Part shown: positions 1-64,000 of the stretch, one piece after another | How the letters are laid out: each line of letters starts with the position of its first letter | Numbering within the stretch: position 1 is the first letter of the stretch | From: a virus | Length of the DNA: 64,000 bases | IMG/VR virus record: IMGVR_UViG_3300028030_000011 | Coordinates: 12,294 to 76,293 of that record | Direction: 5' to 3' (one strand) | The notes under the pieces: model-generated | Databases searched by the model: none | Seen by the model: the letters and a program-made list of their open reading frames with translations, nothing else | What the model was told of the DNA's origin: nothing | Position numbers and translations under genes: made by a program

Positions 1-144
1 AGAGCTTTTAGACACCTGATAATGCTACGACAAGGCAAAGAGGTTTATAAGCCATTCAGAGAGCTTGTGAGAGCATTAATCGACAATATGCCAACAGAGT
101 ATGAATATCTTATTGAAGATTTATGTTTAGCTAAAGGAGATTAA
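1..144 (+). CDS. thyX: 3' end of a probable flavin-dependent thymidylate synthase (partial)
   Basis: Frame 1 reads RAFRHLIMLRQGKEVYKPFRELVRALIDNMPTEYEYLIEDLC...*, resembling the C-terminus of Campylobacterota-type ThyX; only 47 aa visible. Confidence 0.55.
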   Translation, partial: RAFRHLIMLRQGKEVYKPFRELVRALIDNMPTEYEYLIEDLCLAKGD

Positions 145-146
145 TA

Positions 147-509
147 ATGAAAATCAAAACACTTGAAAAACTAATGACTTATGATGAAGCATTGGAGTAT
201 ATTAATAATCATCAAGATTATAGATTTCCAACACTAGAAGAAGCAAGAGAATTAGATTATGAATATCCATACTGGGTAGAAGGTGAAAAAAAACCTGATA
301 TGGATTATGACAATGTTTTTCTTGCTCTTACAAATATGGGAGCAAGAAATGTTCTTTATAGATTGAAAATTGTAGTTATAAAAAAAGAAAGAACAATATA
401 TGTTGCTATAAAATTTAAAAATGCATTCAGAATGTTATTGACATCAATATTTGGAATCAAATATAATTTTATGATTGGAAAACAAGAGTATGAATTCGTG
501 AAAGAATAA
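147..509 (+). CDS. hypothetical protein
   Basis: 120-aa ORF with AAAGGAG RBS. Confidence 0.6.
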   Translation: MKIKTLEKLMTYDEALEYINNHQDYRFPTLEEARELDYEYPYWVEGEKKPDMDYDNVFLALTNMGARNVLYRLKIVVIKKERTIYVAIKFKNAFRMLLTSIFGIKYNFMIGKQEYEFVKE

Positions 510-511
510 TA

Positions 512-520
512 TGTTATAAT
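512..520 (+). promoter_or_regulatory. extended -10 sigma70 promoter (TGTTATAAT) upstream of helicase leader
   Basis: TGnTATAAT followed by a structured 200-nt leader. Confidence 0.55.
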
Positions 521-569
521 TTTTATGTTAAAACATAAGATTATCCTCTTCTTAATTGAAGAGGGTATT

Positions 570-666
570 AACTTTTTGAGGTTTACCAGACCATTGCAAA
601 TCTAGGAATATCACTTGGTATTCCTCAAAGAGTTTTCTACAAAAGATGTAATAGTCTGGTAAACTT
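570..666 (+). ncRNA. structured leader RNA (hairpin plus downstream antisense element)
   Basis: Stem 570-588/616-634; 579-598 is complementary to 647-666. Confidence 0.55.
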
Positions 667-726
667 ACTTCTTTTTTCTCTTTAAAAAAATATAAAATTA
701 CTATTGTTACTTTAAAAAGGATAACT

Positions 727-2532
727 ATGAAGATACAACTATACGATTATCAACAAGAAGCTGTTGATGAAATAGAATCAGAGTTTATGCTTGGTTCAAA
801 TAAAGTTATATTATCAGCATGTACCTCTTATGGAAAGACATTTACGTCATTATTCTATGCCATAGAGAATACAATGGGTAGGGTATTTATCTCTCTATCA
901 ATATCAGCTTTAGTAGACCAATTTATAGAATCTATCAACAAACTTGAATTTGAAGATTATGGAGTTGTTAAAAGAGGATATGAGCATCTATACAATCCAC
1001 AAGCTAGAATCCAAATAATTATGGATAATAGTTTTGTTAATAAACTTACTGATTTTGGTAGAGATTGTGAATTGCTCATTATAGATGAAATACATGTTAG
1101 AATAACTGGTGATAGGATGAAACAAATAATTGGTTGGTTACAACCTGAATATATTTTAGGAATGTCAGGTACACCTTATGATTCACGAGGATTCATTATA
1201 ACAGGTTTTACTACCATAGAGACAATAACACTTAAAGAGTTAACAGATAGGGGTAAATTGACTCCTATACGTTATTTTACTACTAAATTTGCAACAGAAG
1301 AGGATTTATCTTGTTACACAATTAGTGGAGATGATTATAGTCAAGAATCTTTGTCAAATTTATATAGCTCTGATGAGTATATGCGTAAAATGGTAGATGC
1401 TTATAAAAACATTGGTGATAAAATTGATTTAAATCCATATAACTGTAAAAGTATATGGCTATGCAGCACTATAGAAGCTTGTAATAAGTTGGAGGCAAAA
1501 CTACAAGATAATGGATTTGAAATATATGCTTATCATGGTAAGTTATCAGATACTGAAAGTAAGCAGTTGATGCACTCATTTAGGACAGGAGAACCACTTC
1601 CACCACAAGCAAGAAATTTATTAAATTATAATACAAGAGAAGAAAATAGATATGTTAATGGGTTAATATCAGTTCAAAAGTTAGCTGTAGGATTTGATGT
1701 TCCTGACATAGATATTGGTGTTGCTTGTAGCACTACAAAAGTTCGTTCAAAAATTATGCAGTACTATGGAAGATTGTGTAGGAAATCACCAAAAAAAGAA
1801 ACAGCATACTTCTTAGACTTTGGTCAAAATATTATGCTCCATGGCTTTGCTGATGAAGATTATAAACCACTTCCACCTGATGCTGATGTTGAAGAGATAA
1901 AAGAAAACAAAAGAAAACATTCTCTTGAATATCTTGATATTGTGTTTGATGGTTCAATTGGTTTACTTGAAATAAATAGAGAATCATACGAACTTAAATT
2001 AAAAGAAATGAAACAAGAAGGCAAATCATTGTCTGAGTTAACAATAGAAGAGCTTAAGAATAAATTTGCAATAGAAGAAGATTATCTTGAATTGATAATT
2101 ATGATGTTTGCATTTGTAAATAAAGTATATGGGTATGACGGAAAAAATGATACTCGTAATTATAAATCAAAATCATGGGATAAGGAGAACAATAGAGAAA
2201 AAGAAAAGGTAAATTATAACTTTTATAATGAATCAAAAGTTGATTGGGTAAGTGAAACATGGATAAAACTTTTCGATAAATATGATGATAAATATCTTCA
2301 TAGAAAATGGACTAAAGCTCTTAAAACAAGAATTAGAAGTGTTGTAAATTCTCAAAAGAGTATCTATAGTATTAGATTCTTTGCAGAAAAGTTAGAAGAG
2401 TGGTATCTTGAAGAGCAAGATAAAGAAATTGAAGTAGTTTATGAACCATCTGAATTAGAGAAACAATTAGAACAACAATCACAAGATGTATTTGAATATG
2501 AAATAGAAATAGATGAATCTATTCCATTCTGA
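727..2532 (+). CDS. SF2 DEAD/DEAH-box helicase
   Basis: Walker A-like ACTSYGKT, DEIH, SGT, GFDVPDID, QYYGRLCR. Confidence 0.9.
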   Translation: MKIQLYDYQQEAVDEIESEFMLGSNKVILSACTSYGKTFTSLFYAIENTMGRVFISLSISALVDQFIESINKLEFEDYGVVKRGYEHLYNPQARIQIIMDNSFVNKLTDFGRDCELLIIDEIHVRITGDRMKQIIGWLQPEYILGMSGTPYDSRGFIITGFTTIETITLKELTDRGKLTPIRYFTTKFATEEDLSCYTISGDDYSQESLSNLYSSDEYMRKMVDAYKNIGDKIDLNPYNCKSIWLCSTIEACNKLEAKLQDNGFEIYAYHGKLSDTESKQLMHSFRTGEPLPPQARNLLNYNTREENRYVNGLISVQKLAVGFDVPDIDIGVACSTTKVRSKIMQYYGRLCRKSPKKETAYFLDFGQNIMLHGFADEDYKPLPPDADVEEIKENKRKHSLEYLDIVFDGSIGLLEINRESYELKLKEMKQEGKSLSELTIEELKNKFAIEEDYLELIIMMFAFVNKVYGYDGKNDTRNYKSKSWDKENNREKEKVNYNFYNESKVDWVSETWIKLFDKYDDKYLHRKWTKALKTRIRSVVNSQKSIYSIRFFAEKLEEWYLEEQDKEIEVVYEPSELEKQLEQQSQDVFEYEIEIDESIPF

Positions 2533-2548
2533 TAACAAGGAGTAAACA

Positions 2549-3373
2549 ATGGAAACATTAGAAAAAATATATAAAGAGATAATTCTTAATTCTACTCAAT
2601 ATAGTGGAGAAAAGAAGAAACGACAGAAGATACTTAGTGCATCACAACTACTTATTGACCCTATAGCATGGAGATTAAAGTATGAGCATGGTGTAATTGA
2701 GAGAGATAATATAGGTCAAAATACTATAGGTTCACTATTGCAATTAGGTATAGATGAATGCGTTGACAAATATAATAAAAAACATACTGAAATACATGCA
2801 TTATATGCACAAAGATTTACAGCTACATTGATAAATGATTTTACTCTATCAGGAGAAATTGACCAATTGATAGAAGTAGATGATACTCTTTGGATTATTG
2901 ATAATAAACTTATTAAACATGGTAAATTTGAACAAATCAAAAAAGAAGGAGCTTATAATGAGTATGCATTACAGGTAAGAGCATATAAGTATTTGCTACA
3001 ACAATATGACCATTATAGTAAATATAATATTCGTATGGTTTTATTTCTCTGGTTCAAAGATGGTACAAAATTTGGAAAAAAACCTTTAACTGATTATGAA
3101 TTGTATGAGATAGAAGATAATTTCTCTAATAGTGAGTTTGAAAAAGAGATATTATACCCAAAAGTATTAGACCTTGAAGAGTCGCTTGTTATCCCTAGTG
3201 AAAATTTAGAACAATGTTCTAATTTGTTTTGGAACAATAGAGGAAAAGGAGAGAAATCAGAACCATTCAAATGTATGTATTTCTGTGATTATAATAAATA
3301 TTGTCCTCATTATAAAAAATATAATAAAGGTGCAGGAAGAAAAAATCTAATTAATTTAATAAGTAAATTATAA
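2549..3373 (+). CDS. PD-(D/E)xK (Cas4/RecB-like) exonuclease
   Basis: GEID...IIDNK, QVRAY motif, C-terminal Cys cluster CMYFCDYNKYC. Confidence 0.8.
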   Translation: METLEKIYKEIILNSTQYSGEKKKRQKILSASQLLIDPIAWRLKYEHGVIERDNIGQNTIGSLLQLGIDECVDKYNKKHTEIHALYAQRFTATLINDFTLSGEIDQLIEVDDTLWIIDNKLIKHGKFEQIKKEGAYNEYALQVRAYKYLLQQYDHYSKYNIRMVLFLWFKDGTKFGKKPLTDYELYEIEDNFSNSEFEKEILYPKVLDLEESLVIPSENLEQCSNLFWNNRGKGEKSEPFKCMYFCDYNKYCPHYKKYNKGAGRKNLINLISKL

Positions 3374-3383
3374 AGGAAAAATT

Positions 3384-4226
3384 ATGAATAAAAAAAATAT
3401 AAGAAAAATGATTGAATCTAAAATGAATAAATGGGTTAATTCTATTACAGATGAAGATTTAGTGCAAAGATTAAGACAAGATATTATTGTCACAGGTGGA
3501 TGCATTACATCAATGTATTTAAATGAAAATGTAAATGATTATGATATTTACATTTCGGATAAAAAAACGTTAATGATGTTAGCTCAATATTATTGTGATA
3601 GATACAATGATATTGAATATAAAACAGCTCGTAATAATGACATTAACTCATTTCAGAGAGCTGTAGTAAATATTGAAAATAATAGAATTGAAATTTATTA
3701 TAATAAAACTACATTAGAAGATTATGAGGGCTATCAAAATATTTCTATTAAAACAGATGATTGTATCTGTTACCCAATTATTATTACTCCAAATGCTATA
3801 ACTATTACAGAAGGCATTCAAATTATTACAAGATTCTATGGAACTCCAAATGATATTCATTCAAACTTTGATTTTGTTCATGCAACAAATTACTGGACAT
3901 ATAAAGATGGTTTAGTGTTAAGAGAAGAAGCATTAGAATCAATACTGTCAAAACAACTAAGATATATAGGTTCTAAATATCCATTAGCTTCTGTAATAAG
4001 AACTAAGAAATTCATCAAACGTGGATGGAATATTACAGCAGGTCAATATTTAAAAATGCTATTGCAATTAAACAAGATGAACTTAATGGATATTAGAACG
4101 CTTAAAGACCAACTAGAAGGAGTTGATGCTACATACTTTATTCAATTTATAGAAGCAATAAAAGATAGAAAAGATGTAGATGATACATTTATGAGTGAAA
4201 TTATTGATAAAATATTTGAGGATTAA
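3384..4226 (+). CDS. nucleotidyltransferase-like conserved phage protein
   Basis: VTGGCITS...NDYDIY signature, later FDFVH. Confidence 0.6.
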   Translation: MNKKNIRKMIESKMNKWVNSITDEDLVQRLRQDIIVTGGCITSMYLNENVNDYDIYISDKKTLMMLAQYYCDRYNDIEYKTARNNDINSFQRAVVNIENNRIEIYYNKTTLEDYEGYQNISIKTDDCICYPIIITPNAITITEGIQIITRFYGTPNDIHSNFDFVHATNYWTYKDGLVLREEALESILSKQLRYIGSKYPLASVIRTKKFIKRGWNITAGQYLKMLLQLNKMNLMDIRTLKDQLEGVDATYFIQFIEAIKDRKDVDDTFMSEIIDKIFED

Positions 4227-4229
4227 ATA

Positions 4230-6362
4230 ATGAAAATAGATGATATAGTAAATGAAATAATCAAGGCTGGTAAACGTAAAACAGACCCAATGATTATCAA
4301 AGCTACTCTTCTTTATTTTGGAGCTATCTTGTTAAATAGATACTCTATTAGAAAAAATATAGATACTCTTCCAAATAGAATAAATGCATATTTTCTTGTA
4401 TTTGCAGTATCTGGTTCAGGTAAAAGTTTTATAATAAAAATAGTTGAAAATTTATGTGATTTAGAATCTTATGCAAAACAAAGAAAAACTGTATATGAAT
4501 ATATTATGGATTTATCTGAATGTGAACCAGATGACCAAACAATAAAGTTCCTACAAGGTAATGCTTACTCTCTTGGAGTATCAGGAACAAAAGAAGGATT
4601 GTTTGAATATTGTAAAGCTTATACTACTAGTCAGTTTGGTTCTATAAACATTCAATCTGATGAGATAGGAGATAATATAAATAGTTCTAACGACCTTTTG
4701 AACCAGCTTAAACAGATGTATGATGGTAAACTTCAAAAGAAGATTATTAAAGGCTCAGAAGAAGATTTTCCTGATGATGATATACATGGAATAGTTTGTA
4801 ATTTTTATGGAACTGGTTCAAAATCAGCCATAGATGCAAAAGATAGAAAAAAGCTAACAAATCTTGTTAAATCAGGTATGTTTAGAAGAAGTATATGTAT
4901 TGATTCAAAATTACAAGTTGAGAAGAAAATAATGGAAGAAGTTAATTATGAACCAATTCACAAATGGTTCATAGATTTAAATTTAAAGCATAAAAAGTCA
5001 TTATCAAATAGACTTGAAAAGTATGGAATGATTGGAACTTTAGATACTTTTATAAAATTTAGCAATAAAGCTATAGAAAAAGTAGATGATATAGATAAGC
5101 TTCTTGTTCAAAGAGCTAATAAAGATAAAATCAATGACCTTAAACAGATAGATACAGGGTCACTTGATATGATTATTAATATTGCTTGTATCATTTCTTT
5201 TTTACAAGACGATAAAGAAGTTGAAACTATACATCTTGATACAGCGTATCAATTCTTCTTAGATACTAGAGAAACAGTAGAGAAAACATTTGATGATATT
5301 CATGCTCATGATGAAGCATATAGAGTGTTAAAGCTAAAAAGTTCTCTTACGCATAGTGAAATAATGGATATTAGTGGACTTGATATTATACCTAAAGGTA
5401 AAAACTCTTGGAAAGATACAATAGAATTAGTTCATGAGCTATGTTATCGTAATGGAGAATATCTTAAAGAGAGTAGTGGCAGGGTTAAACGATATACGAT
5501 TGAGCCATTACCTGAAACTAATTTAGACCACCTAATCTTTTCATTGTCTACTGACGATAGAGGTGCTAAAGCAATTGCATTTAATCCTGTAGAGCTTGAA
5601 TGGAATGATATTGAATATCTTGTTAAAAGTAACAAGGTTGAATCATTTACAACTTCTCATTATAAAGAAAGTAATCATACAGGAGATTATGGTCATAGAA
5701 AAGCAGAATATGCAATACAAGGGCAAAACGTAATAGCATTCGATATAGATAGTGGGTTAACAATAGAAAAGGCTAGAGAGCTATTTTCAAGCTTTACATA
5801 TTGTTTATATACAACAAAATCACATCAAACAGAGAAAGGAGATTATTGTGATAGATTTAGAATAATATTACCAACAAAACATAAATTTTATGTTACACCT
5901 GAACAACATAAAGAGATGATAAAAAATGCTGAAATGGTATTAGGGTTAAAAAGTAATGATATACAAACTAGAAATGTATCTAGGCTTTGGTTCACTAATC
6001 AAAATGCTGATGAAGTAATTATTAATGATGGAGAACTATTTGATATATCAGGAATGATACCTGATACTAATAAATCAGATAAGTTTTTACCAAAACTCAA
6101 AGAGATGATGTCTAATGTTAATCAGACTTGTGAAATGCAAGATGAAATAACCAATAGAATAAATGGATTTACTAGGTATGCAATGTCTGTAGTAGCAGTA
6201 GGTAATCTTAAAGATACACTATTTAAACTAGGAACTTTCTGTATTGATTTAGGTTATCCATTATGGGAACAAAAGATGATTGATTTTACAAGAACTATTG
6301 GCTCTCCAATGCATATTACAGAAACAACAATAAAATCTCTTAAATCAAAATATAAATTATAA
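4230..6362 (+). CDS. N4 gp43 (Dns)-like P-loop NTPase/primase fusion
   Basis: N-terminal SGSGKS and DE; C-terminal AEP-like FDID, YTTKSH, RFRIILP; 710 aa; precedes AAA and SSB as in N4. Confidence 0.7.
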   Translation: MKIDDIVNEIIKAGKRKTDPMIIKATLLYFGAILLNRYSIRKNIDTLPNRINAYFLVFAVSGSGKSFIIKIVENLCDLESYAKQRKTVYEYIMDLSECEPDDQTIKFLQGNAYSLGVSGTKEGLFEYCKAYTTSQFGSINIQSDEIGDNINSSNDLLNQLKQMYDGKLQKKIIKGSEEDFPDDDIHGIVCNFYGTGSKSAIDAKDRKKLTNLVKSGMFRRSICIDSKLQVEKKIMEEVNYEPIHKWFIDLNLKHKKSLSNRLEKYGMIGTLDTFIKFSNKAIEKVDDIDKLLVQRANKDKINDLKQIDTGSLDMIINIACIISFLQDDKEVETIHLDTAYQFFLDTRETVEKTFDDIHAHDEAYRVLKLKSSLTHSEIMDISGLDIIPKGKNSWKDTIELVHELCYRNGEYLKESSGRVKRYTIEPLPETNLDHLIFSLSTDDRGAKAIAFNPVELEWNDIEYLVKSNKVESFTTSHYKESNHTGDYGHRKAEYAIQGQNVIAFDIDSGLTIEKARELFSSFTYCLYTTKSHQTEKGDYCDRFRIILPTKHKFYVTPEQHKEMIKNAEMVLGLKSNDIQTRNVSRLWFTNQNADEVIINDGELFDISGMIPDTNKSDKFLPKLKEMMSNVNQTCEMQDEITNRINGFTRYAMSVVAVGNLKDTLFKLGTFCIDLGYPLWEQKMIDFTRTIGSPMHITETTIKSLKSKYKL

Positions 6363-6373
6363 AAGGAAAAAAT

Positions 6374-7078
6374 ATGGAAATTAAAAAATTAACTAATGAA
6401 CCACCTGAAACTGTAAATATTATCATTTTTGGTATTTCAGGGTCAGGCAAGACGAGAGGAGCTGTAAACGGTCTTGAAGATTGTTTGATTGTTGGATTTG
6501 AAAAGAACGGTCTTACATCTACTGAACCATCTCAAACAGCTGATATGGTAGAGTTTTTTGATGCTAGTGGAGTTTCAGAAGTATTAGAGATTGCTAATGC
6601 TGGTACATATAAGACTATTGTATTTGATGGGTTTACTCACTACTCTGAATATCTTGCTAAAGCTTTCCAAGAAATTGATGATAAAACATGGGGTTTAGAG
6701 TATACCAATTTTATAAGAGACTTCTTTGTGAACTTAATCAATTCTCCTACAAATATAGTGTTTACTATGTTAGAAGAATCTATTATCCAAGATGGGTATA
6801 AGTCTAAAGCTCCAACTATGGTAGGAGATAAATTTAGAAATACTATTGTTGCTAAAGTAGATATATGTCTTCATGCAGAGAAAATCAGTAATGATAATAG
6901 CATTTACAGATATGTATCAGAGGGAGATATTGTCGGTAAAAATAGATTAAAAAGATTCTTCCCTGAATCATATACTCATTTTGGTCATGGAACTCAAATA
7001 GAAACTGTTCAAGATATATTGGATGTGTTGAGTGGTTCAAAAGTTATCGAAGAAGAGAAAACAGATGAAACAGCGTGA
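6374..7078 (+). CDS. Sak4-like AAA ATPase (N4 gp44-like)
   Basis: GISGSGKT, IVFDG, terminal GKNR; synteny. Confidence 0.75.
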   Translation: MEIKKLTNEPPETVNIIIFGISGSGKTRGAVNGLEDCLIVGFEKNGLTSTEPSQTADMVEFFDASGVSEVLEIANAGTYKTIVFDGFTHYSEYLAKAFQEIDDKTWGLEYTNFIRDFFVNLINSPTNIVFTMLEESIIQDGYKSKAPTMVGDKFRNTIVAKVDICLHAEKISNDNSIYRYVSEGDIVGKNRLKRFFPESYTHFGHGTQIETVQDILDVLSGSKVIEEEKTDETA

Positions 7079-7646
7079 AAAAAAACCATTAGAATGGATG
7101 GCATGGAGTACATTTCTCAGAGAAGAGAAATTAGCTCCAAAGAAAGGTATTAATGCAGAAGTTATTATCGAAGAACTTGGTATTGAATGGCAAGTAGGTA
7201 GCTATAAGTTTAATAGAGATGATTTATATAAAGTTGTAAAACATTTTAAAATTAAACCTAAAGAAGAACCAAAACTATTAAATAGAGAAATTCAAGTATA
7301 TTTACTTGGTGATAACCATTATGCGTTTATAGTTCAAGATGATAAAAATAAAGTTAGTTCTGAGTTGATAACAGCTATAAGAATAGCAACAAATGACAAT
7401 AGTAAAAAGACTTTATTAAATCTAAAAGAAGGAGGATTATACAATGAACAAACATATCAATTATTAACATATTGGAAACAATTTAAAGCATTTATGGAGT
7501 TCCATTATGACATGGAATTAACAAATGCTTTTAGAGAAGAGATGGGTACTGTAAATGGTAGTAGAGTGATTATATTACCAATAGATGACCTTACAAATGC
7601 TATTATAGCAAAATTAAAAGAAACAAAAGGAAATGACAATGAGTAA
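7065..7646 (+). CDS. hypothetical protein
   Basis: ORF overlapping both neighbours; ATG at 7065 preferred over 7032. Confidence 0.55.
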   Translation: MKQREKKPLEWMAWSTFLREEKLAPKKGINAEVIIEELGIEWQVGSYKFNRDDLYKVVKHFKIKPKEEPKLLNREIQVYLLGDNHYAFIVQDDKNKVSSELITAIRIATNDNSKKTLLNLKEGGLYNEQTYQLLTYWKQFKAFMEFHYDMELTNAFREEMGTVNGSRVIILPIDDLTNAIIAKLKETKGNDNE

Positions 7647-8268
7647 ATTATTAGATGTATTAAATATTAGCAAAGAAGAGATTAGCAATGTAGAAGTAGC
7701 TGAAATTAGAGAAGGCAAAGAAATTCTTGATTCAGGTATATATAAAGGTACTATTGAACTATATCTATTTAAAACAAAAGAGACATCAGATGTGAAAATG
7801 CTTAAAACTAAAGCTACAATCATCATTGATGAAAGCGAACATATTCTTGAAACATACACTAACATTATCAAGAAAGATGGAAAAAGCAATGAATATGGTC
7901 TTAGAGATTTAGTTGGTTATCTTGCTGCTGTTGGAGTTGATATTAATGAAATTGAAACAACTCTTGTAGAAGAGAAATGCTATGGAAGTAAAAAAGAGTG
8001 TAATCAAATTAATCTTCCAAAGAAACAAGTTACAGTATTTGTTCGTAAAGTATTTGAAGAAGGAGCTGATTATCCTGATTACAATGAAATTGAAGGTATT
8101 TTTGATGAAAATGGTAATAATGCTAAAGGTGAAGACCAAATTGAAACATTTAATGCTAAAATTGAAAAGATGCCTGTGTTAAAGAAAAAAGCTAAAACCA
8201 AAGAATCTTCAAGTTATAACAAATCTATAGCTAAAGAACCATCTAAAAAAGCTAAATCATTGCTTTAA
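7633..8268 (+). CDS. single-stranded DNA-binding protein (N4 gp45-like)
   Basis: Synteny after primase and AAA; ILDSGIY, NEI motifs; basic tail ending KSLL. Confidence 0.65.
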   Translation: MTMSKLLDVLNISKEEISNVEVAEIREGKEILDSGIYKGTIELYLFKTKETSDVKMLKTKATIIIDESEHILETYTNIIKKDGKSNEYGLRDLVGYLAAVGVDINEIETTLVEEKCYGSKKECNQINLPKKQVTVFVRKVFEEGADYPDYNEIEGIFDENGNNAKGEDQIETFNAKIEKMPVLKKKAKTKESSSYNKSIAKEPSKKAKSLL

Positions 8269-8277
8269 GGGTCGAAT

Positions 8278-9840
8278 ATGACCTTTAAACCTACAAAGGA
8301 ACAGTCTCTTATTATAGAGGCTGTCAATGATAAAGTAACTCCTATAATAGCTATACAAGCTAATTCTGGCTCTGCGAAAACAAGTAGTTTGCTTATGTCT
8401 TTACAGCATGATTCTTGTTGGTTCAAAAGTGGTTTATTTTTAGCATTCAACAAGAAGATAGCAATGGAAAATGCTAAAAAAGTTCCTAACTATATTGAAT
8501 GTGTAACTCTTCATAGTTTAGCATATAAATATATTGTAAGACCATTGAGATTAAAAGTTAAAAACAATATTCAAGAGAGTGATTTTAATCATGAGAATAG
8601 TAAAGTTAGGAATAAATGTGTATGGCTAATGAACAAGTTTTGTACATCTAGGTATACAAAACTTGATGAATTTTTTGAAAGTATGAAAAATAAACCTAAA
8701 TCATTTTACAAAAAATTACTTAAAGATGTGATTATAGACATGGAAGAAGGCAAAAAGCCTATACCTCATTCAGTCTACATGAAACTATTTCATCTACATT
8801 TAGCAAGTGGTTCTGTTGATATGCCTGAATATGATTTGCTATTTTTAGATGAAGCTGGTGATATTAATGGTGTGTATCTGGAAGTATTTTTGCTTATAAA
8901 TGCAAAGAAAAAAGTAGCTACAGGAGATTCAAGTCAAAATATTTATGGCTTTAATCATACATTAAATGGATTAGAAATTCTAGTAAATGAGTATAGAGCT
9001 AAAGAGTTTTCTCTTAGTAAAACTTTTCGTTGCTCACATGAAATCAGTAAAACAATTCAGTCTTTTTGTGATAAATATATTGATGATGAAGTCTCCTTTA
9101 TTGGTACTAAAAACACTCTCACAGAACCAAAGACATTCATGTTTCTAACAAGAGGGAATAGAGAATTATTAGAAGAGATTTATACCTGTATGCTCAATGA
9201 TACAAAGTTTTCACTTGCTAGAGATGCTAATGCAATATTTGATTTGTTAATATGGTGCAAAAGCACTATTTACAATATTTATGAAGAGTATAAAGAGACA
9301 AATATTGAACCAGATATACCACAAGGGTATGAATATATTTGGAAAGAGTTTAAAGATGCAAAAGCAAATAGATATAGCTTTTCCAAATGGGTAAAAGAGA
9401 GAGCAAAAGATGATAAATTCTTTCCACAAGAATTAATTAGAACAATTGAATTGATTCGTGATTATAGTAGTAAAGACCTTATCTCTATGAAGCAATATTG
9501 CAAGGATAGAGCTAATAAAGACTCTAGGTATACTTTAGGTACTGTATTCTCTACAAAAGGATTAGAAGCTGATTGCGTGTATATAGGAGATAGTCTGAAT
9601 AAGTCAATGAAAGACTATATAATGAATCCTGATGAGTATACAGATGAAACAGAGGCATTTCTGTACTACACAGGATGTACTAGGGCTAAAAAATGGTTAA
9701 TCAATGCTGAGATACTCAGAAAAGAATATATAGGTAATGATGATTATTCTATTGTAGATGGTTCAAATATGAACTATGGAGTATTTAAGAGAATGATTGA
9801 TACTAAAGATAGTATCAATGAAAAATTTAAAGGATTGTAA
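8278..9840 (+). CDS. UvrD/Rep-like SF1 helicase
   Basis: ANSGSAKT, LAFN, LDEAGD, GDSSQNIYGF, TFRC, KGLE, YTGCTRAK. Confidence 0.9.
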   Translation: MTFKPTKEQSLIIEAVNDKVTPIIAIQANSGSAKTSSLLMSLQHDSCWFKSGLFLAFNKKIAMENAKKVPNYIECVTLHSLAYKYIVRPLRLKVKNNIQESDFNHENSKVRNKCVWLMNKFCTSRYTKLDEFFESMKNKPKSFYKKLLKDVIIDMEEGKKPIPHSVYMKLFHLHLASGSVDMPEYDLLFLDEAGDINGVYLEVFLLINAKKKVATGDSSQNIYGFNHTLNGLEILVNEYRAKEFSLSKTFRCSHEISKTIQSFCDKYIDDEVSFIGTKNTLTEPKTFMFLTRGNRELLEEIYTCMLNDTKFSLARDANAIFDLLIWCKSTIYNIYEEYKETNIEPDIPQGYEYIWKEFKDAKANRYSFSKWVKERAKDDKFFPQELIRTIELIRDYSSKDLISMKQYCKDRANKDSRYTLGTVFSTKGLEADCVYIGDSLNKSMKDYIMNPDEYTDETEAFLYYTGCTRAKKWLINAEILRKEYIGNDDYSIVDGSNMNYGVFKRMIDTKDSINEKFKGL

Positions 9841-10055
9841 TGAATTATGGATTACAAAAAGCAACTGAGGTTATGACTAAGGCAGACGCTATAGCCATTA
9901 AGCAAATAAATGGTGAACCTGTAATGTCTACATTGAGAATTGCTGAGGTAACAGGGAAAGAACATAGTGATGTGCTAAAAAGCTCTCGAAGAGTGTTTGA
10001 AGAGCTAGAATTAGCCGAGGGAAAATATTCCCTGAGCTATTTTGATGCAAAATAG
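9840..10055 (+). pseudogene. truncated Rha-family regulator
   Basis: MSTLRIAEVTGKEHSDVL...SYFDAK stops mid-Rha domain at a hairpin (AATAGGAGA...TCTCCTATT). Confidence 0.6.
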
Positions 10056-10115
10056 GAGAGTCCAAATTTAGCTTCTCCTATTTAAATCTGATACAAAAAC
10101 AATAAAAGGTAAATA

Positions 10116-10868
10116 ATGGAATTTAAAATAATTACAGTAGAGAATGATGAGTCGTTTGTAACGATAGATACATTAATTAAATTTAGTGGTAATGTAGAAT
10201 ACTCTGTTAAAGAATTAATAAGAGAGAATGAGTCAGATATTATGGAATTTAGAAATGAGGGTTCAACCCCCAATTTTGAAAAAAGTGAAAAAGGTAATAT
10301 TAAATGGAAACTTGTAAGACTTAATGAAGACCAAGCATCTTTTATTTTAACACTCATGGCAAACAGTCCAGAAGTTAAACTATTTAAGAAAAATCTAATC
10401 AAAGAGTTTAGAGCCTTGAAGAATCAAGTGTTAGAGATTAAGTCTCCAATGCAATTAATTCAAGAAGCTATTGTACTTGCTAATGAACAAGTAGAGAAAG
10501 AGAGAAGTGCAAAAGAGAGAGCATTGAACATGATTCAAACTGCAAAACTTATAGAATCTACTAATGAAGAATCTAAAAAAGATGTCTCAGTAGAAGAGTT
10601 CTGCAAAATGATTAGTGATAAGTATTCTGTTTTAGTTGGAAGAACGTTAATATATCATATTTTAAGAGAGATGGGATTAGTAATGAAAGACTCAACTAAA
10701 CCTACTCAAAGAGGTTTAATGGTCTATCTTGCATATCGTAAACATGAAAGAGGTTATTCAACTAGAATATTCAGAGATAAGGCAAATAAACTTGCTAAAT
10801 ACATGCTAACGTTTCTAGCAAATAACAGAGAGATTAACGATGCACTTGGTAATCCGTTTGAAATATAA
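10116..10868 (+). CDS. Rha-like + KilAC (ANT) antirepressor-like protein
   Basis: LNEDQASFILTLMANSPEVKLFKKNL; C-terminal VSVEEFCKMI...GRTLIYHILREMGL...PTQRG. Confidence 0.75.
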   Translation: MEFKIITVENDESFVTIDTLIKFSGNVEYSVKELIRENESDIMEFRNEGSTPNFEKSEKGNIKWKLVRLNEDQASFILTLMANSPEVKLFKKNLIKEFRALKNQVLEIKSPMQLIQEAIVLANEQVEKERSAKERALNMIQTAKLIESTNEESKKDVSVEEFCKMISDKYSVLVGRTLIYHILREMGLVMKDSTKPTQRGLMVYLAYRKHERGYSTRIFRDKANKLAKYMLTFLANNREINDALGNPFEI

Positions 10869-10889
10869 TATAGCAGAGGAGTTACAATT

Positions 10890-11819
10890 ATGAATGTACT
10901 ATCATTATTTGACGGTATAGGTACTGGTCAATTGGCATTGAAGCATTTAAATTTTAAAGTTGATAAATGTGTAGCTTATGAAATAGATGAATTGCCAAAA
11001 TCTATAGCTATGAGACATTTCCCTGATACTGATTATAGAGGAGATGTTAAGGAGTTTAATGTTAAAGATTTTGATTTTAAATTTGACCTCGTAATGGGTG
11101 GTAGTAGCTGTAATGACTTATCAAATGCTATGGCTAATAGAGATGGTATAGTTGGTTCAAAATCAAGTATATTCTTTGAATTTGTACGCATTTTAAAAAG
11201 CGTTAAACCTAAATACTTCTTATTTGAAAATGTAGGAAGCATGAGTAAAGCAGACGAAATAATTATAACTCAAATGCTTGGATGTGAACCAATAAAGATT
11301 AACAGTAAAGATTATTCTCCTGCTCTTCGTAATCGTTATTATTGGACTAATATTCCACAAGACAAACATGATAATGCATTTAAGAATGATATAAATTTAA
11401 ATGATATTCTTGAAGATGGTTGGTATTCAGATAGAAAGAAAGCTAGAGCATTATTGGCTTCTGATAGTAGACCTCTTACATCTCCTATTAAGATGATGCA
11501 TCGTTATATTAATACCGGATTTACAACTGTAGTATTCAGAAATAAAGAGATTGCAGATATGATGATTAAAGATTTCAAAGAAAGATTCTATGGGTTAAAA
11601 GCCAAAGATATTGATATGGAGTCTATTGATAAAAATATATACAGTAGCGAAAATATTAGATATTTGAACCAACTAGAATTAGAATCATGTCAAACTATAC
11701 CTCATGGCTATACAGATGGATTAACTAGAAATCAAGCTGCACATGTACTTGGTAATGGATGGACTTGTCTTGTTATTATGAAGCTACTTAACGGAATGGA
11801 AATGGAGAAAACATTATGA
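10890..11819 (+). CDS. DNA (cytosine-5) methyltransferase
   Basis: VLSLFDGIG, GGSSCNDLS, FENV, RNRYYW, LGNGW. Confidence 0.85.
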   Translation: MNVLSLFDGIGTGQLALKHLNFKVDKCVAYEIDELPKSIAMRHFPDTDYRGDVKEFNVKDFDFKFDLVMGGSSCNDLSNAMANRDGIVGSKSSIFFEFVRILKSVKPKYFLFENVGSMSKADEIIITQMLGCEPIKINSKDYSPALRNRYYWTNIPQDKHDNAFKNDINLNDILEDGWYSDRKKARALLASDSRPLTSPIKMMHRYINTGFTTVVFRNKEIADMMIKDFKERFYGLKAKDIDMESIDKNIYSSENIRYLNQLELESCQTIPHGYTDGLTRNQAAHVLGNGWTCLVIMKLLNGMEMEKTL

Positions 11820-12178
11820 TATGTATAACAGATTCTAGTGGTGGAGTATTATTTGAAGATGATGAAATATCTCTTGAAGAAGCAAATGCCATAGTAAATA
11901 CTTATGGTAAAAAAAATGAAAAATACTATATTCAAGTAGCTAATTCAGGAATTATATTGGATGATGAACTGAAAGAATTGATTGAACAGTATTATACTAA
12001 GGAAGAAATATTTGAATTATTTTTAGTATCTAGTTTAAACATCACAACAATGTTAGAATATGAGATAAAACCTATTGTTAAAAAAGCATCATTAAAAAAA
12101 TTTGAAAAATTATTATTGGGTATTAAAGAGACTCAAATAGATTTTAAAGACACTACATTTGATATACTTAAAAGATAA
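11816..12178 (+). CDS. hypothetical protein
   Basis: 120-aa ORF, ATGA coupling to upstream gene. Confidence 0.55.
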   Translation: MICITDSSGGVLFEDDEISLEEANAIVNTYGKKNEKYYIQVANSGIILDDELKELIEQYYTKEEIFELFLVSSLNITTMLEYEIKPIVKKASLKKFEKLLLGIKETQIDFKDTTFDILKR

Positions 12179-12181
12179 TAA

Positions 12182-12691
12182 ATGATGCAAAATTGGATTA
12201 CAAAAGATAAATTAGTAGATAATATTCATAAAGATATTCATGGTTTTGTATATTGTATCTATTATGAAGATGGTAAAAAATATATTGGTAAAAAGTCTTG
12301 TCACTCTTATATAACTAAACGACCTCTTAAAAGAGGTACAAATAAAGGATTTGTTTGCAAGATTAAAAGAACTGTGTATAGGGATATAGATGGTTCAATC
12401 GTTACGAGCAAAAACAAAATAAAAGCTCTAAGAGCGAAAGGGATTAAAGGAAAGATAGAAGAGTTTGATAAATGTATAGTGGAAAGTAATTGGCGTAAAT
12501 ATATAGGTTCTAGCAAAGAAGCAAAAGCTAGAAAAAATATGATTACTAAAAGAGAAATATTACATTTTTGTAGAAATAAAAAATATCTTTCATATATGGA
12601 GACAAAAGAGTTATTTTGTAGAGAAGTATTGGAAAATGAAAATTACATTAATGATAATATAAATGGTAGCTATTACCGAAAGGACGTATAG
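12182..12691 (+). CDS. GIY-YIG-like protein
   Basis: GFVYCI...KYIGKK, WRKYIGSS, REILH, YINDNING. Confidence 0.7.
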   Translation: MMQNWITKDKLVDNIHKDIHGFVYCIYYEDGKKYIGKKSCHSYITKRPLKRGTNKGFVCKIKRTVYRDIDGSIVTSKNKIKALRAKGIKGKIEEFDKCIVESNWRKYIGSSKEAKARKNMITKREILHFCRNKKYLSYMETKELFCREVLENENYINDNINGSYYRKDV

Positions 12692-12886
12692 ATGCATTGG
12701 TATATGTTGATGAAACAAATACTTAAACAAGGTCTTATAGAGTCTACAGAAGCTGTTATATATGATAGTAGTGGTTTTATGCTTTATGAACCAAAACACG
12801 AAGATATAAATCAATATGAAGCTGATATGATAGCATATCAAGAATACATAAGCGATAACTATGGAATGGGATATAAATATGAATAA
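12692..12886 (+). CDS. hypothetical protein
   Basis: Short ORF in tightly packed operon. Confidence 0.4.
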   Translation: MHWYMLMKQILKQGLIESTEAVIYDSSGFMLYEPKHEDINQYEADMIAYQEYISDNYGMGYKYE

Positions 12887-13115
12887 TATAAAACAGCAAT
12901 TATTAACTAGAAATCAATTTATAATGCTTTTAGCAAATACTCCAGAAGAGTATATTTATGATAATAAAACAGGAGAAGGAAAAGCATGGTTTTATTCAAA
13001 TAAATTTGTAGAACCTTTACAAATGAGACAAGATGATGGAAAGATAAGAGAATTTAAACTTTCTGAAATACCTTTGAGAGCTACATATTGGGTGGTTCAG
13101 CATGAAAACAATTAA
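12861..13115 (+). CDS. hypothetical protein
   Basis: Short ORF in tightly packed operon. Confidence 0.45.
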   Translation: MEWDINMNNIKQQLLTRNQFIMLLANTPEEYIYDNKTGEGKAWFYSNKFVEPLQMRQDDGKIREFKLSEIPLRATYWVVQHENN

Positions 13116-13236
13116 AGCTATAGCAACAGCTTTAGGAGCTATGACAATAGTTACTCTATTGATTGTAGCACCATTACAGCTATTTGTAGGAACAATGGTA
13201 TTTCTATTGATAATGGAAGAAAAGGAGACAAAATAA
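13102..13236 (+). CDS. small membrane protein (44 aa, not in ORF track)
   Basis: MKTIKAIATALGAMTIVTLLIVAPLQLFVGTMVFLLIMEEKETK fills the gap in the operon. Confidence 0.5.
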   Translation: MKTIKAIATALGAMTIVTLLIVAPLQLFVGTMVFLLIMEEKETK

Positions 13237-13237
13237 T

Positions 13238-13468
13238 ATGTATTTAACAAAATGTTTAAAATGCAATACAATTATGTATGAGGATAATCCTAGTGAAGTC
13301 AGTAGAGATTATACTGATAAAGAGATAGAGGATATTAATATATTAAATATTACAATAGTATATGATGATAATGATGATGAAAAAGAGTATGGATTTTTAG
13401 CATGTCCTAAATGTTTACATGATGGTAATTTAATTGATTGTGTAGATGACATAAAGGAATATAAATGA
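13238..13468 (+). CDS. small zinc-ribbon protein
   Basis: CLKC...CPKC; AAGGAG RBS. Confidence 0.55.
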   Translation: MYLTKCLKCNTIMYEDNPSEVSRDYTDKEIEDINILNITIVYDDNDDEKEYGFLACPKCLHDGNLIDCVDDIKEYK

Positions 13469-13776
13469 AACATCCATTATTGAATGAAAATAGTATTCAT
13501 TATGATACAAATGATAAACCTACAATATATGAGATTGAAAAAGAACTTACAATTGAAGAGATGATAGGTGCTTGTAAATTTAATATAATGAAATACAGAA
13601 TGAGAGATAAAGGTCAAGATGTAGAAGATAATGAAAAAATAACAGACTATATCGCTTATAGAGTATTCTTGGAATTATTGATAGAAGAATATAAAGATAC
13701 TCTTGATGATATAAGAGGATATAGAGTAAGAACTATAATTGATACATGTATGCCTGACTTGGAGTATAAATCATGA
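13465..13776 (+). CDS. DUF3310-like protein
   Basis: HY...EMIGACKFNIMKYRMR..KGQ..ED..K pattern. Confidence 0.65.
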   Translation: MKHPLLNENSIHYDTNDKPTIYEIEKELTIEEMIGACKFNIMKYRMRDKGQDVEDNEKITDYIAYRVFLELLIEEYKDTLDDIRGYRVRTIIDTCMPDLEYKS

Positions 13777-13845
13777 ATGATATTATATTAGGAATAGTAG
13801 CATTGAAAATATCAATGTTAATGACTATGATTTTAAAGGTTATTT

Positions 13846-13870
13846 TGAACCACATATAAGAGATGGTTCA
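13846..13870. terminator. TGAACCA-N11-TGGTTCA palindrome between convergent transcripts (partial cassette repeat A)
   Basis: Perfect 7-bp arms flanked by T-rich sequence. Confidence 0.55.
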
Positions 13871-13876
13871 TTTTTA

Positions 13877-14488
13877 TTATGCTAGTAGATTTTTAGCTTC
13901 TTCTATTTTAGTTTCATAGTAAGAAGCTATTTGTTTAAATTCTTCTTGCAATCTTTCAACCTCTGACTTCTGAGGCTTATTTGCTTTACACCATCTATCA
14001 TAAGCATTTCTTACTAAAGAAGAATCATAGGTTGGAGTATTATAAATCATTTTACCAACAGTACCATTTAATTCATCTGGTATTTCTCTTCTAACAGTTA
14101 TTTTGGCTTTTGTTTGAGCTAATCCACTCCATACTAAAGCATCCCATACCTCAGTCTCCATTACATCATCTTCAATATCTTCAAATGTAGTACCTATACA
14201 ACCTCTAACACTCATATAGCCATTTTCATATACTTTTGGTTTTTTAGCTATTTTAACAGCTTGTTCTATAGTTGGTCTTAATTCTCCTTTTTTATCTGTA
14301 TATTTAACGGGCTGAAATTTCAGCTCGTTAAATCTTTCTTCATCAAGAGTTGAAATCATTTTATTGAAATCAGAAACTAAATTTTTATTCTCTTTTCCAT
14401 ATTGGTCAGCTACATCTTTTAATGTCATTTTAAATCCTGCATTTTGCAAGAAACTCTCTGTTGGTGTTAATTCGATTAAATCTTTCAT
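13877..14488 (-). CDS. Rha N-terminus + KilAC-like C-terminal domain protein (cassette A1)
   Basis: MTLKDVADQYGKENKNLV...YTDKKGELRP followed by KPKVYENGYMSVRG. Confidence 0.75.
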   Translation of the reverse strand: MKDLIELTPTESFLQNAGFKMTLKDVADQYGKENKNLVSDFNKMISTLDEERFNELKFQPVKYTDKKGELRPTIEQAVKIAKKPKVYENGYMSVRGCIGTTFEDIEDDVMETEVWDALVWSGLAQTKAKITVRREIPDELNGTVGKMIYNTPTYDSSLVRNAYDRWCKANKPQKSEVERLQEEFKQIASYYETKIEEAKNLLA

Positions 14489-14552
14489 AGATTTATCCTT
14501 TAATTAAAAGTACGGACAATGATAAATTTTGTGAGAGTGAAGTTATGAAGAA

Positions 14553-14739
14553 TCTTGTCCAGAGAGTTCTTCAAACTATATATACACTCATTTCAGGTTC
14601 AAAAGTAGTTTAGAGAGGTAAAGTTACCTCTCAAAGAACTCTCTGGACGAGAAATCAATGTATACAAAACAATAAGTTTACTCAATGGTATTCATCTCTG
14701 AATACCTAGAAAGTGGCTTGAACACCATTCAGTAAACTT
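14553..14739 (-). ncRNA. double-hairpin structured leader of cassette A1
   Basis: GTCCAGAGAGTTCTT/AAGAACTCTCTGGAC perfect arms; second 21-bp imperfect stem 14674-14739. Confidence 0.6.
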
Positions 14740-14747
14740 TATAACAG

Positions 14748-14790
14748 TATATCACATCTATTTTAAGAACCACCTATAAGAGATGGTTCA
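14748..14790 (-). repeat. cassette repeat A (palindrome plus extended -10 promoter)
   Basis: TATATCACATCTATTTTAAGAACCACCTATAAGAGATGGTTCA, identical to the copy at 15595-15637. Confidence 0.9.
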
Positions 14791-14840
14791 GTTCTACCTT
14801 TTCCTGACTGACTCGCCTGACTGTCGAGCCAATAATTTAA

Positions 14841-15443
14841 TTAGTTGTAATACTGCTTTAATAAATTTATTGCACTATCAAATTTTATATAAGGTGTTTG
14901 AAACTCACCTCTAGTCTTCAATAAGCCATTGCAATCATTTTTCATGTGCCAATATCTAGTTGGTCTTATTGAATCTTCTATTGCTCCAAGTTTAACAAAG
15001 AACTCTTGTATTTGAGATTCTGTATAATCAGTTCTTTGTGCTATACCTCTTATAGAAGAATATCCATCAGAATCTATCATGCATAATTTCTTTTCTGATT
15101 TCAATAGTTTAATCTCTTCTTCTTTTGATGCTGTTAACATTTCATAAATAATATTATCACACCAAATTGCAAATTCTGGAGAAATCCATCTAGCAAATAT
15201 AATCAATAAACTATTATGGATTAATGTCTTTCCAACTATAGTTGTATTGATTAAGGTTCTTTTAACAGCGTTACATTTTTGTAACGCACTTAAATATTCC
15301 TTAACTCCTTTTGATTTTCTCCAATGAGTAAAATTTTTACCATGAGATTTAGCTATACCACTAACATCAATCATAAATTCTTTTTCATTGATTACCTCTA
15401 TAGGCAATACAGCTTCATTAAAAACTTTTACAAGTTCTTTCAT
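14841..15443 (-). CDS. KilA-N + KilAC-like domain protein (cassette A2)
   Basis: IDVSGIAKSHGKNFTHW, TLIHNSLLIIFARWISPEFAIWCD; start moved to MKELVK. Confidence 0.8.
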   Translation of the reverse strand: MKELVKVFNEAVLPIEVINEKEFMIDVSGIAKSHGKNFTHWRKSKGVKEYLSALQKCNAVKRTLINTTIVGKTLIHNSLLIIFARWISPEFAIWCDNIIYEMLTASKEEEIKLLKSEKKLCMIDSDGYSSIRGIAQRTDYTESQIQEFFVKLGAIEDSIRPTRYWHMKNDCNGLLKTRGEFQTPYIKFDSAINLLKQYYN

Positions 15444-15485
15444 GATATTTTCTTTCCATAACAATAATTCTAAGTTTTGATTGAT

Positions 15486-15588
15486 GGTGTATGAAATCAA
15501 CAATCACAAATTAATAACTTAGAGGTATATGAAAATTGAGTAATTTCCATATACCAATTATTGGCTTCATACACCTCTAAGCTATTAA
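15486..15588 (-). ncRNA. structured leader RNA of cassette A2
   Basis: 23-bp stem 15511-15533/15566-15588; 15557-15575 complementary to 15486-15504. Confidence 0.6.
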
Positions 15589-15589
15589 C

Positions 15590-15637
15590 AAAATTATATC
15601 ACATCTATTTTAAGAACCACCTATAAGAGATGGTTCA
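15590..15637 (-). repeat. cassette repeat A (48 bp)
   Basis: Minus strand reads TGAACCA-N11-TGGTTC-TTAAAATAGATG-TGATATAAT-TTT. Confidence 0.9.
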
Positions 15638-15642
15638 TTTAG

Positions 15643-16374
15643 CTATGCTAACAGATTTTCATCAACATACTTTATTGCAGCGTTAGAGAATCTCTCTCTC
15701 AATTCATCGGCTTCTTCTGATGTTGGTTTGCCATCTTGAATATATTTATAAACTAAATCATTTATGAATTTTAAATCAAATGTAGGTAGTCCATAACTAG
15801 TTCTTGAAGCCATCACATATTTAGCAATCTCATTATCTGTATCTATATCTCTTGATATTGTAATTTTAGGCATAGTCTTAACATACCCATAATGAACTAG
15901 CATATCCCATGCTTCATGTTCTTTTACTACTTCTATACCTTGCTCTTTCAATTCTACTAAACAACCCTTCAAACTCATAAAACCATTGTCATATACTTTT
16001 GGCTTTTTAGCATCTCTTATTGCTTTTGCCTTTTCTTTAGAAAATTCAATCCTTAAAGCATCTTCTCTAATCTTTTGAATTTCATCTCTCATAGTAAAAA
16101 ATTGATTTACAAGTTCCTCTTTGAATTTTTCAGTAATTTCATTGTTTGGTAACAATGTTAAAAGTAAGGTACAAGATTTTTCATCAAACTTCATTTCAGA
16201 ATAATTTAAGTCTTCCGACAAATCGTATGGATAACTTAATCCATTCTTAATCAACATATTTATCTTTCGTTTAACTATTTTCTTAACAGCTTCATCTCCA
16301 AGTTTAGAAAATTTAATAATAGTAGATAATTCTACAACAGCATTAGTGTTTTCAATAGTAATAAGATTTTGCAT
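15643..16374 (-). CDS. Rha-like + KilAC-like domain protein (cassette A3)
   Basis: TLLLTLLPNNEITEKFKEELVNQF; KPKVYDNGFMSLKG; GAGGA RBS before MQNLIT. Confidence 0.75.
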   Translation of the reverse strand: MQNLITIENTNAVVELSTIIKFSKLGDEAVKKIVKRKINMLIKNGLSYPYDLSEDLNYSEMKFDEKSCTLLLTLLPNNEITEKFKEELVNQFFTMRDEIQKIREDALRIEFSKEKAKAIRDAKKPKVYDNGFMSLKGCLVELKEQGIEVVKEHEAWDMLVHYGYVKTMPKITISRDIDTDNEIAKYVMASRTSYGLPTFDLKFINDLVYKYIQDGKPTSEEADELRERFSNAAIKYVDENLLA

Positions 16375-16418
16375 CTTTATTCCTCTTAACAATGGTAATA
16401 AATTTAGAGTTTGGATTT

Positions 16419-16526
16419 GATGTACCAAATCAATCCATAAACCTATTTAATATAGTAAACTCAAAGATGAACCAATTACGAGTGTAATTAGAACATCAAG
16501 ATGATTTGGTACATCTTTCAATTTAC
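16419..16526 (-). ncRNA. structured leader RNA of cassette A3
   Basis: Stem 16455-16474/16507-16526; 16502-16515 is the perfect 14-nt complement of 16419-16432. Confidence 0.6.
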
Positions 16527-16531
16527 ATACT

Positions 16532-16579
16532 AAAATTATATCACATCTATTTTAAGAACCACCTATATAGGATGGTTCA
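16532..16579 (-). repeat. cassette repeat A (48 bp), directly after vRNAP stop
   Basis: Near-identical to 15590-15637; differences only in the palindrome spacer. Confidence 0.9.
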
Positions 16580-16580
16580 T

Positions 16581-19500
16581 TTAAAGCATATCATTTATAA
16601 TATGTACTGGTGCAGGAATAATTAAATCCTCTATATTTCCAAATGGATTTCTCATCTTCTCATCAGGAGTCATTAGTAACCAATAATTCTCAAATGGTGT
16701 AGCTATATCATATACCACTTTTTCAAATGCTTCTATAGCAAGTACAGTCTTAGGATTCTCTCTTAATAGCCTAGACATTACTTTTTGCATTCTAAGATAG
16801 TATTTAATGAATGGAAACCAAGCTACTTGGTCAGCCCATCTAACAGCTTTACCAAGAGGTATATCATACTGAACAAAATCATCTAATGCTTCATCATATA
16901 TCTGTTGATATGATTTATTTGTATTGTTCTCTTTCTCTAACTCTATTTGAGCATATCTAGCTGTAAAATCACTAGCTTGTGTAAAGTGATACATGAGTTT
17001 AAAATAGTTAGTGTCTTCTGCTAAATACAATTCTCTACCTATTTTTACTACCTTTTCAGGTAATATTTCTTCAACTTTATCTATAGCATCTCTGATAGGT
17101 TTTAGAGACTCAAAAGCTTTATTAATAGTTATGTCTTCTATTCTAGCTGACAATAATCCATCATCAATTAAACTTCTTATCTTATTCTGGTTCAATCTAC
17201 TTTGCAAATCTGTAATTAACTCTTCATCATAAAGTAACCCAGAATCTCTTTTAAGCTCTTCTTGCTTAAGTAAATCATCAGTTCTCATATAATCATTGAG
17301 ATACAAAAGACCTTCTTTTTGTTTTGCGTATATATCTCTTAAAGAATATCCTTTTGATTTAGTGAGGAATAAGTTAGAAACAAAGTTGCTTAACAACGTA
17401 AGAGGATATTTGATAATTACAGTAGCTTTCCATAATCCCATTAATTCTTTCCAAAAATCTTCTGCAAATTTTGCAACTTTCTTCATTGTTGGTATGTCAT
17501 TAAAAATACTAGATATAGAGCTATCACGAGAACCAAGAAATATATTTTTAGTATTACCATTAGCTGGTATATAGAATCTGCCTTTATATTTATCAACAAT
17601 ATAGTCTCTAGTATCTTGTGGCAACATATACCATATATCATCATATTCACTTACTTTATTCTCAAAGCCTTTACTAGCAAATGGAGCTGATATTTTTATC
17701 CACTCTTTATTGTCTGTTTTATCTACAAACTTATCAACTGTTTCATTATCTTCTAGTCCAAGTCTAACAATACTATCAATAACTCTAATATTTACTTCTT
17801 TTGCTTTTTGCTTTTCAAATCCTCTAGCTCTTTGGTTCGCATATATATCAGCAATATTGTATGAGTATTTTAGATATTTTTTCTTCTCTTCAAATGATAA
17901 TGGGTCATAATCATAGCGTGAACCATTTCTATTGAATACATACTCAGTATTATGAATTTTTACAAAATTAGGTCTAGCTCTACCATAAAGTTCAAAATAC
18001 AATTTATCTATATCTTGACTAACACTCTTTTCACCATATACTAATGCTCCTCTAGTATATGAATTCATTTCAGGAGTAAGAGAATATACATGAATATTAC
18101 CCGGACTAAATGGATTCTTAATTATCTTAATTCTTTCTCCACCTAATTCTCTGACTCTTTTTATTTCATCTTTGTTACTGTCTAATATATTTACTACAGA
18201 ATTAACTTTACTACTGTTTTGTATAGCAAGACCATCTTGAACTAAATCAGGGTTATCATGATAGAATTGCTCTAACATCTCTCTCTCATAGCTGTTTGTC
18301 ATAATCATTAAATCATGAAATGCATTCTTATCTTTTGTTACTTTAGATAAAAACTCTTTTTTGTAATTTTTTATTCCTAATAAAGATGCTAAAGCTGTCA
18401 TCTCATTCTTTTTGCTAAAATCAAATCTAGTAGCAATAACATGTATATTTCTAAATTTAGTATTCTCATCATGAGTGAGTCTATATTTAACTAGCTTCTT
18501 AATGTGTGGAATAGATTTTTTAGGAACTAATTTTTCTAATCTTCTTATCTCTTCATTTGGATTCTCAATAAGAGATAATATTTGGTCTATTGAATACCCT
18601 ACATCTAATAAATTACCAACTTTAGATGAATTAAGTAAGTTACCTAACAATGACTTCTCATATTCATTTAGACCCATATATTGAATCTTTTCATTAATAA
18701 ACTCATGTGTATTGGTTCGTAATTTTTCTCTTACAATATCAACTTCTTTAATTGAATTTCTAAGCTCTTGAACTTCAATGCTAGTATCTTTTGCTGTTTT
18801 AAATATATTATCACCCAATACTTGCAATTCATCAACTATATTATTTAGGAAACCTTCTTTATCTATTCTCGCTTTAGACATAGAATCAATACCTTTTGAG
18901 ATAATATCACCAATTGCATAACCAAACTCTTTTTTAGAGAATGGAATATTATTCATAGCCATAATAGCTAAAACTTTAGCAATTGTTTTTGTGTCTCCAA
19001 CTATAAATTTAGATATATTTCTTTTTAAAGAATCACTATCTTTTGACATATATTCAATTATATGAAAAACAGAAGATTTATTATCCTTGATTAAATCACT
19101 TCTTATTTTCAATGTTTTACTATGATAGAAGAATGCTAATTTGTTAACATTTGGTTTAATATTTTCATTATATTTATCACCAGCAAATCTAAGAGCTTTA
19201 TACACACCATTAAATACTTTATTCTCATTTTCAATAGTTATTCCTACACTCTGTTTTACAAGTGTTTGTAATTTACTTTGCATATCTAAATCTATTCTTC
19301 CATTAGTGAGAAGCATAGTTAATTTCTTTAATGAAGATGTAACAATATTTACAAGATTACTCAAAATAGAACCATTACCTTTATTCAATATTGTATTCAT
19401 GCCAGATAGATTGTTCATAAAATTCTTATTTGTTAATCCATATGCTGCAAACTCTGATACATCTCCTTTACCACCAAATACATGTTTAGCCATTCTTTTA

Positions 19501-22500
19501 GCTAATTGTTCATCTTCTACTGTATATACACCATCTTTAGGAAGGAATAATTTATATATATCTTTACCATGCTGCTGTTTTAACTCTTTCATCATATCTG
19601 TTATTTGATTAACAAATATATTTGCGTCTTTTAATGCACCATCAAAAATATTATGAACTAACTCATGCACATATACTTCTTGTGCTGACATGCTCATATT
19701 GTCACTACCTTGGTTAGCAATAGCTATTTTAGCAACATTCGAACCACTTGCACTACCGTAACTCATACTATCTGTTTTACCTACTGCAACTACAATTGTT
19801 TCCATTACAGGAGCTATAATACTACTTAAAACATTTGATAGTTTATTGCTGTATTCAGAGCTAATTACATCATTTGACCATTGTTTTATTTTCTCAAATG
19901 ATTTAATTATATTCTCTTTATTTACTTTAAATGTAAAATATGGTTTAAACTCTTCATTTGTATCAAGAGATTGTTTTGTGTTGTTAATCTCTTGTTTTGC
20001 TTTTTTAAGTTTCGTCAAATGACTATTCAATTTGGTCTTATCCAATTGAATAATCTCTATGCCACTATCCTTCATTATTTCATTAACAGCTCTAACTAAA
20101 GCATAGCCTGTTAGGCTTTCAAGTTTTCTAACAGGTATTTTATCAAATGCTTCTAATACATCTTCAAGCTCTATTTTTGATAATTCAGGATTAGAACCAT
20201 TCTTCATGAGATGCTCATAATTTAAATCATTAGCTGTCGTTTTAGTCTTAGGGGTGTAATTATTAATCTCATTATTAAGACCTGTCAATGATTCACTTTG
20301 ACCTAATTTTTCATTTGTCTCTTCTTTATATTTGTCATAAATTTTTTTATGCTCAGTAGTATCTATAGGTTTAAAATCATTTGATTCATTTTTGACATAT
20401 CTTTCGTCTACTCCAACAGAATGCTCAATTGTAGTTACAATGTCCTTTAATATGCGTCTGTTTAACTGATTCAATTCAATATGAAAATCAATAGATATAG
20501 GGTCAAAATATATGCTACCATTATCACCTACTTTTACAGTAGATAAAGTTCCTATCATCATTGAATCTATTTGCTTTTTCGATAATTTATCTTTATCTAA
20601 TGATTCGTAGAATCTAAATAATCTATCTGTAGCATATTCAGTATATGGTATTATTTTATTATCTACTTTCATATCATGAACAGATTTAGGCAACATTGCA
20701 TTTATATTTTCTTTAGTCCACTCATAATTGTTAAATGCTATTTTTGCATTTTTAAGAACTTCAACAAATGGTGAATATCCACTATCAATAAGTTTATTAA
20801 CACTTTTATTATATTGTTTAGCTCCACCTTCTGCTGATAGAACAGCATCAAAAATATACAATCCTATATTTTCTTGTGAAGTATTTTTGATAGTGTCTGC
20901 AAGTACACCAGAGTCAGTCATAAGAGTTGATAGAGCTGGTGTTCTTACTCCAATATCAATCCATGATGTAACTCCAATAGTTTGAGTAGACATCAAATGT
21001 CTATCCTTGCCTTTTGTAGCCACTTTGACTTGATAGTTTTTACCCTTTATAATATTGTTTATTTGGTCATTAAAACCTCTCTTCATTAACTCACCTTGTC
21101 TACCCTCAAAAGTGGTTAAAACAGGTGCTATCCCATCTTTAATGAGCTTATTTGTTATCTCATTGATTACTTGCTTAGAGATAAATCCATGTTCTTTATG
21201 ATATGCGTCTAATCGTCTAAAGAACTCATCTAAAAAATATTTATTTTGAAGATTAGATACTCTTTGAGTAATCTCTGTACCTTGCTTAAAAGGAGCTAGA
21301 ACTTTATTTATAGAATCAGTAATCACTTTACCTAAAGTGTTTCTATAATTAGTTCTTAATGTAGCTAACTGTTTAGCAGTAAATTCAAAATCATTTAAAT
21401 TATAATTATATTTATTTGTATTTGTAGGATTCTCTAAACTATGTAACCTCTCATTGAGGTGGTTCATCAATTCTTGAATATTTTCATCATTAAATTGAGA
21501 CTCTTGTACTTTACCATTTATTGTAAGTTTAACCTCTTTCCCATTTGAATCTTTGTTAAAATTAACAATTGATTGAACCATCTGAACGACTAATTGTATC
21601 TCTTGCTTTGTTGATTTACCATTAGCAATATCTTCTATTTTAGTATAAAAATCATCTATCATTTCATCAAATTTACTGTCCTGAATAGACTTGTCACCAG
21701 CTGTATATCCTTTAGCAATTATAGGTGTTTTAAAGAAGTTTCTAGCTTGTCTAAGAGCTTCTGACCCTTTAGATAATGTATCAGATACAACCCATGATTC
21801 TAGCATAGGCTTAAAAAAGTTATTGAATAGATTATATCTAGCTACTTTAGCATAGTATGCATTCTTTTCGTTAACTGTCTTTAATTCTTTCTTTGGTGGC
21901 TCAGGCTTACGATTATGCTCATAATCATTATCTTTATCCTGCAATCTATTGTGCATTTCAATACCTGATTCTTCATAGTTATCAAGACCTACATAGTCAG
22001 TATTTTTTGTTGTGTCAGTTTGGTTCGTATAGATACCACCTTTATGAAGCATTTCAACAGATTTGCTATCTAATGGATTGAAATAGAATATTGATTGTAA
22101 AGTCGAACCACTCTGTTTTGCATCAGTCTCTTTTTCAAGTGTAGTTTCAAATATATCACCTTTTTTATTTACAAACTTTTTAAGTTCTACCAATCCTTGA
22201 AGAGTATATGCTCCTTCTCCATATTTTTGAACCAGTTCAATAGGAGGATATATAGACTTATCATTGAGATATGACATTAGTTCACTATCTAATAACAACT
22301 TACCAAACTCTTCTAGTATTTCATCAGGCTTCATATTCTCAGATTTCATTCCAAATGAATCAAGAATAGCTGATTTCCATATTAGCATTCTACCTTCATC
22401 TTTAATATCAACAGTTCTTTTAGAGTTGATATTATGAGTCAAAAATCTATGTAATTTATTTGACTGAGGGTTAATCAGTTCAGCTACCAAATGCATTCTC

Positions 22501-25500
22501 TCTTCACTAGCTCTCTTATATTTGTAATACATAGGTGTATTACCTATTGTTTCTATTACCTCCATAAGAGTATCTATTGAATCATCTATTTGTAGATTCT
22601 TACCTTTAATAGAAGCATGTTTAGATGTATGTGAATATATTCCAGCAGTATTAGCAAATTTAAAATCATATCCCATAATAGTTCTAAGATAGTCTCTAAA
22701 CTCTTTTTCTCCTAACTCTTGATATAAATCAATTATCTCTTGCTTTATCTGTCTGGGTGCTTGTTGTTGCTTATTTATAGCCTCATCTTTTACTATTTCG
22801 TGTGGAGTGGTTCTCTCTTCTGGTAAATGCATTCTGAACACTTTTTTAAGTACAGCCTTACCTTTACCTCTAATTGGAGATTTATCATTTGCACGAAGGA
22901 AATTTACTCTTTTATTGCTATCTGTACTGTATGGTATAGCTCTATACGCATTAAACTCTTTCATTGTCATTGAGAACTGTTCTACATTAGCTAAATTAGA
23001 TGTTCTAAGCAAATGAGTAGCAAGTAGTGCTATAGCACTACCAAATCTCTCTTTTGCTAATGGGTTATTAGATTGGAGAGAGATATATTCATTCATAAGA
23101 TTTGACATTGAAGAGATAATATTGGATTGTAATTTACCATATTTAAATCTACTTTTCATGGCTACAGTCACATCATGTTCAGAGTTTAAACCAAGAAGTG
23201 TAGCTATATCTTCATCAGTATTCTCATTGAACATCTCTCCACCTTGATTCATCATCCCATCAATGGCTACAAATGTAACAAGATTAACAAGAGTATTTTC
23301 ATCTAATCCATTTAACATTTCATTGTATTTATCAGAATCTTCTTTATTGAAATCCATGGCAAATATCTCACCTCTATCAGATATGTTTTGAACCAGTTCT
23401 CTAGCTTGTTTTATTAGGGGTCTAACAATATTGTTAAAATATTGAATCTCCTTATCTTTTGTAGAATAATCATTACCTTGTGTACCTTCAATACTTTGAG
23501 ATATTAAATCCCATGTCTCAAAGGCTTTCATTAAACCAAATTTCACCCCTTTAGGTAATTTCATTTTTTGTAATTTATTATAGAAGCCTTTATCTATTGT
23601 ATTTATCTTGGCAATAAATCCATCTGTTAATTTACCTGTAGCTTTTAGCTTCTTCTTGTACTCTGACATCAAAACATTTATATTTTGTTTTCTTGATACT
23701 TCATTGGTTCTATATTGTTTAGATTTTACTTGTAATTCAATTAAAGCACTAAGCTCTTTATTTAAAGAATCAAGTTCTTTTTGAATCTGTTCTTTATTTT
23801 TGAAAAGTTTTGTAATCAGAGAGTTAATCTCTTTTACAAATTGTTTTATTTTTTCAACAATTACTTCTCTTAGTGATGGAAGAATTTCAGATTTCTTATC
23901 TTTATTTAATTTAGATTTTTTACCTTTTTTAAACTTTTTAGTATTCTCTATCCTTTTATTAATGGTTTCTAAATCTTTTTCTAATTTAGCTATTTTTTTC
24001 TTTTTATCATTTATCTCTTTTTGTACCCCTTTATATCTCTTTTTCCATTTACCATCTTTAGTTTGGTATATTCCATCAAGTTTAGCTTGTAGCTCATCAA
24101 TTTTTCTTTCAAGTCTACTAGCTCTTTTATCTTCTTTTACAGGTGTAAGCTCTTTCTTTTTAGTGTTAAAAGATTTCTTTAACTCATTAGCATATTGATT
24201 AGCTAATTTTCTATTTTGTAAATCTTGTAAACCTTTAGCAAATGCATCTTTAGCTTCATCTATAGTAGATGCTTTCTCTATATTAGAGATATGTGAACCA
24301 ACTACTTTTTTATCTTCTTTTATTTGCTTATCTTCTTTAGTATCTTGTTGAGATGGTTCATTAGTTATAGATGTTTCGCTTGGTATTCCACCCCTACTTT
24401 TTAAAAAGTTATTATAGCTCTCATTGACAGCTTTAGCTTCTCTCTCTATTCTATCGACTAATTTAACACTACCATTGTGATTAGCATCTACATACTCTTC
24501 TGTACCAAGACTATTTACTCCAAGAGAAACTCTTTTGCCTGTCGCTCTAGATTCTACAAGTGCTTGTTTGAATCTTATAGCCTTATCATTCATTTGACCA
24601 ACAAATCTTTTGTATCCAGACTCTTCTATTTGTTTTGGTGTAGCATCAGATAGTCTTGACTCCCATTGGGAAATACCTACATTATTATTATCACCAGTAA
24701 ATATCTCTTTAGAGACTTGATATTTATCTTTTACTTGATTATACTCTTTAGATTTATCAATTTGTTCCTGAACACTTTTATCTTCTGTTCTGATAGTATC
24801 AACATTAGGCATATCCATAAAAGCACTAATATTGGCACTTTCATTATCACTAATAGAGTTTTTAGTTATTGGATTATTATCTACTACACTTTTAAGAGAT
24901 GCTTTAGCTGTTTGTATAGAATCAAGTACTTGTTTGATATTTAGGATATTGTCTATATCTTGTAGTGTATAGCCTTTATCTTTTAAAGATTTTGGAACTT
25001 TAGGATTCTCTTTATCGTATAAAGCATCATACTCTTCATCAGTTATAACATTTTGAATTTCATTTGAAATGTTATCAATCTCTTTAACAGCATCTTTACC
25101 AATCTTATCATGAAACTCTTTTTCAAGATTATCTACTTCATTATACGAGTTAGATGCATCTTCAACAGTTTTAACTTCTTTGCCCATTACTTGATGATAA
25201 TTAGGCATCTTGCTTTGTACTGTATGATATGCTCTCTTCGTATCTATCTTCTTTGCAGTATCTTGTTTAGGTGGTTCATTTACTACTGTAGTCTCTTGTT
25301 GTGTAGAAGGCTCTGTTGTTGGTGTTTGTGGTTCAGGATACTCATTGGTTGCATTAGGTGTTACAGGCTCTGTATTAGATTGCTTTGTCTTAAAATTATC
25401 TCTAGCTCTTGTAAGTGTCTGTAGCAACTCTTCTTTTGATAATTTACTTAAAGACATTTTAGTAATTGTACCAGTATTTCTAATAATAGGACTATTGTCT

Positions 25501-27461
25501 ATAATAGTTTGTATTTTGTCTCTATCATTGGTTTTATCAATTATACGGATTAGATTATCAAATTCAAGCTCTCCATCAATATCTTTAAATTTGACTTCTC
25601 GTTTGGCTACTCCACCATCAGGAGTAGGTTCATTTTGAGACATCGTTGTTTTCTTATTTATAGATGTCCTTAAATCAGACGATAATACATTTCCAAGTCT
25701 ATTAAACTCATCTTCTTTAGTTGGTTCAGGCTCTGTAGTGGCTTTTGAACCATCTGTAGAAGGAGTATCATTAGGAGATGGTTCATTATCTTTACCAAAG
25801 AACGGTGTTCCATCGTCATTAGTTGAAATAGACTCATAAAATCTAGCTCTCTCTTTAGCATCTGCTTCATCTTTAATAGCTTGTTGCTCTTTTTGGTACG
25901 CTCTATCCTCCCCTAATCTTCTAGTAGTATCAGGAAGTGAATGTACACTACTCATACCAGCACCAATACTTAGACCTGCTAAAGCACCTTTCAGTACAGT
26001 ATCAATAGTCTTTTGGTCTTTAGGGAAGTTATTGCCAAATGCATCAGTACCAAGAGTTGTAGCCAATAACTCTCCATAAGTTTGAACAGCTTCTGTAGAA
26101 CCCTCCCATGCTCCACCTGTAGCTGCTCTTTTTGATAAATCAATGGCTGATGTAAGCATCTCAGTAGTTAATGCTCTTTGAGCTGTAGGAGATGAACCAG
26201 CTAGTAACTTCTTAATATTATCAATATTAGATGCACCTGCTTTACCTTTTATTATACTTTGAAATGCAAGTCTATCTAATGCATTCTTAGCCAATAAGAA
26301 AGTAAATGTATTTATAGCACTACCAGATGTTTCTCCATCAAGATTATTCTTAGCTCTTTCTTCTAATGCTGTATTCGTCTCTCCAAGAGTATATGATAAT
26401 AGACCACCATTCTTTAACGCTAAACCTTTAGCACCTTCAAGCATAGCTTTTGTCTTTTCTATTCCTTGAAGTAATTCAGAACCACCATTCACCAATCCTT
26501 TAGATGCATTAAGCAATGCTCCAGATTCACCTACAGGAGTCATCATTAAAGCCATATCTCCAGCACTCTCAGAGAATAATGCATCAGCTTGTTTAAACGC
26601 TTCCCATGCTGCTTTAGCATATTTCATTTTATGAGAGTTCTTTGAGTTCCAACCAATCTTTAAATTATGTAATCCCTCATCAAGTGCTATATTTGATTCG
26701 GTATCATCATAGCTATTTAGTCTATTTGAATACTCTTTATCTTTTAGCTTATTGAAGTATGTGCTGTCTCCAAGATATAATGCATCTCCTTTTTTACTCC
26801 CTAGTGCAGTATCAATTAATGCTGATGTAGTATCTAATGCAAAATCTCCAATTGATGAACTAGCTCTACCAAGTGATGCGTAAGCACCTTTTAGGTCATT
26901 CCATGGTCTTCCGAGAAAACCTAACCCATCATCTGTAGCATCATTGTTATACTCTTTTAAAGCTTCTAGCTCTTTAGCTCTATCATCTTCACCAAGAGCA
27001 TATAATTTTTCTATCTCCTTATTGGCTAATTCTTGACGTTTTCTATCGTATTTATTTGAAGATACAGCTTTACCACTAGCAATAGACAAATCAGCTAATT
27101 CAGGTATATCAACAAGTAATCTACCATACTTATCTCTTTTTCCTGTATAGTTATTGTATATATCTTTTGCTGTTATTTTGCCAGTATTAATCATCATCTC
27201 TAACATACTACTACCAGTAGTATTGTCAGGTGTTATACCAGATTCATTTTCTAATTCTTGTGCTTTTTTTGAATCAATTGTTTCTAATGAATCATAACCC
27301 TTGAATCTAAAAATTCTACCTGTTATATTATCCTTTACAGTATCACCATCAATGACTTCTAATGTATTGTCTTTTACGCCAAGAGACTCATCAATTCTGT
27401 CATCAGTAGATGAACCAAGTTTTTGTAACATTTCATCAAATTTATCTAAAGATTGTGGCAT
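16581..27461 (-). CDS. virion-encapsidated RNA polymerase (N4 gp50-like)
   Basis: 3626 aa, no Cys seen; motifs ETDAKQSG (A), RNFFKTPIIAKGY (B), YIFDAV (C); HELVH zincin-like motif; N-terminal nuclease-like segment. Confidence 0.9.
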   Translation of the reverse strand: MPQSLDKFDEMLQKLGSSTDDRIDESLGVKDNTLEVIDGDTVKDNITGRIFRFKGYDSLETIDSKKAQELENESGITPDNTTGSSMLEMMINTGKITAKDIYNNYTGKRDKYGRLLVDIPELADLSIASGKAVSSNKYDRKRQELANKEIEKLYALGEDDRAKELEALKEYNNDATDDGLGFLGRPWNDLKGAYASLGRASSSIGDFALDTTSALIDTALGSKKGDALYLGDSTYFNKLKDKEYSNRLNSYDDTESNIALDEGLHNLKIGWNSKNSHKMKYAKAAWEAFKQADALFSESAGDMALMMTPVGESGALLNASKGLVNGGSELLQGIEKTKAMLEGAKGLALKNGGLLSYTLGETNTALEERAKNNLDGETSGSAINTFTFLLAKNALDRLAFQSIIKGKAGASNIDNIKKLLAGSSPTAQRALTTEMLTSAIDLSKRAATGGAWEGSTEAVQTYGELLATTLGTDAFGNNFPKDQKTIDTVLKGALAGLSIGAGMSSVHSLPDTTRRLGEDRAYQKEQQAIKDEADAKERARFYESISTNDDGTPFFGKDNEPSPNDTPSTDGSKATTEPEPTKEDEFNRLGNVLSSDLRTSINKKTTMSQNEPTPDGGVAKREVKFKDIDGELEFDNLIRIIDKTNDRDKIQTIIDNSPIIRNTGTITKMSLSKLSKEELLQTLTRARDNFKTKQSNTEPVTPNATNEYPEPQTPTTEPSTQQETTVVNEPPKQDTAKKIDTKRAYHTVQSKMPNYHQVMGKEVKTVEDASNSYNEVDNLEKEFHDKIGKDAVKEIDNISNEIQNVITDEEYDALYDKENPKVPKSLKDKGYTLQDIDNILNIKQVLDSIQTAKASLKSVVDNNPITKNSISDNESANISAFMDMPNVDTIRTEDKSVQEQIDKSKEYNQVKDKYQVSKEIFTGDNNNVGISQWESRLSDATPKQIEESGYKRFVGQMNDKAIRFKQALVESRATGKRVSLGVNSLGTEEYVDANHNGSVKLVDRIEREAKAVNESYNNFLKSRGGIPSETSITNEPSQQDTKEDKQIKEDKKVVGSHISNIEKASTIDEAKDAFAKGLQDLQNRKLANQYANELKKSFNTKKKELTPVKEDKRASRLERKIDELQAKLDGIYQTKDGKWKKRYKGVQKEINDKKKKIAKLEKDLETINKRIENTKKFKKGKKSKLNKDKKSEILPSLREVIVEKIKQFVKEINSLITKLFKNKEQIQKELDSLNKELSALIELQVKSKQYRTNEVSRKQNINVLMSEYKKKLKATGKLTDGFIAKINTIDKGFYNKLQKMKLPKGVKFGLMKAFETWDLISQSIEGTQGNDYSTKDKEIQYFNNIVRPLIKQARELVQNISDRGEIFAMDFNKEDSDKYNEMLNGLDENTLVNLVTFVAIDGMMNQGGEMFNENTDEDIATLLGLNSEHDVTVAMKSRFKYGKLQSNIISSMSNLMNEYISLQSNNPLAKERFGSAIALLATHLLRTSNLANVEQFSMTMKEFNAYRAIPYSTDSNKRVNFLRANDKSPIRGKGKAVLKKVFRMHLPEERTTPHEIVKDEAINKQQQAPRQIKQEIIDLYQELGEKEFRDYLRTIMGYDFKFANTAGIYSHTSKHASIKGKNLQIDDSIDTLMEVIETIGNTPMYYKYKRASEERMHLVAELINPQSNKLHRFLTHNINSKRTVDIKDEGRMLIWKSAILDSFGMKSENMKPDEILEEFGKLLLDSELMSYLNDKSIYPPIELVQKYGEGAYTLQGLVELKKFVNKKGDIFETTLEKETDAKQSGSTLQSIFYFNPLDSKSVEMLHKGGIYTNQTDTTKNTDYVGLDNYEESGIEMHNRLQDKDNDYEHNRKPEPPKKELKTVNEKNAYYAKVARYNLFNNFFKPMLESWVVSDTLSKGSEALRQARNFFKTPIIAKGYTAGDKSIQDSKFDEMIDDFYTKIEDIANGKSTKQEIQLVVQMVQSIVNFNKDSNGKEVKLTINGKVQESQFNDENIQELMNHLNERLHSLENPTNTNKYNYNLNDFEFTAKQLATLRTNYRNTLGKVITDSINKVLAPFKQGTEITQRVSNLQNKYFLDEFFRRLDAYHKEHGFISKQVINEITNKLIKDGIAPVLTTFEGRQGELMKRGFNDQINNIIKGKNYQVKVATKGKDRHLMSTQTIGVTSWIDIGVRTPALSTLMTDSGVLADTIKNTSQENIGLYIFDAVLSAEGGAKQYNKSVNKLIDSGYSPFVEVLKNAKIAFNNYEWTKENINAMLPKSVHDMKVDNKIIPYTEYATDRLFRFYESLDKDKLSKKQIDSMMIGTLSTVKVGDNGSIYFDPISIDFHIELNQLNRRILKDIVTTIEHSVGVDERYVKNESNDFKPIDTTEHKKIYDKYKEETNEKLGQSESLTGLNNEINNYTPKTKTTANDLNYEHLMKNGSNPELSKIELEDVLEAFDKIPVRKLESLTGYALVRAVNEIMKDSGIEIIQLDKTKLNSHLTKLKKAKQEINNTKQSLDTNEEFKPYFTFKVNKENIIKSFEKIKQWSNDVISSEYSNKLSNVLSSIIAPVMETIVVAVGKTDSMSYGSASGSNVAKIAIANQGSDNMSMSAQEVYVHELVHNIFDGALKDANIFVNQITDMMKELKQQHGKDIYKLFLPKDGVYTVEDEQLAKRMAKHVFGGKGDVSEFAAYGLTNKNFMNNLSGMNTILNKGNGSILSNLVNIVTSSLKKLTMLLTNGRIDLDMQSKLQTLVKQSVGITIENENKVFNGVYKALRFAGDKYNENIKPNVNKLAFFYHSKTLKIRSDLIKDNKSSVFHIIEYMSKDSDSLKRNISKFIVGDTKTIAKVLAIMAMNNIPFSKKEFGYAIGDIISKGIDSMSKARIDKEGFLNNIVDELQVLGDNIFKTAKDTSIEVQELRNSIKEVDIVREKLRTNTHEFINEKIQYMGLNEYEKSLLGNLLNSSKVGNLLDVGYSIDQILSLIENPNEEIRRLEKLVPKKSIPHIKKLVKYRLTHDENTKFRNIHVIATRFDFSKKNEMTALASLLGIKNYKKEFLSKVTKDKNAFHDLMIMTNSYEREMLEQFYHDNPDLVQDGLAIQNSSKVNSVVNILDSNKDEIKRVRELGGERIKIIKNPFSPGNIHVYSLTPEMNSYTRGALVYGEKSVSQDIDKLYFELYGRARPNFVKIHNTEYVFNRNGSRYDYDPLSFEEKKKYLKYSYNIADIYANQRARGFEKQKAKEVNIRVIDSIVRLGLEDNETVDKFVDKTDNKEWIKISAPFASKGFENKVSEYDDIWYMLPQDTRDYIVDKYKGRFYIPANGNTKNIFLGSRDSSISSIFNDIPTMKKVAKFAEDFWKELMGLWKATVIIKYPLTLLSNFVSNLFLTKSKGYSLRDIYAKQKEGLLYLNDYMRTDDLLKQEELKRDSGLLYDEELITDLQSRLNQNKIRSLIDDGLLSARIEDITINKAFESLKPIRDAIDKVEEILPEKVVKIGRELYLAEDTNYFKLMYHFTQASDFTARYAQIELEKENNTNKSYQQIYDEALDDFVQYDIPLGKAVRWADQVAWFPFIKYYLRMQKVMSRLLRENPKTVLAIEAFEKVVYDIATPFENYWLLMTPDEKMRNPFGNIEDLIIPAPVHIINDML

Positions 27462-28891
27462 TATTTTATCCCTTTTATAATATCTTCCAATTTTCTTCTA
27501 TCTTTCTTATCTAAATCCATTTTATTCATAGCATCATTTATTTTTTTGATATTTTTTTCTCTATCTCTTATTCCTTTTTCCTGCTTTTTTAAATTGGCTA
27601 CTTTTTCAGAAGTTTTCATATTTTTATAATCATATATTGCATTAGCAACGATTCCTTTATCATCAGGCGTATTTGCACCAAGAAGTTTCATTATTTGAGC
27701 TATGTTTGGTTTTCTATTTTCTTGTTTAAATTGAGGTAAATCTTTTGTATTTTTAATGGCATTTTTCACGTATGCTTCATAATCTTTATCAGCTTCATCT
27801 CTATATAACGCTTCAATTTCATTTTTCATAGACCATTGTGTTTGAAATTTATTTGTTGTTACAACTTTACCTTTTCTCATTTTATCTATTTTATTTTTTA
27901 GGAATTTATTCTTTGGTAAAATAACTTTATTATCAACAAGCCATTTCTGTCTCTCTTTATATGATGTAGGAACATTAGTTTCAACTCCATGAGTGTATAG
28001 TAGTTTTGCTAAACCAGCTATTGAATCAGCTTTAGCCTTTCTGTCGCCTTTACTATTTTTATTATTGATATTCATATCTTTATTATATTGAAGCATCCCA
28101 TCAGTAAAAGGTTGAGAATCTTTTGGTTTAACAGTACCATTACTATTTGTGATAACATCTTTTGAGGTGAATCCATATTTTAAATAACTTCCTGAACGAG
28201 ATAAAGCATTTAGTCTACTATTAATATCTTCACTCTTTGCACCTAACTCTTCTCTCAATTTAAGTGCTTCTTCTCCTGTAACCTCTCCATTTTCATAAGC
28301 TATTTTAGCTCTATTTGTTCTTTCAATAACATCCTTTAATTCATTTTTTAATTGCAATTCTTCTGCTAAATTATCAGCTTGTTTACTTTTAATAGGAAGT
28401 ATTTTATCACTTAGTTTACGTTCATTACTTTTTATTATTGATTTATCAGAAGAGTAATTTGCTTCATTCTGTTTAATCTCAACATCTAAAGGATTTGTTT
28501 TTTCAAGTTGATTATATTTTTGAATCCCTGTATATAATTTATTTTTTTTGATTCTAACATCTAAAGGATTTGTCAATTCTGCTTGGTCTATTATTTGCCT
28601 CTCCCTCTCAGCTTTTAACGCATCCATTTTAGCTTTAGCAATTCTAGCATCATTATTAATTGAGAATTGCAACAATGACTTTCTGTCAACTTGACCATTT
28701 ACGTTAACATGTTTACCTGCTCTTATTTGCTCCATTGCATCAATAGTATTTGACTCTATCTCTCTATCATATATATCTTTTAGTGTAGAACTTACACCTG
28801 CTGTTGCTTTAGTAAATTGATTTATAGCACCTGTTATATCACTTCTGACATTGCTATTAACATTGCTCCATCTTATTGGATTTCTAGGCAT
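27461..28891 (-). CDS. internal virion/ejection protein (N4 gp51 position)
   Basis: Directly upstream of vRNAP; PIRWSNV N-terminus; no Cys seen. Confidence 0.6.
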   Translation of the reverse strand: MPRNPIRWSNVNSNVRSDITGAINQFTKATAGVSSTLKDIYDREIESNTIDAMEQIRAGKHVNVNGQVDRKSLLQFSINNDARIAKAKMDALKAERERQIIDQAELTNPLDVRIKKNKLYTGIQKYNQLEKTNPLDVEIKQNEANYSSDKSIIKSNERKLSDKILPIKSKQADNLAEELQLKNELKDVIERTNRAKIAYENGEVTGEEALKLREELGAKSEDINSRLNALSRSGSYLKYGFTSKDVITNSNGTVKPKDSQPFTDGMLQYNKDMNINNKNSKGDRKAKADSIAGLAKLLYTHGVETNVPTSYKERQKWLVDNKVILPKNKFLKNKIDKMRKGKVVTTNKFQTQWSMKNEIEALYRDEADKDYEAYVKNAIKNTKDLPQFKQENRKPNIAQIMKLLGANTPDDKGIVANAIYDYKNMKTSEKVANLKKQEKGIRDREKNIKKINDAMNKMDLDKKDRRKLEDIIKGIK

Positions 28892-29091
28892 AACACATCC
28901 TTTAATGCTTAATTATTATCATTATAACACAAAGCTTCTATGATAATAAAAATAGCTATAATTTTAAGTCATATAGTAATAATTGTAGTGATATTTTTCC
29001 CTTTTTTAATAACTACAAAAATATTACTGTATGGCTTCTAATATTTTTTATGGTAATATGTAAATTAAATATATAAAAAGGTTATACAAAA

Positions 29092-29577
29092 ATGACAAGA
29101 GAAGATATAGAAAGAGAGCTGCAATCGTTATCATGGAATAAATTGAAAACTTATTGTAAAGACAATAACTTAGATATAAAAGGTCTTAAAAAAGAAGAGG
29201 TTATAAATCTAGCAGTAAGAAAAAGACTTGCTGATGTAGAAACATTAAATTCTGATAAAGCTACTGATATAGATGATGACAATCTGACTCCACTTCAAAA
29301 TATGACTTTAATGAAAACTGCTACTATTCAAAATCTAAATCCTTCTGATGCAAAATTACCATCAAAAGTAGTAACTGTTGGTAATATGGAATATGGATTC
29401 CCATTACCAAGTTATGTTGTTCAATTTGGTATGAAGCAGAGACTACCAAATGGTATTATTAAATATCTACAAAAACAAGAATACAGAAGTTCTAAAAGTG
29501 TAAGAAATAAACAAGGTGTACCTGTTACTGTTAATGTCATGAATCCATATTATCAAGTAATAATCCACCCTGAATAA
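29092..29577 (+). CDS. N4 gp55-like protein
   Basis: IQNLNP...VTVGN...VQFG pattern. Confidence 0.6.
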   Translation: MTREDIERELQSLSWNKLKTYCKDNNLDIKGLKKEEVINLAVRKRLADVETLNSDKATDIDDDNLTPLQNMTLMKTATIQNLNPSDAKLPSKVVTVGNMEYGFPLPSYVVQFGMKQRLPNGIIKYLQKQEYRSSKSVRNKQGVPVTVNVMNPYYQVIIHPE

Positions 29578-29591
29578 TAAGGATATAACTA

Positions 29592-30632
29592 ATGGCAGCG
29601 AATCAAGATGTAGTTGACACGTATAATGCTCTATTGGACGCAATAGATAGCAGGACTCTTACATGGTTAAATGATAAGATTATTGACAAGAAAAAAAGAG
29701 TTGAAATTATATCTGCTCATTTTGCACCATTTGCAACAGAAGCTTTTACATGGCAAAAAACAAAAGCTGAAATAAGTAGTATTGACTATGAAACAAATAC
29801 TATTTTACCACTTACTGCTACAAAACTTCAATTAGAATCAAAATTAATTAAATGTCAAGGTGATACATGTTGTTATGAACTAGAACATCTTCTTCCTGAA
29901 CAAGTGAATAAAGTGTTAGCAGAAATATCACAAATAGAATGTGCAACTTCTAAATGTACTTATGAAGTGGAACATTTACTACCTTCACAGAAGAGTAAAA
30001 TAGAGTGTGAAACATCTTTATGTGGTATACAGGGTTCTGAATTACAATTAAATGGTACTAGCAATAGAGCATTGAATACAATTAAAGGTGAACTGTACAC
30101 TAGGCAAAAAGAAGGGTTTACTGATAAGCAACAGCAAGAAATGCTATCTAAACTTATTGATATATGGACTATTACTGTATCACAAGAGATTAGTAGTGAA
30201 GATGCACAGATGAACCTAACAAAGAGAGATTACAGTAGTGGTGAAATCTCAGAAGTAGAATGTGCAATAAATAGTGTTGCTCAAACAATTGATGCTTTAA
30301 CATGTGTAAATGGTGCTTCTGGTGTATTAGCAATAACAAGCTATCCACAAGAGGCAGGTACATTAAAACTATTAAAAATGGAATTTACAGAGGGAACAGG
30401 ATTAATACTACATGGTAGAGGAGTAGTTGGATATAAAGCTAGATTCTTCTTCATGGTTGATGATGAACAAGATGTTACTCTTGCTAATATTAGTAATTCA
30501 GGTGGTGGATTTAAAATTGTAGTAGATGGTGTACTTGGTTCAAAAATAAAAAAATATGATTTATACACAGTTAAAGAGTATGATGACTCTGGAACATATA
30601 CAGGCAATCAAATTAATGGCGTAATTGGATAA
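29592..30632 (+). CDS. N4 gp54-like structural protein with Cys-rich repeats
   Basis: LYTRQKEGF...KLIDIW pattern; synteny. Confidence 0.55.
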   Translation: MAANQDVVDTYNALLDAIDSRTLTWLNDKIIDKKKRVEIISAHFAPFATEAFTWQKTKAEISSIDYETNTILPLTATKLQLESKLIKCQGDTCCYELEHLLPEQVNKVLAEISQIECATSKCTYEVEHLLPSQKSKIECETSLCGIQGSELQLNGTSNRALNTIKGELYTRQKEGFTDKQQQEMLSKLIDIWTITVSQEISSEDAQMNLTKRDYSSGEISEVECAINSVAQTIDALTCVNGASGVLAITSYPQEAGTLKLLKMEFTEGTGLILHGRGVVGYKARFFFMVDDEQDVTLANISNSGGGFKIVVDGVLGSKIKKYDLYTVKEYDDSGTYTGNQINGVIG

Positions 30633-30634
30633 TC

Positions 30635-33085
30635 ATGGGTTGTTGTACTGCTATTGAAAATTTCTTTAAAGACCCTATAGGCTCAATAGAAGACTTCTTT
30701 GATGGAGAGGATATCCAATCCGTTGGCGTATCAATGCAACCTATAATGCCATTAGATACAATAGAAGCTAATGCCATGATGAATCTAAGAAAAAAAGCTA
30801 AAGCATATAATACATCAATTGCAAAACAATTGATAGAAGAGTATACAACAGGGAGATTCTTTCATATAACTGATACAATACGATACCTAAGAAAAGGTAA
30901 TGGATTGGATGGAGAAGCAAAATTTAAAGTACTTGGAGATACAGGTGACTATAGAAACTTCTTGTTATCTCAATTAGCATTAGAATCAGGTGTAGTAGGT
31001 GCTACTTCAAATGATGTATATATAAACAGTTATAGTGATACAGAAGTACCATCAATGGATTGTATAGCATATAAATATTTATATGACAATGGTGCTATTT
31101 ATGGTTCATGGAATAATGATAATATATTCACGTTTGACTCACATATTGATATAAATTCCATTGATTTTCTACAAAGTGAACCACAGATACAACAGACAAC
31201 AAATGTTGATACTAGTGGTTCATCAAATGAGATTATGTTCAATACACCAAAAGATTTAAAGGTAGTAAATATATGGGCTATGAATAAAAAGAGACAAGAT
31301 ATGATAAATGATGTATTGTGTGGTGAAGGAGAGAATCCTATACTTAATCAATGTGATTATACTCTAGAACCACCTAATGACAATCTACATGTTATAGTAT
31401 TGGAACTAGAAGACCCATTAACAAATGATATATACTATTATGAGCTTAGAGAACTTTCATTAGATATAGATAATCTAAATATGATAATTGTACACTATGG
31501 GGTAACTGGTTCAGATTGCTGCTATTTCTACACATACCAATTGGGTTCAGATGTACATAGTGAGCTTGAAAATGTAACAGAACAGACTATTGATAATTCA
31601 TATAGTACATTTACATTGTTTCCAATAATATGTCTCAAATATAATGGCGAATATGTTGCAGATATGAAAGATACAAATTATGATAGATATATTGATACTA
31701 AAACATTATGTAGGAAAATTGGTTATCCATTAAAATATTTAGATGCAATTATAAAAGAGAGAGGTACTACTCCTGCAGAGCAACAACAAGCTGACGATAG
31801 TCACTCTCAAACAAAAGATACATTTATAGAATATGGACTAAACATTGATAGAGATTCACATAGCAATTATAAAGCTCTATGGTATACAGCTAAGATGATA
31901 AAAGAGCATACAACTTCAAAAACTGTATTTACAAATGATGGTCAATCTGATTCAACATACTCATTCTCAATAAGCTATGACGAGAATACAACATCAAGAT
32001 ACAATAAGAATATACGTATAGGAAACATAAATACCTCTACTCATTCAGGAGTATATACAGTTAGAAAATATGATGCAATAAATGGAGTAACACTATTTGA
32101 ACCACTTCCCCCCCACAAATATTTAAAAGAAAAATATTTAATAGAAGAGGGGTCTGAACTTTTGGCAGATGGTTCAAATGGAGAGATGCAATATCAAATA
32201 CGTCTTAATACTAAAAGTCACTATTCAGATTACAAATCAGTACTTAGACTTGTGTATCAAGGTGAAAATGAATATACAATATATGATATTGAGTCATTAG
32301 CTACGCATTCAACTGTTGTTGATGGAGGGAATGCAAAAGGTGCTGCATATAATATGTTTGATTCATTTTCGTTTAGTGATAGTCAAGGAACAAATGTAAC
32401 ATTACCATTATTTGCTGAAATAGTGAACCATTTCAATTATTCTGAACAGTATGCATTATATGGTGAATCAATACATATCATAAACTTTGCTTCTGTAACA
32501 ACTCATCTATCATGGTATGAAACAGGATTCTTTTTTAAGCTAGTACAAGTAGTTCTTATTGTTGTAGCAGTAGTTATATTGATTGCTACACTTGGTACAG
32601 GTGCAGGGTTCTCTGCATATCTTTTAGCTATTGCATCAGGACTTGCATCAGGTATGGCTATAAGGTATATGCTATATCATGTATCTAGTCCTTGGCTAAA
32701 AGCAATTCTAATAATTGCATATGTAGCTCTAATGGCTGAGACAGGAAATGTATCAGATATTGATGATACTCTAATGTTGTTAGCATCTACATCAGCAGAC
32801 TCAATAAATATACATTATCAACAGGAAATGAAAAGAGAAAGAGAATCATTTGATAAATTTAGACAATCTCTAAACTCAAAATTATCTGAACTTGAAGAGA
32901 AGCAAAAACAGTTTATAGAACCAAATGTAATTGGTGAAGAAATTGTAATTGAGACACCTGACCAATTCTATGATAGGGTTTTAAATAACGATATAATAGA
33001 ATTAGTTGATTCAATGTATAATAGCTTTGTATCAAGTGATTTAGACTCATACTTAGATACAGATAACCTATATTTAAAAAAATAA
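30635..33085 (+). CDS. N4 gp53-like structural protein
   Basis: 816 aa; WYETGFF followed by hydrophobic helices; ETPDQFYDR near the end. Confidence 0.65.
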   Translation: MGCCTAIENFFKDPIGSIEDFFDGEDIQSVGVSMQPIMPLDTIEANAMMNLRKKAKAYNTSIAKQLIEEYTTGRFFHITDTIRYLRKGNGLDGEAKFKVLGDTGDYRNFLLSQLALESGVVGATSNDVYINSYSDTEVPSMDCIAYKYLYDNGAIYGSWNNDNIFTFDSHIDINSIDFLQSEPQIQQTTNVDTSGSSNEIMFNTPKDLKVVNIWAMNKKRQDMINDVLCGEGENPILNQCDYTLEPPNDNLHVIVLELEDPLTNDIYYYELRELSLDIDNLNMIIVHYGVTGSDCCYFYTYQLGSDVHSELENVTEQTIDNSYSTFTLFPIICLKYNGEYVADMKDTNYDRYIDTKTLCRKIGYPLKYLDAIIKERGTTPAEQQQADDSHSQTKDTFIEYGLNIDRDSHSNYKALWYTAKMIKEHTTSKTVFTNDGQSDSTYSFSISYDENTTSRYNKNIRIGNINTSTHSGVYTVRKYDAINGVTLFEPLPPHKYLKEKYLIEEGSELLADGSNGEMQYQIRLNTKSHYSDYKSVLRLVYQGENEYTIYDIESLATHSTVVDGGNAKGAAYNMFDSFSFSDSQGTNVTLPLFAEIVNHFNYSEQYALYGESIHIINFASVTTHLSWYETGFFFKLVQVVLIVVAVVILIATLGTGAGFSAYLLAIASGLASGMAIRYMLYHVSSPWLKAILIIAYVALMAETGNVSDIDDTLMLLASTSADSINIHYQQEMKRERESFDKFRQSLNSKLSELEEKQKQFIEPNVIGEEIVIETPDQFYDRVLNNDIIELVDSMYNSFVSSDLDSYLDTDNLYLKK

Positions 33086-33102
33086 GAAAAGGAGCAAACA
33101 AA

Positions 33103-33543
33103 ATGACATACGAAGAATATATGATGCTAAATAAGAATATTAATAGTTCTATGCCTCAAACTTTTGGAGATGCTTTAACTAATAGCGATTTAAAACAAAA
33201 TCCTGTAGCACTATATGGTGGAACACAAAACAATGGTAGTTGGTTCAAAGGTATGTTCAAAGATTGGAATATGCAAAATACTATGGATACAGCAAACCTA
33301 GCACTTGGTGGGTTTAATTCATGGATGGCTTATAAAAACTATAGAGAACAACGAAAGAATAATGCTTTCAATAGAAAACTTGGTAGAGCAAACTATAAGA
33401 ACCAAGCTAAATCATATAACTTACAAGTTGAAGATAGAGCTAGATACAGACAAGCATTCAGAGGAAACAATAGTGATGCTATTAATTCATATTTGCAAAA
33501 TAATCAAGAATATAGAAGACGTTTAGTTGATGAAACATTTTAG
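33103..33543 (+). CDS. N4 gp52-like small virion protein
   Basis: 146 aa; NYKNQAKSYNLQVEDRAR; synteny. Confidence 0.6.
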   Translation: MTYEEYMMLNKNINSSMPQTFGDALTNSDLKQNPVALYGGTQNNGSWFKGMFKDWNMQNTMDTANLALGGFNSWMAYKNYREQRKNNAFNRKLGRANYKNQAKSYNLQVEDRARYRQAFRGNNSDAINSYLQNNQEYRRRLVDETF

Positions 33544-33555
33544 AAAGAATTGATA

Positions 33556-33936
33556 ATGTTAAGAAAAATAACAAAGCAAGAATATCTATTCTTCTACAAA
33601 AAGAAACAAAGTAAAAGTGATTTAGATTTAAGTGATTATATTGACATATTAAAGTATTCTGATTCATACTACGCACTTAACAACAATGCTTTCGTAGGTG
33701 TTGAGTATCTTAAAAATGGAGTTGTGAGAATAAACGGTTTATTCTCTCTTGAACCAAGCAGAGGACGTGATTTACTAAATACAATGATTGAAAACTTGGA
33801 GTCACTTGGCAAGACTGCTATAGTACTAGATTGTACTAAAGAGTTAAAAGATAAGTATTATACTAAGCATTGGGGGTTCTATAATGCATGGTATTTATCA
33901 TCTATTAACTATTATGAGTTAGTATTATTCTTGTAA
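33556..33936 (+). CDS. GNAT-like acetyltransferase
   Basis: LFS...RGRDLL, IVLDC, YYTKHWGF. Confidence 0.55.
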   Translation: MLRKITKQEYLFFYKKKQSKSDLDLSDYIDILKYSDSYYALNNNAFVGVEYLKNGVVRINGLFSLEPSRGRDLLNTMIENLESLGKTAIVLDCTKELKDKYYTKHWGFYNAWYLSSINYYELVLFL

Positions 33937-33959
33937 AACTTATATAAAAAAGGAATAAC

Positions 33960-35807
33960 ATGATTACAAGTAAAAAATATTTCAATCCAGATGGTTGTGA
34001 AATTCTCAATGAGAGAATATTTGCATCAACCCAAAATAATACAGGCTTTGTAGATTTCAATAGAAGCAAGTATCAATGGGATAGTGATGTGTATGACCTA
34101 ATGAATGCCAATACATGGTTTAACTAAAAATAGACCAGTTTAAACACATTGAATTGCTGGGAAGCCTAAGTTGGTTCAAAGTGAAGTTAATCTATAATAA
34201 GAGAAATATTACAAGGAATCAATATGGTAATCAGCAGGGAAGCAGAGTATAACGAAACAAATGAAGTTTTTAAACAGATAGGTACTACGATTTATTCTGT
34301 TAGTACACATGGAAGGGTAAGGAACGACAAAAGAATGAAATTTTTAACTCCAAGAAATCTTAGAGGATATGCAAGAGTTTCATTGTGGTTCGATGGGAAA
34401 GCAAACGACAAAAGAATACATAGATTAGTCGCAGAAGCTTTCTTACCTAATCCTGATTGTAAACCAGAAGTAAATCATAAAAATGGTATCAGAAATGATA
34501 ATCGTTTATGTAATCTTGAATGGGTAACACCACAAGAAAATGTAAAACATAAAATGGAAGTTTTGAAACAAGAATCACAACAAGGCGAAAAAAACGCTAA
34601 TTCAAAACTTTCAGAAAGTGATATTATTTCTATACGAAACTCTAAAAAAGATGCTAAATTATTAGCAAAAGAATATGGAGTATCGTTAACACATATCTAT
34701 CGGATAAAAGCCAAAAAAATGTGGAGTCATATCTGAACCTTCAACGACTATCGAAACGGTACTACTATAAGAGATTATAGTAGAAGAACGGAGTAGAGTA
34801 CACCTAAGTAGGTGGAAGTGGTGTGGCATATAGAGAAGACTTAATTGAGTTCTTTATGTGTATGATATAGTCTAGCCTATATAGAAATATATAGAAGTTC
34901 ATAAGAGAACTGCATAGGATTAACGACCCTATGTGAATATAAGCGTCCATCTGAGGTTAATACATCTAATGAAAAAAAGCAATTTAGTCAACTAACAGAA
35001 AATGAACAAGCTATTTATAAAATGACATTTGCTCAACTTAGCTTTAATGATTCTGCTCAGGAAGAATACCTTAGTGACTTTAGGCGACTAGCAAATAACC
35101 GTTTACTGAAAGCTGTTATGTCTTTACAGATTACCCAAGAGGTAAACCACTCAAAGAGTTACGCTGTGCTACTTGATGCTTGTGGCAATTCGGAAGAGGT
35201 CTTTAATCTTTATAAATATGATGATATGCTAAATAGAAAGAATCAACGAATCTCGGAACAATTTGCCAGATATATAAATGGTAATTCTGTTGATAAGATG
35301 TTGCTTTCAGCCATGGCTTCTGTTAATCTTGAAGGTATTTATTTCTTGCTTGGATTTGGATATATCTATACTCTTGGGGAGAAAGTTCAAGGAGCTAGAG
35401 ATATGATAAAATTTATTGCTAGAGATGAACTAAACACGCATCTGCCACTCTTTGCCAATATTTTCAAGACTATACAAAAAGAGAACAAAATTAAAACAAG
35501 CACAATAGATTCAGTTCATAAAATGATAGAAGAAGCTGTTGAAATAGAATTAGAATATGGAGAGTATTTATTAGATACATATCCTATTATGGGTATAACT
35601 AAAGAATTGATGAGAGATACAGTCTATAATTATGCTAATGATAGACTTGATAAGATAGGACTAAAACCTATATTCAAAGAGAGTCATACTACACATATTC
35701 AAAAATTAGTAACTAAACATTTAAATATAAATGATGTAAAGAGTAACTTCTTTGAATCAAATGTAGCTGGATATGCTAAATCAAGTATTGAATTAGATGA
35801 CTTTTAA
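33960..35807 (+). CDS. nrdB: ribonucleotide reductase class Ia beta subunit, spliced (exons 33960-34120 and 34946-35807; 340 aa)
   Basis: Joined exons read ...MNANTWF-PSEVNT...; iron ligands DSAQ, EVNH, EGIYF, DELNTH; NFFE...Y tail. Confidence 0.9.
34121..34945 (+). mobile_element. group I self-splicing intron in nrdB
   Basis: P1 pairing TGGTT/GACCA with U-G at the splice site; core elements AATTGCTGGGAA, AATCAGCAGG, TTCAACGACTA, GATATAGTCT; terminal G; splicing restores frame. Confidence 0.9.
34224..34736 (+). CDS. intron-encoded NUMOD4-HNH homing endonuclease
   Basis: YSVSTHGRV, IHRLVAEAF, VNHKNGIRNDNRLCNLEW. Confidence 0.9.
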   Translation: MVISREAEYNETNEVFKQIGTTIYSVSTHGRVRNDKRMKFLTPRNLRGYARVSLWFDGKANDKRIHRLVAEAFLPNPDCKPEVNHKNGIRNDNRLCNLEWVTPQENVKHKMEVLKQESQQGEKNANSKLSESDIISIRNSKKDAKLLAKEYGVSLTHIYRIKAKKMWSHI

Positions 35808-35953
35808 GATATTACAATGTATAATGTATTGAGCCAGTGTACAACTTCTCCCCAGTTAATGCGTTGGCTCATAGATGATATTTTCCTTGTGTGTGTGTTT
35901 CATTTTTTTTCCCACCAAAGAATAAGAACTCCTTTCGATTTTGAAATTTATTT

Positions 35954-36002
35954 TGAACCACCTAAATGAGTGGTTCATGTAGAGTTAGTGTTTAGCTAAC
36001 TC
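35954..36002. terminator. TGAACCA-N10-TGGTTCA palindrome plus GAGTTAG hairpin (partial repeat B)
   Basis: Two adjacent inverted repeats between convergent genes. Confidence 0.6.
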
Positions 36003-36018
36003 CATTTGATTGGTTATG

Positions 36019-36783
36019 CTATTTATCAGATAGATACTCTTCTAGTTGTCTTCTCATCTTAGTTTTAAAGTCTTGATTTACACATGGACTTCCTACTTTA
36101 TTATATTGATTTATTATGGCTCTAACAGCATCTGGAATATAAGTATAATCTCTAGTAGCTTTTACACCATCTTTTTTAAATGTTTTAGACTTGTAGACTA
36201 AACCCATATAGTCATCATTCATTGTTGGTCTAGTTGTTATTTTAATGTCTACAGTCATAACCTCTTTCCACACCAAAGCATCTTTTATATAATCATAAGA
36301 CTCTTGAAATCCATAATGTTGAATAAGACCTGTAATAGATGTTGTGCCATCATCATGCAATCTAACTTTATTTGCATCAGCTTCTATTTGAGCTATTTGC
36401 TGTTGAGCTTCTTCTAAGATTAGCATTTCATTTTTTTTAGATTCAAGTCGTATTTCATTTTTAATCCATCTATCACAAGCTACAGCAAAATCAGAAGAAA
36501 TCCATCTTGCAAAATGGATTATTAAATCTGGATGAATATATGTTCCACCATACTTTCCTTGAATAGCTTGTTTTAACTCCGTAGATTTTACGGAGTTAAA
36601 ATTACATACAGACTTCATATATTCTTGTGTATCTTGACTTTTCCAATAATTAGATAAATCTTTACCAAAAGTTTTAGAAACCTCTGTAGCATTTAACCAT
36701 GCTCCATTTTCTAATGCAAATTTAATATTTACATCAACTAAGTCTAATGTAGTGTTTGAGAAATTTTTTAATTGAATTTCCAT
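36019..36783 (-). CDS. KilA-N + KilAC-like domain protein (cassette B1)
   Basis: WLNATEVSKTFGK, GGTYIHPDLIIHFARWIS; HDDGTTSITG. Confidence 0.85.
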   Translation of the reverse strand: MEIQLKNFSNTTLDLVDVNIKFALENGAWLNATEVSKTFGKDLSNYWKSQDTQEYMKSVCNFNSVKSTELKQAIQGKYGGTYIHPDLIIHFARWISSDFAVACDRWIKNEIRLESKKNEMLILEEAQQQIAQIEADANKVRLHDDGTTSITGLIQHYGFQESYDYIKDALVWKEVMTVDIKITTRPTMNDDYMGLVYKSKTFKKDGVKATRDYTYIPDAVRAIINQYNKVGSPCVNQDFKTKMRRQLEEYLSDK

Positions 36784-36824
36784 TTAACAGTATTACTTTC
36801 ATTAATTTTAAGTGAAGGATTTGG

Positions 36825-36912
36825 AGAGGTTATCAAGCTTTCTAATCCTATTATACACTTAGAGGTTAGCATCTCTACTAACCGACTAGAAGGCTTGATA
36901 ACCTCTAAATGT
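36825..36912 (-). ncRNA. structured leader RNA of cassette B1
   Basis: Stem 36855-36868/36899-36912; 36887-36906 complementary (19/20) to 36825-36844. Confidence 0.6.
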
Positions 36913-36915
36913 CTT

Positions 36916-36978
36916 TAAAATTATATCATATAAATCTTTAATGAGTAGAGTTAGTGTTTAGCTAACTCTTGTTTGATT
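36916..36978 (-). repeat. cassette repeat B (63 bp; hairpin plus TGATATAAT promoter)
   Basis: One mismatch versus 37784-37846. Confidence 0.9.
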
Positions 36979-37642
36979 GTCTTACATAATCAATTACAGC
37001 TTGTTTAACGACTTGTGGATAGTATGTAGGTGCTTGTGTGCCTCTATCAGTACCTATATAGCTTGGAGTACCTTCTGGTAATCTTCTATACTTTGTAACT
37101 TTAGTAATATCTTCATTCCACCCCTTAAATGTTAAAGCTTCCCAAACAAAGTCTTCTGATACATCTAATCCAGTATGTTGAATAACTCCTCTAACACTCA
37201 TCGTACCATCATCATAAATTTTACATTTCTTAGCATTAGCTACTGCTAACTGTTTTTCTTTCTCTGCTTGTTCTAATAGAGCTTCTGTTTTAATCTGATT
37301 TACTTTAATCATTTCTGATTTAATAAATCTATCACACTCAATAGCAAATTTAGGAGAACACCATCTTGCAAAATGAACCACGAGTTCTGGGTGTAAATAT
37401 GTTCCTTGTTGTTTTCCTTTACCTGTAACAACAATTTTAAGGTCACTGATTTTCAGTGAGCATAATTCTGCTAATTCAATCATATATTCTTCAGTATCTT
37501 TTGATGTGAAATAGTTATCAATACGCTTACCAAACTCTTTAGCTGTTGTTGTAGCATTAATCCATAAACCATTCTGTAATGCGAACATTACTTCTTTACT
37601 TGATATAGCTTCATTACTAAAGCTGTGTAATTCTAAATCCAT
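36962..37642 (-). CDS. KilA-N + KilAC-like domain protein (cassette B2)
   Basis: WINATTTAKEFGK, GTYLHPELVVHFARWCSP; KIYDDGTMSVRG. Confidence 0.85.
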   Translation of the reverse strand: MDLELHSFSNEAISSKEVMFALQNGLWINATTTAKEFGKRIDNYFTSKDTEEYMIELAELCSLKISDLKIVVTGKGKQQGTYLHPELVVHFARWCSPKFAIECDRFIKSEMIKVNQIKTEALLEQAEKEKQLAVANAKKCKIYDDGTMSVRGVIQHTGLDVSEDFVWEALTFKGWNEDITKVTKYRRLPEGTPSYIGTDRGTQAPTYYPQVVKQAVIDYVRQSNKS

Positions 37643-37686
37643 AATAGATTCCTAAACATAGACAAATTTTAAAGGTTGATGATTGT

Positions 37687-37781
37687 GAGTCCAATACGAC
37701 CATCTAAATAAATACCTTAGAGGAATACCCTTACCAAGTAGTAAAGAAATTCCAAGTCGGATTGGACTCCTCTAAAGTATT
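37687..37781 (-). ncRNA. structured leader RNA of cassette B2
   Basis: Stem 37711-37724/37768-37781; 37756-37769 complementary (13/14) to 37687-37700. Confidence 0.6.
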
Positions 37782-37783
37782 AA

Positions 37784-37846
37784 TAAAATTATATCATATA
37801 AATCTTTAACGAGTAGAGTTAGTGTTTAGCTAACTCTTGTTTGATT
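37784..37846 (-). repeat. cassette repeat B (63 bp)
   Basis: One mismatch versus 36916-36978. Confidence 0.9.
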
Positions 37847-37849
37847 ATG

Positions 37850-38623
37850 CTAGTTCTCCCCTAGCTCATCCATTGGTCTATATTTGGCTCCCCAACCCTT
37901 TACAGACTTTCTAACACCTCTAAGAACTTTAGCCATATTGCTAGTAGTAGAACCAACGAACTCAGAAGCTTCTTTATTTGATGTGAATACTTTTTCTTCT
38001 CCTGTATCATTGTTTGTTAGAATTATATCTCTACCAGAAATCTTAACTATTTTAGGAACAGCTTTCTCCTCCATCTTTCTATATGAGTACATATAGCCAC
38101 CATGAACTTGTCTACCCTCTTCTGTATTATTGTTTGTATCATTTGTTAAACACTCTGATACATGAGCAGTATTGAGCTTTAATAGTCTACAAGCTTCTAT
38201 AGGGTTTCTATAGCTTCCTAAGTACTTTCCATCTAAAGCATCATATAAGAACACTCTCTTTGGTTTAGAAGCTATCTGTGAATTTTCTCCTAATGATATA
38301 ACTCTACAGTTATTTGGGGTATAATTCTTTAGTGGGTCTATTCTATCACATACAAGAGTTTGTTGGTTCGCACTACCAATTCTTGGAATATATCCACCAA
38401 CTATCATCCATCTAGCGTATGCAAAATAATCATATCTCCACTCATCACATACCTCAATACCTTTAGCTCCATACTTATGGTAATTACGGTCGTTCTCATT
38501 ATGGCATCTTCTATTCATAGTATTCCATATTCTTCTAAGTTTATGGTTCACTAACGACTTAGGGTCTGTCATGAGGTCATGAAGTAATTCTTCTGTTGTA
38601 AACTTTTCTACAAAATTAGCCAT
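37850..38623 (-). CDS. free-standing HNH-type homing endonuclease with NUMOD1-like repeats
   Basis: WNTMNRRC...YGAKGIEVCDEW...DRID...NYTPNNCR; two C-terminal HTH-like modules. Confidence 0.75.
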   Translation of the reverse strand: MANFVEKFTTEELLHDLMTDPKSLVNHKLRRIWNTMNRRCHNENDRNYHKYGAKGIEVCDEWRYDYFAYARWMIVGGYIPRIGSANQQTLVCDRIDPLKNYTPNNCRVISLGENSQIASKPKRVFLYDALDGKYLGSYRNPIEACRLLKLNTAHVSECLTNDTNNNTEEGRQVHGGYMYSYRKMEEKAVPKIVKISGRDIILTNNDTGEEKVFTSNKEASEFVGSTTSNMAKVLRGVRKSVKGWGAKYRPMDELGEN

Positions 38624-38802
38624 GCTAATCCTTTTATATATGTATTATTCCTATTGGAATATCATATTATACAGTTTATGACCTCTATGGTTGCTGAATG
38701 TAAGGAAATGTAGTGGAAGATGTTATTTAGTGATTGTTATGGGAAAAAGCTAAGTAAGAGGTAGGCAAATGAGTATAAATACTCAAATGCCTATTTTGTG
38801 GG

Positions 38803-40023
38803 CTACATCTCAGCAACAGTAAGAATTTTTGCGATTCTTTCGGGTCTACTGAAAAGCGACCCATAGTACCATTCCGTAACAGTCCAGCCAACTTTTCCAT
38901 ACGGGTCTTGTCTATCACGAGATTGGATAGATTGTGGTTTCTTATCATGGTACAAGAATTTCTTGCCTTGTGTACCAGCTTTAAATGAAATAGTAGTAAA
39001 TGAACCACCACCTACAACAAGCATAGGATATACGTCATATCTATCTTCACCTCCTGCATTAGTGCTATGTCTGTAACCTTGGTTAGCACCTGTAGCTAAA
39101 GCTCCTGATGCTTCATATCTCATCATGTATTTACCAACATTAATGAATCTAAAGTTACCTACTCTACCCCACTCACCATTAGCCATTCCACCTGCATCAG
39201 CATATCTTTCAAGTGGTTCAAATGCTTCATTACCAAAGTAGTCAGTAAGCTTCATAATGGTTTTTTTCATGTGAGTACCAATATACATATATCTAGCATT
39301 AGAGATAGTAACAGTATCAATTAATCTACTACCTTTTACAATTGTAGTATTCATAGGAACATCAAGGTCATCTAGCTTGTCATTAAGAGCCATAAGCCCA
39401 TCATAAGTGACAACAGAGACGTTACCACCTTCACCTGTTACTTCATCCATTTGTGTAGCTACACCACCATACATAACAGTACCAGCATTTGCAAGTAAGT
39501 CAAGTTGCAATGTATCTTCATAAATCTGTGCAACAGCCTTATATGTCTCTCTTGTATTCCATTGGATTAAATCAGACTCTGAGTCAAACTGTGCTGAATC
39601 TTTTGTATATTCCCAAAATAAACCATAGTCTTCAAATGTACCTTCAATTTGTAATCTAGTGAATGAAACACGGTTAACTCTACCACCCATCTCTCCTACT
39701 CTTGGAAGAAGTGAAGTAATAGTTCCCACATCTCTACTTGAACCATATAGATTCTGTGTTACAGTATTGTCTGTAGCATAATCAACACCTGCTGAGTTAA
39801 TACCTTCTGTACCAACGTTTCTGTCATCCAATAATGGTACATGAACCAATTGAACAATTTTTTTACCATGGTTCTTTGGTGTCTCTTTAGGGTCTGTTAA
39901 TTGAGAAAAGTAATCATACCCAACTCTCTCTTCAATAGCTTTTTTAATCCAATAATCAGTTACTGTCTGACTACCAATACTTGATTGTGTACCACCTAAA
40001 GGGTCATTATATTTAATTGGCAT
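38803..40023 (-). CDS. major capsid protein (N4 gp56-like)
   Basis: PKNHGK, VPLLDDRNV..EGI, NLYGSSRDVG.IT..LP, GGRVNRV.F.R, DPYG. Confidence 0.93.
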   Translation of the reverse strand: MPIKYNDPLGGTQSSIGSQTVTDYWIKKAIEERVGYDYFSQLTDPKETPKNHGKKIVQLVHVPLLDDRNVGTEGINSAGVDYATDNTVTQNLYGSSRDVGTITSLLPRVGEMGGRVNRVSFTRLQIEGTFEDYGLFWEYTKDSAQFDSESDLIQWNTRETYKAVAQIYEDTLQLDLLANAGTVMYGGVATQMDEVTGEGGNVSVVTYDGLMALNDKLDDLDVPMNTTIVKGSRLIDTVTISNARYMYIGTHMKKTIMKLTDYFGNEAFEPLERYADAGGMANGEWGRVGNFRFINVGKYMMRYEASGALATGANQGYRHSTNAGGEDRYDVYPMLVVGGGSFTTISFKAGTQGKKFLYHDKKPQSIQSRDRQDPYGKVGWTVTEWYYGSLFSRPERIAKILTVAEM

Positions 40024-40043
40024 ATCTTATTCCTTTGTATAAT

Positions 40044-41096
40044 TTAAGTAGGTAAATCTTTCAGATATTTTTCATAAAATTCATCTGCTTCTTTTTCAGT
40101 CATTCCAAATAAATCTATTTCTGCAAGATTAACCTTTTCTTTTGTTTGTGTTGGCTGTTGTCTGCTAGGTGTTTTTGATACCTTAGCAACATCAACATTA
40201 GCTTTTTTCTGTTGTTTTGATTTAATACTAGTCACAACGTCACTATACGATTCAATATAAATATCTATCGTAGGTCTATTATCTTTTTCAAACAATTTCT
40301 TAGATTGAACAGTAGCCATAACTTTATTATATATTCCATTTTCCATATCAGCATTTAATGCTTCTAACAGTTGTGGAGATTTATAAAAAACTTGTGAACT
40401 TTCATCGCTAAAATCATTTACAATATTCTTTTGAAATTTATCATAATTATTTGATGATTTCAATCTTGAAAATGTATCTTCAAATTCTATTTCTTCCTCA
40501 GAAGATATATTATCATTTGGAACATAAGCATCTTCAACTTCTTCATCATCAGATAAATCAAGTTCTCTTTTTTTAGCAAAATCCAATAATGCTTGTTTAT
40601 CACCTTTTGCTATATCAATTAACTGGTTCATAACTGTTTTATCATCAGCTATTCCAGCATCTTTTAATGCGTTTATAATTCCCATATAAGGTTTAGCCTC
40701 TTGCATTTTCTTATTGTAATTTATACCCATTTGCATAAGCTGTACAGCCTTCTCAGGAGTATCTACAATAACTTCATGACCATTAGCCTTTATTGGATTT
40801 TGTAATAGTTTAGAAAAGGTAGATTCCGTATCAACTTCATCTAATTTACTATTATCATCCTCAACTTGACCTTCATTGTTTTCGATTGGGTCAATATTCT
40901 CTTCTTGTACTGGTTCATTAACCACATCTTCTTGTACTTGTTCATCAGGAGAATCTAACTCTATATTATAGTTATCATCATTATCTTCATGCTCAGAGAG
41001 ATAAGCATCTAAATCAAATGATGCAAACTCATCAGCACTCATATTGTTGAAGTCTGGAGTATTAGTAGTTGCGTAAGCATTGCTTCTGTCATCCAT
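40044..41096 (-). CDS. N4 gp57-like (scaffold-like) protein
   Basis: Acidic N-terminus; PIKANG...LMQMGINYNKKMQ. Confidence 0.75.
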   Translation of the reverse strand: MDDRSNAYATTNTPDFNNMSADEFASFDLDAYLSEHEDNDDNYNIELDSPDEQVQEDVVNEPVQEENIDPIENNEGQVEDDNSKLDEVDTESTFSKLLQNPIKANGHEVIVDTPEKAVQLMQMGINYNKKMQEAKPYMGIINALKDAGIADDKTVMNQLIDIAKGDKQALLDFAKKRELDLSDDEEVEDAYVPNDNISSEEEIEFEDTFSRLKSSNNYDKFQKNIVNDFSDESSQVFYKSPQLLEALNADMENGIYNKVMATVQSKKLFEKDNRPTIDIYIESYSDVVTSIKSKQQKKANVDVAKVSKTPSRQQPTQTKEKVNLAEIDLFGMTEKEADEFYEKYLKDLPT

Positions 41097-41098
41097 AA

Positions 41099-41476
41099 TT
41101 ATTTACCTGCCTGTTTTTTTTGAAGCTCTTCTTGAATCTCTTCAATTTGAGCTTTTGCATTTAAACCCTCAGCTTCTAGCTGTTTGAACCAAACTTGAAC
41201 CACCCCACTAGCATTAATAATACTATCTAATCTTTCACGTTGCACATCAGCCATTTCACCGAAAGAGACAGAAGGGTCTTGCTTTAATCTAATGCAACGT
41301 AAAGGATACTTATTGAAAAATTCCTCTGTAAACAACAATTTAAAATCTTTATTTTCTTTAAGATTTTCCATAGCATTATAAAGTTCAATCCTACCACTAT
41401 CTTCAATCTCTTTGATTGCGTCAGTTAATAATTGTGGGTTTACTGAATCATCTTTTTTAAGTTTATTTTTACTCAT
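41099..41476 (-). CDS. N4 gp58-like protein
   Basis: L.ENKDFKLLF pattern; synteny. Confidence 0.55.
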   Translation of the reverse strand: MSKNKLKKDDSVNPQLLTDAIKEIEDSGRIELYNAMENLKENKDFKLLFTEEFFNKYPLRCIRLKQDPSVSFGEMADVQRERLDSIINASGVVQVWFKQLEAEGLNAKAQIEEIQEELQKKQAGK

Positions 41477-41547
41477 TATTTTTCCTTTTTTATTTAATTG
41501 TGATATTCAAATAATATCTCATTGTCACTTAATAAATTAAAACTAAG

Positions 41548-41982
41548 TTATAGTTTCAACTTTATTAATTTATTATATCGTAATTCTCTGACATTATATT
41601 TGTCTCTGAAACTTTTGTTAACTTGCCAATGTGGGTAATCTTTACCCCATAAGTCATATCCATGTTCTATAGGAAGATTATATTTATCTATAATTGTATG
41701 CATAGCAATAGCTATAGATTTATATTCATCTCCAACATTATCCCATTGTAATGAATCATCTTTCCAAACAACAAGGTCTACAGCATTACCTGTTAAATGA
41801 TTAGAGTTCATAGTCCAAGATACACCTCTTTTAACAAGTTGTTTTTGTCTCTTAAGACTTCTAACACCTTCAAATACAGTAAAATCTTGTTCTGTAATCT
41901 TTATTGCTTCTGTAACAGCAAAAGCTAATATAGGATTAATTCCTAATAATTTAGATTGACTTTTTTTACCAAGTTCATACAT
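41548..41982 (-). CDS. endolysin, M15 L-Ala-D-Glu peptidase-like
   Basis: EGVRS..RQ, SNHLTGNAVD, DYPHWQ; start at MYELGKKS. Confidence 0.85.
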   Translation of the reverse strand: MYELGKKSQSKLLGINPILAFAVTEAIKITEQDFTVFEGVRSLKRQKQLVKRGVSWTMNSNHLTGNAVDLVVWKDDSLQWDNVGDEYKSIAIAMHTIIDKYNLPIEHGYDLWGKDYPHWQVNKSFRDKYNVRELRYNKLIKLKL

Positions 41983-41983
41983 G

Positions 41984-42286
41984 TTATTCACCAAATATTT
42001 TAATAATACCACTAACACCTACAAATTGCATTGTTAATATAATACCTAATGCTATATAGATAAATTTAGATTGTTTATCTATCTTTGCATTAACCTCTTT
42101 CCAATCATTCTTATCATCTAGTATAAATCTGTCAAATTGTTCACCAAGTAATTTTAGGCTATTTGCAGTCTCAACCCTAAGTTTTGTTGCTTCATATCCA
42201 CAACAACCATTCTCCAATGTAGAGATTCTCTCTTCAAGTCTTTCTATTTGTGCCTTTAACACAGGGCATACTTTATTATTAACCAT
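41984..42286 (-). CDS. coiled-coil protein with C-terminal TM (lysis-associated)
   Basis: Single C-terminal hydrophobic helix next to the endolysin. Confidence 0.5.
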   Translation of the reverse strand: MVNNKVCPVLKAQIERLEERISTLENGCCGYEATKLRVETANSLKLLGEQFDRFILDDKNDWKEVNAKIDKQSKFIYIALGIILTMQFVGVSGIIKIFGE

Positions 42287-42550
42287 CTAAAATCCAATAT
42301 CAATATTTTTTCTATCTCTAATCAATGGTTTATCATCACCATCTTTACGATATTTTGCTAATCCAAATGCTCCAGCTAATCCAACGATTATATTCATTAC
42401 TACAAATATAGTGTTACCATAATTGTTGTTACCTGTAATTGATTCTAGTATCGGCAACAATGTATCTTTATATTGTAGTAACACAGATAATACTGTTATT
42501 ACTGTTATACCAAATTTTACCGTATTGCTTTTTCTGATAGTACTTAACAT
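42287..42550 (-). CDS. putative holin
   Basis: Two TM segments, charged C-terminus, inside lysis cluster. Confidence 0.55.
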   Translation of the reverse strand: MLSTIRKSNTVKFGITVITVLSVLLQYKDTLLPILESITGNNNYGNTIFVVMNIIVGLAGAFGLAKYRKDGDDKPLIRDRKNIDIGF

Positions 42551-42562
42551 TATATGTCCTTT

Positions 42563-44263
42563 TTATAATGTTGCATTATCACTTCTGATTACACTAAAGC
42601 CTGTCTTATCAAATATAGTTCCATTCCCAACAACGGTTGATTCTAAAGAGAAAGATACATAGTAATCACTAGGTAATTTAAATCTTAAATATAAATGGTC
42701 ATCACTACCAAGATAACTATCTACTTCTGTGAACACACCACTTCTATCCAAAGATTGTCTGTTTAGCAATGAGTTATTTGTAGAATAGACATACCCAACA
42801 TATACAATATCCAATATTGCAGACGCACCATACGCATACCCAATTACAGAGAAGTGGAACATTGCACTAAAGTCTATATTTAATGGTGTTCTTATATGAA
42901 TATAATCATTTGTAGCAGCAGAGTGAAAATGCTCTAGTATTCGTGTTCGTGTTCCTCTTATTGATTGAGATAATTGCATTGGATATTTCCAGCTACCCTT
43001 CCCATTATCATCAGATGTGTACACTTTCCCATCTGATGCGTATTGTGGCTGGACTAGTCCTTTATCTGAATTGTAAATTTTCAAATCTCCATTTTTAATA
43101 TTAACAACATCTGCTACATCAAGGTATACATCAACTTCCGTACTCCCATTGCCATAACCAATATACATACCTCTAATATCATCAACATTTCTATATTCTG
43201 TGTATCCATAATGCAACGCAGTATCATAAGTTGCTCTTATATATTTAGCATCTGGATGGATAAGTAGCTTACCATCTTTGTTGTATACTCCACTTCCAAG
43301 ATGCAAATTACCACCATTTATACTGCACAGACTGTCCTGTAGTTGACCATTTGAACCATCGAAAATTGGGATATGTTCATCAGTAGATGCAACTTTATCT
43401 ACTTTATTTGAGAGACTTGTACGTTCAATTTGTGTCATCCATTTTTTTGTTGTTGTCTCAGACACATCATCTGCTGTATGAACGTGTGTTGAATTTGATT
43501 TTAAATCCAATTCAGTTCTTACTGCTTTCTCGGTTGGGTACAATGTGTCATTTGAATTTGCTGTTCTTACTGATGTTGTCTTGTTTAATTTAAGTTCTCT
43601 ATCATCTAACGCACTAGATAAACCAGCAATATTTCCAATAGATAATGTATCTAAATCATCTTTATTTTGTTTTATAAAATCAACAATTTCTTGTAGCTCA
43701 TCCAATGTGGCATCATCACTAAGTAGTAACGTAGTAATGTCATCAATTAAGCCTTTCAGTATTCTAAGTTGATTTGCACTACCAGCTTTATCTGTATCAT
43801 TACTAGTTAGATTATCTTTGATGTCATTTAATCTAGCTAGAGTATTTTCGGCTACTGTTGTAAAACTAGCTGTTGTAGCATCAAGAATTAACGAATTAGC
43901 ATGTGTATGTTCATTGTTTACGGCATCTGTAGTATCAAGATTTGGAACATTACCTAATCCAACCTTCTCTTTAGTTACATCATTTAATGTTGTCTCTGAC
44001 GTATAATACCCAATTTTTTGCTCTCCTCTTTGTTGAGAGTTTAAATGGTATACCCATACAGTAGAACCAACTAGCATGTCCTCATTATATTTAATTGTAG
44101 TGTCTACAATCGTATTATATGTATCTAAATCATCAGGGTTGTCAGAAACATATAGGTTGCCAATAAATTTATTGTCATTAATTATCGTAACAAAATTACC
44201 TTCATTTACATTGAATTCTCTTTTGACTCCATGCTCATGCAATAAAAACTTATTTGGTATCAT
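42563..44263 (-). CDS. tail fiber-like protein
   Basis: VGLGNV, LDELQEIVDFI, SIGNIAGL fiber motifs. Confidence 0.65.
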   Translation of the reverse strand: MIPNKFLLHEHGVKREFNVNEGNFVTIINDNKFIGNLYVSDNPDDLDTYNTIVDTTIKYNEDMLVGSTVWVYHLNSQQRGEQKIGYYTSETTLNDVTKEKVGLGNVPNLDTTDAVNNEHTHANSLILDATTASFTTVAENTLARLNDIKDNLTSNDTDKAGSANQLRILKGLIDDITTLLLSDDATLDELQEIVDFIKQNKDDLDTLSIGNIAGLSSALDDRELKLNKTTSVRTANSNDTLYPTEKAVRTELDLKSNSTHVHTADDVSETTTKKWMTQIERTSLSNKVDKVASTDEHIPIFDGSNGQLQDSLCSINGGNLHLGSGVYNKDGKLLIHPDAKYIRATYDTALHYGYTEYRNVDDIRGMYIGYGNGSTEVDVYLDVADVVNIKNGDLKIYNSDKGLVQPQYASDGKVYTSDDNGKGSWKYPMQLSQSIRGTRTRILEHFHSAATNDYIHIRTPLNIDFSAMFHFSVIGYAYGASAILDIVYVGYVYSTNNSLLNRQSLDRSGVFTEVDSYLGSDDHLYLRFKLPSDYYVSFSLESTVVGNGTIFDKTGFSVIRSDNATL

Positions 44264-46253
44264 TTTTACTCTCCTGTTTAATTTTCTCTATTGTAGCTTG
44301 TTTTGCTACATCTTCTGTTGCTTCACTACCATCAATTTTTCTTGTAAACTCTAAATCATCTAAATCAGCTTTTGAACCAGCTTGTTTAGCCATAGCAAGA
44401 TAGTGTTCAGCCTGAGCTTTCTCTTTATATATTTTAGCTTTTTGCTCTTCTAATTGCAACTGTTGCATCTCTTGCATGAATTGGTCAGGTTGAGGTTTGA
44501 AGTTTAGTATAGCTTTACTCATTGACTCTTCGCCATCAAGTCTACTTATTTGTGCTTGGTAGATTCTTCTTTCTCTCTCATCCATATTATTACCTGTAGT
44601 CTGTAATAAGAATGCTAATCGTTCAGCTTTTGCTGCTCTAATCTCAGGAGATGATATATTTATATTCATACCAAATAATGGTTGGTATTGAGTTCTCTCT
44701 ATAAATAATTGTTCAGAACCTGTTTTTAACATTATCTCTTCATCAGATAGTAACTCTATATCTAATCTAGCAACTTTTATTGCTAACTTTTTAAGACCAC
44801 TAGCTAATCTTCTAAGTATTGAAGCTTCTCTTTTAGATACAGCATCTACTGCACTTCTAACACCTGTAGCTGTACTTCCCATAGAATCACCTGTGATACC
44901 ATTAGAGCTAAAAGCTTTAACTCCTGTAAGGCTCTCAGCTTCATTGTTAAACGTTCCTATTAGCCAAGGTACTATCTGTGGTATATCTTCAAAATTTTGA
45001 GTATATATAGCTTCCTGTGGATTATGTTCAGGATTTATCTCACAATCTTCTCCAGCTTGTAATTTATGTCTATTGTATCTATCAAAAGCACCTTTTCTAT
45101 ATATCTTTTGTCCTAATGCTTTTTTACCTGTTAAATCAATAACTCCTCTTAATATAGCTGATATAATATCTTGATTATCAGTTATCAAATCAGTAGGACT
45201 ATCTCCATAATTACTATTTACTTTTGGCAAACATTGAACCAACTCAAATGGTAACTCATGAAGAGGATATGGATTTTTCTCCATCCTAACTATAGTTTCA
45301 TTTATCCATGATATAACAACTGGTTCAGATACTCCATCATTATCAATATCATAATATCCCCAATATTCATTTACTATTAACTCTTTATTTGGAATATGAG
45401 CTACTCCATTTGATTGTAACCAATCAAGTTCAGCTGTCAATGAAAAATCTTCAGGAACAACAGCTAAGTCTCCAACTGTTAGTTTACTTAAATTAAAATA
45501 TCTACCATCCTCTTTTAAATCAGATAATGTACTTCTGAATCTATGTCTTACATATTTAGCTTTAGATATATCTCCTTTTGCTGATGGGTCAATAGTTACG
45601 TTTTCAATATCACAAAACTCAAATACAGGTTGATTTCTTACCACTATCTCTCTAACGACAGTCATTGAACCATCTCCATTGTTTGGCGATATAATATCAG
45701 TATAAGTATCCATATCATATTCCTCAATTGGAATAATTAATTCATCTCTTTTAATCTCTCTATCCCAAGAAATTTTTATAATTGATGTTCCATCATCTAC
45801 TGTTTTAGCAATGTATCGTGTAAGGAAATCATCATAATCATTCTCTTTTGTGAATTGAAAATTTAATAAATCTTGCAATTGAAAGAGAGCCAATCTATTC
45901 ATTGGCATTGAATCGCTTAATTCAAACAATGCATCATTTTGTGTTAACGCTGCTTCTAAATTTGGATATTGCCATGTAGATTGTTTTTTAACTAATCTAT
46001 ATACAAATTTAGAACCATTATCAGAAGTATCGAAATTAATTTCACCATCTCTGTAACTATGCCATTCAATTATCTTGGAAAGCTGAGCCATAAGCTCATT
46101 CTCTCCAGATTGCATTTCATCATTTAGATTGTCAATAGTTGGTATATTCTTCCAATCTACTTTTAGATTCCCATTATCATTATAATGTTTATCTATTTTG
46201 TAGTCATTTTCTTTATTTTCAATATCGTATGTTTTTTCTATTTTTTTAGACAT
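44250..46253 (-). CDS. portal protein (N4 gp59-like)
   Basis: WQYPNL, IDPS, EYWGYYDI, RMEKNPYP, AESLTGVKAF, SKRE..ILRRL. Confidence 0.9.
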   Translation of the reverse strand: MSKKIEKTYDIENKENDYKIDKHYNDNGNLKVDWKNIPTIDNLNDEMQSGENELMAQLSKIIEWHSYRDGEINFDTSDNGSKFVYRLVKKQSTWQYPNLEAALTQNDALFELSDSMPMNRLALFQLQDLLNFQFTKENDYDDFLTRYIAKTVDDGTSIIKISWDREIKRDELIIPIEEYDMDTYTDIISPNNGDGSMTVVREIVVRNQPVFEFCDIENVTIDPSAKGDISKAKYVRHRFRSTLSDLKEDGRYFNLSKLTVGDLAVVPEDFSLTAELDWLQSNGVAHIPNKELIVNEYWGYYDIDNDGVSEPVVISWINETIVRMEKNPYPLHELPFELVQCLPKVNSNYGDSPTDLITDNQDIISAILRGVIDLTGKKALGQKIYRKGAFDRYNRHKLQAGEDCEINPEHNPQEAIYTQNFEDIPQIVPWLIGTFNNEAESLTGVKAFSSNGITGDSMGSTATGVRSAVDAVSKREASILRRLASGLKKLAIKVARLDIELLSDEEIMLKTGSEQLFIERTQYQPLFGMNINISSPEIRAAKAERLAFLLQTTGNNMDERERRIYQAQISRLDGEESMSKAILNFKPQPDQFMQEMQQLQLEEQKAKIYKEKAQAEHYLAMAKQAGSKADLDDLEFTRKIDGSEATEDVAKQATIEKIKQESKNDTK

Positions 46254-46264
46254 GCTTCTCGACC

Positions 46265-48172
46265 TTACAATGTATTCTCATATATGTCTTGTACAGTTAC
46301 TGTATCTAACTCTTCTTTATAATATCTTACGTCTGAGAATAAACATTTTGTATTGTATGCAGAGTTTGTAACATTTGTATATCCACCTAGAGACAGAGGA
46401 GTATTATAGTTTTTTGACATATTATTTAATGTGGCACTTTTTATAATCTGACCATTTACATATACTCTTGCTATTGAATTTGTATAATCAATAGAAAACG
46501 CTATATGAACCCATGTATCTATTGGGAAATAATTGTTATTGTCAAAATACAATACTACAGTTGTGTCACCATATATATTTATTCTAGCTTTTGAATTTGT
46601 TACATCATTGATAACAGCCCATTCATAATACGGTGATGAATGAGATGTGTACGCTTTATTCATAAGAATATTATCGTCTCCACTAACTGTTTCTAAAGGC
46701 TTAATCCATGCAGTAACAGTAAATATGTCTCCCATATTTCCTAGTGGTAAGTCTATCCTATCATCAGTTCCATCAGTATAATAAACATCACCTCTAGTGC
46801 CATCAGTATATGCTGATGCCCCATTAATTAACGAAGCATTAGAGTAATTACCTTGCTTGTCTACTAATGTGTTAATAAATGTATAGTATGCATCTGGCGA
46901 AGACACGAATAGTAGTGGAATATCTTTTGCTCCCAATGAAGCACTATATATTCTCACATAACTTATTTTACCATCATACGCATCACTCTCAGAGAATGAG
47001 ATTCTATCTCCACTTGTTATTAAAGAAGCATCAGTAGTACCTGCTGACTGTGTTACTAGTTCACCATTAACATGAATATCGTACTTGGAATTTGCACTAT
47101 TCCAATTACATATAATTCGTGAACAATATGTATTGGCGATATTATCAGTTATATATGTTACTTCTCCATCAGCACTTTTAATAGAAAGTGTTTCATTAGT
47201 TGCAGAACCGTCTGATTGACCTAAAAATACGCCTATGTCACTTGCTCCAAACCCAATAAGTTGTTGTTTTAATGATGCACTAGTTATTTCATTTGTTGGA
47301 GTAATATCAAATACAATAGCATATATATCAGGTACTGATAATGAAAGTTTTAAAAAGTTTCCAGAATTACCATTGAAATTAGCTGCTCTGTCAGTTAGTG
47401 GAACACTACCTGTAACAGTCAAATGTCTTTGAGTGTGCCAATTATCATCATAACTATCATAGAATGGATATACAGCTATTAAATCATTGTCAACTCTTAG
47501 TGGATGATTATATAAATCATAATCAAATATATGTTTAACATCTGATTGTGACAAGACACTATTCCATGCTCTAAGAGTAGAGTATCTCCCAACCATCCCA
47601 TTTGTTCTAGTAGATACATGATTGCCAATAGTTATATTTGGTGTATTTGCTGTAAATGTAGTTGATTGCTGATATACTTGTGAACCATCCAAGAATAGTG
47701 TTACCTCTCCGTTGTTGCCTGTAACCAATATGTGATACCATCTATTAGGTACAATAGGTTCAAGAGTATTTAGTACCGTTGCAGAGTTCCCTTTAACTTC
47801 CAATTTTACATTATTGGATGAACCATCTCCCATACTGACCATAACGTATTCAGTTGTATCATCTCCTATAGATAATATGTTTTGGTTCACCATATTACTA
47901 TTTGTCTTTTTGACACACAAAGATATAGTCCATGTTGAAGATATATCAAATGTAGATACTCCATCTAGATAATCACCTGTTTGATTTTGAGCCAAGCATG
48001 ACCCCTTTAATGTGTCACTACTCCATTCAGCTCCTGTAGCTGTAAAGTCATTGTCATATCTAAAATCTTCACCTGTTCCAGTTAACGGTACAGTTAATAT
48101 TTGATTATTTGGTATTCTACCTCTTGTATTTAGAAAAACTCTTTGACACGCACTCATGAAAGCACCAAACAT
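46265..48172 (-). CDS. LamG/concanavalin-A-like multi-domain virion protein
   Basis: Three LamG-like units (WYHILVT..LFLDG, WVHIAFS..VYVNG). Confidence 0.75.
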   Translation of the reverse strand: MFGAFMSACQRVFLNTRGRIPNNQILTVPLTGTGEDFRYDNDFTATGAEWSSDTLKGSCLAQNQTGDYLDGVSTFDISSTWTISLCVKKTNSNMVNQNILSIGDDTTEYVMVSMGDGSSNNVKLEVKGNSATVLNTLEPIVPNRWYHILVTGNNGEVTLFLDGSQVYQQSTTFTANTPNITIGNHVSTRTNGMVGRYSTLRAWNSVLSQSDVKHIFDYDLYNHPLRVDNDLIAVYPFYDSYDDNWHTQRHLTVTGSVPLTDRAANFNGNSGNFLKLSLSVPDIYAIVFDITPTNEITSASLKQQLIGFGASDIGVFLGQSDGSATNETLSIKSADGEVTYITDNIANTYCSRIICNWNSANSKYDIHVNGELVTQSAGTTDASLITSGDRISFSESDAYDGKISYVRIYSASLGAKDIPLLFVSSPDAYYTFINTLVDKQGNYSNASLINGASAYTDGTRGDVYYTDGTDDRIDLPLGNMGDIFTVTAWIKPLETVSGDDNILMNKAYTSHSSPYYEWAVINDVTNSKARINIYGDTTVVLYFDNNNYFPIDTWVHIAFSIDYTNSIARVYVNGQIIKSATLNNMSKNYNTPLSLGGYTNVTNSAYNTKCLFSDVRYYKEELDTVTVQDIYENTL

Positions 48173-48660
48173 TAGTCCATCCTTCCTATTCTTATAATTG
48201 TTGTTGATTGAATAAAATATCCAAAAGTTTCATCACCTGTTAAAGAGCTAGGAACTGTTTTGAATTTAAACTCAGTTCCCCAACCTGTAACATTTTCAGC
48301 TGATTGTATTACTATAATTCCTGATTGACCTACATTGAGATTTGTAGCTGTTACATTAGCACTTGTGGCTGTAAATACAAAATTATTTTCAGTATCGAAA
48401 TCAATAACATTAGAAGCTGTTGTTGTATCTATACCTGTTGTCTGAACACCTGTGAAATTATTTCCACCAGACAAGACAGCACCACCACCACCACTATTGG
48501 CTACCCAACTTCTAGTTCCACTAGTTGTTGATGATAATATATATCCATCAGTAGGAGGATTTCCTAAAGATGGTTCTCTAGCTTCTACTTCGCTTTTAAT
48601 CTTTGTCAAATACGTTTGAAATTGAGTTCTTACATATTGATATAAATTTATTACAGCCAT
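48172..48660 (-). CDS. tail fiber-associated protein
   Basis: N-terminus shared with 48671-49486; NNFTGVQ fiber motif. Confidence 0.55.
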   Translation of the reverse strand: MAVINLYQYVRTQFQTYLTKIKSEVEAREPSLGNPPTDGYILSSTTSGTRSWVANSGGGGAVLSGGNNFTGVQTTGIDTTTASNVIDFDTENNFVFTATSANVTATNLNVGQSGIIVIQSAENVTGWGTEFKFKTVPSSLTGDETFGYFIQSTTIIRIGRMD

Positions 48661-48670
48661 TTATTATCCT

Positions 48671-49486
48671 TTATGCATTATTCCAATCATCTGTAGCTTC
48701 TGTGGAAGTAATATTGGTTGTATTCGCTGCATCATCAGGAATCCATAAACTATTTGTATTATCCCATTTCAGTATTTGATTATCGGTAGGAGCATTTGTT
48801 GATGTATCGACATCTGATAAATCGTCTATTGCACTTACATTCCCAGCATTAGCCATTTGGTCATCTACATACTTTTTATTAGCTATTTGGTAATCGGTAG
48901 TAGGAGCTGAGCTAGGAGTAATAGGAAAGTCTCCAAATGTTTTAACACCGTTTACTGTTTCAGCTCCTGTATTGTGAACCACTCCACTATCATCTGCTTT
49001 TGCATTTAAAGCTGTTTGTGTAGCTGTTGATACAGGCTTATCAGCATCACTTGTATTGTCTACATTACCTAATCCTACATCTGATTTAGAGTAATCACCT
49101 GACTGAGGTGTTACAGCTCCTGTTCTACCGTTAAATGAACTTACACCACTACTTGGGGTAGTAATAGCTCTCCATGAACTAGCTTGTGTTAAATCATTAT
49201 CAATTGCAATATAATCTTTTGATTCATCTGTTCTTGTACACCAATCACCCTTTTGTCCTGTCAATGCTAACATTGCAGTTTGGTTTGCTACTTCACCTAA
49301 AAAATCACTTATTGTTATATCTGGTACTTGTGCATTAGGAATCTTCCCATCAGCTCCAAGTGAAGCGTATCCATTTGCTACACCCTTATCACTTGTACTT
49401 TGTTTACTATTGGTTACTGTTTTAATTACAGGTAAATATGTTTGAAATTGACTTCTTACATACGCTTTTAAATCTATTGCTGCCAT
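48671..49486 (-). CDS. tail fiber-like protein
   Basis: NGYASLGADGK, SFNGRTGAV, VGLGNVDNTSDADKPVS, ANKKYVD, DLSDVD. Confidence 0.7.
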   Translation of the reverse strand: MAAIDLKAYVRSQFQTYLPVIKTVTNSKQSTSDKGVANGYASLGADGKIPNAQVPDITISDFLGEVANQTAMLALTGQKGDWCTRTDESKDYIAIDNDLTQASSWRAITTPSSGVSSFNGRTGAVTPQSGDYSKSDVGLGNVDNTSDADKPVSTATQTALNAKADDSGVVHNTGAETVNGVKTFGDFPITPSSAPTTDYQIANKKYVDDQMANAGNVSAIDDLSDVDTSTNAPTDNQILKWDNTNSLWIPDDAANTTNITSTEATDDWNNA

Positions 49487-49501
49487 TATATATATCCTTT
49501 G

Positions 49502-50842
49502 TTATGAGTTAACCCAATCAGCATCAGCTTCTAAATTTGTTATTGGATTATTTGCAATTGTTATAGCTTCCCACTCAGGAGTTACGTTAGCTCCTTTTGA
49601 TGTTAGCACCTCATTATTATTTCCTACGGAACTATTAACTGATAATCCATTCTCTGATAGTATTGTAACCAATCCAGTATTGTCAACTTTTACATTTGCT
49701 GTTTTACCATTACCAGAAGATTCAATGTCAGTAAATGTATCATTTAACCTAATTCTACCATTAGTTTCTTCAAATTCTAAACTATGACCATTGAGCGTCA
49801 ATGTTCTATCACTTGTCAAAGTTCCATCTTGTGTGTATAAATTAGCAGAAGATGATATATTCTCCCATGTATACACACCTGCTGTAGCACCTGCTGTAAG
49901 CACTTTACCACCATTGTTTGTACCATTTGCTGGTACATGAAGATTCCCATCTCCACTTGGATGAGTATAGTTGTTTGCATTACTGTCAATACTGTCTAGC
50001 TTTGTCTTATCAGTACCAGACATTAGACCAGCTTCTGTTGTTGTAGCTTGTGGTAATATAACAACATTGCCTGTACTAGAATCAATGCTAAAACTAGTAG
50101 ATGTTTTATTTGTTACTGATAGATTTGTATCTCTTTCAGGATTATCCATTGGAATAAAATTAGTTCCATTCCAAACTAATAATTGACCATTTTGAATAGG
50201 ATTTGTTGCAATATCAACATCAGGGAGAGAACCTATACCTTGCTCATTTTCATCAACATGAACCACACCATTCACATCTATACTTAATCCATTCCCAATT
50301 TTTATACCACCTAAAGTAGAATTATTTGCAGTAGGCAATGAGTAATTATTTGCTCCAGATTCAATATTGTTAAGCTTTGTCTTTTCAGTTGTTGTGTAGT
50401 CTTCTGTAGATAAACCCTTACCAACAACCTTATCTACTTTTATTTCATTGATATGTTTACCCATGTGTGCTGACAATGCATCTGTTGTTGCGTCAGATGT
50501 TAAAGAGTCTTCAATGTTTACTGTATTTGGATTAAACCCACCAGTAAAGCTAGAGCCACCATCATCAGTTTCAAGATATTCAATAAGTACAGAACGTTTA
50601 TAATCTGTATTTAAATGATATACAAAGAAATCTCCTGCAGTTAATATAACTTGGTCTTTATAATCTAATTTATGGTCTACATCTACATCATGAATATATA
50701 AATTTAATGATTTGTTGCTATCACTAATGTATAACGCACCTAAAGTTGGTTCATTGTTTGTAATGGAAGCATTCTTCCCAGATGGGACTACTAATTGTTC
50801 TTTTACTCCTGCATAAGGAATTATTTTTGTTTTTCTTATCAT
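49502..50842 (-). CDS. tail fiber-like protein
   Basis: GKGLSTEDYT..EK.KL, LGGIKIG, AGLMS..DK.KL, YTHP. Confidence 0.7.
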   Translation of the reverse strand: MIRKTKIIPYAGVKEQLVVPSGKNASITNNEPTLGALYISDSNKSLNLYIHDVDVDHKLDYKDQVILTAGDFFVYHLNTDYKRSVLIEYLETDDGGSSFTGGFNPNTVNIEDSLTSDATTDALSAHMGKHINEIKVDKVVGKGLSTEDYTTTEKTKLNNIESGANNYSLPTANNSTLGGIKIGNGLSIDVNGVVHVDENEQGIGSLPDVDIATNPIQNGQLLVWNGTNFIPMDNPERDTNLSVTNKTSTSFSIDSSTGNVVILPQATTTEAGLMSGTDKTKLDSIDSNANNYTHPSGDGNLHVPANGTNNGGKVLTAGATAGVYTWENISSSANLYTQDGTLTSDRTLTLNGHSLEFEETNGRIRLNDTFTDIESSGNGKTANVKVDNTGLVTILSENGLSVNSSVGNNNEVLTSKGANVTPEWEAITIANNPITNLEADADWVNS

Positions 50843-53265
50843 ACTATTTTACCTACCATACTAATTGTATTTTGTCTATTATTGGCTAATGTAGCTGTTG
50901 CTTCTAAACATAATATCGTACCTGTTTCTATATTGTTATCTAATGATATGTTAAAAGAGTGCGTTGCAATATCTCCTTGATAAGAATACTCATCGCCTAA
51001 TAACATGTTTGTAATTTTTAAATCCATTGAAACTAAAGAAGATACTCCGTTAATTGATGTGAATAATGTTTTTAATATTGAAGCTCCTCTATGTATTAGA
51101 ACAATAGGAACATTGTTAATCATTTCAATTGTAAACCCATCAGTTATAAAAAATATAATAGGAGATGGTTTATCATAGATTGTAAAGTTATTTTTATCCT
51201 TAATTATACTATATGTACCATTAGTGTTATGAGCTAGTATGCTGATGCCATTTTCCTCAATATTAATCGTATCAGATACATAGTTATTTATATCAATCAT
51301 CAATTCATTTTTACTACCTATATTATCTATGTATGTATTTGTGTTATCACCAGATGATGTATAAACGTTACCTCTAAGAGTTCTTAATTCAACTTCTGAA
51401 CCATCTGATAAAACCCTTAGTGTATCAATTGGTTGTTCATATTTTTCATATATAACAATAATATTTTGCTCTGTAAATGATAATTGATTCTTATTCGTGA
51501 GTTTCAAGTCAATAGTTACAAGATTTTGATTCAAGGTGTTATCAGCTACTAATACAGATAAGTTTACATTGAAATTCGATAGTGGATTTGCTAATGTTTC
51601 ACTATAAATAGTTTGACCATCTTTATCTTTAACTGTAACTTCTTTTGATGTAATGTAATGGTCAATATTTAATGGAATTGTTAATCCATTTAATGGTGTT
51701 ATCTCTATTGAGTCAATAAATGTATCAAAATCAATAGAATAATTTTCTGTATCATATACCAACTTATGCTCATTATCATTATAGCTGTTCATTGTATTTC
51801 TAATAGTTGCTGATGCTGTATATGTGTAAGGAATAGAATTAGGATAATCTTCTATAGTTATGTCATTTAACAATTCAAGTTCACTTCCACCTAAGAAGAA
51901 TTTAGCAGTATATCTTTTTGTTTGAGATAGTAATTCAATACTGTCTGTAACATTAGTATTCATTGGATAAGTATGTAGTATATTATCTGAATCATCTACC
52001 AAATATATCTGATAATCATCATAATTAAATATGATTCCATTTTTAAGTTTTACGATATACTCAACATCTGTATATACAATTGATGAATATTGTCCTTGCT
52101 CAAATATCAACTCATTACCATCATTATTTATTTTACCATTGAAAACTTCTCTTGTTATCATCGGTGAACCACACCCCTGATATTGCATAACAACAGAGTT
52201 TACATTGTTTGTAAAACCTGTACTCATAATTGTTACATGTGGTGCATTATTGAAACCTTCATCCCAATAGTCAGCACCTTCATCCGTATATGTATCATCA
52301 CCAGATAAAAATATGACACTATCTCCATTTAGTGTTAAATGTGGAATAATACCCTGCGTATATGGTGAAACCAAAATAGGAGCTTCTATAGTAGACACAA
52401 ATGAAGAACGACTATAATTTGCATCAGGAATTATTTCAACTTCAATTGAAGCAAACTTTACATCAGATAGACTTAATGATGCATCAATATTACGAATACT
52501 ATAATCAAGTATATATACATCAAAAGAGTTTATATATTTTGATATATATTGAGAAGAGTACAAATTATCATTGCCATCAATTATTGCATATCTATACCTT
52601 ACATGAAATCCTAAATATATACCATTATACATGTGAACTTCTAACATGGCATCATCAACAATACAGGCATTCTTTTGTCTAATAATTGATGTTATTGTTT
52701 GAGCAGGGTCATCTACTGATGGGTCTTCACTCCAATTATTATGATTTCCACTATATGTACTACCACTACCACTACCACTACTACCACTACTACCACTACC
52801 ATGATTAATTGTAGTCCACATTTCGTTTGTTGGGTCTTTCCACCCAATACCTGTTGTTGATTGGCTTATCCATCCTGTACCAGCTTCACTATGATTATCA
52901 TATTCATTTGATGATTCTTCTTCTCCATTACCTACACTTGCTGTAAAGTTTATAGGTATTGGAACGAAATCTACAACAACAGGAGTATGAGTACACTCTG
53001 AACCACTTGCACAAGATAGCCCATCCATTTGTTCCCATGTTATAGTTATACTACTTGTTGTATTGTTTAGGATATAAAATTTTATAAGTTCATTATAGTT
53101 TGGAAACTCATTAGATATTTCACTTATATTTTTCCAATCTTTAAAATTTCCATCCCATCTACCATGAAAACTGTAATAAATATCATCTGTTATAGTTGGA
53201 ACAGTAATTGATTCTGTTCCAACAATATAACCTATATTTTTAGAATTAATTATTCGCTCAGCCAT
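50839..53265 (-). CDS. large virion/tail-associated protein with Ig-like segment
   Basis: Gly-Ser linker; P.LTLNGD....YTDEGA Ig-like motif; in tail cluster. Confidence 0.5.
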   Translation of the reverse strand: MAERIINSKNIGYIVGTESITVPTITDDIYYSFHGRWDGNFKDWKNISEISNEFPNYNELIKFYILNNTTSSITITWEQMDGLSCASGSECTHTPVVVDFVPIPINFTASVGNGEEESSNEYDNHSEAGTGWISQSTTGIGWKDPTNEMWTTINHGSGSSGSSGSGSGSTYSGNHNNWSEDPSVDDPAQTITSIIRQKNACIVDDAMLEVHMYNGIYLGFHVRYRYAIIDGNDNLYSSQYISKYINSFDVYILDYSIRNIDASLSLSDVKFASIEVEIIPDANYSRSSFVSTIEAPILVSPYTQGIIPHLTLNGDSVIFLSGDDTYTDEGADYWDEGFNNAPHVTIMSTGFTNNVNSVVMQYQGCGSPMITREVFNGKINNDGNELIFEQGQYSSIVYTDVEYIVKLKNGIIFNYDDYQIYLVDDSDNILHTYPMNTNVTDSIELLSQTKRYTAKFFLGGSELELLNDITIEDYPNSIPYTYTASATIRNTMNSYNDNEHKLVYDTENYSIDFDTFIDSIEITPLNGLTIPLNIDHYITSKEVTVKDKDGQTIYSETLANPLSNFNVNLSVLVADNTLNQNLVTIDLKLTNKNQLSFTEQNIIVIYEKYEQPIDTLRVLSDGSEVELRTLRGNVYTSSGDNTNTYIDNIGSKNELMIDINNYVSDTINIEENGISILAHNTNGTYSIIKDKNNFTIYDKPSPIIFFITDGFTIEMINNVPIVLIHRGASILKTLFTSINGVSSLVSMDLKITNMLLGDEYSYQGDIATHSFNISLDNNIETGTILCLEATATLANNRQNTISMVGKIV
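52758..52800. repeat. ACCACT(ACT) microsatellite encoding a Gly-Ser linker
   Basis: GSGSSGSSGSGSGS in the 808-aa ORF. Confidence 0.8.
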
Positions 53266-53567
53266 TAATTACATCCAGTATCGAAGTCTATAGTTATTTC
53301 ATCTACTATCTCATCATCATATTGTAAATTCAAAGATGTAGTGCCGTAGTTGTAAAAAAAAATAGTAGTCAATGGCATTACAATAAGAAAATTTTCATTA
53401 ATTGAATTTGTTTTTACCCATCTTATTAAATCACCACTATTTTTCAATATACCATGTAGACTATAATATAATGTAGCAAAAGAGTCTAACCCTATGAATT
53501 TACTTTTCTTCTCACAAAATATTTTAACTTTTGCTTTAGCATCTATTGTTACAGTCTGTATAGCCAT
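53265..53567 (-). CDS. hypothetical virion protein
   Basis: Coupled ORF in tail cluster. Confidence 0.5.
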   Translation of the reverse strand: MAIQTVTIDAKAKVKIFCEKKSKFIGLDSFATLYYSLHGILKNSGDLIRWVKTNSINENFLIVMPLTTIFFYNYGTTSLNLQYDDEIVDEITIDFDTGCN

Positions 53568-54202
53568 TATACAAAACCTTTTTTCTGAATAGGAGTATCT
53601 CTATATATTAACATATTCTCCTTATCTTCATTGTGCGATTTCTTCTTAAGCTCAATTACAGCTCTATCATACTCTCCTTTATGCCATTGAGCAGTATCAT
53701 AATCTTTCCATCCTAGCAATGTGTACGACAGGTATGCCATATAGTTAAGTATTGGAGTAATATACTGATTTTTAAGTAATGTAGTTGCTGCATCAAGAGA
53801 ATCAATATCTAATGCTTGTAACTGAACCAGTCTCACATAATCAACTTCTAAATATCTTTTTATATGTAAATTCAATTCCGTATCACTTGTTTTTTCAATA
53901 TAAAAATCTTTATTTCTCTTATCATTTAACAATAGATATTTTACTTTTGGAATTTCATCTATCAACGTAGTCTTATATACAACTTCTATTTTAAGAGGTG
54001 TAATCATCTCATCAGATACTGTAATGGTTGTATTTATTGAATTTATAGCTGTATCAGTAGATAATATTCCTAACTCTAAGTCCAGCCATAATTGATTTAA
54101 ACATATTTCTACCAATGACAATAGTTCAGCATCTGACAAATCAGTATTCATTGTTCTTGAAGCTAATTTTATATAATCAATCATTTTACTTAGAAGAATC
54201 AT
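53567..54202 (-). CDS. head-tail adaptor-like protein (N4 gp67 position)
   Basis: Follows TerL; ILNYMAY and terminal KKGFV. Confidence 0.6.
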   Translation of the reverse strand: MILLSKMIDYIKLASRTMNTDLSDAELLSLVEICLNQLWLDLELGILSTDTAINSINTTITVSDEMITPLKIEVVYKTTLIDEIPKVKYLLLNDKRNKDFYIEKTSDTELNLHIKRYLEVDYVRLVQLQALDIDSLDAATTLLKNQYITPILNYMAYLSYTLLGWKDYDTAQWHKGEYDRAVIELKKKSHNEDKENMLIYRDTPIQKKGFV

Positions 54203-54211
54203 TATTTTCCT

Positions 54212-55870
54212 TTATACAATATATGAATTTCTACTCATTCTGTCTTCATGTATCATATCATTATTATGATTAAATACTCTCTGTCTATTTGCAACGACTG
54301 TTGCAATATCATCTTCTGAATCTCCGACTCTACTTTCATAATAAGGACGAACCAAAGTTAACCAATCTATTTGTGATATACAATCACATCCATCATCAAA
54401 CTCACTACTGAATCCACCTCTTTTTGTAACACCATTAAGCTCTTCTTCTAATTCTATTCTCCACTCCAACCCTTTTTCTTCATATGTAAACCAAAATTTA
54501 CCAGCTTGTATTTTAGGCACAACAACCATAAATCTAGTAAGTTTATTAATAGTAGATGGTACTTGAACGATTGTAAAAAATACATCTCTTTGAACCATCT
54601 CTCTCTCTAGCCAAGATACAAACCCACCTTGTTGACCACTTGTTTCTATTCCTACTTCTAATGGTTTATATTTCTCTACAAGTTCAAATAGGTAATCAAT
54701 ATTATAGGTCATAAGATTATGCCCACACATTCCATCTACAATAAATAGATTATTGTTATCATCATAAGCCCATACAAGTATAAATGATAAATCACCTTGG
54801 TCTTTATCTTTAGTTGCAAAGTCAGTTGTTATATAAAAATTATAAGCTTCTCTGTTAGCCATAATGTCAGACTTATGTATTCTCTTAAAGTCTCTATCTG
54901 TATCAATAACTCTAAGCTTATCTCCATCAACTGATAACATCATCTCTTGATAGAATCCTTCTAAAGTCATTCCACCCTCATCTTCATCTTCATCTTGCTC
55001 ACTAGTAAGCATTTCACTATTATTCTCAGCATCAGAATACATATCTAGTATATCATCATAACTAAACCTATCCTCCCAAGCACCTCTAAAATCCTCTCTA
55101 GTACATGGAAACTTCTCACATATAGGTAAGATAAGATTAGAGAAATTTCCACTTTGAACAGCTTGTGATACAATACATTTATCATGAAATGGAGTACCAA
55201 GAAGAAATACTTTTTTTCTCTTTGGGTGCATAGCAAACTTAATAGCTTTAAATACGGTATTTCTAATATTTCTAAGCTTGGCAGGAGATACGGCATTCTT
55301 ATCATTTAGAACATCATCAATAATCGCTACAACAGGTCTTTTGTTCTTCTCTCTACCACCTCTAATACCACTTTCAGCACCATAACATCTTACTATAAGT
55401 GATTTACCATCAGCGTTCTCCATAGACCATCTAGTTTCATTGAATTTGCATTTAGGTAGATACTCTTTCAAGAACTCACTACTTTCATAAGTAAACCTCA
55501 TAGCTTCTGTCATAGTTCTTACACCATTTTCAACAGTATCAGATATATACATCATAAAGTCAACTGAACCAATTGTAGGAAGTTCACCAAATATAGCAAC
55601 GTAAAAAAATAAGTTTTGTACAAAAGTAGATTTAGCCATACCTCTTGCTGCAACTACACAACTATCTTGCTTTGAATAAAACTCATCAAACATCTGATAA
55701 TGAGCCACAGGAGTTTCATTCTCCATCTCTCCATAAATAAGCTTATTTAGATTAACATATTGTAATGCCTCAGTAGATGGAACATAGTTTTTATATTCAT
55801 CACCATATCTAACACTCTTTACAAGTTGTGATAGTTTAGGTCTTCTTTTTCTTATTGGTAATTCACTCAT
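54212..55870 (-). CDS. terL: terminase large subunit
   Basis: ARGMAKST, GIRG, IIDD, LGTPF, TTDFAT, VGIE.SGQQGGF, DDGCD. Confidence 0.92.
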   Translation of the reverse strand: MSELPIRKRRPKLSQLVKSVRYGDEYKNYVPSTEALQYVNLNKLIYGEMENETPVAHYQMFDEFYSKQDSCVVAARGMAKSTFVQNLFFYVAIFGELPTIGSVDFMMYISDTVENGVRTMTEAMRFTYESSEFLKEYLPKCKFNETRWSMENADGKSLIVRCYGAESGIRGGREKNKRPVVAIIDDVLNDKNAVSPAKLRNIRNTVFKAIKFAMHPKRKKVFLLGTPFHDKCIVSQAVQSGNFSNLILPICEKFPCTREDFRGAWEDRFSYDDILDMYSDAENNSEMLTSEQDEDEDEGGMTLEGFYQEMMLSVDGDKLRVIDTDRDFKRIHKSDIMANREAYNFYITTDFATKDKDQGDLSFILVWAYDDNNNLFIVDGMCGHNLMTYNIDYLFELVEKYKPLEVGIETSGQQGGFVSWLEREMVQRDVFFTIVQVPSTINKLTRFMVVVPKIQAGKFWFTYEEKGLEWRIELEEELNGVTKRGGFSSEFDDGCDCISQIDWLTLVRPYYESRVGDSEDDIATVVANRQRVFNHNNDMIHEDRMSRNSYIV

Positions 55871-56639
55871 TATCTACAATCTTTACATCTATTGCTTGAA
55901 CAGTAAGCCCATCATCTTTCATCTTTTGTTGACCAACAGCAGACAACTCAGCTAACATAGTTGTTAGTTTGCTAACAGTTCCCTCATCATCTTTCATTGT
56001 ATGGGTAACATCTTGTTTGATTAATAACTCTTTTGGTGGTTGTAGATATTCAAGAAGAGTCTTAGCACTCTCCATTTGTATTCTTTCGCTTTGTGATTCA
56101 TTCATTAACGTATCTAGCCTACTAATAGCATTTTGAGCAATATTGGAATTATGGATATATAGTGGTGTATGACTTCTTTGAACCACAGATGTAACTAGAT
56201 TACCATTCTTATACGAGTTTACTCTTGTATGTATTTTTCCTCTAATTGTTTCATCAGTTATACCTGTTTTCTTCCATTTCTTGTAAAGCTTATTATATCT
56301 TTCAGGAAATGTAAATTTCCAAGCATCAATAGGGTGTATACCCATCATTGAGAAACTAACATATTTACAAGCATCAAGATATTGTCTAACGCTATATCTT
56401 CCAGTAGATAATAGTAAATCTTGATTAGTTATAAATTTATCAATAATGTTATCTCTGATTCTTTCATCACTATGAACCAGTTCTACTACTACCTCATTAA
56501 AAGTATCTCTATCTTGTATTTTTGATTGTATATTATCTTTTACATATTGAGCAACATCATTATCGCTATAGCCTTGCAAAGACTCTAATTGTTTAGTTAT
56601 AGCATTGCTAATTTCATCATTAGTTACTTCACTATCCAT
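55863..56639 (-). CDS. N4 gp69-like protein (putative terminase small subunit)
   Basis: YLDACKYVS..MMG, TFPERY, SERIQ..A..LL..L.PP; RBS supports start at 56639. Confidence 0.7.
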   Translation of the reverse strand: MDSEVTNDEISNAITKQLESLQGYSDNDVAQYVKDNIQSKIQDRDTFNEVVVELVHSDERIRDNIIDKFITNQDLLLSTGRYSVRQYLDACKYVSFSMMGIHPIDAWKFTFPERYNKLYKKWKKTGITDETIRGKIHTRVNSYKNGNLVTSVVQRSHTPLYIHNSNIAQNAISRLDTLMNESQSERIQMESAKTLLEYLQPPKELLIKQDVTHTMKDDEGTVSKLTTMLAELSAVGQQKMKDDGLTVQAIDVKIVDNE

Positions 56640-56687
56640 TATTGTTTCCTTTTTGAGAATATTTACTTTCTTTAATATCATATCTAA

Positions 56688-56831
56688 CCTAACAAAGAAT
56701 AAGAAAAAAAGTTTGCCTTATATTTTATACCCACAATTTTCTATTCGTGAGCTAAAGCTCACTCATATAAAATCCAGCTTCGTATGTGGGTATAAAATAT
56801 AAGTTTGCCTTTTTTCTTATTCTTTGTTAGG
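56688..56831. repeat. 144-bp nested inverted repeat
   Basis: About 22-bp and 19-bp perfect arms plus inner GTGAGCT/AGCTCAC. Confidence 0.85.
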
Positions 56832-56857
56832 CTATTGCCTAGGAGTATGAGTTTGTA

Positions 56858-57097
56858 TTATGCTAAAATTTTCTCTAACATTGTTCGTATATTTTTATAT
56901 ACTCTACCTTTAACTCTACTCTTTGTAACTTCTGTAACATCTATAAATTCTGTTTTAAGAAATTTACCTTTAGCAGTTATTCTAGTTAATTCAGTAACAT
57001 TATTACCTGTATATTCTGTAAACTCTAATATCTTTGTTAAATCATTACTGTATATACTAAATACACCTTTACGTTTATCAACTAATCTCATTATCAT
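56858..57097 (-). CDS. hypothetical protein
   Basis: 79-aa ORF with AAGGA RBS. Confidence 0.5.
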   Translation of the reverse strand: MIMRLVDKRKGVFSIYSNDLTKILEFTEYTGNNVTELTRITAKGKFLKTEFIDVTEVTKSRVKGRVYKNIRTMLEKILA

Positions 57098-57147
57098 TCC
57101 TTTTTTCTATTATAACTGTTTTTCTTGATTTAAATCAAGTTTTGCTT

Positions 57148-57474
57148 TTAGCTCTTGATAAAATTCTTTTTCACTTCATCTAAATATCTTTTATGCATAT
57201 AATCTAAATCATGTTTCAATAATGTTATATCCCATCTTTGATAGATGATATTTTTTATGTGTTGTTTTTCTAAGTTAGGAGCAGAATAGTACAAGCTATC
57301 CACATATTTCTTTACATAAGCACATAAATCCTTTAGAATCATTGGTTCTAATTCCATAATTGTTTCATAGGCAGTCCAAAGTATTGAACTTTTGTAAGAA
57401 CCATCTTCATTAGTTGCAACAGACCTTCTATCTATTTTATATTTCTTTGTGTTAAAATCATAAGTTTTAGCCAT
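57148..57474 (-). CDS. hypothetical protein
   Basis: 108-aa ORF with AAGGA RBS. Confidence 0.55.
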   Translation of the reverse strand: MAKTYDFNTKKYKIDRRSVATNEDGSYKSSILWTAYETIMELEPMILKDLCAYVKKYVDSLYYSAPNLEKQHIKNIIYQRWDITLLKHDLDYMHKRYLDEVKKNFIKS

Positions 57475-57485
57475 TTCATTTCCTT

Positions 57486-57998
57486 CTATATTAAATCTTT
57501 ATCTACCATCTCTTTTACAGAATCTTTTAGTCCAACTTTTATTAATGAATCGTTTGGTTCATTATTCCATTCAGCTTGAAGAACTTCTACTTTAGCTCTA
57601 TATGGTACAAAATGAAATGGATTCATACTATAGCTACCATCTTCATTTTTTCTAATAAACTCTTCAAGTCTCATTCTCTTCATTAACTTAGCTATAGCAC
57701 CTCTTGGAACACTAAGCTCTTTTGCTAATCTACTTTGATTTATGTCTATTTTATTTTTAGTATGAGTAAACATATCTCTTATATATATAAACATTTCAAC
57801 ATCTCTAATTGATTTACAGCTCTTTAACATTGCTTGGTCATATCTAGTCCTGTATATCATGCTCCATCCTCCTGCTATCTTTTTCTTTTTCTTCTTTTCT
57901 TTATGAATAAAATCTTTCTCTTCATATTCTCCTGTCTCTTCATTTAAGACTTTCTTTGCTATAATTAACTCACTAGAAATTACTTCTTCATATATCAA
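57486..57998 (-). CDS. RepL-like winged-helix protein
   Basis: INQSRLAKELSV..G.I...MKRM....FI......YSMNP; TTG start with AAGGAG RBS. Confidence 0.6.
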   Translation of the reverse strand: MIYEEVISSELIIAKKVLNEETGEYEEKDFIHKEKKKKKKIAGGWSMIYRTRYDQAMLKSCKSIRDVEMFIYIRDMFTHTKNKIDINQSRLAKELSVPRGAIAKLMKRMRLEEFIRKNEDGSYSMNPFHFVPYRAKVEVLQAEWNNEPNDSLIKVGLKDSVKEMVDKDLI

Positions 57999-58035
57999 CT
58001 TATACTCCTTGATATTCCTTCATTTTTTATACATA

Positions 58036-58081
58036 AATATTGTACCACTACACGATACAATATTGTATCACTACATGATAC
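58036..58081. repeat. 2 x 23-bp tandem repeat upstream of RepL-like gene
   Basis: AATATTGTACCACTACACGATAC / AATATTGTATCACTACATGATAC. Confidence 0.8.
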
Positions 58082-58233
58082 AGCATAAAACCTTTCAAAT
58101 ACATTATATTATGGGCTTTATAGCTATTCCACTTTCAAACGCCTATATAATACTATAAGCTACTTCGTAATTTAACATTGAAATGTTCCTTTGGAAAATA
58201 ATGTATCAAAAGACATACATTGCATAGAAGAGA

Positions 58234-58329
58234 GAGCCTACAAACACCTCAAATCTTATGTTACTATAATCTTTAGATGAACCACATAAATATGGACTCA
58301 TCTGAGGTTTGTAGGCTCATCTAAAGATT
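58234..58329 (-). ncRNA. structured leader RNA upstream of RepL-like gene
   Basis: Stem 58268-58282/58315-58329; 58303-58318 complementary to 58234-58251 with a 2-nt bulge. Confidence 0.55.
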
Positions 58330-58349
58330 TGGTAGAAATTCCTTAGGGA

Positions 58350-58378
58350 ATTTTACCATTTTGAAGTTTAAAAGTCAA
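58350..58378 (-). promoter_or_regulatory. sigma70 promoter TTGACT-17-TAAAAT
   Basis: Near-consensus hexamers, 17-bp spacer, TG extension. Confidence 0.65.
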
Positions 58379-58652
58379 GTGCTTAAGAAAACATTAAGAA
58401 TCCGATTTATCAAATTGTATTCTGTATATGGAATAGCTAAGCCTCTTTAAGTTTCATTTAAGATTTCAATTTTAGTTAACCTATTTTACATATGAAATAG
58501 CTAAGCCTAAGATGTGGGTAATCAATCTCGATAACCCCCCCATTAGCTTTAGTGGTGACCCTTTAGCTTATTCTATGGTGGTTCAATAGTTGTCACCTAA
58601 TCTTAGCTATAGCTCTATGGCTAGACTATAGCTTTATATCTTGAAAGGATAT

Positions 58653-59033
58653 ATGATGCCAAATACTAACAATACTTCTAACAGAACTCGTAAACCTCTT
58701 GGACTTGGAGAAGCTATCTCTACTATTACCATCGACTTACCAATGGAACTAGTAACAGGAGCTATTGACCTTACCAAAGGAATAAAGAACCAAGGTTATA
58801 AAGTTGGAGATTTAGTTGACAATGGTTTAACTGAATTATGTGACAGAGGAAACTCTTACATAAAGAAAGCTAAAGCAAATAGACTAATCAAAGAGGGAAT
58901 AGAGAAAAAGTATGCTGATGTTCATGCTCAATATATAGAAGCTGAATATGAAGAAATGTTAAGAGAGACGTATAAAGAGTATCTCGAACCAACAAAAGAA
59001 GAAAACATCTTAGTCAATAACAACAACTCGTAA
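58653..59033 (+). CDS. hypothetical early protein
   Basis: AAAGGA RBS before ATGATG. Confidence 0.55.
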   Translation: MMPNTNNTSNRTRKPLGLGEAISTITIDLPMELVTGAIDLTKGIKNQGYKVGDLVDNGLTELCDRGNSYIKKAKANRLIKEGIEKKYADVHAQYIEAEYEEMLRETYKEYLEPTKEENILVNNNNS

Positions 59034-59311
59034 CAAAGTGGTTCACGATGGTTATATAAATAGCTATTTTGAACCACTCTGTTATTGATGTAATCATTAG
59101 GAATCTAATAACAATATGTGCATTCATTAGGCATATAATCTTCATAAAAGATAGTGGAGTCATCAGAACCATATCAACATCATTATGCACTTATCGAATT
59201 GGTTCAATAGTCAATGAACCACATCTATTTAGCTCTCACAATCAATTAAGATAGTGGCTCTAATTCTCTTACATATATATAAGAGATTCTCATCATATTT
59301 TACTATGTTTC

Positions 59312-59377
59312 AACCTTTAGTGTAAGTGACTCAACTAACCTTTAGTGTAAGTGACTCATAGTGTAAGTGACTCAACT
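59312..59377. repeat. 3 x TAGTGTAAGTGACTCA direct repeat (iteron-like)
   Basis: Copies at 59318, 59343 and 59359. Confidence 0.85.
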
Positions 59378-59681
59378 ATAAAACGGTTAATGAACGGTTA
59401 ACAGGTATAAGTAAAAGTAATACTGAAAGTCGTTTGAAGCCCGAGATTTAGGGATTTGTAATTGCTTAAAAAATGGGCAATAAATTTTTCAAAATTTCAT
59501 CAAACCTAATCCCCAAATCCCTTATAACGTAATCGTAGATTACATTATAACTTTAGATTCCCATTCTGTCAAGTCTCTATTCAATTCAGTACCATCAATT
59601 GGTATTGAGTTGAGTAGATAACTACTCAAAGCTGTCTATGGCTCTCATAGACTATATTACGGCAATTAGAAAGGATAAACT

Positions 59682-61796
59682 ATGCCAAAAACAAACAAAA
59701 TAAATACCATGTCAATCGCATTCTCAAAATTCTTCAGTAACAATGTTTCTATTGAGAACCATAAAAAGTTCAAATTTATGAGTGAATCTCAAAAAGAACA
59801 GTTAATAGCTATTCTCGACCTTAAGGAGTCAATTAGAACTATTCTTGATGACATCAAATATCAAAGTGGTTTAATAGCTTTTAAGAAAAATAATATTGCT
59901 ACATATGATTATTTAATGGCATTGTCAAATATTGACAACAAAGATAAAATAATCAAATCTATAGTTAAAGGTCTGTCTCTTGTCGAAGAGAAAACAATCA
60001 TTCAAGAGTTCATAGGTCATATCTACTTTCAGTTACCTAGAATTGGATTAAAAGGTGGAGCGTTATATCATCCATTTTTATATCAAAAGGCAATCTTGGA
60101 GACAGCATTTAGTATTGTCAATCTATTAGTCGATAATGAAGTTATTATGACCTATACTGAACCACCTAAACAGATTACTATTGATGGTGTCACCAAATAT
60201 ACTCGTAGAAAATGGATATATCGTCCTGATGTTATTCCATATCGTGAAGCTAAAAATGAGAATAAACCTCGTAAGAATGTTCTAATTAAAGGTACAACTA
60301 AGCGTATCAAATATACTCAATTTGAATTAGACTTCTTAGATGCGTATAATACTCATCTTTTAAATACTGTTAGAGTTAAAGAACGTCATTCATCACTTGG
60401 TGACATCTATTTCCTTATTCTTTTAAATGAAGAGCTTGAAGCTCAAAGTAGTAGACCATATCCAATTAGTATAGCGAACATAGTTCCTAGACTTGAAAAA
60501 GTTAGAGAAGATTATAACTCTATGCTTGGTCATAGTCATCATCTTAATCCTTGGTTAGATAGTCGTGGTAGAAACTATTATGGTCTTACTACTTGTGGTG
60601 TTAATCCTCATGGTGATAGTTATGAGAAACATCATTGGGAAACAATTGAACCATACATACTTGATGAAAGAGCTGTAGAGATACTTAGAATAGCTTGTGT
60701 AAGAGTTCTTACTGGTGAGAAGCTAACAGATAAACAAGCTATCAAAAAGTATAAACCTGAGATGATTAAAGAGTTACAAAAACCTCTTAAACAAATCTTC
60801 GCTCATCTAAAAGATAAAAGTAAAGATGATAAACTTGCTTTCTTGAAACAATTTAACATCAATAAAAAGGTTTATGGTAACATGGTCTATCAATATGAAT
60901 TAGGTGTAGAACTTATGAAGAGTGTTGGTGATGAAAGTCATTATATTCACTATAAGGATGTTACCAATTTAGGACTATTAAACTTTGCATTACAGTTCAA
61001 GTCTCCTAACTGTCTACTTATGGTAAACCTCTTGAAACAGAATAAGGTTTATGATAGTCATCAAATAAACCTTGATGCTATTAAGTTTATTGACCCTAGT
61101 AATAATATGACTCGTAAATATTTTAAAGATAATGCTAGTCAAGGTTTGAATCATGGTCAACGACCTGAGGCAATAGCTGAGAATCTAGGTATAAAATTAC
61201 CTCTATTTGATAAAGCTATGATTGAATCAATGGGTCAAGAGTATGTATCTCCATCTATAATCGCAGATTGGTTCAGTAAAATCAAGTCTAACTATGTAAC
61301 TTGGAAGACCTCTGATGAATTTACAGCTAGACATACCAACTACATCAAGTCTATGAATCTCACCATTTATGGACTTGATGAATCTGAAAAAGGTTATACT
61401 AAAACTAGTATCTATCAAGACATGCCATTATATAAGATTAATGGTAAAGTATTCTTAGGTAATAATGACCCTAAAACAGAGGTTAAATCATATGGTGGAT
61501 TTGCCAACATAACTCACTCTATTGAGTATATGAGAAAATTAATCTCTATCATGGTTAAAGCCAATAAGCCATTTCTTGGTATTCATGACAACAATGGTTC
61601 ACGACTTATTGATTGTGACAAAGTCACAAAAGAAGTTCTTGGTATATTTAGAGAGCAATTCAAAGGCGAGAACGAATATATTCGTATCATGAAAGATGTT
61701 GGAGCTAAAGAGGGTAGAGATATACCTGAATTGGTTTTACCGATAAAGGAAGCCAAGAGTATTAACAAGAATGCTAAGAACTTCTTAGTTGAGTAG
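59682..61796 (+). CDS. single-subunit T7/N4-RNAPII-family RNA polymerase
   Basis: DSRGRNY, KDVTNLGL (A), RKYFK...HG (B variant), IHDN (C). Confidence 0.8.
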   Translation: MPKTNKINTMSIAFSKFFSNNVSIENHKKFKFMSESQKEQLIAILDLKESIRTILDDIKYQSGLIAFKKNNIATYDYLMALSNIDNKDKIIKSIVKGLSLVEEKTIIQEFIGHIYFQLPRIGLKGGALYHPFLYQKAILETAFSIVNLLVDNEVIMTYTEPPKQITIDGVTKYTRRKWIYRPDVIPYREAKNENKPRKNVLIKGTTKRIKYTQFELDFLDAYNTHLLNTVRVKERHSSLGDIYFLILLNEELEAQSSRPYPISIANIVPRLEKVREDYNSMLGHSHHLNPWLDSRGRNYYGLTTCGVNPHGDSYEKHHWETIEPYILDERAVEILRIACVRVLTGEKLTDKQAIKKYKPEMIKELQKPLKQIFAHLKDKSKDDKLAFLKQFNINKKVYGNMVYQYELGVELMKSVGDESHYIHYKDVTNLGLLNFALQFKSPNCLLMVNLLKQNKVYDSHQINLDAIKFIDPSNNMTRKYFKDNASQGLNHGQRPEAIAENLGIKLPLFDKAMIESMGQEYVSPSIIADWFSKIKSNYVTWKTSDEFTARHTNYIKSMNLTIYGLDESEKGYTKTSIYQDMPLYKINGKVFLGNNDPKTEVKSYGGFANITHSIEYMRKLISIMVKANKPFLGIHDNNGSRLIDCDKVTKEVLGIFREQFKGENEYIRIMKDVGAKEGRDIPELVLPIKEAKSINKNAKNFLVE

Positions 61797-61836
61797 CCCA
61801 TTATGGTTACTTACAGTATTTTGAACCACCAAACAC

Positions 61837-61882
61837 ACAGCCCAAGTAGGACTTTAATTAGTTCTGCTTGGGCTGTTTTTTT
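61837..61882 (+). terminator. intrinsic terminator
   Basis: ACAGCCCAAGTAGGACT/AGTTCTGCTTGGGCTGT stem plus T7. Confidence 0.8.
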
Positions 61883-62117
61883 ACACACACAACACATTTG
61901 CTTTAATTTTTTTATTATCAAGATAGTGTTGAGGATGTGTACTGTGACCACTAGGGTCATTTTTGTGGATTCAAATCTATATCGTTTGATAGTGCTTATA
62001 GTACTTATGGTGATATGATATTGGTCGTTGTATCAAGTTAATGATTAATATTGTGTTACCATTGGTTTATTTGCATCTGATATGGGTTTTGTCTAATCAC
62101 TTTTAAAAGGATTCAAA

Positions 62118-62660
62118 ATGAACTTAAAAAAGCTAACTAAAGCTAAAATTCTTGAACTTATTGACAATACAGGTCAATCTTTGTCGTACTTGAAAAAGTT
62201 GAATAAAGAAGAGCTAATTGCTTATTATCAAAATAATGTAAAGCTTGAAGATGACGATGTTATTTTAAACGAAGTCTGTTTGTCATTGGCACAAAAAAAA
62301 CTTCATTCTGCTGTTGAAAAGGTAAAAGAACTTAAGCTTCTTGAAATGAATAGTGATGAGTGGATTGATTTCATAATTCAAAAAGCTCGTGAAGCTAAGT
62401 TGAGACCAGAATATAAGAATAGAACATTATCTAGTCTTATTGATGGTCAAGATTTCTATCATAAGAAACTTATATCTGATGCTCGTAGAGCTGCAGAAAA
62501 TATTTCTGTAGCAACTAAAAAAGAGTATGAAAATATTCTCTTTGAACAGCTACAAGAAGCTGGTGACCAAAAAGCTGTACAAGAATATACAGCTGAAAAA
62601 GCTAAAAAACTATTTGCTATTGACTTTCATAGTGATAAACCTGTAGAGGAGGTATCATAA
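62118..62660 (+). CDS. hypothetical early protein
   Basis: 180-aa ORF with AAAGGA RBS. Confidence 0.6.
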   Translation: MNLKKLTKAKILELIDNTGQSLSYLKKLNKEELIAYYQNNVKLEDDDVILNEVCLSLAQKKLHSAVEKVKELKLLEMNSDEWIDFIIQKAREAKLRPEYKNRTLSSLIDGQDFYHKKLISDARRAAENISVATKKEYENILFEQLQEAGDQKAVQEYTAEKAKKLFAIDFHSDKPVEEVS

Positions 62661-63091
62661 TGCCTTCTCATAAGTACGAAATAACTCCATTAACATATCA
62701 AGAGTTTGTTGATAAGTATCATACTGTAAGCTCATTTGCTTATAGAAGATATTTATTGACCAATAGAGACAACCACCATTATAATGATGTTTGTATTCGT
62801 GAGTGGTTCAATGAGCAATTAAAAACAAATCTTATCATTACTGATATTGATACTCTCAGAACTGTGCCTAATAATATTGGCTATCATCACATGGAAGTAA
62901 ATTTTAATGATGGTGAAGAGTGTTCTACTAAAATGATATTTACAATTATTAAAGATTGTATCAAATTTCAAAGAACACTTCATTCATTTAAAGCAGGTAC
63001 TGATACTATCTCTAATGATTCCAAATATGGTATTAGAATGTATGGTAATAATTATAAATTCTATATTGTATTGCCATCTATTAAAAATTAG
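62660..63091 (+). CDS. hypothetical protein
   Basis: GAGGAGG RBS, TAATG coupling. Confidence 0.55.
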   Translation: MPSHKYEITPLTYQEFVDKYHTVSSFAYRRYLLTNRDNHHYNDVCIREWFNEQLKTNLIITDIDTLRTVPNNIGYHHMEVNFNDGEECSTKMIFTIIKDCIKFQRTLHSFKAGTDTISNDSKYGIRMYGNNYKFYIVLPSIKN

Positions 63092-63108
63092 GTTATTTCT
63101 AGTCTCCG

Positions 63109-63191
63109 ATAGCACTGGTTCATAATTGAGGGTAAGGTCTTTTATATCCTTTCAACTTACTCTCACTTATGAATCATGTGCTATTTTTTTT
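63109..63191 (+). terminator. long hairpin terminator
   Basis: ATAGCAC-TGGTTCATAA...TTATGAATCA-T-GTGCTAT followed by a T run. Confidence 0.6.
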
Positions 63192-63322
63192 AAAAGATAG
63201 TGTTCTCTACAGAGCCAATATAAGCCATTTTACCTCTTATGGTATGCTATGGTATTGGTTCGATAGAGAATAGCGATTCTAAGCTATTCTGATTCAAAAT
63301 AAATACATATAAAGGATTTCTT

Positions 63323-63676
63323 ATGGAAAGAGAATTTAAACAAATTGGTACAACATCATTAAAAGTTGTAGAAACGTCTTTAAAGACATTAGACCTAGTG
63401 GTTAATGAGATAGCATTACCTATAGAGAGTTATGCTCAAAATCAGCAAGATAGACGTGCTGAGAGAGCTAAACACTCTGATAGTAATAGACTATTTATTC
63501 AAGCTGATGAAACTGATAAGATTAAAGAAGAGTTTGCTGAAAGATATATTCGTATTAGAGATAGTATCAATAGACGTAAACAAAACTTTCTCAATAATGG
63601 CTTTACACAAGATGAAGCTGATGCAATGGTTAAAGATGATATGGATAACTTGAAAGAGTTAGCTAAGCTATTATAG
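63323..63676 (+). CDS. hypothetical early protein
   Basis: 117-aa ORF with AAAGGA RBS. Confidence 0.55.
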   Translation: MEREFKQIGTTSLKVVETSLKTLDLVVNEIALPIESYAQNQQDRRAERAKHSDSNRLFIQADETDKIKEEFAERYIRIRDSINRRKQNFLNNGFTQDEADAMVKDDMDNLKELAKLL

Positions 63677-63680
63677 ATAT

Positions 63681-63707
63681 AAGAGTAACTTAGGTTGCTC
63701 TTTTTTT
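63681..63707 (+). terminator. intrinsic terminator
   Basis: AAGAGTAAC/GTTGCTCTT plus T run. Confidence 0.7.
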
Positions 63708-63729
63708 GAGTAAGATAGTGTTTGTTTCC

Positions 63730-63985
63730 ATTATTTCCATATTGTTTCCACTTTTGTTGGAAACTATATCTTATTTCTTACTATTTCTTACTATTTCTTA
63801 TCTATTTCCGACCTATTTCCGAGAAATAGGTAATAGTGTCTCCCAAAAAATTAGGAAATATTTATATTGTGGGAAGAACTAGATATGAAATAGATAGGAA
63901 ATAGGTCGGAAATAGGCTATTTCCGATTACCTTTAATCTATTTCCGATATTTCCTATATTTTTTTACATATCTATTTCCTATATA
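63730..63985. repeat. TATTTC-rich repeat region with 19-bp perfect inverted repeat
   Basis: CTATTTCCGACCTATTTCC (63802-63820) versus GGAAATAGGTCGGAAATAG (63897-63915); tandem CTATTTCTTA. Confidence 0.75.
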
Positions 63986-64000
63986 TCTAGTTCTTATACA

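Follow-up and report, generated by a model that had tools for sequence, protein, structure and literature searches.

The heptamer TGAACCA, counted together with its reverse complement TGGTTCA, occurs at about fifteen times its chance frequency in the genome of an uncultured N4-like phage, the source of the 64,000-nucleotide stretch of DNA analyzed here (the window). It is this lineage's version of a short word with the core GAACCA, or more generally R-A-R/T-C-C-A. The evidence supports a DNA-level signal and not a by-product of coding, because the word turns up in every frame, on either strand and between genes, and its excess survives nulls that preserve the encoded proteins. As the leading explanation we tentatively suggest that TGAACCA may be a primase start word, with the orthologue of N4 gp43 as its most likely reader. 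This proposal is unproven, and both the primase as the reader and priming as the function were arrived at by elimination and by analogy, which makes each of them plausible rather than probable.

An earlier note on this DNA had put the number of copies at about 95-100. The exact count in the window is 100, with 53 copies on the plus and 47 on the minus strand, and every position listed in that note carries the word. Dinucleotide-preserving shuffles of the window yield 8.12 +/- 3.24 copies with a maximum of 17, so that the claimed genome-wide over-representation relative to composition is confirmed (100 vs 8.1). The whole genome (76,293 bp, 29.8% GC) contains 117 copies against 7.7-20 expected under Markov models of orders 0-3, and TGAACCA is its top 7-mer under orders 0-2; a maximal-order Markov model is too conditioned for a useful 7-mer test. 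The looser core GAACCA is present in 167 copies.

Three codon shuffles, together with an analytic null that preserves the proteins, ruled out a coding artefact as the cause of this excess. Shuffling synonymous codons within genes gives 29.6 +/- 4.6 copies where 99 are observed, shuffling the codon order gives 14.1 +/- 3.5, and a shuffle that also preserves the dinucleotides at codon junctions gives 65.2 +/- 4.3. When proteins and codon usage are fixed analytically, 98 copies stand against 25.3 expected (z 14.3), which ranks TGAACCA first among 7-mers, the next unrelated one reaching a z of 5.6. The earlier note would have taken its loss under a codon/dipeptide-preserving shuffle as a refutation, but the excess persists in all codon nulls. 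Each of the five stop-free frames is enriched 2.5-6.5 fold over the synonymous null, and copies lie on both strands. The word is denser between genes, as non-coding DNA makes up 8.7% of the genome yet holds 19 of the 117 copies, the other 98 being inside genes. This agrees with the earlier report of occurrences in several frames and in intergenic DNA, and with the DNA-level signal deduced from them.

The choice of codons is affected. Glu-Pro dipeptides are spelled GAA CCA in 40 of 50 cases, where codon usage predicts 36%, and Trp-Phe dipeptides are spelled TGG TTC in 13 of 16, TTC being only 26% of Phe codons. Amino-acid choice is shifted as well, with 113 Gly-Ser dipeptides vs 78 expected and 17 Trp-Phe vs 8.7.

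We compared 16 complete or near-complete N4-like genomes, namely this phage, coliphage N4 and 14 others (G004-G017). Under the protein-preserving null, 14 of the 16 have GAACCA or a variant of it (AARCCA, GAGCCA, GATCCA) as their top hexamer. GAACCA itself leads in this phage, in N4 (205 vs 64 expected, z 17.5) and in G004, G005, G006, G010 and G014, while AARCCA leads in G007-G009, G011 and G012, and GATCCA in G015 and G016. In G017, AAGCCA ranks second among hexamers. In G013, which is N4-like and has the primase, the word is not enriched and GCCGGC is enriched instead. Among 38 further loci of 15-21 kb, such a word holds rank 1 of 2080 in 14 and a place in the top 5 in 23. The closest relatives of this phage in the protein search share 90% and 79% capsid identity with it.

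A general phage effect was ruled out by T7, where GAACCA is not enriched (29 vs 21.7), and by 16-23 T7-like loci, with a median observed/expected ratio of 0.96. The word of N4 is not enriched in its host, E. coli (35 vs 31.2 expected). The host of the present phage is likely a Sulfurovum-like member of the Campylobacterota, an assignment based solely on ribonucleotide reductase (RNR) similarity (79-85% identity), and in five Sulfurovum/Sulfurimonas-like genomes the word occurs at 0.10-0.25 per kb, near the control word, compared to 1.53 per kb in the phage. The enrichment test in related phages and candidate hosts proposed in the earlier note therefore came out positive for the phages and negative for the hosts, and the word is a signal of the phage lineage and not of the host. 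Our literature searches for the word in N4-like phages returned primer sequences only, and they gave no precedent for a phage-owned, family-wide word with clade variants and without host enrichment.

The distribution along the genome fits a coverage signal. TGAACCA has a mean spacing of about 1.3 kb per strand, and on the top strand the copies are more regularly spaced than expected at random (CV 0.76); across 12 N4-like genomes, the mean gap is 0.4-1.3 kb per strand with a CV of at most 1 in most. In most N4-like genomes the word is enriched 2.3-4.9 fold on both strands and in both gene orientations. There is little strand polarity, with similar ratios per orientation in both gene blocks and a slight top-strand excess. 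Between close relatives (62% nucleotide identity), sites turn over while density is kept, and only 7 of 32 are positionally conserved. Given the little polarity and the lack of enrichment in E. coli and in the five candidate host genomes, we infer that the word is readable only by a phage-encoded enzyme.

Candidates for that enzyme were sought by BLASTP (E <= 1e-3) against the 15 other N4-like genomes. Apart from structural or packaging proteins, only two proteins of this phage, the virion RNA polymerase and the primase, link it to them, and these are also its only non-structural proteins conserved in N4. The primase is an archaeo-eukaryotic-type (AEP) enzyme carrying a PriCT-1 helix bundle. 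A reader whose sequence has diverged beyond the reach of BLASTP, for example an SSB or a small DNA-binding protein, may also exist. The features discussed here are listed in Table 1.

Table 1. Genes, inverted pairs and repeats related to the TGAACCA word, in window coordinates
Feature	Position	Strand	Details
Primase, 710 aa, N4 gp43 orthologue, candidate word reader	4230..6362	+	PHROG 2135 'DNA primase'
Perfect inverted pair TGAACCA-N9-TGGTTCA	4949..4971	.	Inside primase gene; RNA hairpin -9.8 kcal/mol
C-5 cytosine DNA methylase, Dcm-like	10890..11819	+	Pfam PF00145, E 2.5e-26
Perfect inverted pair, N11, then T run	13846..13870	.	Between convergent genes; -7.7 kcal/mol
Three cassette genes: Rha-like, KilA-N, Rha-like	13877..16428	-	Pfam
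Repeat A copy AGAACCA-N11-TGGTTCA	14766..14790	.	Directly upstream of minus-strand TGATATAAT promoter element, cassette gene; families D1 and D2
Repeat A copy AGAACCA-N11-TGGTTCA	15613..15637	.	
Repeat A copy AGAACCA-N11-TGGTTCA	16555..16579	.	
Perfect inverted pair, N10, 8-bp stem	35954..35977	.	Between convergent genes; -11.7 kcal/mol

In the primase, an N-terminal half with a P-loop is followed by the AEP catalytic core (DxD, H, D), and a helix bundle (GNRNN) lies at the C-terminus. Orthologues are encoded in 15 of the 15 other N4-like genomes; of 10 orthologues, 7 have PriCT_1 (best E 6e-11) and 4 have DUF3987. The best fold match of the primase model is the AEP domain of the S-2L PrimPol, a weak one (E 0.017; model pLDDT 50.6). 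The genome thus encodes a primase with a putative template-reading domain, for which the support from the fold is weak. No N4-like phage without the primase was found, the weak-signal genomes G013-G017 all carrying it, and no phage outside the N4-like group has a gp43-type primase (469 of 469 hits are N4-like). As the enzyme is confined to these phages, its presence is inseparable from the family. The word variants agree only roughly with the primase tree, and the variant groups are not cleanly separated by any alignment column of the primase. In the N4 and AARCCA clades, 62-81% of copies are followed by a purine, as expected if the primer starts there; in this phage's own clade the next base is most often C.

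In the mechanism we propose, the PriCT-1 helix bundle would bind the word on the single-stranded template as 5'-TGGTTC(A)-3', and the primase would start a primer at or beside it. A site of 6-7 nt is too rare by chance (about one per 19 kb per strand), and the genome would therefore be enriched in sites, to a spacing of roughly 0.4-1.3 kb on each strand, similar to the length of Okazaki fragments; sites at about this spacing are indeed found genome-wide on both strands. Selection would keep the word dense on both strands in N4-like phages, acting on non-coding DNA as well as on synonymous sites and some choices of amino acid. A stricter version, in which the primase starts lagging-strand primers only at R-A-R/T-C-C-A, genome, codons and amino acids have been rewritten to give sites every few hundred bases, and clades have drifted to variants, is conceivable, and we hold it with a little more reserve.

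Known primases provide the analogy. The gp4 primase of phage T7 recognizes 5'-(G/T)(G/T)GTC-3', for example TGGTC giving the primer ACCA. Like the N4-like word, it is short, asymmetric and present on both strands, and it is read on the single-stranded template, as proposed here for TGGTTC, which differs from TGGTC by one T. T7-like loci served as a positive control: TGACCA leads the NNNCCA hexamers in 12 of 23 and AGACCA in 4, and since both contain the T7 site 5'-TGGTC-3', the statistic recovers a known primase site. The two enzymes differ in type, however, that of T7 being a DnaG/TOPRIM primase with a zinc finger and that of the N4-like phages an AEP with a PriCT-1 bundle; the T7 word has 5 nt and is mildly enriched (about 1.5 fold), while the N4-like word has 6-7 nt and is enriched 3-15 fold. 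Of the same enzyme class as the N4-type primase are the pRN1 ORF904 and NrS-1 PrimPol, which have a reading domain of the same general kind. The ORF904 helix bundle reads 5'-GTG-3', and the template words of NrS-1 PrimPol are 5'-TTTGGTTA-3', which shares TGGTT with the N4-like word, and 5'-GTG(A/G)-3' (PMC8718748). Unlike the N4-like phages, NrS-1 has a single copy of its own long word, and as a second positive control it showed no enrichment of its site. No sequence similarity was found between the N4-type and NrS-1 primases.

Another possible role, which we consider unlikely, is a self-identity or Chi-like word, by which a phage helicase-nuclease or other DNA-processing enzyme would spare or recombine DNA bearing the word and process DNA without it. 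Dense, spread over the whole genome and present in both orientations, the word would shield a linear genome from either end, the hosts show no enrichment, and genes for a PD-(D/E)XK nuclease and two helicases lie beside the primase gene in this phage. However, none of these proteins has a BLASTP homologue in the 15 other genomes, most of which share the word, and they were rejected as family-wide readers. Chi (read by RecBCD/AddAB) and the FtsK KOPS are likewise over-represented asymmetric words of 5-8 nt selected in coding DNA, but they are words of host chromosomes with strong polarity, whereas the N4-like word is phage-only and nearly symmetric, and at one per 0.25-0.65 kb far denser than known Chi sites.

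We give less credence still to sites for a protein that binds double-stranded DNA and coats or organizes the genome or regulates transcription, such as the Rha/KilA-N paralogues. A 7-bp site suits one DNA-binding domain, and palindromes adjoin the cassette promoters. The three inverted pairs with N9-11 spacers described in the earlier note are all present, with N9, N11 and N10 (Table 1), as is the near-perfect pair in each repeat A, which on the minus strand ends 14 nt upstream of a TGnTATAAT element and therefore overlaps the -35 position; consensus promoter and terminator scans did not detect the cassette elements. The pair followed by a T run looks like a terminator, while the hairpin in the primase gene is not one, since it lies inside a coding region. 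Convergent pairs spaced by 15-17 nt are local to this genome and G005. No pair spacing is preferred across the family, which rules out a palindromic operator, and the half-sites, 16-18 bp apart, face different sides of the helix. Sites are spread evenly, mostly within genes, and do not cluster at promoters or other regulatory regions. No BLASTP homologue of the Rha/KilA-N proteins was found in the 15 other genomes, 14 of which (all but G013) are enriched in the word or a close variant, and these proteins were rejected as readers. Of the earlier interpretation, the DNA-level signal therefore stands, but neither the Rha/KilA-N/KilAC paralogues as readers nor the palindromes as the essence of the signal is supported. 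In our reading the pairs are hairpin stems built from the word where the sequence is otherwise free, and not the functional unit. Cluster A mycobacteriophage stoperators also place many copies of a short asymmetric site across a phage genome, but they are 13 bp long, number about 25-30, are intergenic, oriented with transcription and repressor-bound, unlike the 117 copies here, mostly in genes and in both orientations.

A non-adaptive drive, in which near-matches are turned into the word by a biased polymerase or by sequence-specific mismatch repair of the very-short-patch kind, is improbable. Fast turnover at kept density and the Dcm-like methylase would suit it. However, the one-step neighbours TAAACCA, CGAACCA, TGAATCA and TGAGCCA are each above expectation with no consistent depletion, no Vsr-like gene was seen, amino-acid choices have shifted too, and the methylase is not common to the family, being without a BLASTP homologue in the 15 other genomes and hence unique among the 16. 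That absence led us to reject it as family-wide reader or modifier. A word marking bases methylated or hypermodified by a phage enzyme is a shade more improbable again. A non-palindromic word of 6-7 bp would be typical of type IIS/III or orphan methylases, and N4-type phages withstand many defence systems (PMC8594841), but no modification enzyme is conserved with the word among the 16 genomes, and genomes normally avoid such targets or are indifferent to them, rather than being enriched in them 3-15 fold. A host-derived origin, in which the host chromosome would carry the same signal (as an uptake sequence, Chi or KOPS), is hardly credible: like the word, the Neisseria DUS and Pasteurellaceae USS have a density of about 1 per kb, occur in every frame and in either orientation, form inverted pairs at gene ends and come in lineage variants, but they belong to competent bacteria, whereas this word is carried by a lytic-type phage family, also by phages of unrelated hosts from 30% to 59% GC, and E. 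coli and the candidate hosts, the latter chosen by RNR identity only, rule it out.

Genome-wide selected words such as Chi, uptake sequences and KOPS are known in bacteria. If the primase reads TGAACCA, the specificity of gp43-type AEP primases would become known, the use of one spelling for 80% of Glu-Pro dipeptides here would be explained, and the word would provide both a sequence signature for N4-like contigs and a constraint on recoding or engineering these phages; if the stricter version holds, this would be the first case of a primase specificity visibly shaping a whole genome sequence. If the reader is another protein, the word would point to a new phage self-recognition system. As the word is present in coliphage N4, a laboratory model, its reader should be findable by ordinary biochemistry.

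The over-representation of TGAACCA and its reverse complement TGGTTCA claimed in the earlier note is borne out, and is stronger than was thought there. The window contains 100 copies against 8.1 ± 3.2 in dinucleotide shuffles, and the genome 117 against 7.7 to 20 expected from Markov models of orders 0 to 3, with TGAACCA the top-ranked 7-mer under orders 0 to 2. The letters of the word are almost fully specified (GGAACCA, TGGACCA, TGATCCA and TGAACCG each have 0 copies); AGAACCA is a weaker variant (37 vs 7.7), and there is a mild preference for C and T two and three bases past the word. The excess is not lost when codons or dipeptides are preserved: 99 copies were observed against 29.6 ± 4.6 for a synonymous-codon shuffle, 14.1 ± 3.5 for a codon-order shuffle and 65.2 ± 4.3 for a shuffle that also fixes junction dinucleotides. 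An analytic null preserving every protein and codon usage gives 25.3 against 98 observed (z = 14.3, the next unrelated 7-mer having z = 5.6).

The proposal of a signal at the DNA level is thus supported by survival under the protein-preserving null, by enrichment in all five stop-free frames, and by the 19 copies found in non-coding DNA (8.7% of the genome). The coding-strand split of TGGTTCA to TGAACCA (59:39) is the expected 3:2, because TGA is barred from the reading frame. Glu-Pro is spelled GAA CCA in 40 of 50 dipeptides and Trp-Phe is spelled TGG TTC in 13 of 16, TTC being the minority Phe codon; the dipeptides able to host the word are themselves somewhat over-used.

The window spans bases 12294-76293 of the IMG/VR source record (76,293 bp, GC 29.8%). 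Its genes include one of the size of a virion RNA polymerase and those for a portal, an N4-type DNA primase and a major capsid protein of the N4 gp56 type. Since the portal matches only Schitoviridae among cultured phages (~34% identity), the virus is a deep-branching N4-like phage. In its ribonucleotide reductase small subunit the phage shows 79-85% identity to Sulfurovum, Sulfurimonas, Nitratifractor and further Campylobacterota MAGs, and this one gene suggests a Campylobacterota host of (deep-sea) vent or sediment. Neither a family A DNA polymerase nor N4-type RNAPII subunits were recognized by Pfam or PHROGs in the 90%-complete record, despite the presence of the primase and virion RNA polymerase; these genes may have been replaced, have diverged past recognition, or lie within the missing 10%. 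Three free-standing homing-endonuclease-type genes are interspersed with the Rha/KilA-N cassettes.

Features of the window discussed in the text
Feature	Position	Strand
N4 gp43-type primase gene	4230-6362	+
Perfect inverted pairs of the word	4949-4971; 13846-13870; 35954-35977	
SegE-like GIY-YIG homing-endonuclease-type gene	12182-12691	+
Repeat A (AGAACCA-N11-TGGTTCA)	14766-14790; 15613-15637; 16555-16579	
Gene sized like virion RNA polymerase (3,626 aa)	16581-27461	-
HNH homing-endonuclease-type gene with NUMOD4	34224-34736	+
Ribonucleotide reductase small subunit	35022-35807	+
63-bp repeat of the second cassette array	36916-36978; 37784-37846	
I-HmuI-like NUMOD homing-endonuclease-type gene	37850-38623	-

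Sixteen complete or near-complete N4-like IMG/VR genomes, including coliphage N4 (identity checked), were compared under the protein-preserving null, and in 14 of them the top hexamer has the form R-A-(A/G/T)-C-C-A. GAACCA leads in this phage, in N4 (205 vs 64, z = 17.5; 7-mer GAACCAG 103 vs 24) and in G004, G005, G006, G010 (jointly with GAGCCA) and G014; AAGCCA or AAACCA leads in G007-G009, G011 and G012, and GATCCA in G015 and G016. In G017 AAGCCA is second-ranked and weak. Under the same null, G013 (loci L213-L216, IMGVR_UViG_3300000233_000008) has no GAACCA-type signal despite its gp43-type primase, and is enriched instead for the palindrome GCCGGC (33 vs 4; AGCCGGC 24 vs 2). GAACCA is likewise the leading hexamer (53 vs 19) in a 27-kb fragment of G001, the closest relative of this phage, where the preferred 7-mer is AGAACCA. 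In a further sample of 38 structural-region loci (15-21 kb each), a GAACCA-type word ranks first of 2080 in 14 and within the top 5 in 23, and the summed observed/expected ratio for such words is 1.13-2.5 in all 38. Five related words account for the best NNNCCA hexamer in 34 of these loci.

Across the 16 N4-like genomes, bases flanking the word are clade-specific. This phage has T before it in 70% of copies, never G, and often C after; G follows in N4, G014 and G011 and A in G004 and G007, while G precedes it in G006. Among the genomes compared, the 7-mer of this phage is the sharpest form (~15 fold over composition).

Five candidate host genomes are not enriched (TGAACCA 0.10-0.25 per kb, near the control word, vs 1.53 per kb in the phage), and GAACCA is close to expectation in a 50-kb E. 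coli segment (35 vs 31.2) and in T7 (29 vs 21.7), the median observed/expected ratio for the GAACCA-type word in T7-like loci being 0.96. We therefore regard it as confirmed that this is a family-wide, phage-owned DNA word in several variants. Beside the positive selection for TGAACCA, short palindromes are avoided to an extreme degree in the whole genome (window plus 12.3 kb upstream), namely GATC (0 vs 209), CGCG (0 vs 38), GGCC (0 vs 38), GCGC (1 vs 38), TCGA (43 vs 209) and ACGT (55 vs 209), which is classic restriction-site avoidance.

In most N4-like genomes the enrichment is 2.3-4.9 fold on either strand and in either gene orientation, with only a slight, inconsistent excess on the strand coding replication genes. 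Gap analysis across genomes revealed no clustering, the gaps being as even as under random placement or more so (in many genomes the CV is 0.75-0.9), and no family-wide preferred distance between neighbors; the six pairs that converge at a spacing of 15-17 nt are peculiar to this genome, and four spaced 14-16 nt occur in G005. When this phage is compared with G001 (aligned genes 62% identical at the nucleotide level), 7 of 32 sites are at a homologous position (expected 5.8%) and the remainder have moved, with ~threefold enrichment in both genomes. Such a pattern is that of numerous interchangeable sites under weak selection, whose density is kept and whose individual positions are not.

Two of the perfect inverted pairs lie between convergent genes, one of them followed by a T run, and the third is within the primase gene; the repeat-A pairs end 14 nt upstream of a minus-strand TGnTATAAT element. 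All six have modest predicted hairpins (-8 to -12 kcal/mol). We read these pairs as stems made from the word where sequence is otherwise unconstrained, and uptake sequences likewise form word-built stems in terminators; the repeat-A hairpins may in addition serve as operators or RNA ends. At the borders of a second cassette array (KilA-N, KilA-N, HNH) stands a different repeat of 63 bp, with a hairpin of its own and the same TGATATAAT core, without the TGAACCA pair.

The Rha and KilA-N proteins, named as possible readers in the earlier note, were rejected, since BLASTP found no homologue of them in the 15 other N4-like genomes; the same holds for the C5 methylase, the PD-(D/E)XK nuclease, both helicases and the AAA_24 protein. 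BLASTP links to the other genomes are limited to the primase, virion RNA polymerase, capsid, portal, probable terminase proteins and two late-region proteins of unassigned function.

The primase is present in every N4-like genome examined. Its alignment divides into three parts: an N-terminal half that carries a P-loop and matches DUF3987 in four orthologues, an AEP core marked by the motifs DxD, H and D, and a C-terminal bundle that bears the motif GNRNN and is called PriCT_1 by Pfam in 7 of 10 orthologues (best E 6e-11). Structure prediction gave a poor model (pLDDT 50.6), whose best matches are weak ones to the AEP domains of S-2L PrimPol, poxvirus D5/E5 and CAPP. There is precedent for such a reader: the helix bundle of pRN1 ORF904 reads 5'-GTG-3', and NrS-1 PrimPol, in which recognition-site binding is attributed to the helix bundle, recognizes 5'-TTTGGTTA-3' and 5'-GTG-3' (PMC8718748). 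TGGTT is common to the NrS-1 word and to the present word in its template form. In the N4 and AARCCA clades 62-81% of copies are followed directly by a purine, which is what a primer starting there would favor; in the clade of this phage the commonest following base is C.

Applied to T7-like phages, the same ranking yielded TGACCA or AGACCA for 16 of 23 loci. Both contain the known T7 priming site, 5'-TGGTC-3', and the statistic is therefore able to find primase sites. Several T7-like genomes (L129-L208) have TGACCA/TGGTCA as their leading hexamer when the null preserves the proteins, and in T7 itself GACCA is ~1.5 fold enriched on both strands, suggesting mild selection for primase sites there too.

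Alternatively, the word may be a Chi-like mark of self-identity, an architectural binding site, a target of DNA modification, or the product of a repair-driven drive. Judged by elimination, the domains present, precedent and a single positive control, the best mechanism that we can propose, if a tentative one, is that it would serve as the start word for the AEP primase of the N4-like family. Carriers of the word range from 30 to 59% GC, with hosts from Campylobacterota to E. coli and Achromobacter, and GAACCA is common to lineages whose primases are only ~21% identical; the word is therefore an old one, read by something that the phages themselves bring.

Follow-up and report, generated by a model that had tools for sequence, protein, structure and literature searches.

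The window analyzed here comprises 64 kb of the 76-kb, 30% G+C genome of a phage of hydrothermal vent origin. An earlier, sequence-only reading had called this phage N4-like, and the giant virion RNA polymerase gene at 16581-27461 on the minus strand (a 3,626-aa ORF; phrog_2206, E = 5e-142) bears this out. The phage is apparently lytic, and the hosts of leader-carrying phages are probably Campylobacterota, in which RNA-based regulation is poorly known and which are not known to carry Hfq. Preceding several DNA-binding accessory genes is a family of leaders of ~145 nt, predicted from their sequences to be folded RNAs. In this phage and a few relatives, each copy combines a common scaffold with a private, matching pair of 14- to 22-nt segments. 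From 5′ to 3′, the elements are an extended −10 promoter, S1a, S2a, P3, S1b, a linker, S2b, a G-poor tail, a ribosome-binding site, and ATG, where S1 is the 5′-terminal stem, S2 is the pairing between the private segments, and P3 is a small conserved inner hairpin. The copies in the window are as follows.

510-729, plus strand: W_L6 (divergent), before an SF2 helicase gene (ATG 727; phrog_16, E = 5e-46); promoter 510-520; extra hairpin 545-565; S1a TTTGAGG 575-581; S2a 579-598; P3 605-624 (loop TCACTTGG); S1b CCTCAAA 623-629; S2b 647-666; S2 pairing 17/20, −25.5 kcal/mol; weak match to model R2 (19.6 bits)
14486-14752, minus strand: W_L0, the seventh copy, a rearranged double leader before a Rha-like gene (ATG 14488); promoter TGTGATATACT at about 14752-14742; hairpin A1 at about 14734-14672 (15-bp stem, guide-like segment in the loop); long helix A2, arms at about 14653-14637 and 14573-14557, enclosing a GAGAGG/CCTCTC hairpin; perfect 15-nt inverted repeat at 14557/14637
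15441-15603, minus strand: W_L1, before a KilA-N gene (ATG 15443; Pfam KilA-N, E = 1.5e-14); extended −10 promoter TGTGATATAAT at 15603-15593; S1a 15586-15572; S2a 15575-15557; P3 15550-15529; S1b 15528-15512; S2b 15504-15486; G-poor tail and ribosome-binding site 15485-15444; S2 pairing 16/19 Watson-Crick (more if G-U is counted), −23.6 kcal/mol, beaten by 0/300 shuffles; model R1, 102 bits
16372-16545, minus strand: W_L2, before a weak Rha-like gene (ATG 16374; Pfam Phage_pRha, E = 6e-4, under the curated cutoff); promoter 16545-16535; S1a core AAAGATG 16518-16512; S2a 16515-16502; P3 16491-16472 (loop ACTC); S1b core CATCTTT 16469-16463; S2b 16432-16419; S2 pairing 14/14, −23.5 kcal/mol; R1, 86.8 bits
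36781-36930, minus strand: W_L3 (divergent), before a KilA-N gene (ATG 36783; Pfam KilA-N, E = 2e-20); promoter 36930-36920; S1a 36908-36899; S2a 36906-36887, overlapping S1a; inner hairpin 36883-36864; S1b 36868-36859; S2b 36844-36825; S2 pairing 19/20, −32.8 kcal/mol
37640-37798, minus strand: W_L4 (canonical), before a KilA-N gene (ATG 37642; Pfam KilA-N, E = 3e-19); promoter 37798-37788; S1a 37784-37769; S2a 37769-37756; P3 37746-37729; S1b 37723-37708; linker 37707-37701; S2b 37700-37687; tail and ribosome-binding site 37686-37643; S2 pairing 13/14, −21.7 kcal/mol; R1, 118.8 bits
58234-58385, minus strand: W_L5, a leader-like element with no gene directly behind it (next ORF starts at 57998); −35/−10 promoter TTGACT ... 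TGGTAAAAT, −10 at about 58355-58350; from sequence and fold, S1a 58329-58317, S2a 58318-58303, inner hairpin 58295-58282, S1b 58281-58269, and S2b 58251-58234; S2 pairing 16 nt plus a 2-nt bulge, −29.6 kcal/mol, 0/300 shuffles better

Anatomy of the leaders

S1 starts at the predicted 5′ end of the transcript, about 7 nt past the extended −10 box, and is 13 to 16 bp long in canonical copies (21 bp in the copy at 15.5 kb). Its return strand takes in a conserved motif, AAGGTATTAAT, and its loop holds P3 (loop consensus UCACUUGR) together with the single-stranded S2a, which begins right after S1a. S2b, a perfect or near-perfect complement of S2a, follows 7 to 12 nt past S1, and the resulting S2 helix of 14 to 22 bp has a single defect after 9 to 14 bp in 12/14 cases. 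The order of strands is S1a-S2a-S1b-S2b, and the two helices therefore cross. The layout proposed from the sequence was a promoter, a stem of 14 to 23 bp, a short spacer, a downstream complement of the inner 5′ arm, and then the ribosome-binding site and ATG. This succession holds, but the stem begins at the predicted transcript 5′ end, the "spacer" motif belongs to the S1 return strand, the loop contains P3, and the variable segment lies mostly outside S1.

Spacing is regular: the −10 box lies 142 to 166 nt from the ATG in 13/15 leaders measured (136 nt in the divergent W_L3 and 206 nt in W_L6), and S2b ends 39 to 54 nt before the ATG in canonical copies and, by automated assignment, 66 nt before it in the helicase gene copy, without overlapping the GAAAG-type ribosome-binding site. 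Sequence conservation extends to the P3 loop and the tail (AATCA..AACCTTAAAATT..TTGTCTGAAAG), and no convincing pairing partner was found for either. A tentative fourth helix, P4, formed by the linker and the tail and enclosing S2b, shows clear compensatory cases in two relatives (L128 and L217); it is weak overall (−2.5 to −8.7 kcal/mol; p below 0.05 in 7/14). About half of the copies also show complementarity between the P3 loop and the linker (AGUGA), a feature confounded with P4.

Three further candidate features were considered and rejected. Pairing of the conserved tail with S1a is contradicted by L217 and L226, where S1 differs and the tail is unchanged. A leader peptide initiated from the AGAGG of S1a does not hold for the family, as direct reading of six window leaders found an ATG following it in some copies only. 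An upstream ORF opening in the linker or S2b is likewise not a family feature: two leaders lack a start codon in this stretch, and in five the ORF ends 21 to 78 nt short of the ATG. A consensus scan found no canonical terminator after S1 or elsewhere inside the leaders; the S1 return strand is U-rich, and terminators of AT-rich hosts may escape such a scan.

Conservation, covariation, and downstream genes

All six complementary pairs reported in the sequence-only reading (W_L1 to W_L6) are present, and shuffling does not reproduce such complementarity. The window contains 9 clusters of perfect inverted repeats of at least 12 nt with a 30- to 110-nt spacer, versus 1.2 on average and never more than 4 in first-order Markov shuffles. 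The cognate S2 duplex beats 300/300 shuffles of its own target in 14/16 leaders. On a stem-plus-target measure, real leaders score 22 to 27, versus 21 or less in about 110 unrelated viral contigs, negative controls that match the same promoter-plus-TTAGAGG pattern in a loose scan, mostly by chance.

A covariance model built solely from S1 and P3 recovered copies in five further contigs of related metagenomic phages, and every gene-linked copy so recovered has its own intact S2, although the model was built without S2. W_L3 and W_L5, both divergent, escape models R1 and R2, which only just register W_L6. The A1 hairpin of the rearranged W_L0 recurs in one relative (L006, about 970-1160), where its downstream complement is intact. 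The family is narrow, comprising a handful of metagenomic phages so far. The idea that such leaders are a general feature of KilA-N genes was rejected, as the covariance model found one at 0/78 other KilA-N loci, and a distant-mode blastn search of 14800-17800 against the phage collection returned no match.

The alignment of the copies covaries. Pairing cells amount to 79%, versus 63% after shuffling, and the score for covariation reaches 0.49, versus 0.21, with 0/500 shuffles reaching the observed values; sliding the structures by 1 to 3 columns gives scores of 0.12 to 0.16. Both sides have changed in 11/16 pairs of S1, 7/10 of S2, and 6/6 of P3, and compensatory differences are also seen between close pairs of leaders (L226 versus L232; W_L4 versus L006:29). 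G-U pairs outnumber A-C mismatches 43 to 9, and therefore the structure is that of an RNA on the transcribed strand, as had been suspected from the G-U-compatible mismatches. The proposed semiconserved frame around a variable core that covaries with its downstream partner thus holds both in the source genome and in related phages. Hypervariability is confined to S2, above all to its distal half.

The variable segments behave as private addresses. Cognate S2 duplexes range from −20 to −33 kcal/mol, versus an average of −9.5 kcal/mol (SD, 4) for noncognate combinations. Searching the sense strand of the full 76-kb genome with each guide gives its own S2b as the best match, with no second extended target above background. 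Private S2 sequences would prevent cross-pairing among the five to seven paralogous leaders present in a cell.

Genes behind the leaders encode KilA-N, Rha, and T5orf172 proteins, replication initiators, and a helicase. Window leaders precede three KilA-N genes (two behind canonical copies) and two weak Rha-like genes, and those of relatives precede KilA-N, Rha, and T5orf172 genes, with initiator-like genes also found behind some leaders. The expectation of antirepressor-type downstream genes is therefore largely borne out, most being KilA-N or Rha genes, with helicase and initiator-like genes occurring as well. Several leader copies lie near replication genes. The suggestion that each gene has its own specificity is not supported: L232, L229, and L226 carry near-identical leaders with the same address before different genes, and one leader type is followed by a KilA-N gene or a Rha-like gene, depending on the phage. 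Cassettes are mosaic and recombining, with related contigs keeping genes and swapping leaders, and gene-less leader domains occur at L130:3706-3838 and in the window (W_L5).

Folding order and possible functions

Because S1 and S2 cross, the leader should be either a pseudoknot or a sequential switch. Growing transcripts were folded with tools that allow nested pairs only. Under this model, 10/12 leaders have a complete S1 in the minimum-energy fold as soon as S1b has been transcribed, and in 9 to 10/12 S2 takes its place after synthesis of S2b; W_L1 and L006:3289 are predicted to keep S1 as the fold of minimum energy. S1 and S2 differ little in strength, and leaders of almost identical sequence switch from one state to the other; state energies obtained by segment blocking are crude and are used here qualitatively. 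The earlier proposal of a mutually exclusive RNA switch is compatible with this folding order and with the crossing topology, but the exclusivity itself is built into a model that forbids pseudoknots. Neither state obviously sequesters the ribosome-binding site, and the output of the leader is consequently a guess.

We lean toward interpreting the unit as a modular promoter-plus-leader cassette encoding a conserved, cis-acting, sequentially refolding structured 5′ untranslated region; with the same slightly better than even confidence, we take the leader to be new and cis acting, with a predicted regulatory function. Full coexistence of S1 and S2 should be impossible, because the linker of 7 to 12 nt is too short, on geometric reasoning, to span two stacked helices of 13 to 16 and 14 to 22 bp (about 28 bp) and because an S2 of more than one turn inside a closed S1 loop would require the rest of the mRNA to be threaded through; if so, the leader folds in sequence. 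S1 would form first, during transcription, and S2, with its usual single defect, would then displace it, freeing the 5′ end and creating a long duplex. Such refolding would change what becomes of the mRNA; the likeliest route is that the protective 5′ stem is lost and an RNase specific for double strands cuts the duplex. Any one transcript encoding a potentially harmful DNA-binding protein would then be expressed only briefly.

An unlikely but credible alternative is that S1, whose base may be frayed, coexists with S2 and that both, along with the P3 loop and G-poor tail, make up a static pseudoknotted operator that serves as a platform for a phage or host protein setting translation. The helices are interleaved and each is supported by two-sided changes (S1, 11/16; S2, 7/10), as for an H-type pseudoknot, and the conserved P3 loop and tail without a convincing pairing partner and the constant distance from S2b to ATG in canonical copies are in line with this reading. 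The T4 gene 32 operator, a pseudoknot plus an unstructured leader, and the ColIb-P9 repZ activator pseudoknot offer parallels. Initiator translation is under pseudoknot control in I-complex plasmids (references in PMC10724649), and some leaders here precede initiator-like genes. The same linker geometry argues against the static operator, as do an S2 longer than one helical turn, which is unusual among H-type pseudoknots, the 5 to 8 nucleotides for which S1 and S2 compete in W_L1 and W_L3, and the lack of an identified candidate binding protein. A strained side-by-side pseudoknot of S1 and S2 may nonetheless form.

Rather doubtful is a trans-acting riboregulator of the C4/CI/IsrK kind, in which the S1 domain (guide plus P3), freed by processing or premature termination, would pair through S2a with S2b on full-length mRNAs to silence or activate the downstream gene, with the diversified addresses acting as orthogonal regulators. 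The guide is displayed single stranded in a stem-closed loop, the target may sit in the loop of the weak P4 hairpin, mutually orthogonal hypervariable addresses are set in a conserved scaffold, and genes of the ant/kil type follow, as they do in P1/P7 c4, P22 sar, and Gifsy-1 IsrK (PMC12197685, PMC4825925). That S2 varies more than S1 is consistent with selection for orthogonality, a pressure more naturally expected on RNAs acting in trans. Gene-less domains also speak for trans action: the orphan guide of L130:3706-3838 gives a duplex of −23.4 kcal/mol with the neighboring leader's target, versus about −11 kcal/mol with its own remnant, which counts against a cis reading. The orphan can be explained as a recombination remnant, since related contigs keep genes but swap leaders. 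Each guide has exactly one extended target, situated in the same RNA 60 to 90 nt downstream, and pairing in cis should there outcompete any copy in trans; trans action, as earlier proposed, is thus not supported in the 76-kb genome. Against it also stand a target lying off the ribosome-binding site with no conserved start codon or upstream ORF, the absence of a canonical terminator after S1 in the consensus scan, the lack of Rfam C4 or c4-a1b1 matches, and the use of the same address before different genes in different phages. The fuller version, in which one lytic phage genome holds a set of mutually orthogonal leader-embedded antisense regulators whose released small RNAs, with private 14- to 22-nt guides, act on their own or a neighbor's cassette in trans, seems less probable still; if true, it would represent a natural library of programmable riboregulators on one scaffold in Hfq-less hosts.

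That the leaders have no RNA function, being chance AT-rich complementarity, DNA-level signals (cruciforms, origins, or recombination sites), or decaying cassette ends, could be imagined for mosaic, recombining cassettes with several copies near replication genes in a 30% G+C genome, but is very improbable given a pattern that neither shuffles nor unrelated controls reproduce, compensatory changes in three helices, a G-U excess unexpected for DNA or the opposite strand, and a fixed position relative to promoter and ATG.

If the preferred reading of a cis-acting, refolding leader holds, the family, which is absent from the public catalogues searched, would be an undescribed structured RNA family with unusually clear comparative support for two crossing helices, in which the specificity segment changes freely on a fixed scaffold. 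It would provide a compact natural example of a sequentially refolding or pseudoknotted leader in control of accessory DNA-binding genes (KilA-N, Rha, T5orf172, and initiators) in a lytic N4-like phage. Orthogonal address pairs may be of practical interest as parts for riboregulator design, and a portable promoter-leader cassette would help explain how accessory genes are shuffled between phages with their control kept. We rate the importance as moderate, the family being narrow and its function predicted.

Comparison with known systems

Searched with Rfam, the 64-kb window gave no family at the gathering score, C4 (RF01695) and c4-a1b1 included, which does not uphold the proposed kinship with these families; at E values of up to 10, four leader loci gave only sub-threshold noise resembling miRNA precursor hairpins. 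The P1/P7 c4 antisense RNA is encoded in the leader of the transcript that it controls, upstream of antirepressor/kil-type genes (PMC12197685), and differences between guide and target sequences give the private specificities of P1/P7 heteroimmunity (Citron and Schuster 1990, cited in PMC2864571). The leaders described here resemble c4 in all these respects, as a leader-encoded, loop-displayed segment pairs with a downstream site on the same mRNA, with private guide/target specificities and antirepressor/kil-type genes behind. They differ in having one contiguous 14- to 22-nt guide rather than two short boxes (a′ and b′) and one target rather than a1b1 and a2b2 sets. The c4 site covers the ribosome-binding site of the first ORF, whereas the target here ends 39 to 54 nt upstream of the start codon (66 nt in the helicase gene copy), and C4-like targeting of the ribosome-binding site is not supported. 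Further, c4 is a stable, trans-acting RNA of about 77 nt cut from the leader, whereas the present leaders are known from DNA sequence alone, are carried by an N4-like, apparently lytic phage, and have no sequence or structure match to it.

The P4 CI RNA (seqB with seqA/seqC) is similar in that a leader-derived RNA pairs with sites of the same transcription unit; its targets lie both upstream and downstream and it acts by transcription termination, whereas here each guide has one complement. Gifsy-1 IsrK controls an antirepressor-like gene via alternative leader structures (PMC4825925) and needs a short-isoform terminator plus an upstream ORF, whereas the leaders here have no canonical terminator by consensus scan and no conserved upstream ORF.

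The rep mRNAs of I-complex plasmids (ColIb-P9 repZ and IncB and IncL/M repA) form an activator pseudoknot (references listed in PMC10724649). The likeness lies in a leader hairpin loop that pairs downstream on the same mRNA, in control over a DNA-binding replication initiator, and in an address region, which there determines incompatibility. The plasmid pairing involves a few base pairs adjoining the ribosome-binding site, versus 14 to 22 bp distant from it here, and the plasmid system needs translation of a leader peptide and is countered by a separately transcribed antisense RNA.

Further parallels are offered by T7 and hok. In the T7 genome, related structured signals for RNase III processing lie 5′ of several genes, each signal being a long helix with one defect, and in hok mRNA, metastable, sequential refolding sets the fate of the message. 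The leaders described here recall the former in their one-defect long helix before several genes and the latter in their predicted refolding. They share no sequence similarity with either and differ in that their helix is long range and competes with a 5′-terminal stem, with RNase cleavage proposed as its outcome.

Anatomy of a repeated leader

The six complementary pairs proposed by the sequence-only reading are real (16/19, 14/14, 19/20, 13/14, 16 plus a bulge, and 17/20), and long-range perfect inverted repeats form 9 clusters in the window against a mean of 1.2 in Markov shuffles, a 7- to 8-fold excess. Every pair has an extended -10 promoter, T(A/G)TGATATAAT, just upstream and a gene start downstream. 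A seventh, rearranged copy (W_L0) precedes the gene at 14488. Other long-range perfect inverted repeats lie outside the leader family, at 56693-56831 (17- and 19-nt arms) and 63802-63996 (13- and 19-nt arms). From the transcribed strand of the copies and their alignment, we derived the following layout, 5' to 3':

-10 box: about 7 nt upstream of S1a, transcribed strand
S1a, 5' strand of the terminal stem S1: 13-16 nt, consensus ATTAATAC-TTTAGAGG
S2a, the guide: immediately 3' of S1a; proximal part semi-conserved (G-N-GTCC), distal part hypervariable
P3, inner hairpin: after S2a, 6-8 bp, loop UCACUUGR
S1b, return strand of S1: after P3, CCTCTAAGGTATTAAT
Linker: 7-12 nt, between S1b and S2b
S2b, complement of the guide: after the linker, before the G-poor tail
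Tail: G-poor, conserved (AATCA..AACCTTAAAATT..TTGTCTGAAAG), terminating in the ribosome-binding site and ATG

What the sequence-only reading called a "spacer" is conserved and forms the return strand of lower S1. Of the 15 leaders measured, 13 have 142-166 nt from -10 box to ATG; the divergent W_L3 (before the gene at 36783) has 136 nt, and W_L6 (before the gene at 727), which carries an extra hairpin, has 206 nt. Canonical copies have 39-54 nt between the end of S2b and the ATG. The S2 helix has 14-22 bp and is interrupted in 12/14 by one mismatch or bulge that follows 9-14 bp.

The W_L3 linker (36850-36877, minus strand) carries GTGTATAAT, a possible internal -10 box present in this copy only; a transcript from it would begin at S2b, without the guide. 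A variant layout occurs at L131:2850-2945, L127:720-830 and L006:970-1160 in related contigs and at 14672-14734 (minus strand) in the window, where a 15- to 20-bp hairpin carries the guide on the 3' side of its loop. There the guide pairs with 9-11 nt that lie a few nucleotides further on, closer to a classical hairpin-loop pseudoknot; the downstream partner is absent from the window's own copy.

Selection on the RNA and its folding

Covariation, computed on a 13-sequence alignment with 500 shuffles, is present in S1, S2 and P3. Paired cells in the three helices reach 79% versus 63% in shuffles, and the covariation score is 0.49 versus 0.21, with 0/500 shuffles as high on either measure; slid structures score 0.12-0.16. 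Both sides change in 11/16 pairs of S1, 7/10 of S2 (first ten pairs) and 6/6 of P3; S1 and P3 guided the fitting of the alignment, which biases their counts towards the model; support for S2, which the model left out, is independent. Close relatives show compensatory changes in S1 and distal S2 (L226/L232, W_L4/L006:29, L217/L228). Every gene-linked copy found via the scaffold keeps its own S2 intact at -20 to -33 kcal/mol, except L130:3868, where S2 is weak (-13.9 kcal/mol); the other exception is the gene-less L130:3706. Non-cognate guide-target duplexes average -9.5 kcal/mol (SD 4), and in 14/16 leaders no shuffled target reached the cognate value. As had been suspected, many mismatches are compatible with G-U pairing on the transcribed strand: G-U pairs at helix positions outnumber A-C mismatches 43 to 9, so the structure is RNA on that strand, and a DNA-level signal or an opposite-strand RNA is ruled out.

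The strand order S1a-S2a-S1b-S2b interleaves S1 and S2, which must form either a pseudoknot or alternative helices. Their computed strengths are similar, and in W_L1 (before the gene at 15443) and W_L3 they compete for 5-8 common nucleotides. We infer that S1 and S2 are not both fully formed at once, because the linker is too short for two stacked helices and because an S2 of more than one turn inside a closed S1 loop would need the rest of the mRNA to be threaded through that loop. In an energy model restricted to nested pairs, S1 forms in full once S1b is transcribed in 10/12 leaders, and S2 displaces S1 after transcription of S2b in 9-10/12; the same model gives the near-identical leaders L232 and L229 opposite final states.

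A narrow family on probably mobile cassettes

The 76,293-bp virus record, of which the window is bases 12294-76293 (G+C, 30%), encodes a major head protein and contains a 3626-aa ORF (16581-27461, minus strand) that matches the virion RNA polymerase family (E = 5e-142), which together bear out the N4-like assignment. A hydrothermal-vent metagenome is the sole run containing most of the window. One related contig belongs to an Arcobacteraceae genome bin, suggesting a Campylobacterota host.

Scanning guided by protein and by pattern turned up this leader in IMGVR_UViG_3300028030_000019 and _000052, in 3300019863_000024, 3300019762_000018 and 3300020036_007007, and in four metagenome contigs. A covariance model built from six copies on S1 and P3 only, with S2 left out, gives 86-119 bits to its training copies and 39-61 bits to new ones, has no match in 78 KilA-N loci from unrelated prophages, and, rebuilt from 13 copies, added no further strong member. 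The family is thus real but narrow, and KilA-N genes in general are without such a leader.

The leader is a portable module. Downstream genes encode KilA-N (three in the window, others in relatives), KilA-N fused to T5orf172, T5orf172 alone, Rha-like proteins, an O/DnaD-like initiator, an SF2 helicase and proteins without assigned function. L232, L229 and L226 have near-identical leaders with one address before three different genes, a leader of the W_L4 type (W_L4 precedes the gene at 37642) stands before a Rha-like gene in a relative, and in related vent contigs the genes persist at 80-90% identity, whereas the leaders do not.

Contigs from three further runs align to the Rha/KilA-N coding parts of 13800-17000 at 80-95% identity and lose coverage over the leaders, and one contig fuses pieces of different cassettes, which indicates frequent module exchange. 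A repeated hairpin-plus-promoter module bounds each cassette (13846-16579; 36940-36975 / 37808-37843). A GAACCATC...GGTGGTTC hairpin followed by TTAAAATAGATGTGATATA(A/C)T occurs three times (about 14790, 15640 and 16585), and a AGAGTTAGCTAAACACTAACTCT hairpin twice, upstream of the 36.9- and 37.8-kb promoters, with a terminator score on the plus strand only. An HNH / I-HmuI-like homing endonuclease gene (37850-38623, minus strand) lies directly upstream of two KilA-N cassettes, and several leader-linked genes of relatives carry T5orf172 / GIY-YIG-like domains; both fit mobile cassettes.

Action in cis or trans, and known systems

In a whole-genome search, the best sense-strand match of every window guide was its own S2b, and next-best matches were at background level only. 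A consensus scan found no canonical terminator downstream of S1, and the target has no conserved start codon or upstream ORF. Together, these results favor a cis element. Two points weigh the other way: the scaffold varies far less than S2, and leader domains without a gene exist. One such orphan, with its own promoter (L130:3706-3838, in IMGVR_UViG_3300019863_000024), has a guide that pairs with the target of the neighboring KilA-N leader (L130, about 2920-2940) at -23.4 kcal/mol, versus about -11 with its own remnant. We treat this pairing as a lead because it was seen only once and the region is mosaic.

Rfam gave no match at the gathering score and only sub-threshold, hairpin-like matches at E values up to 10. 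As in P1/P7 c4 (PMC12197685), the guide of our leaders is encoded in the leader itself, its target lies further down that RNA, specificities are private, and the genes are of the ant/kil type; our leaders differ from c4 in lacking an Rfam model match and the two boxes and in placing the target off the ribosome-binding site. P4 CI needs two targets, and IsrK depends on a terminator together with an upstream ORF (PMC4825925); these leaders show no second target, no canonical terminator and no conserved upstream ORF. The repZ/repA activator pseudoknots of I-complex plasmids (references in PMC10724649) are alike in hairpin-loop-to-downstream pairing, but theirs are short and adjoin the ribosome-binding site. 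The original observation is therefore confirmed and extended, and its interpretation, a C4/CI-analogous family or RNA switches, is partly supported: membership in the c4 family falls on the model match, boxes and target site, a somewhat c4-like mode of working stands on paper, and the evidence favors a cis-acting, refolding leader, whose output would be on mRNA processing/stability or on translation.
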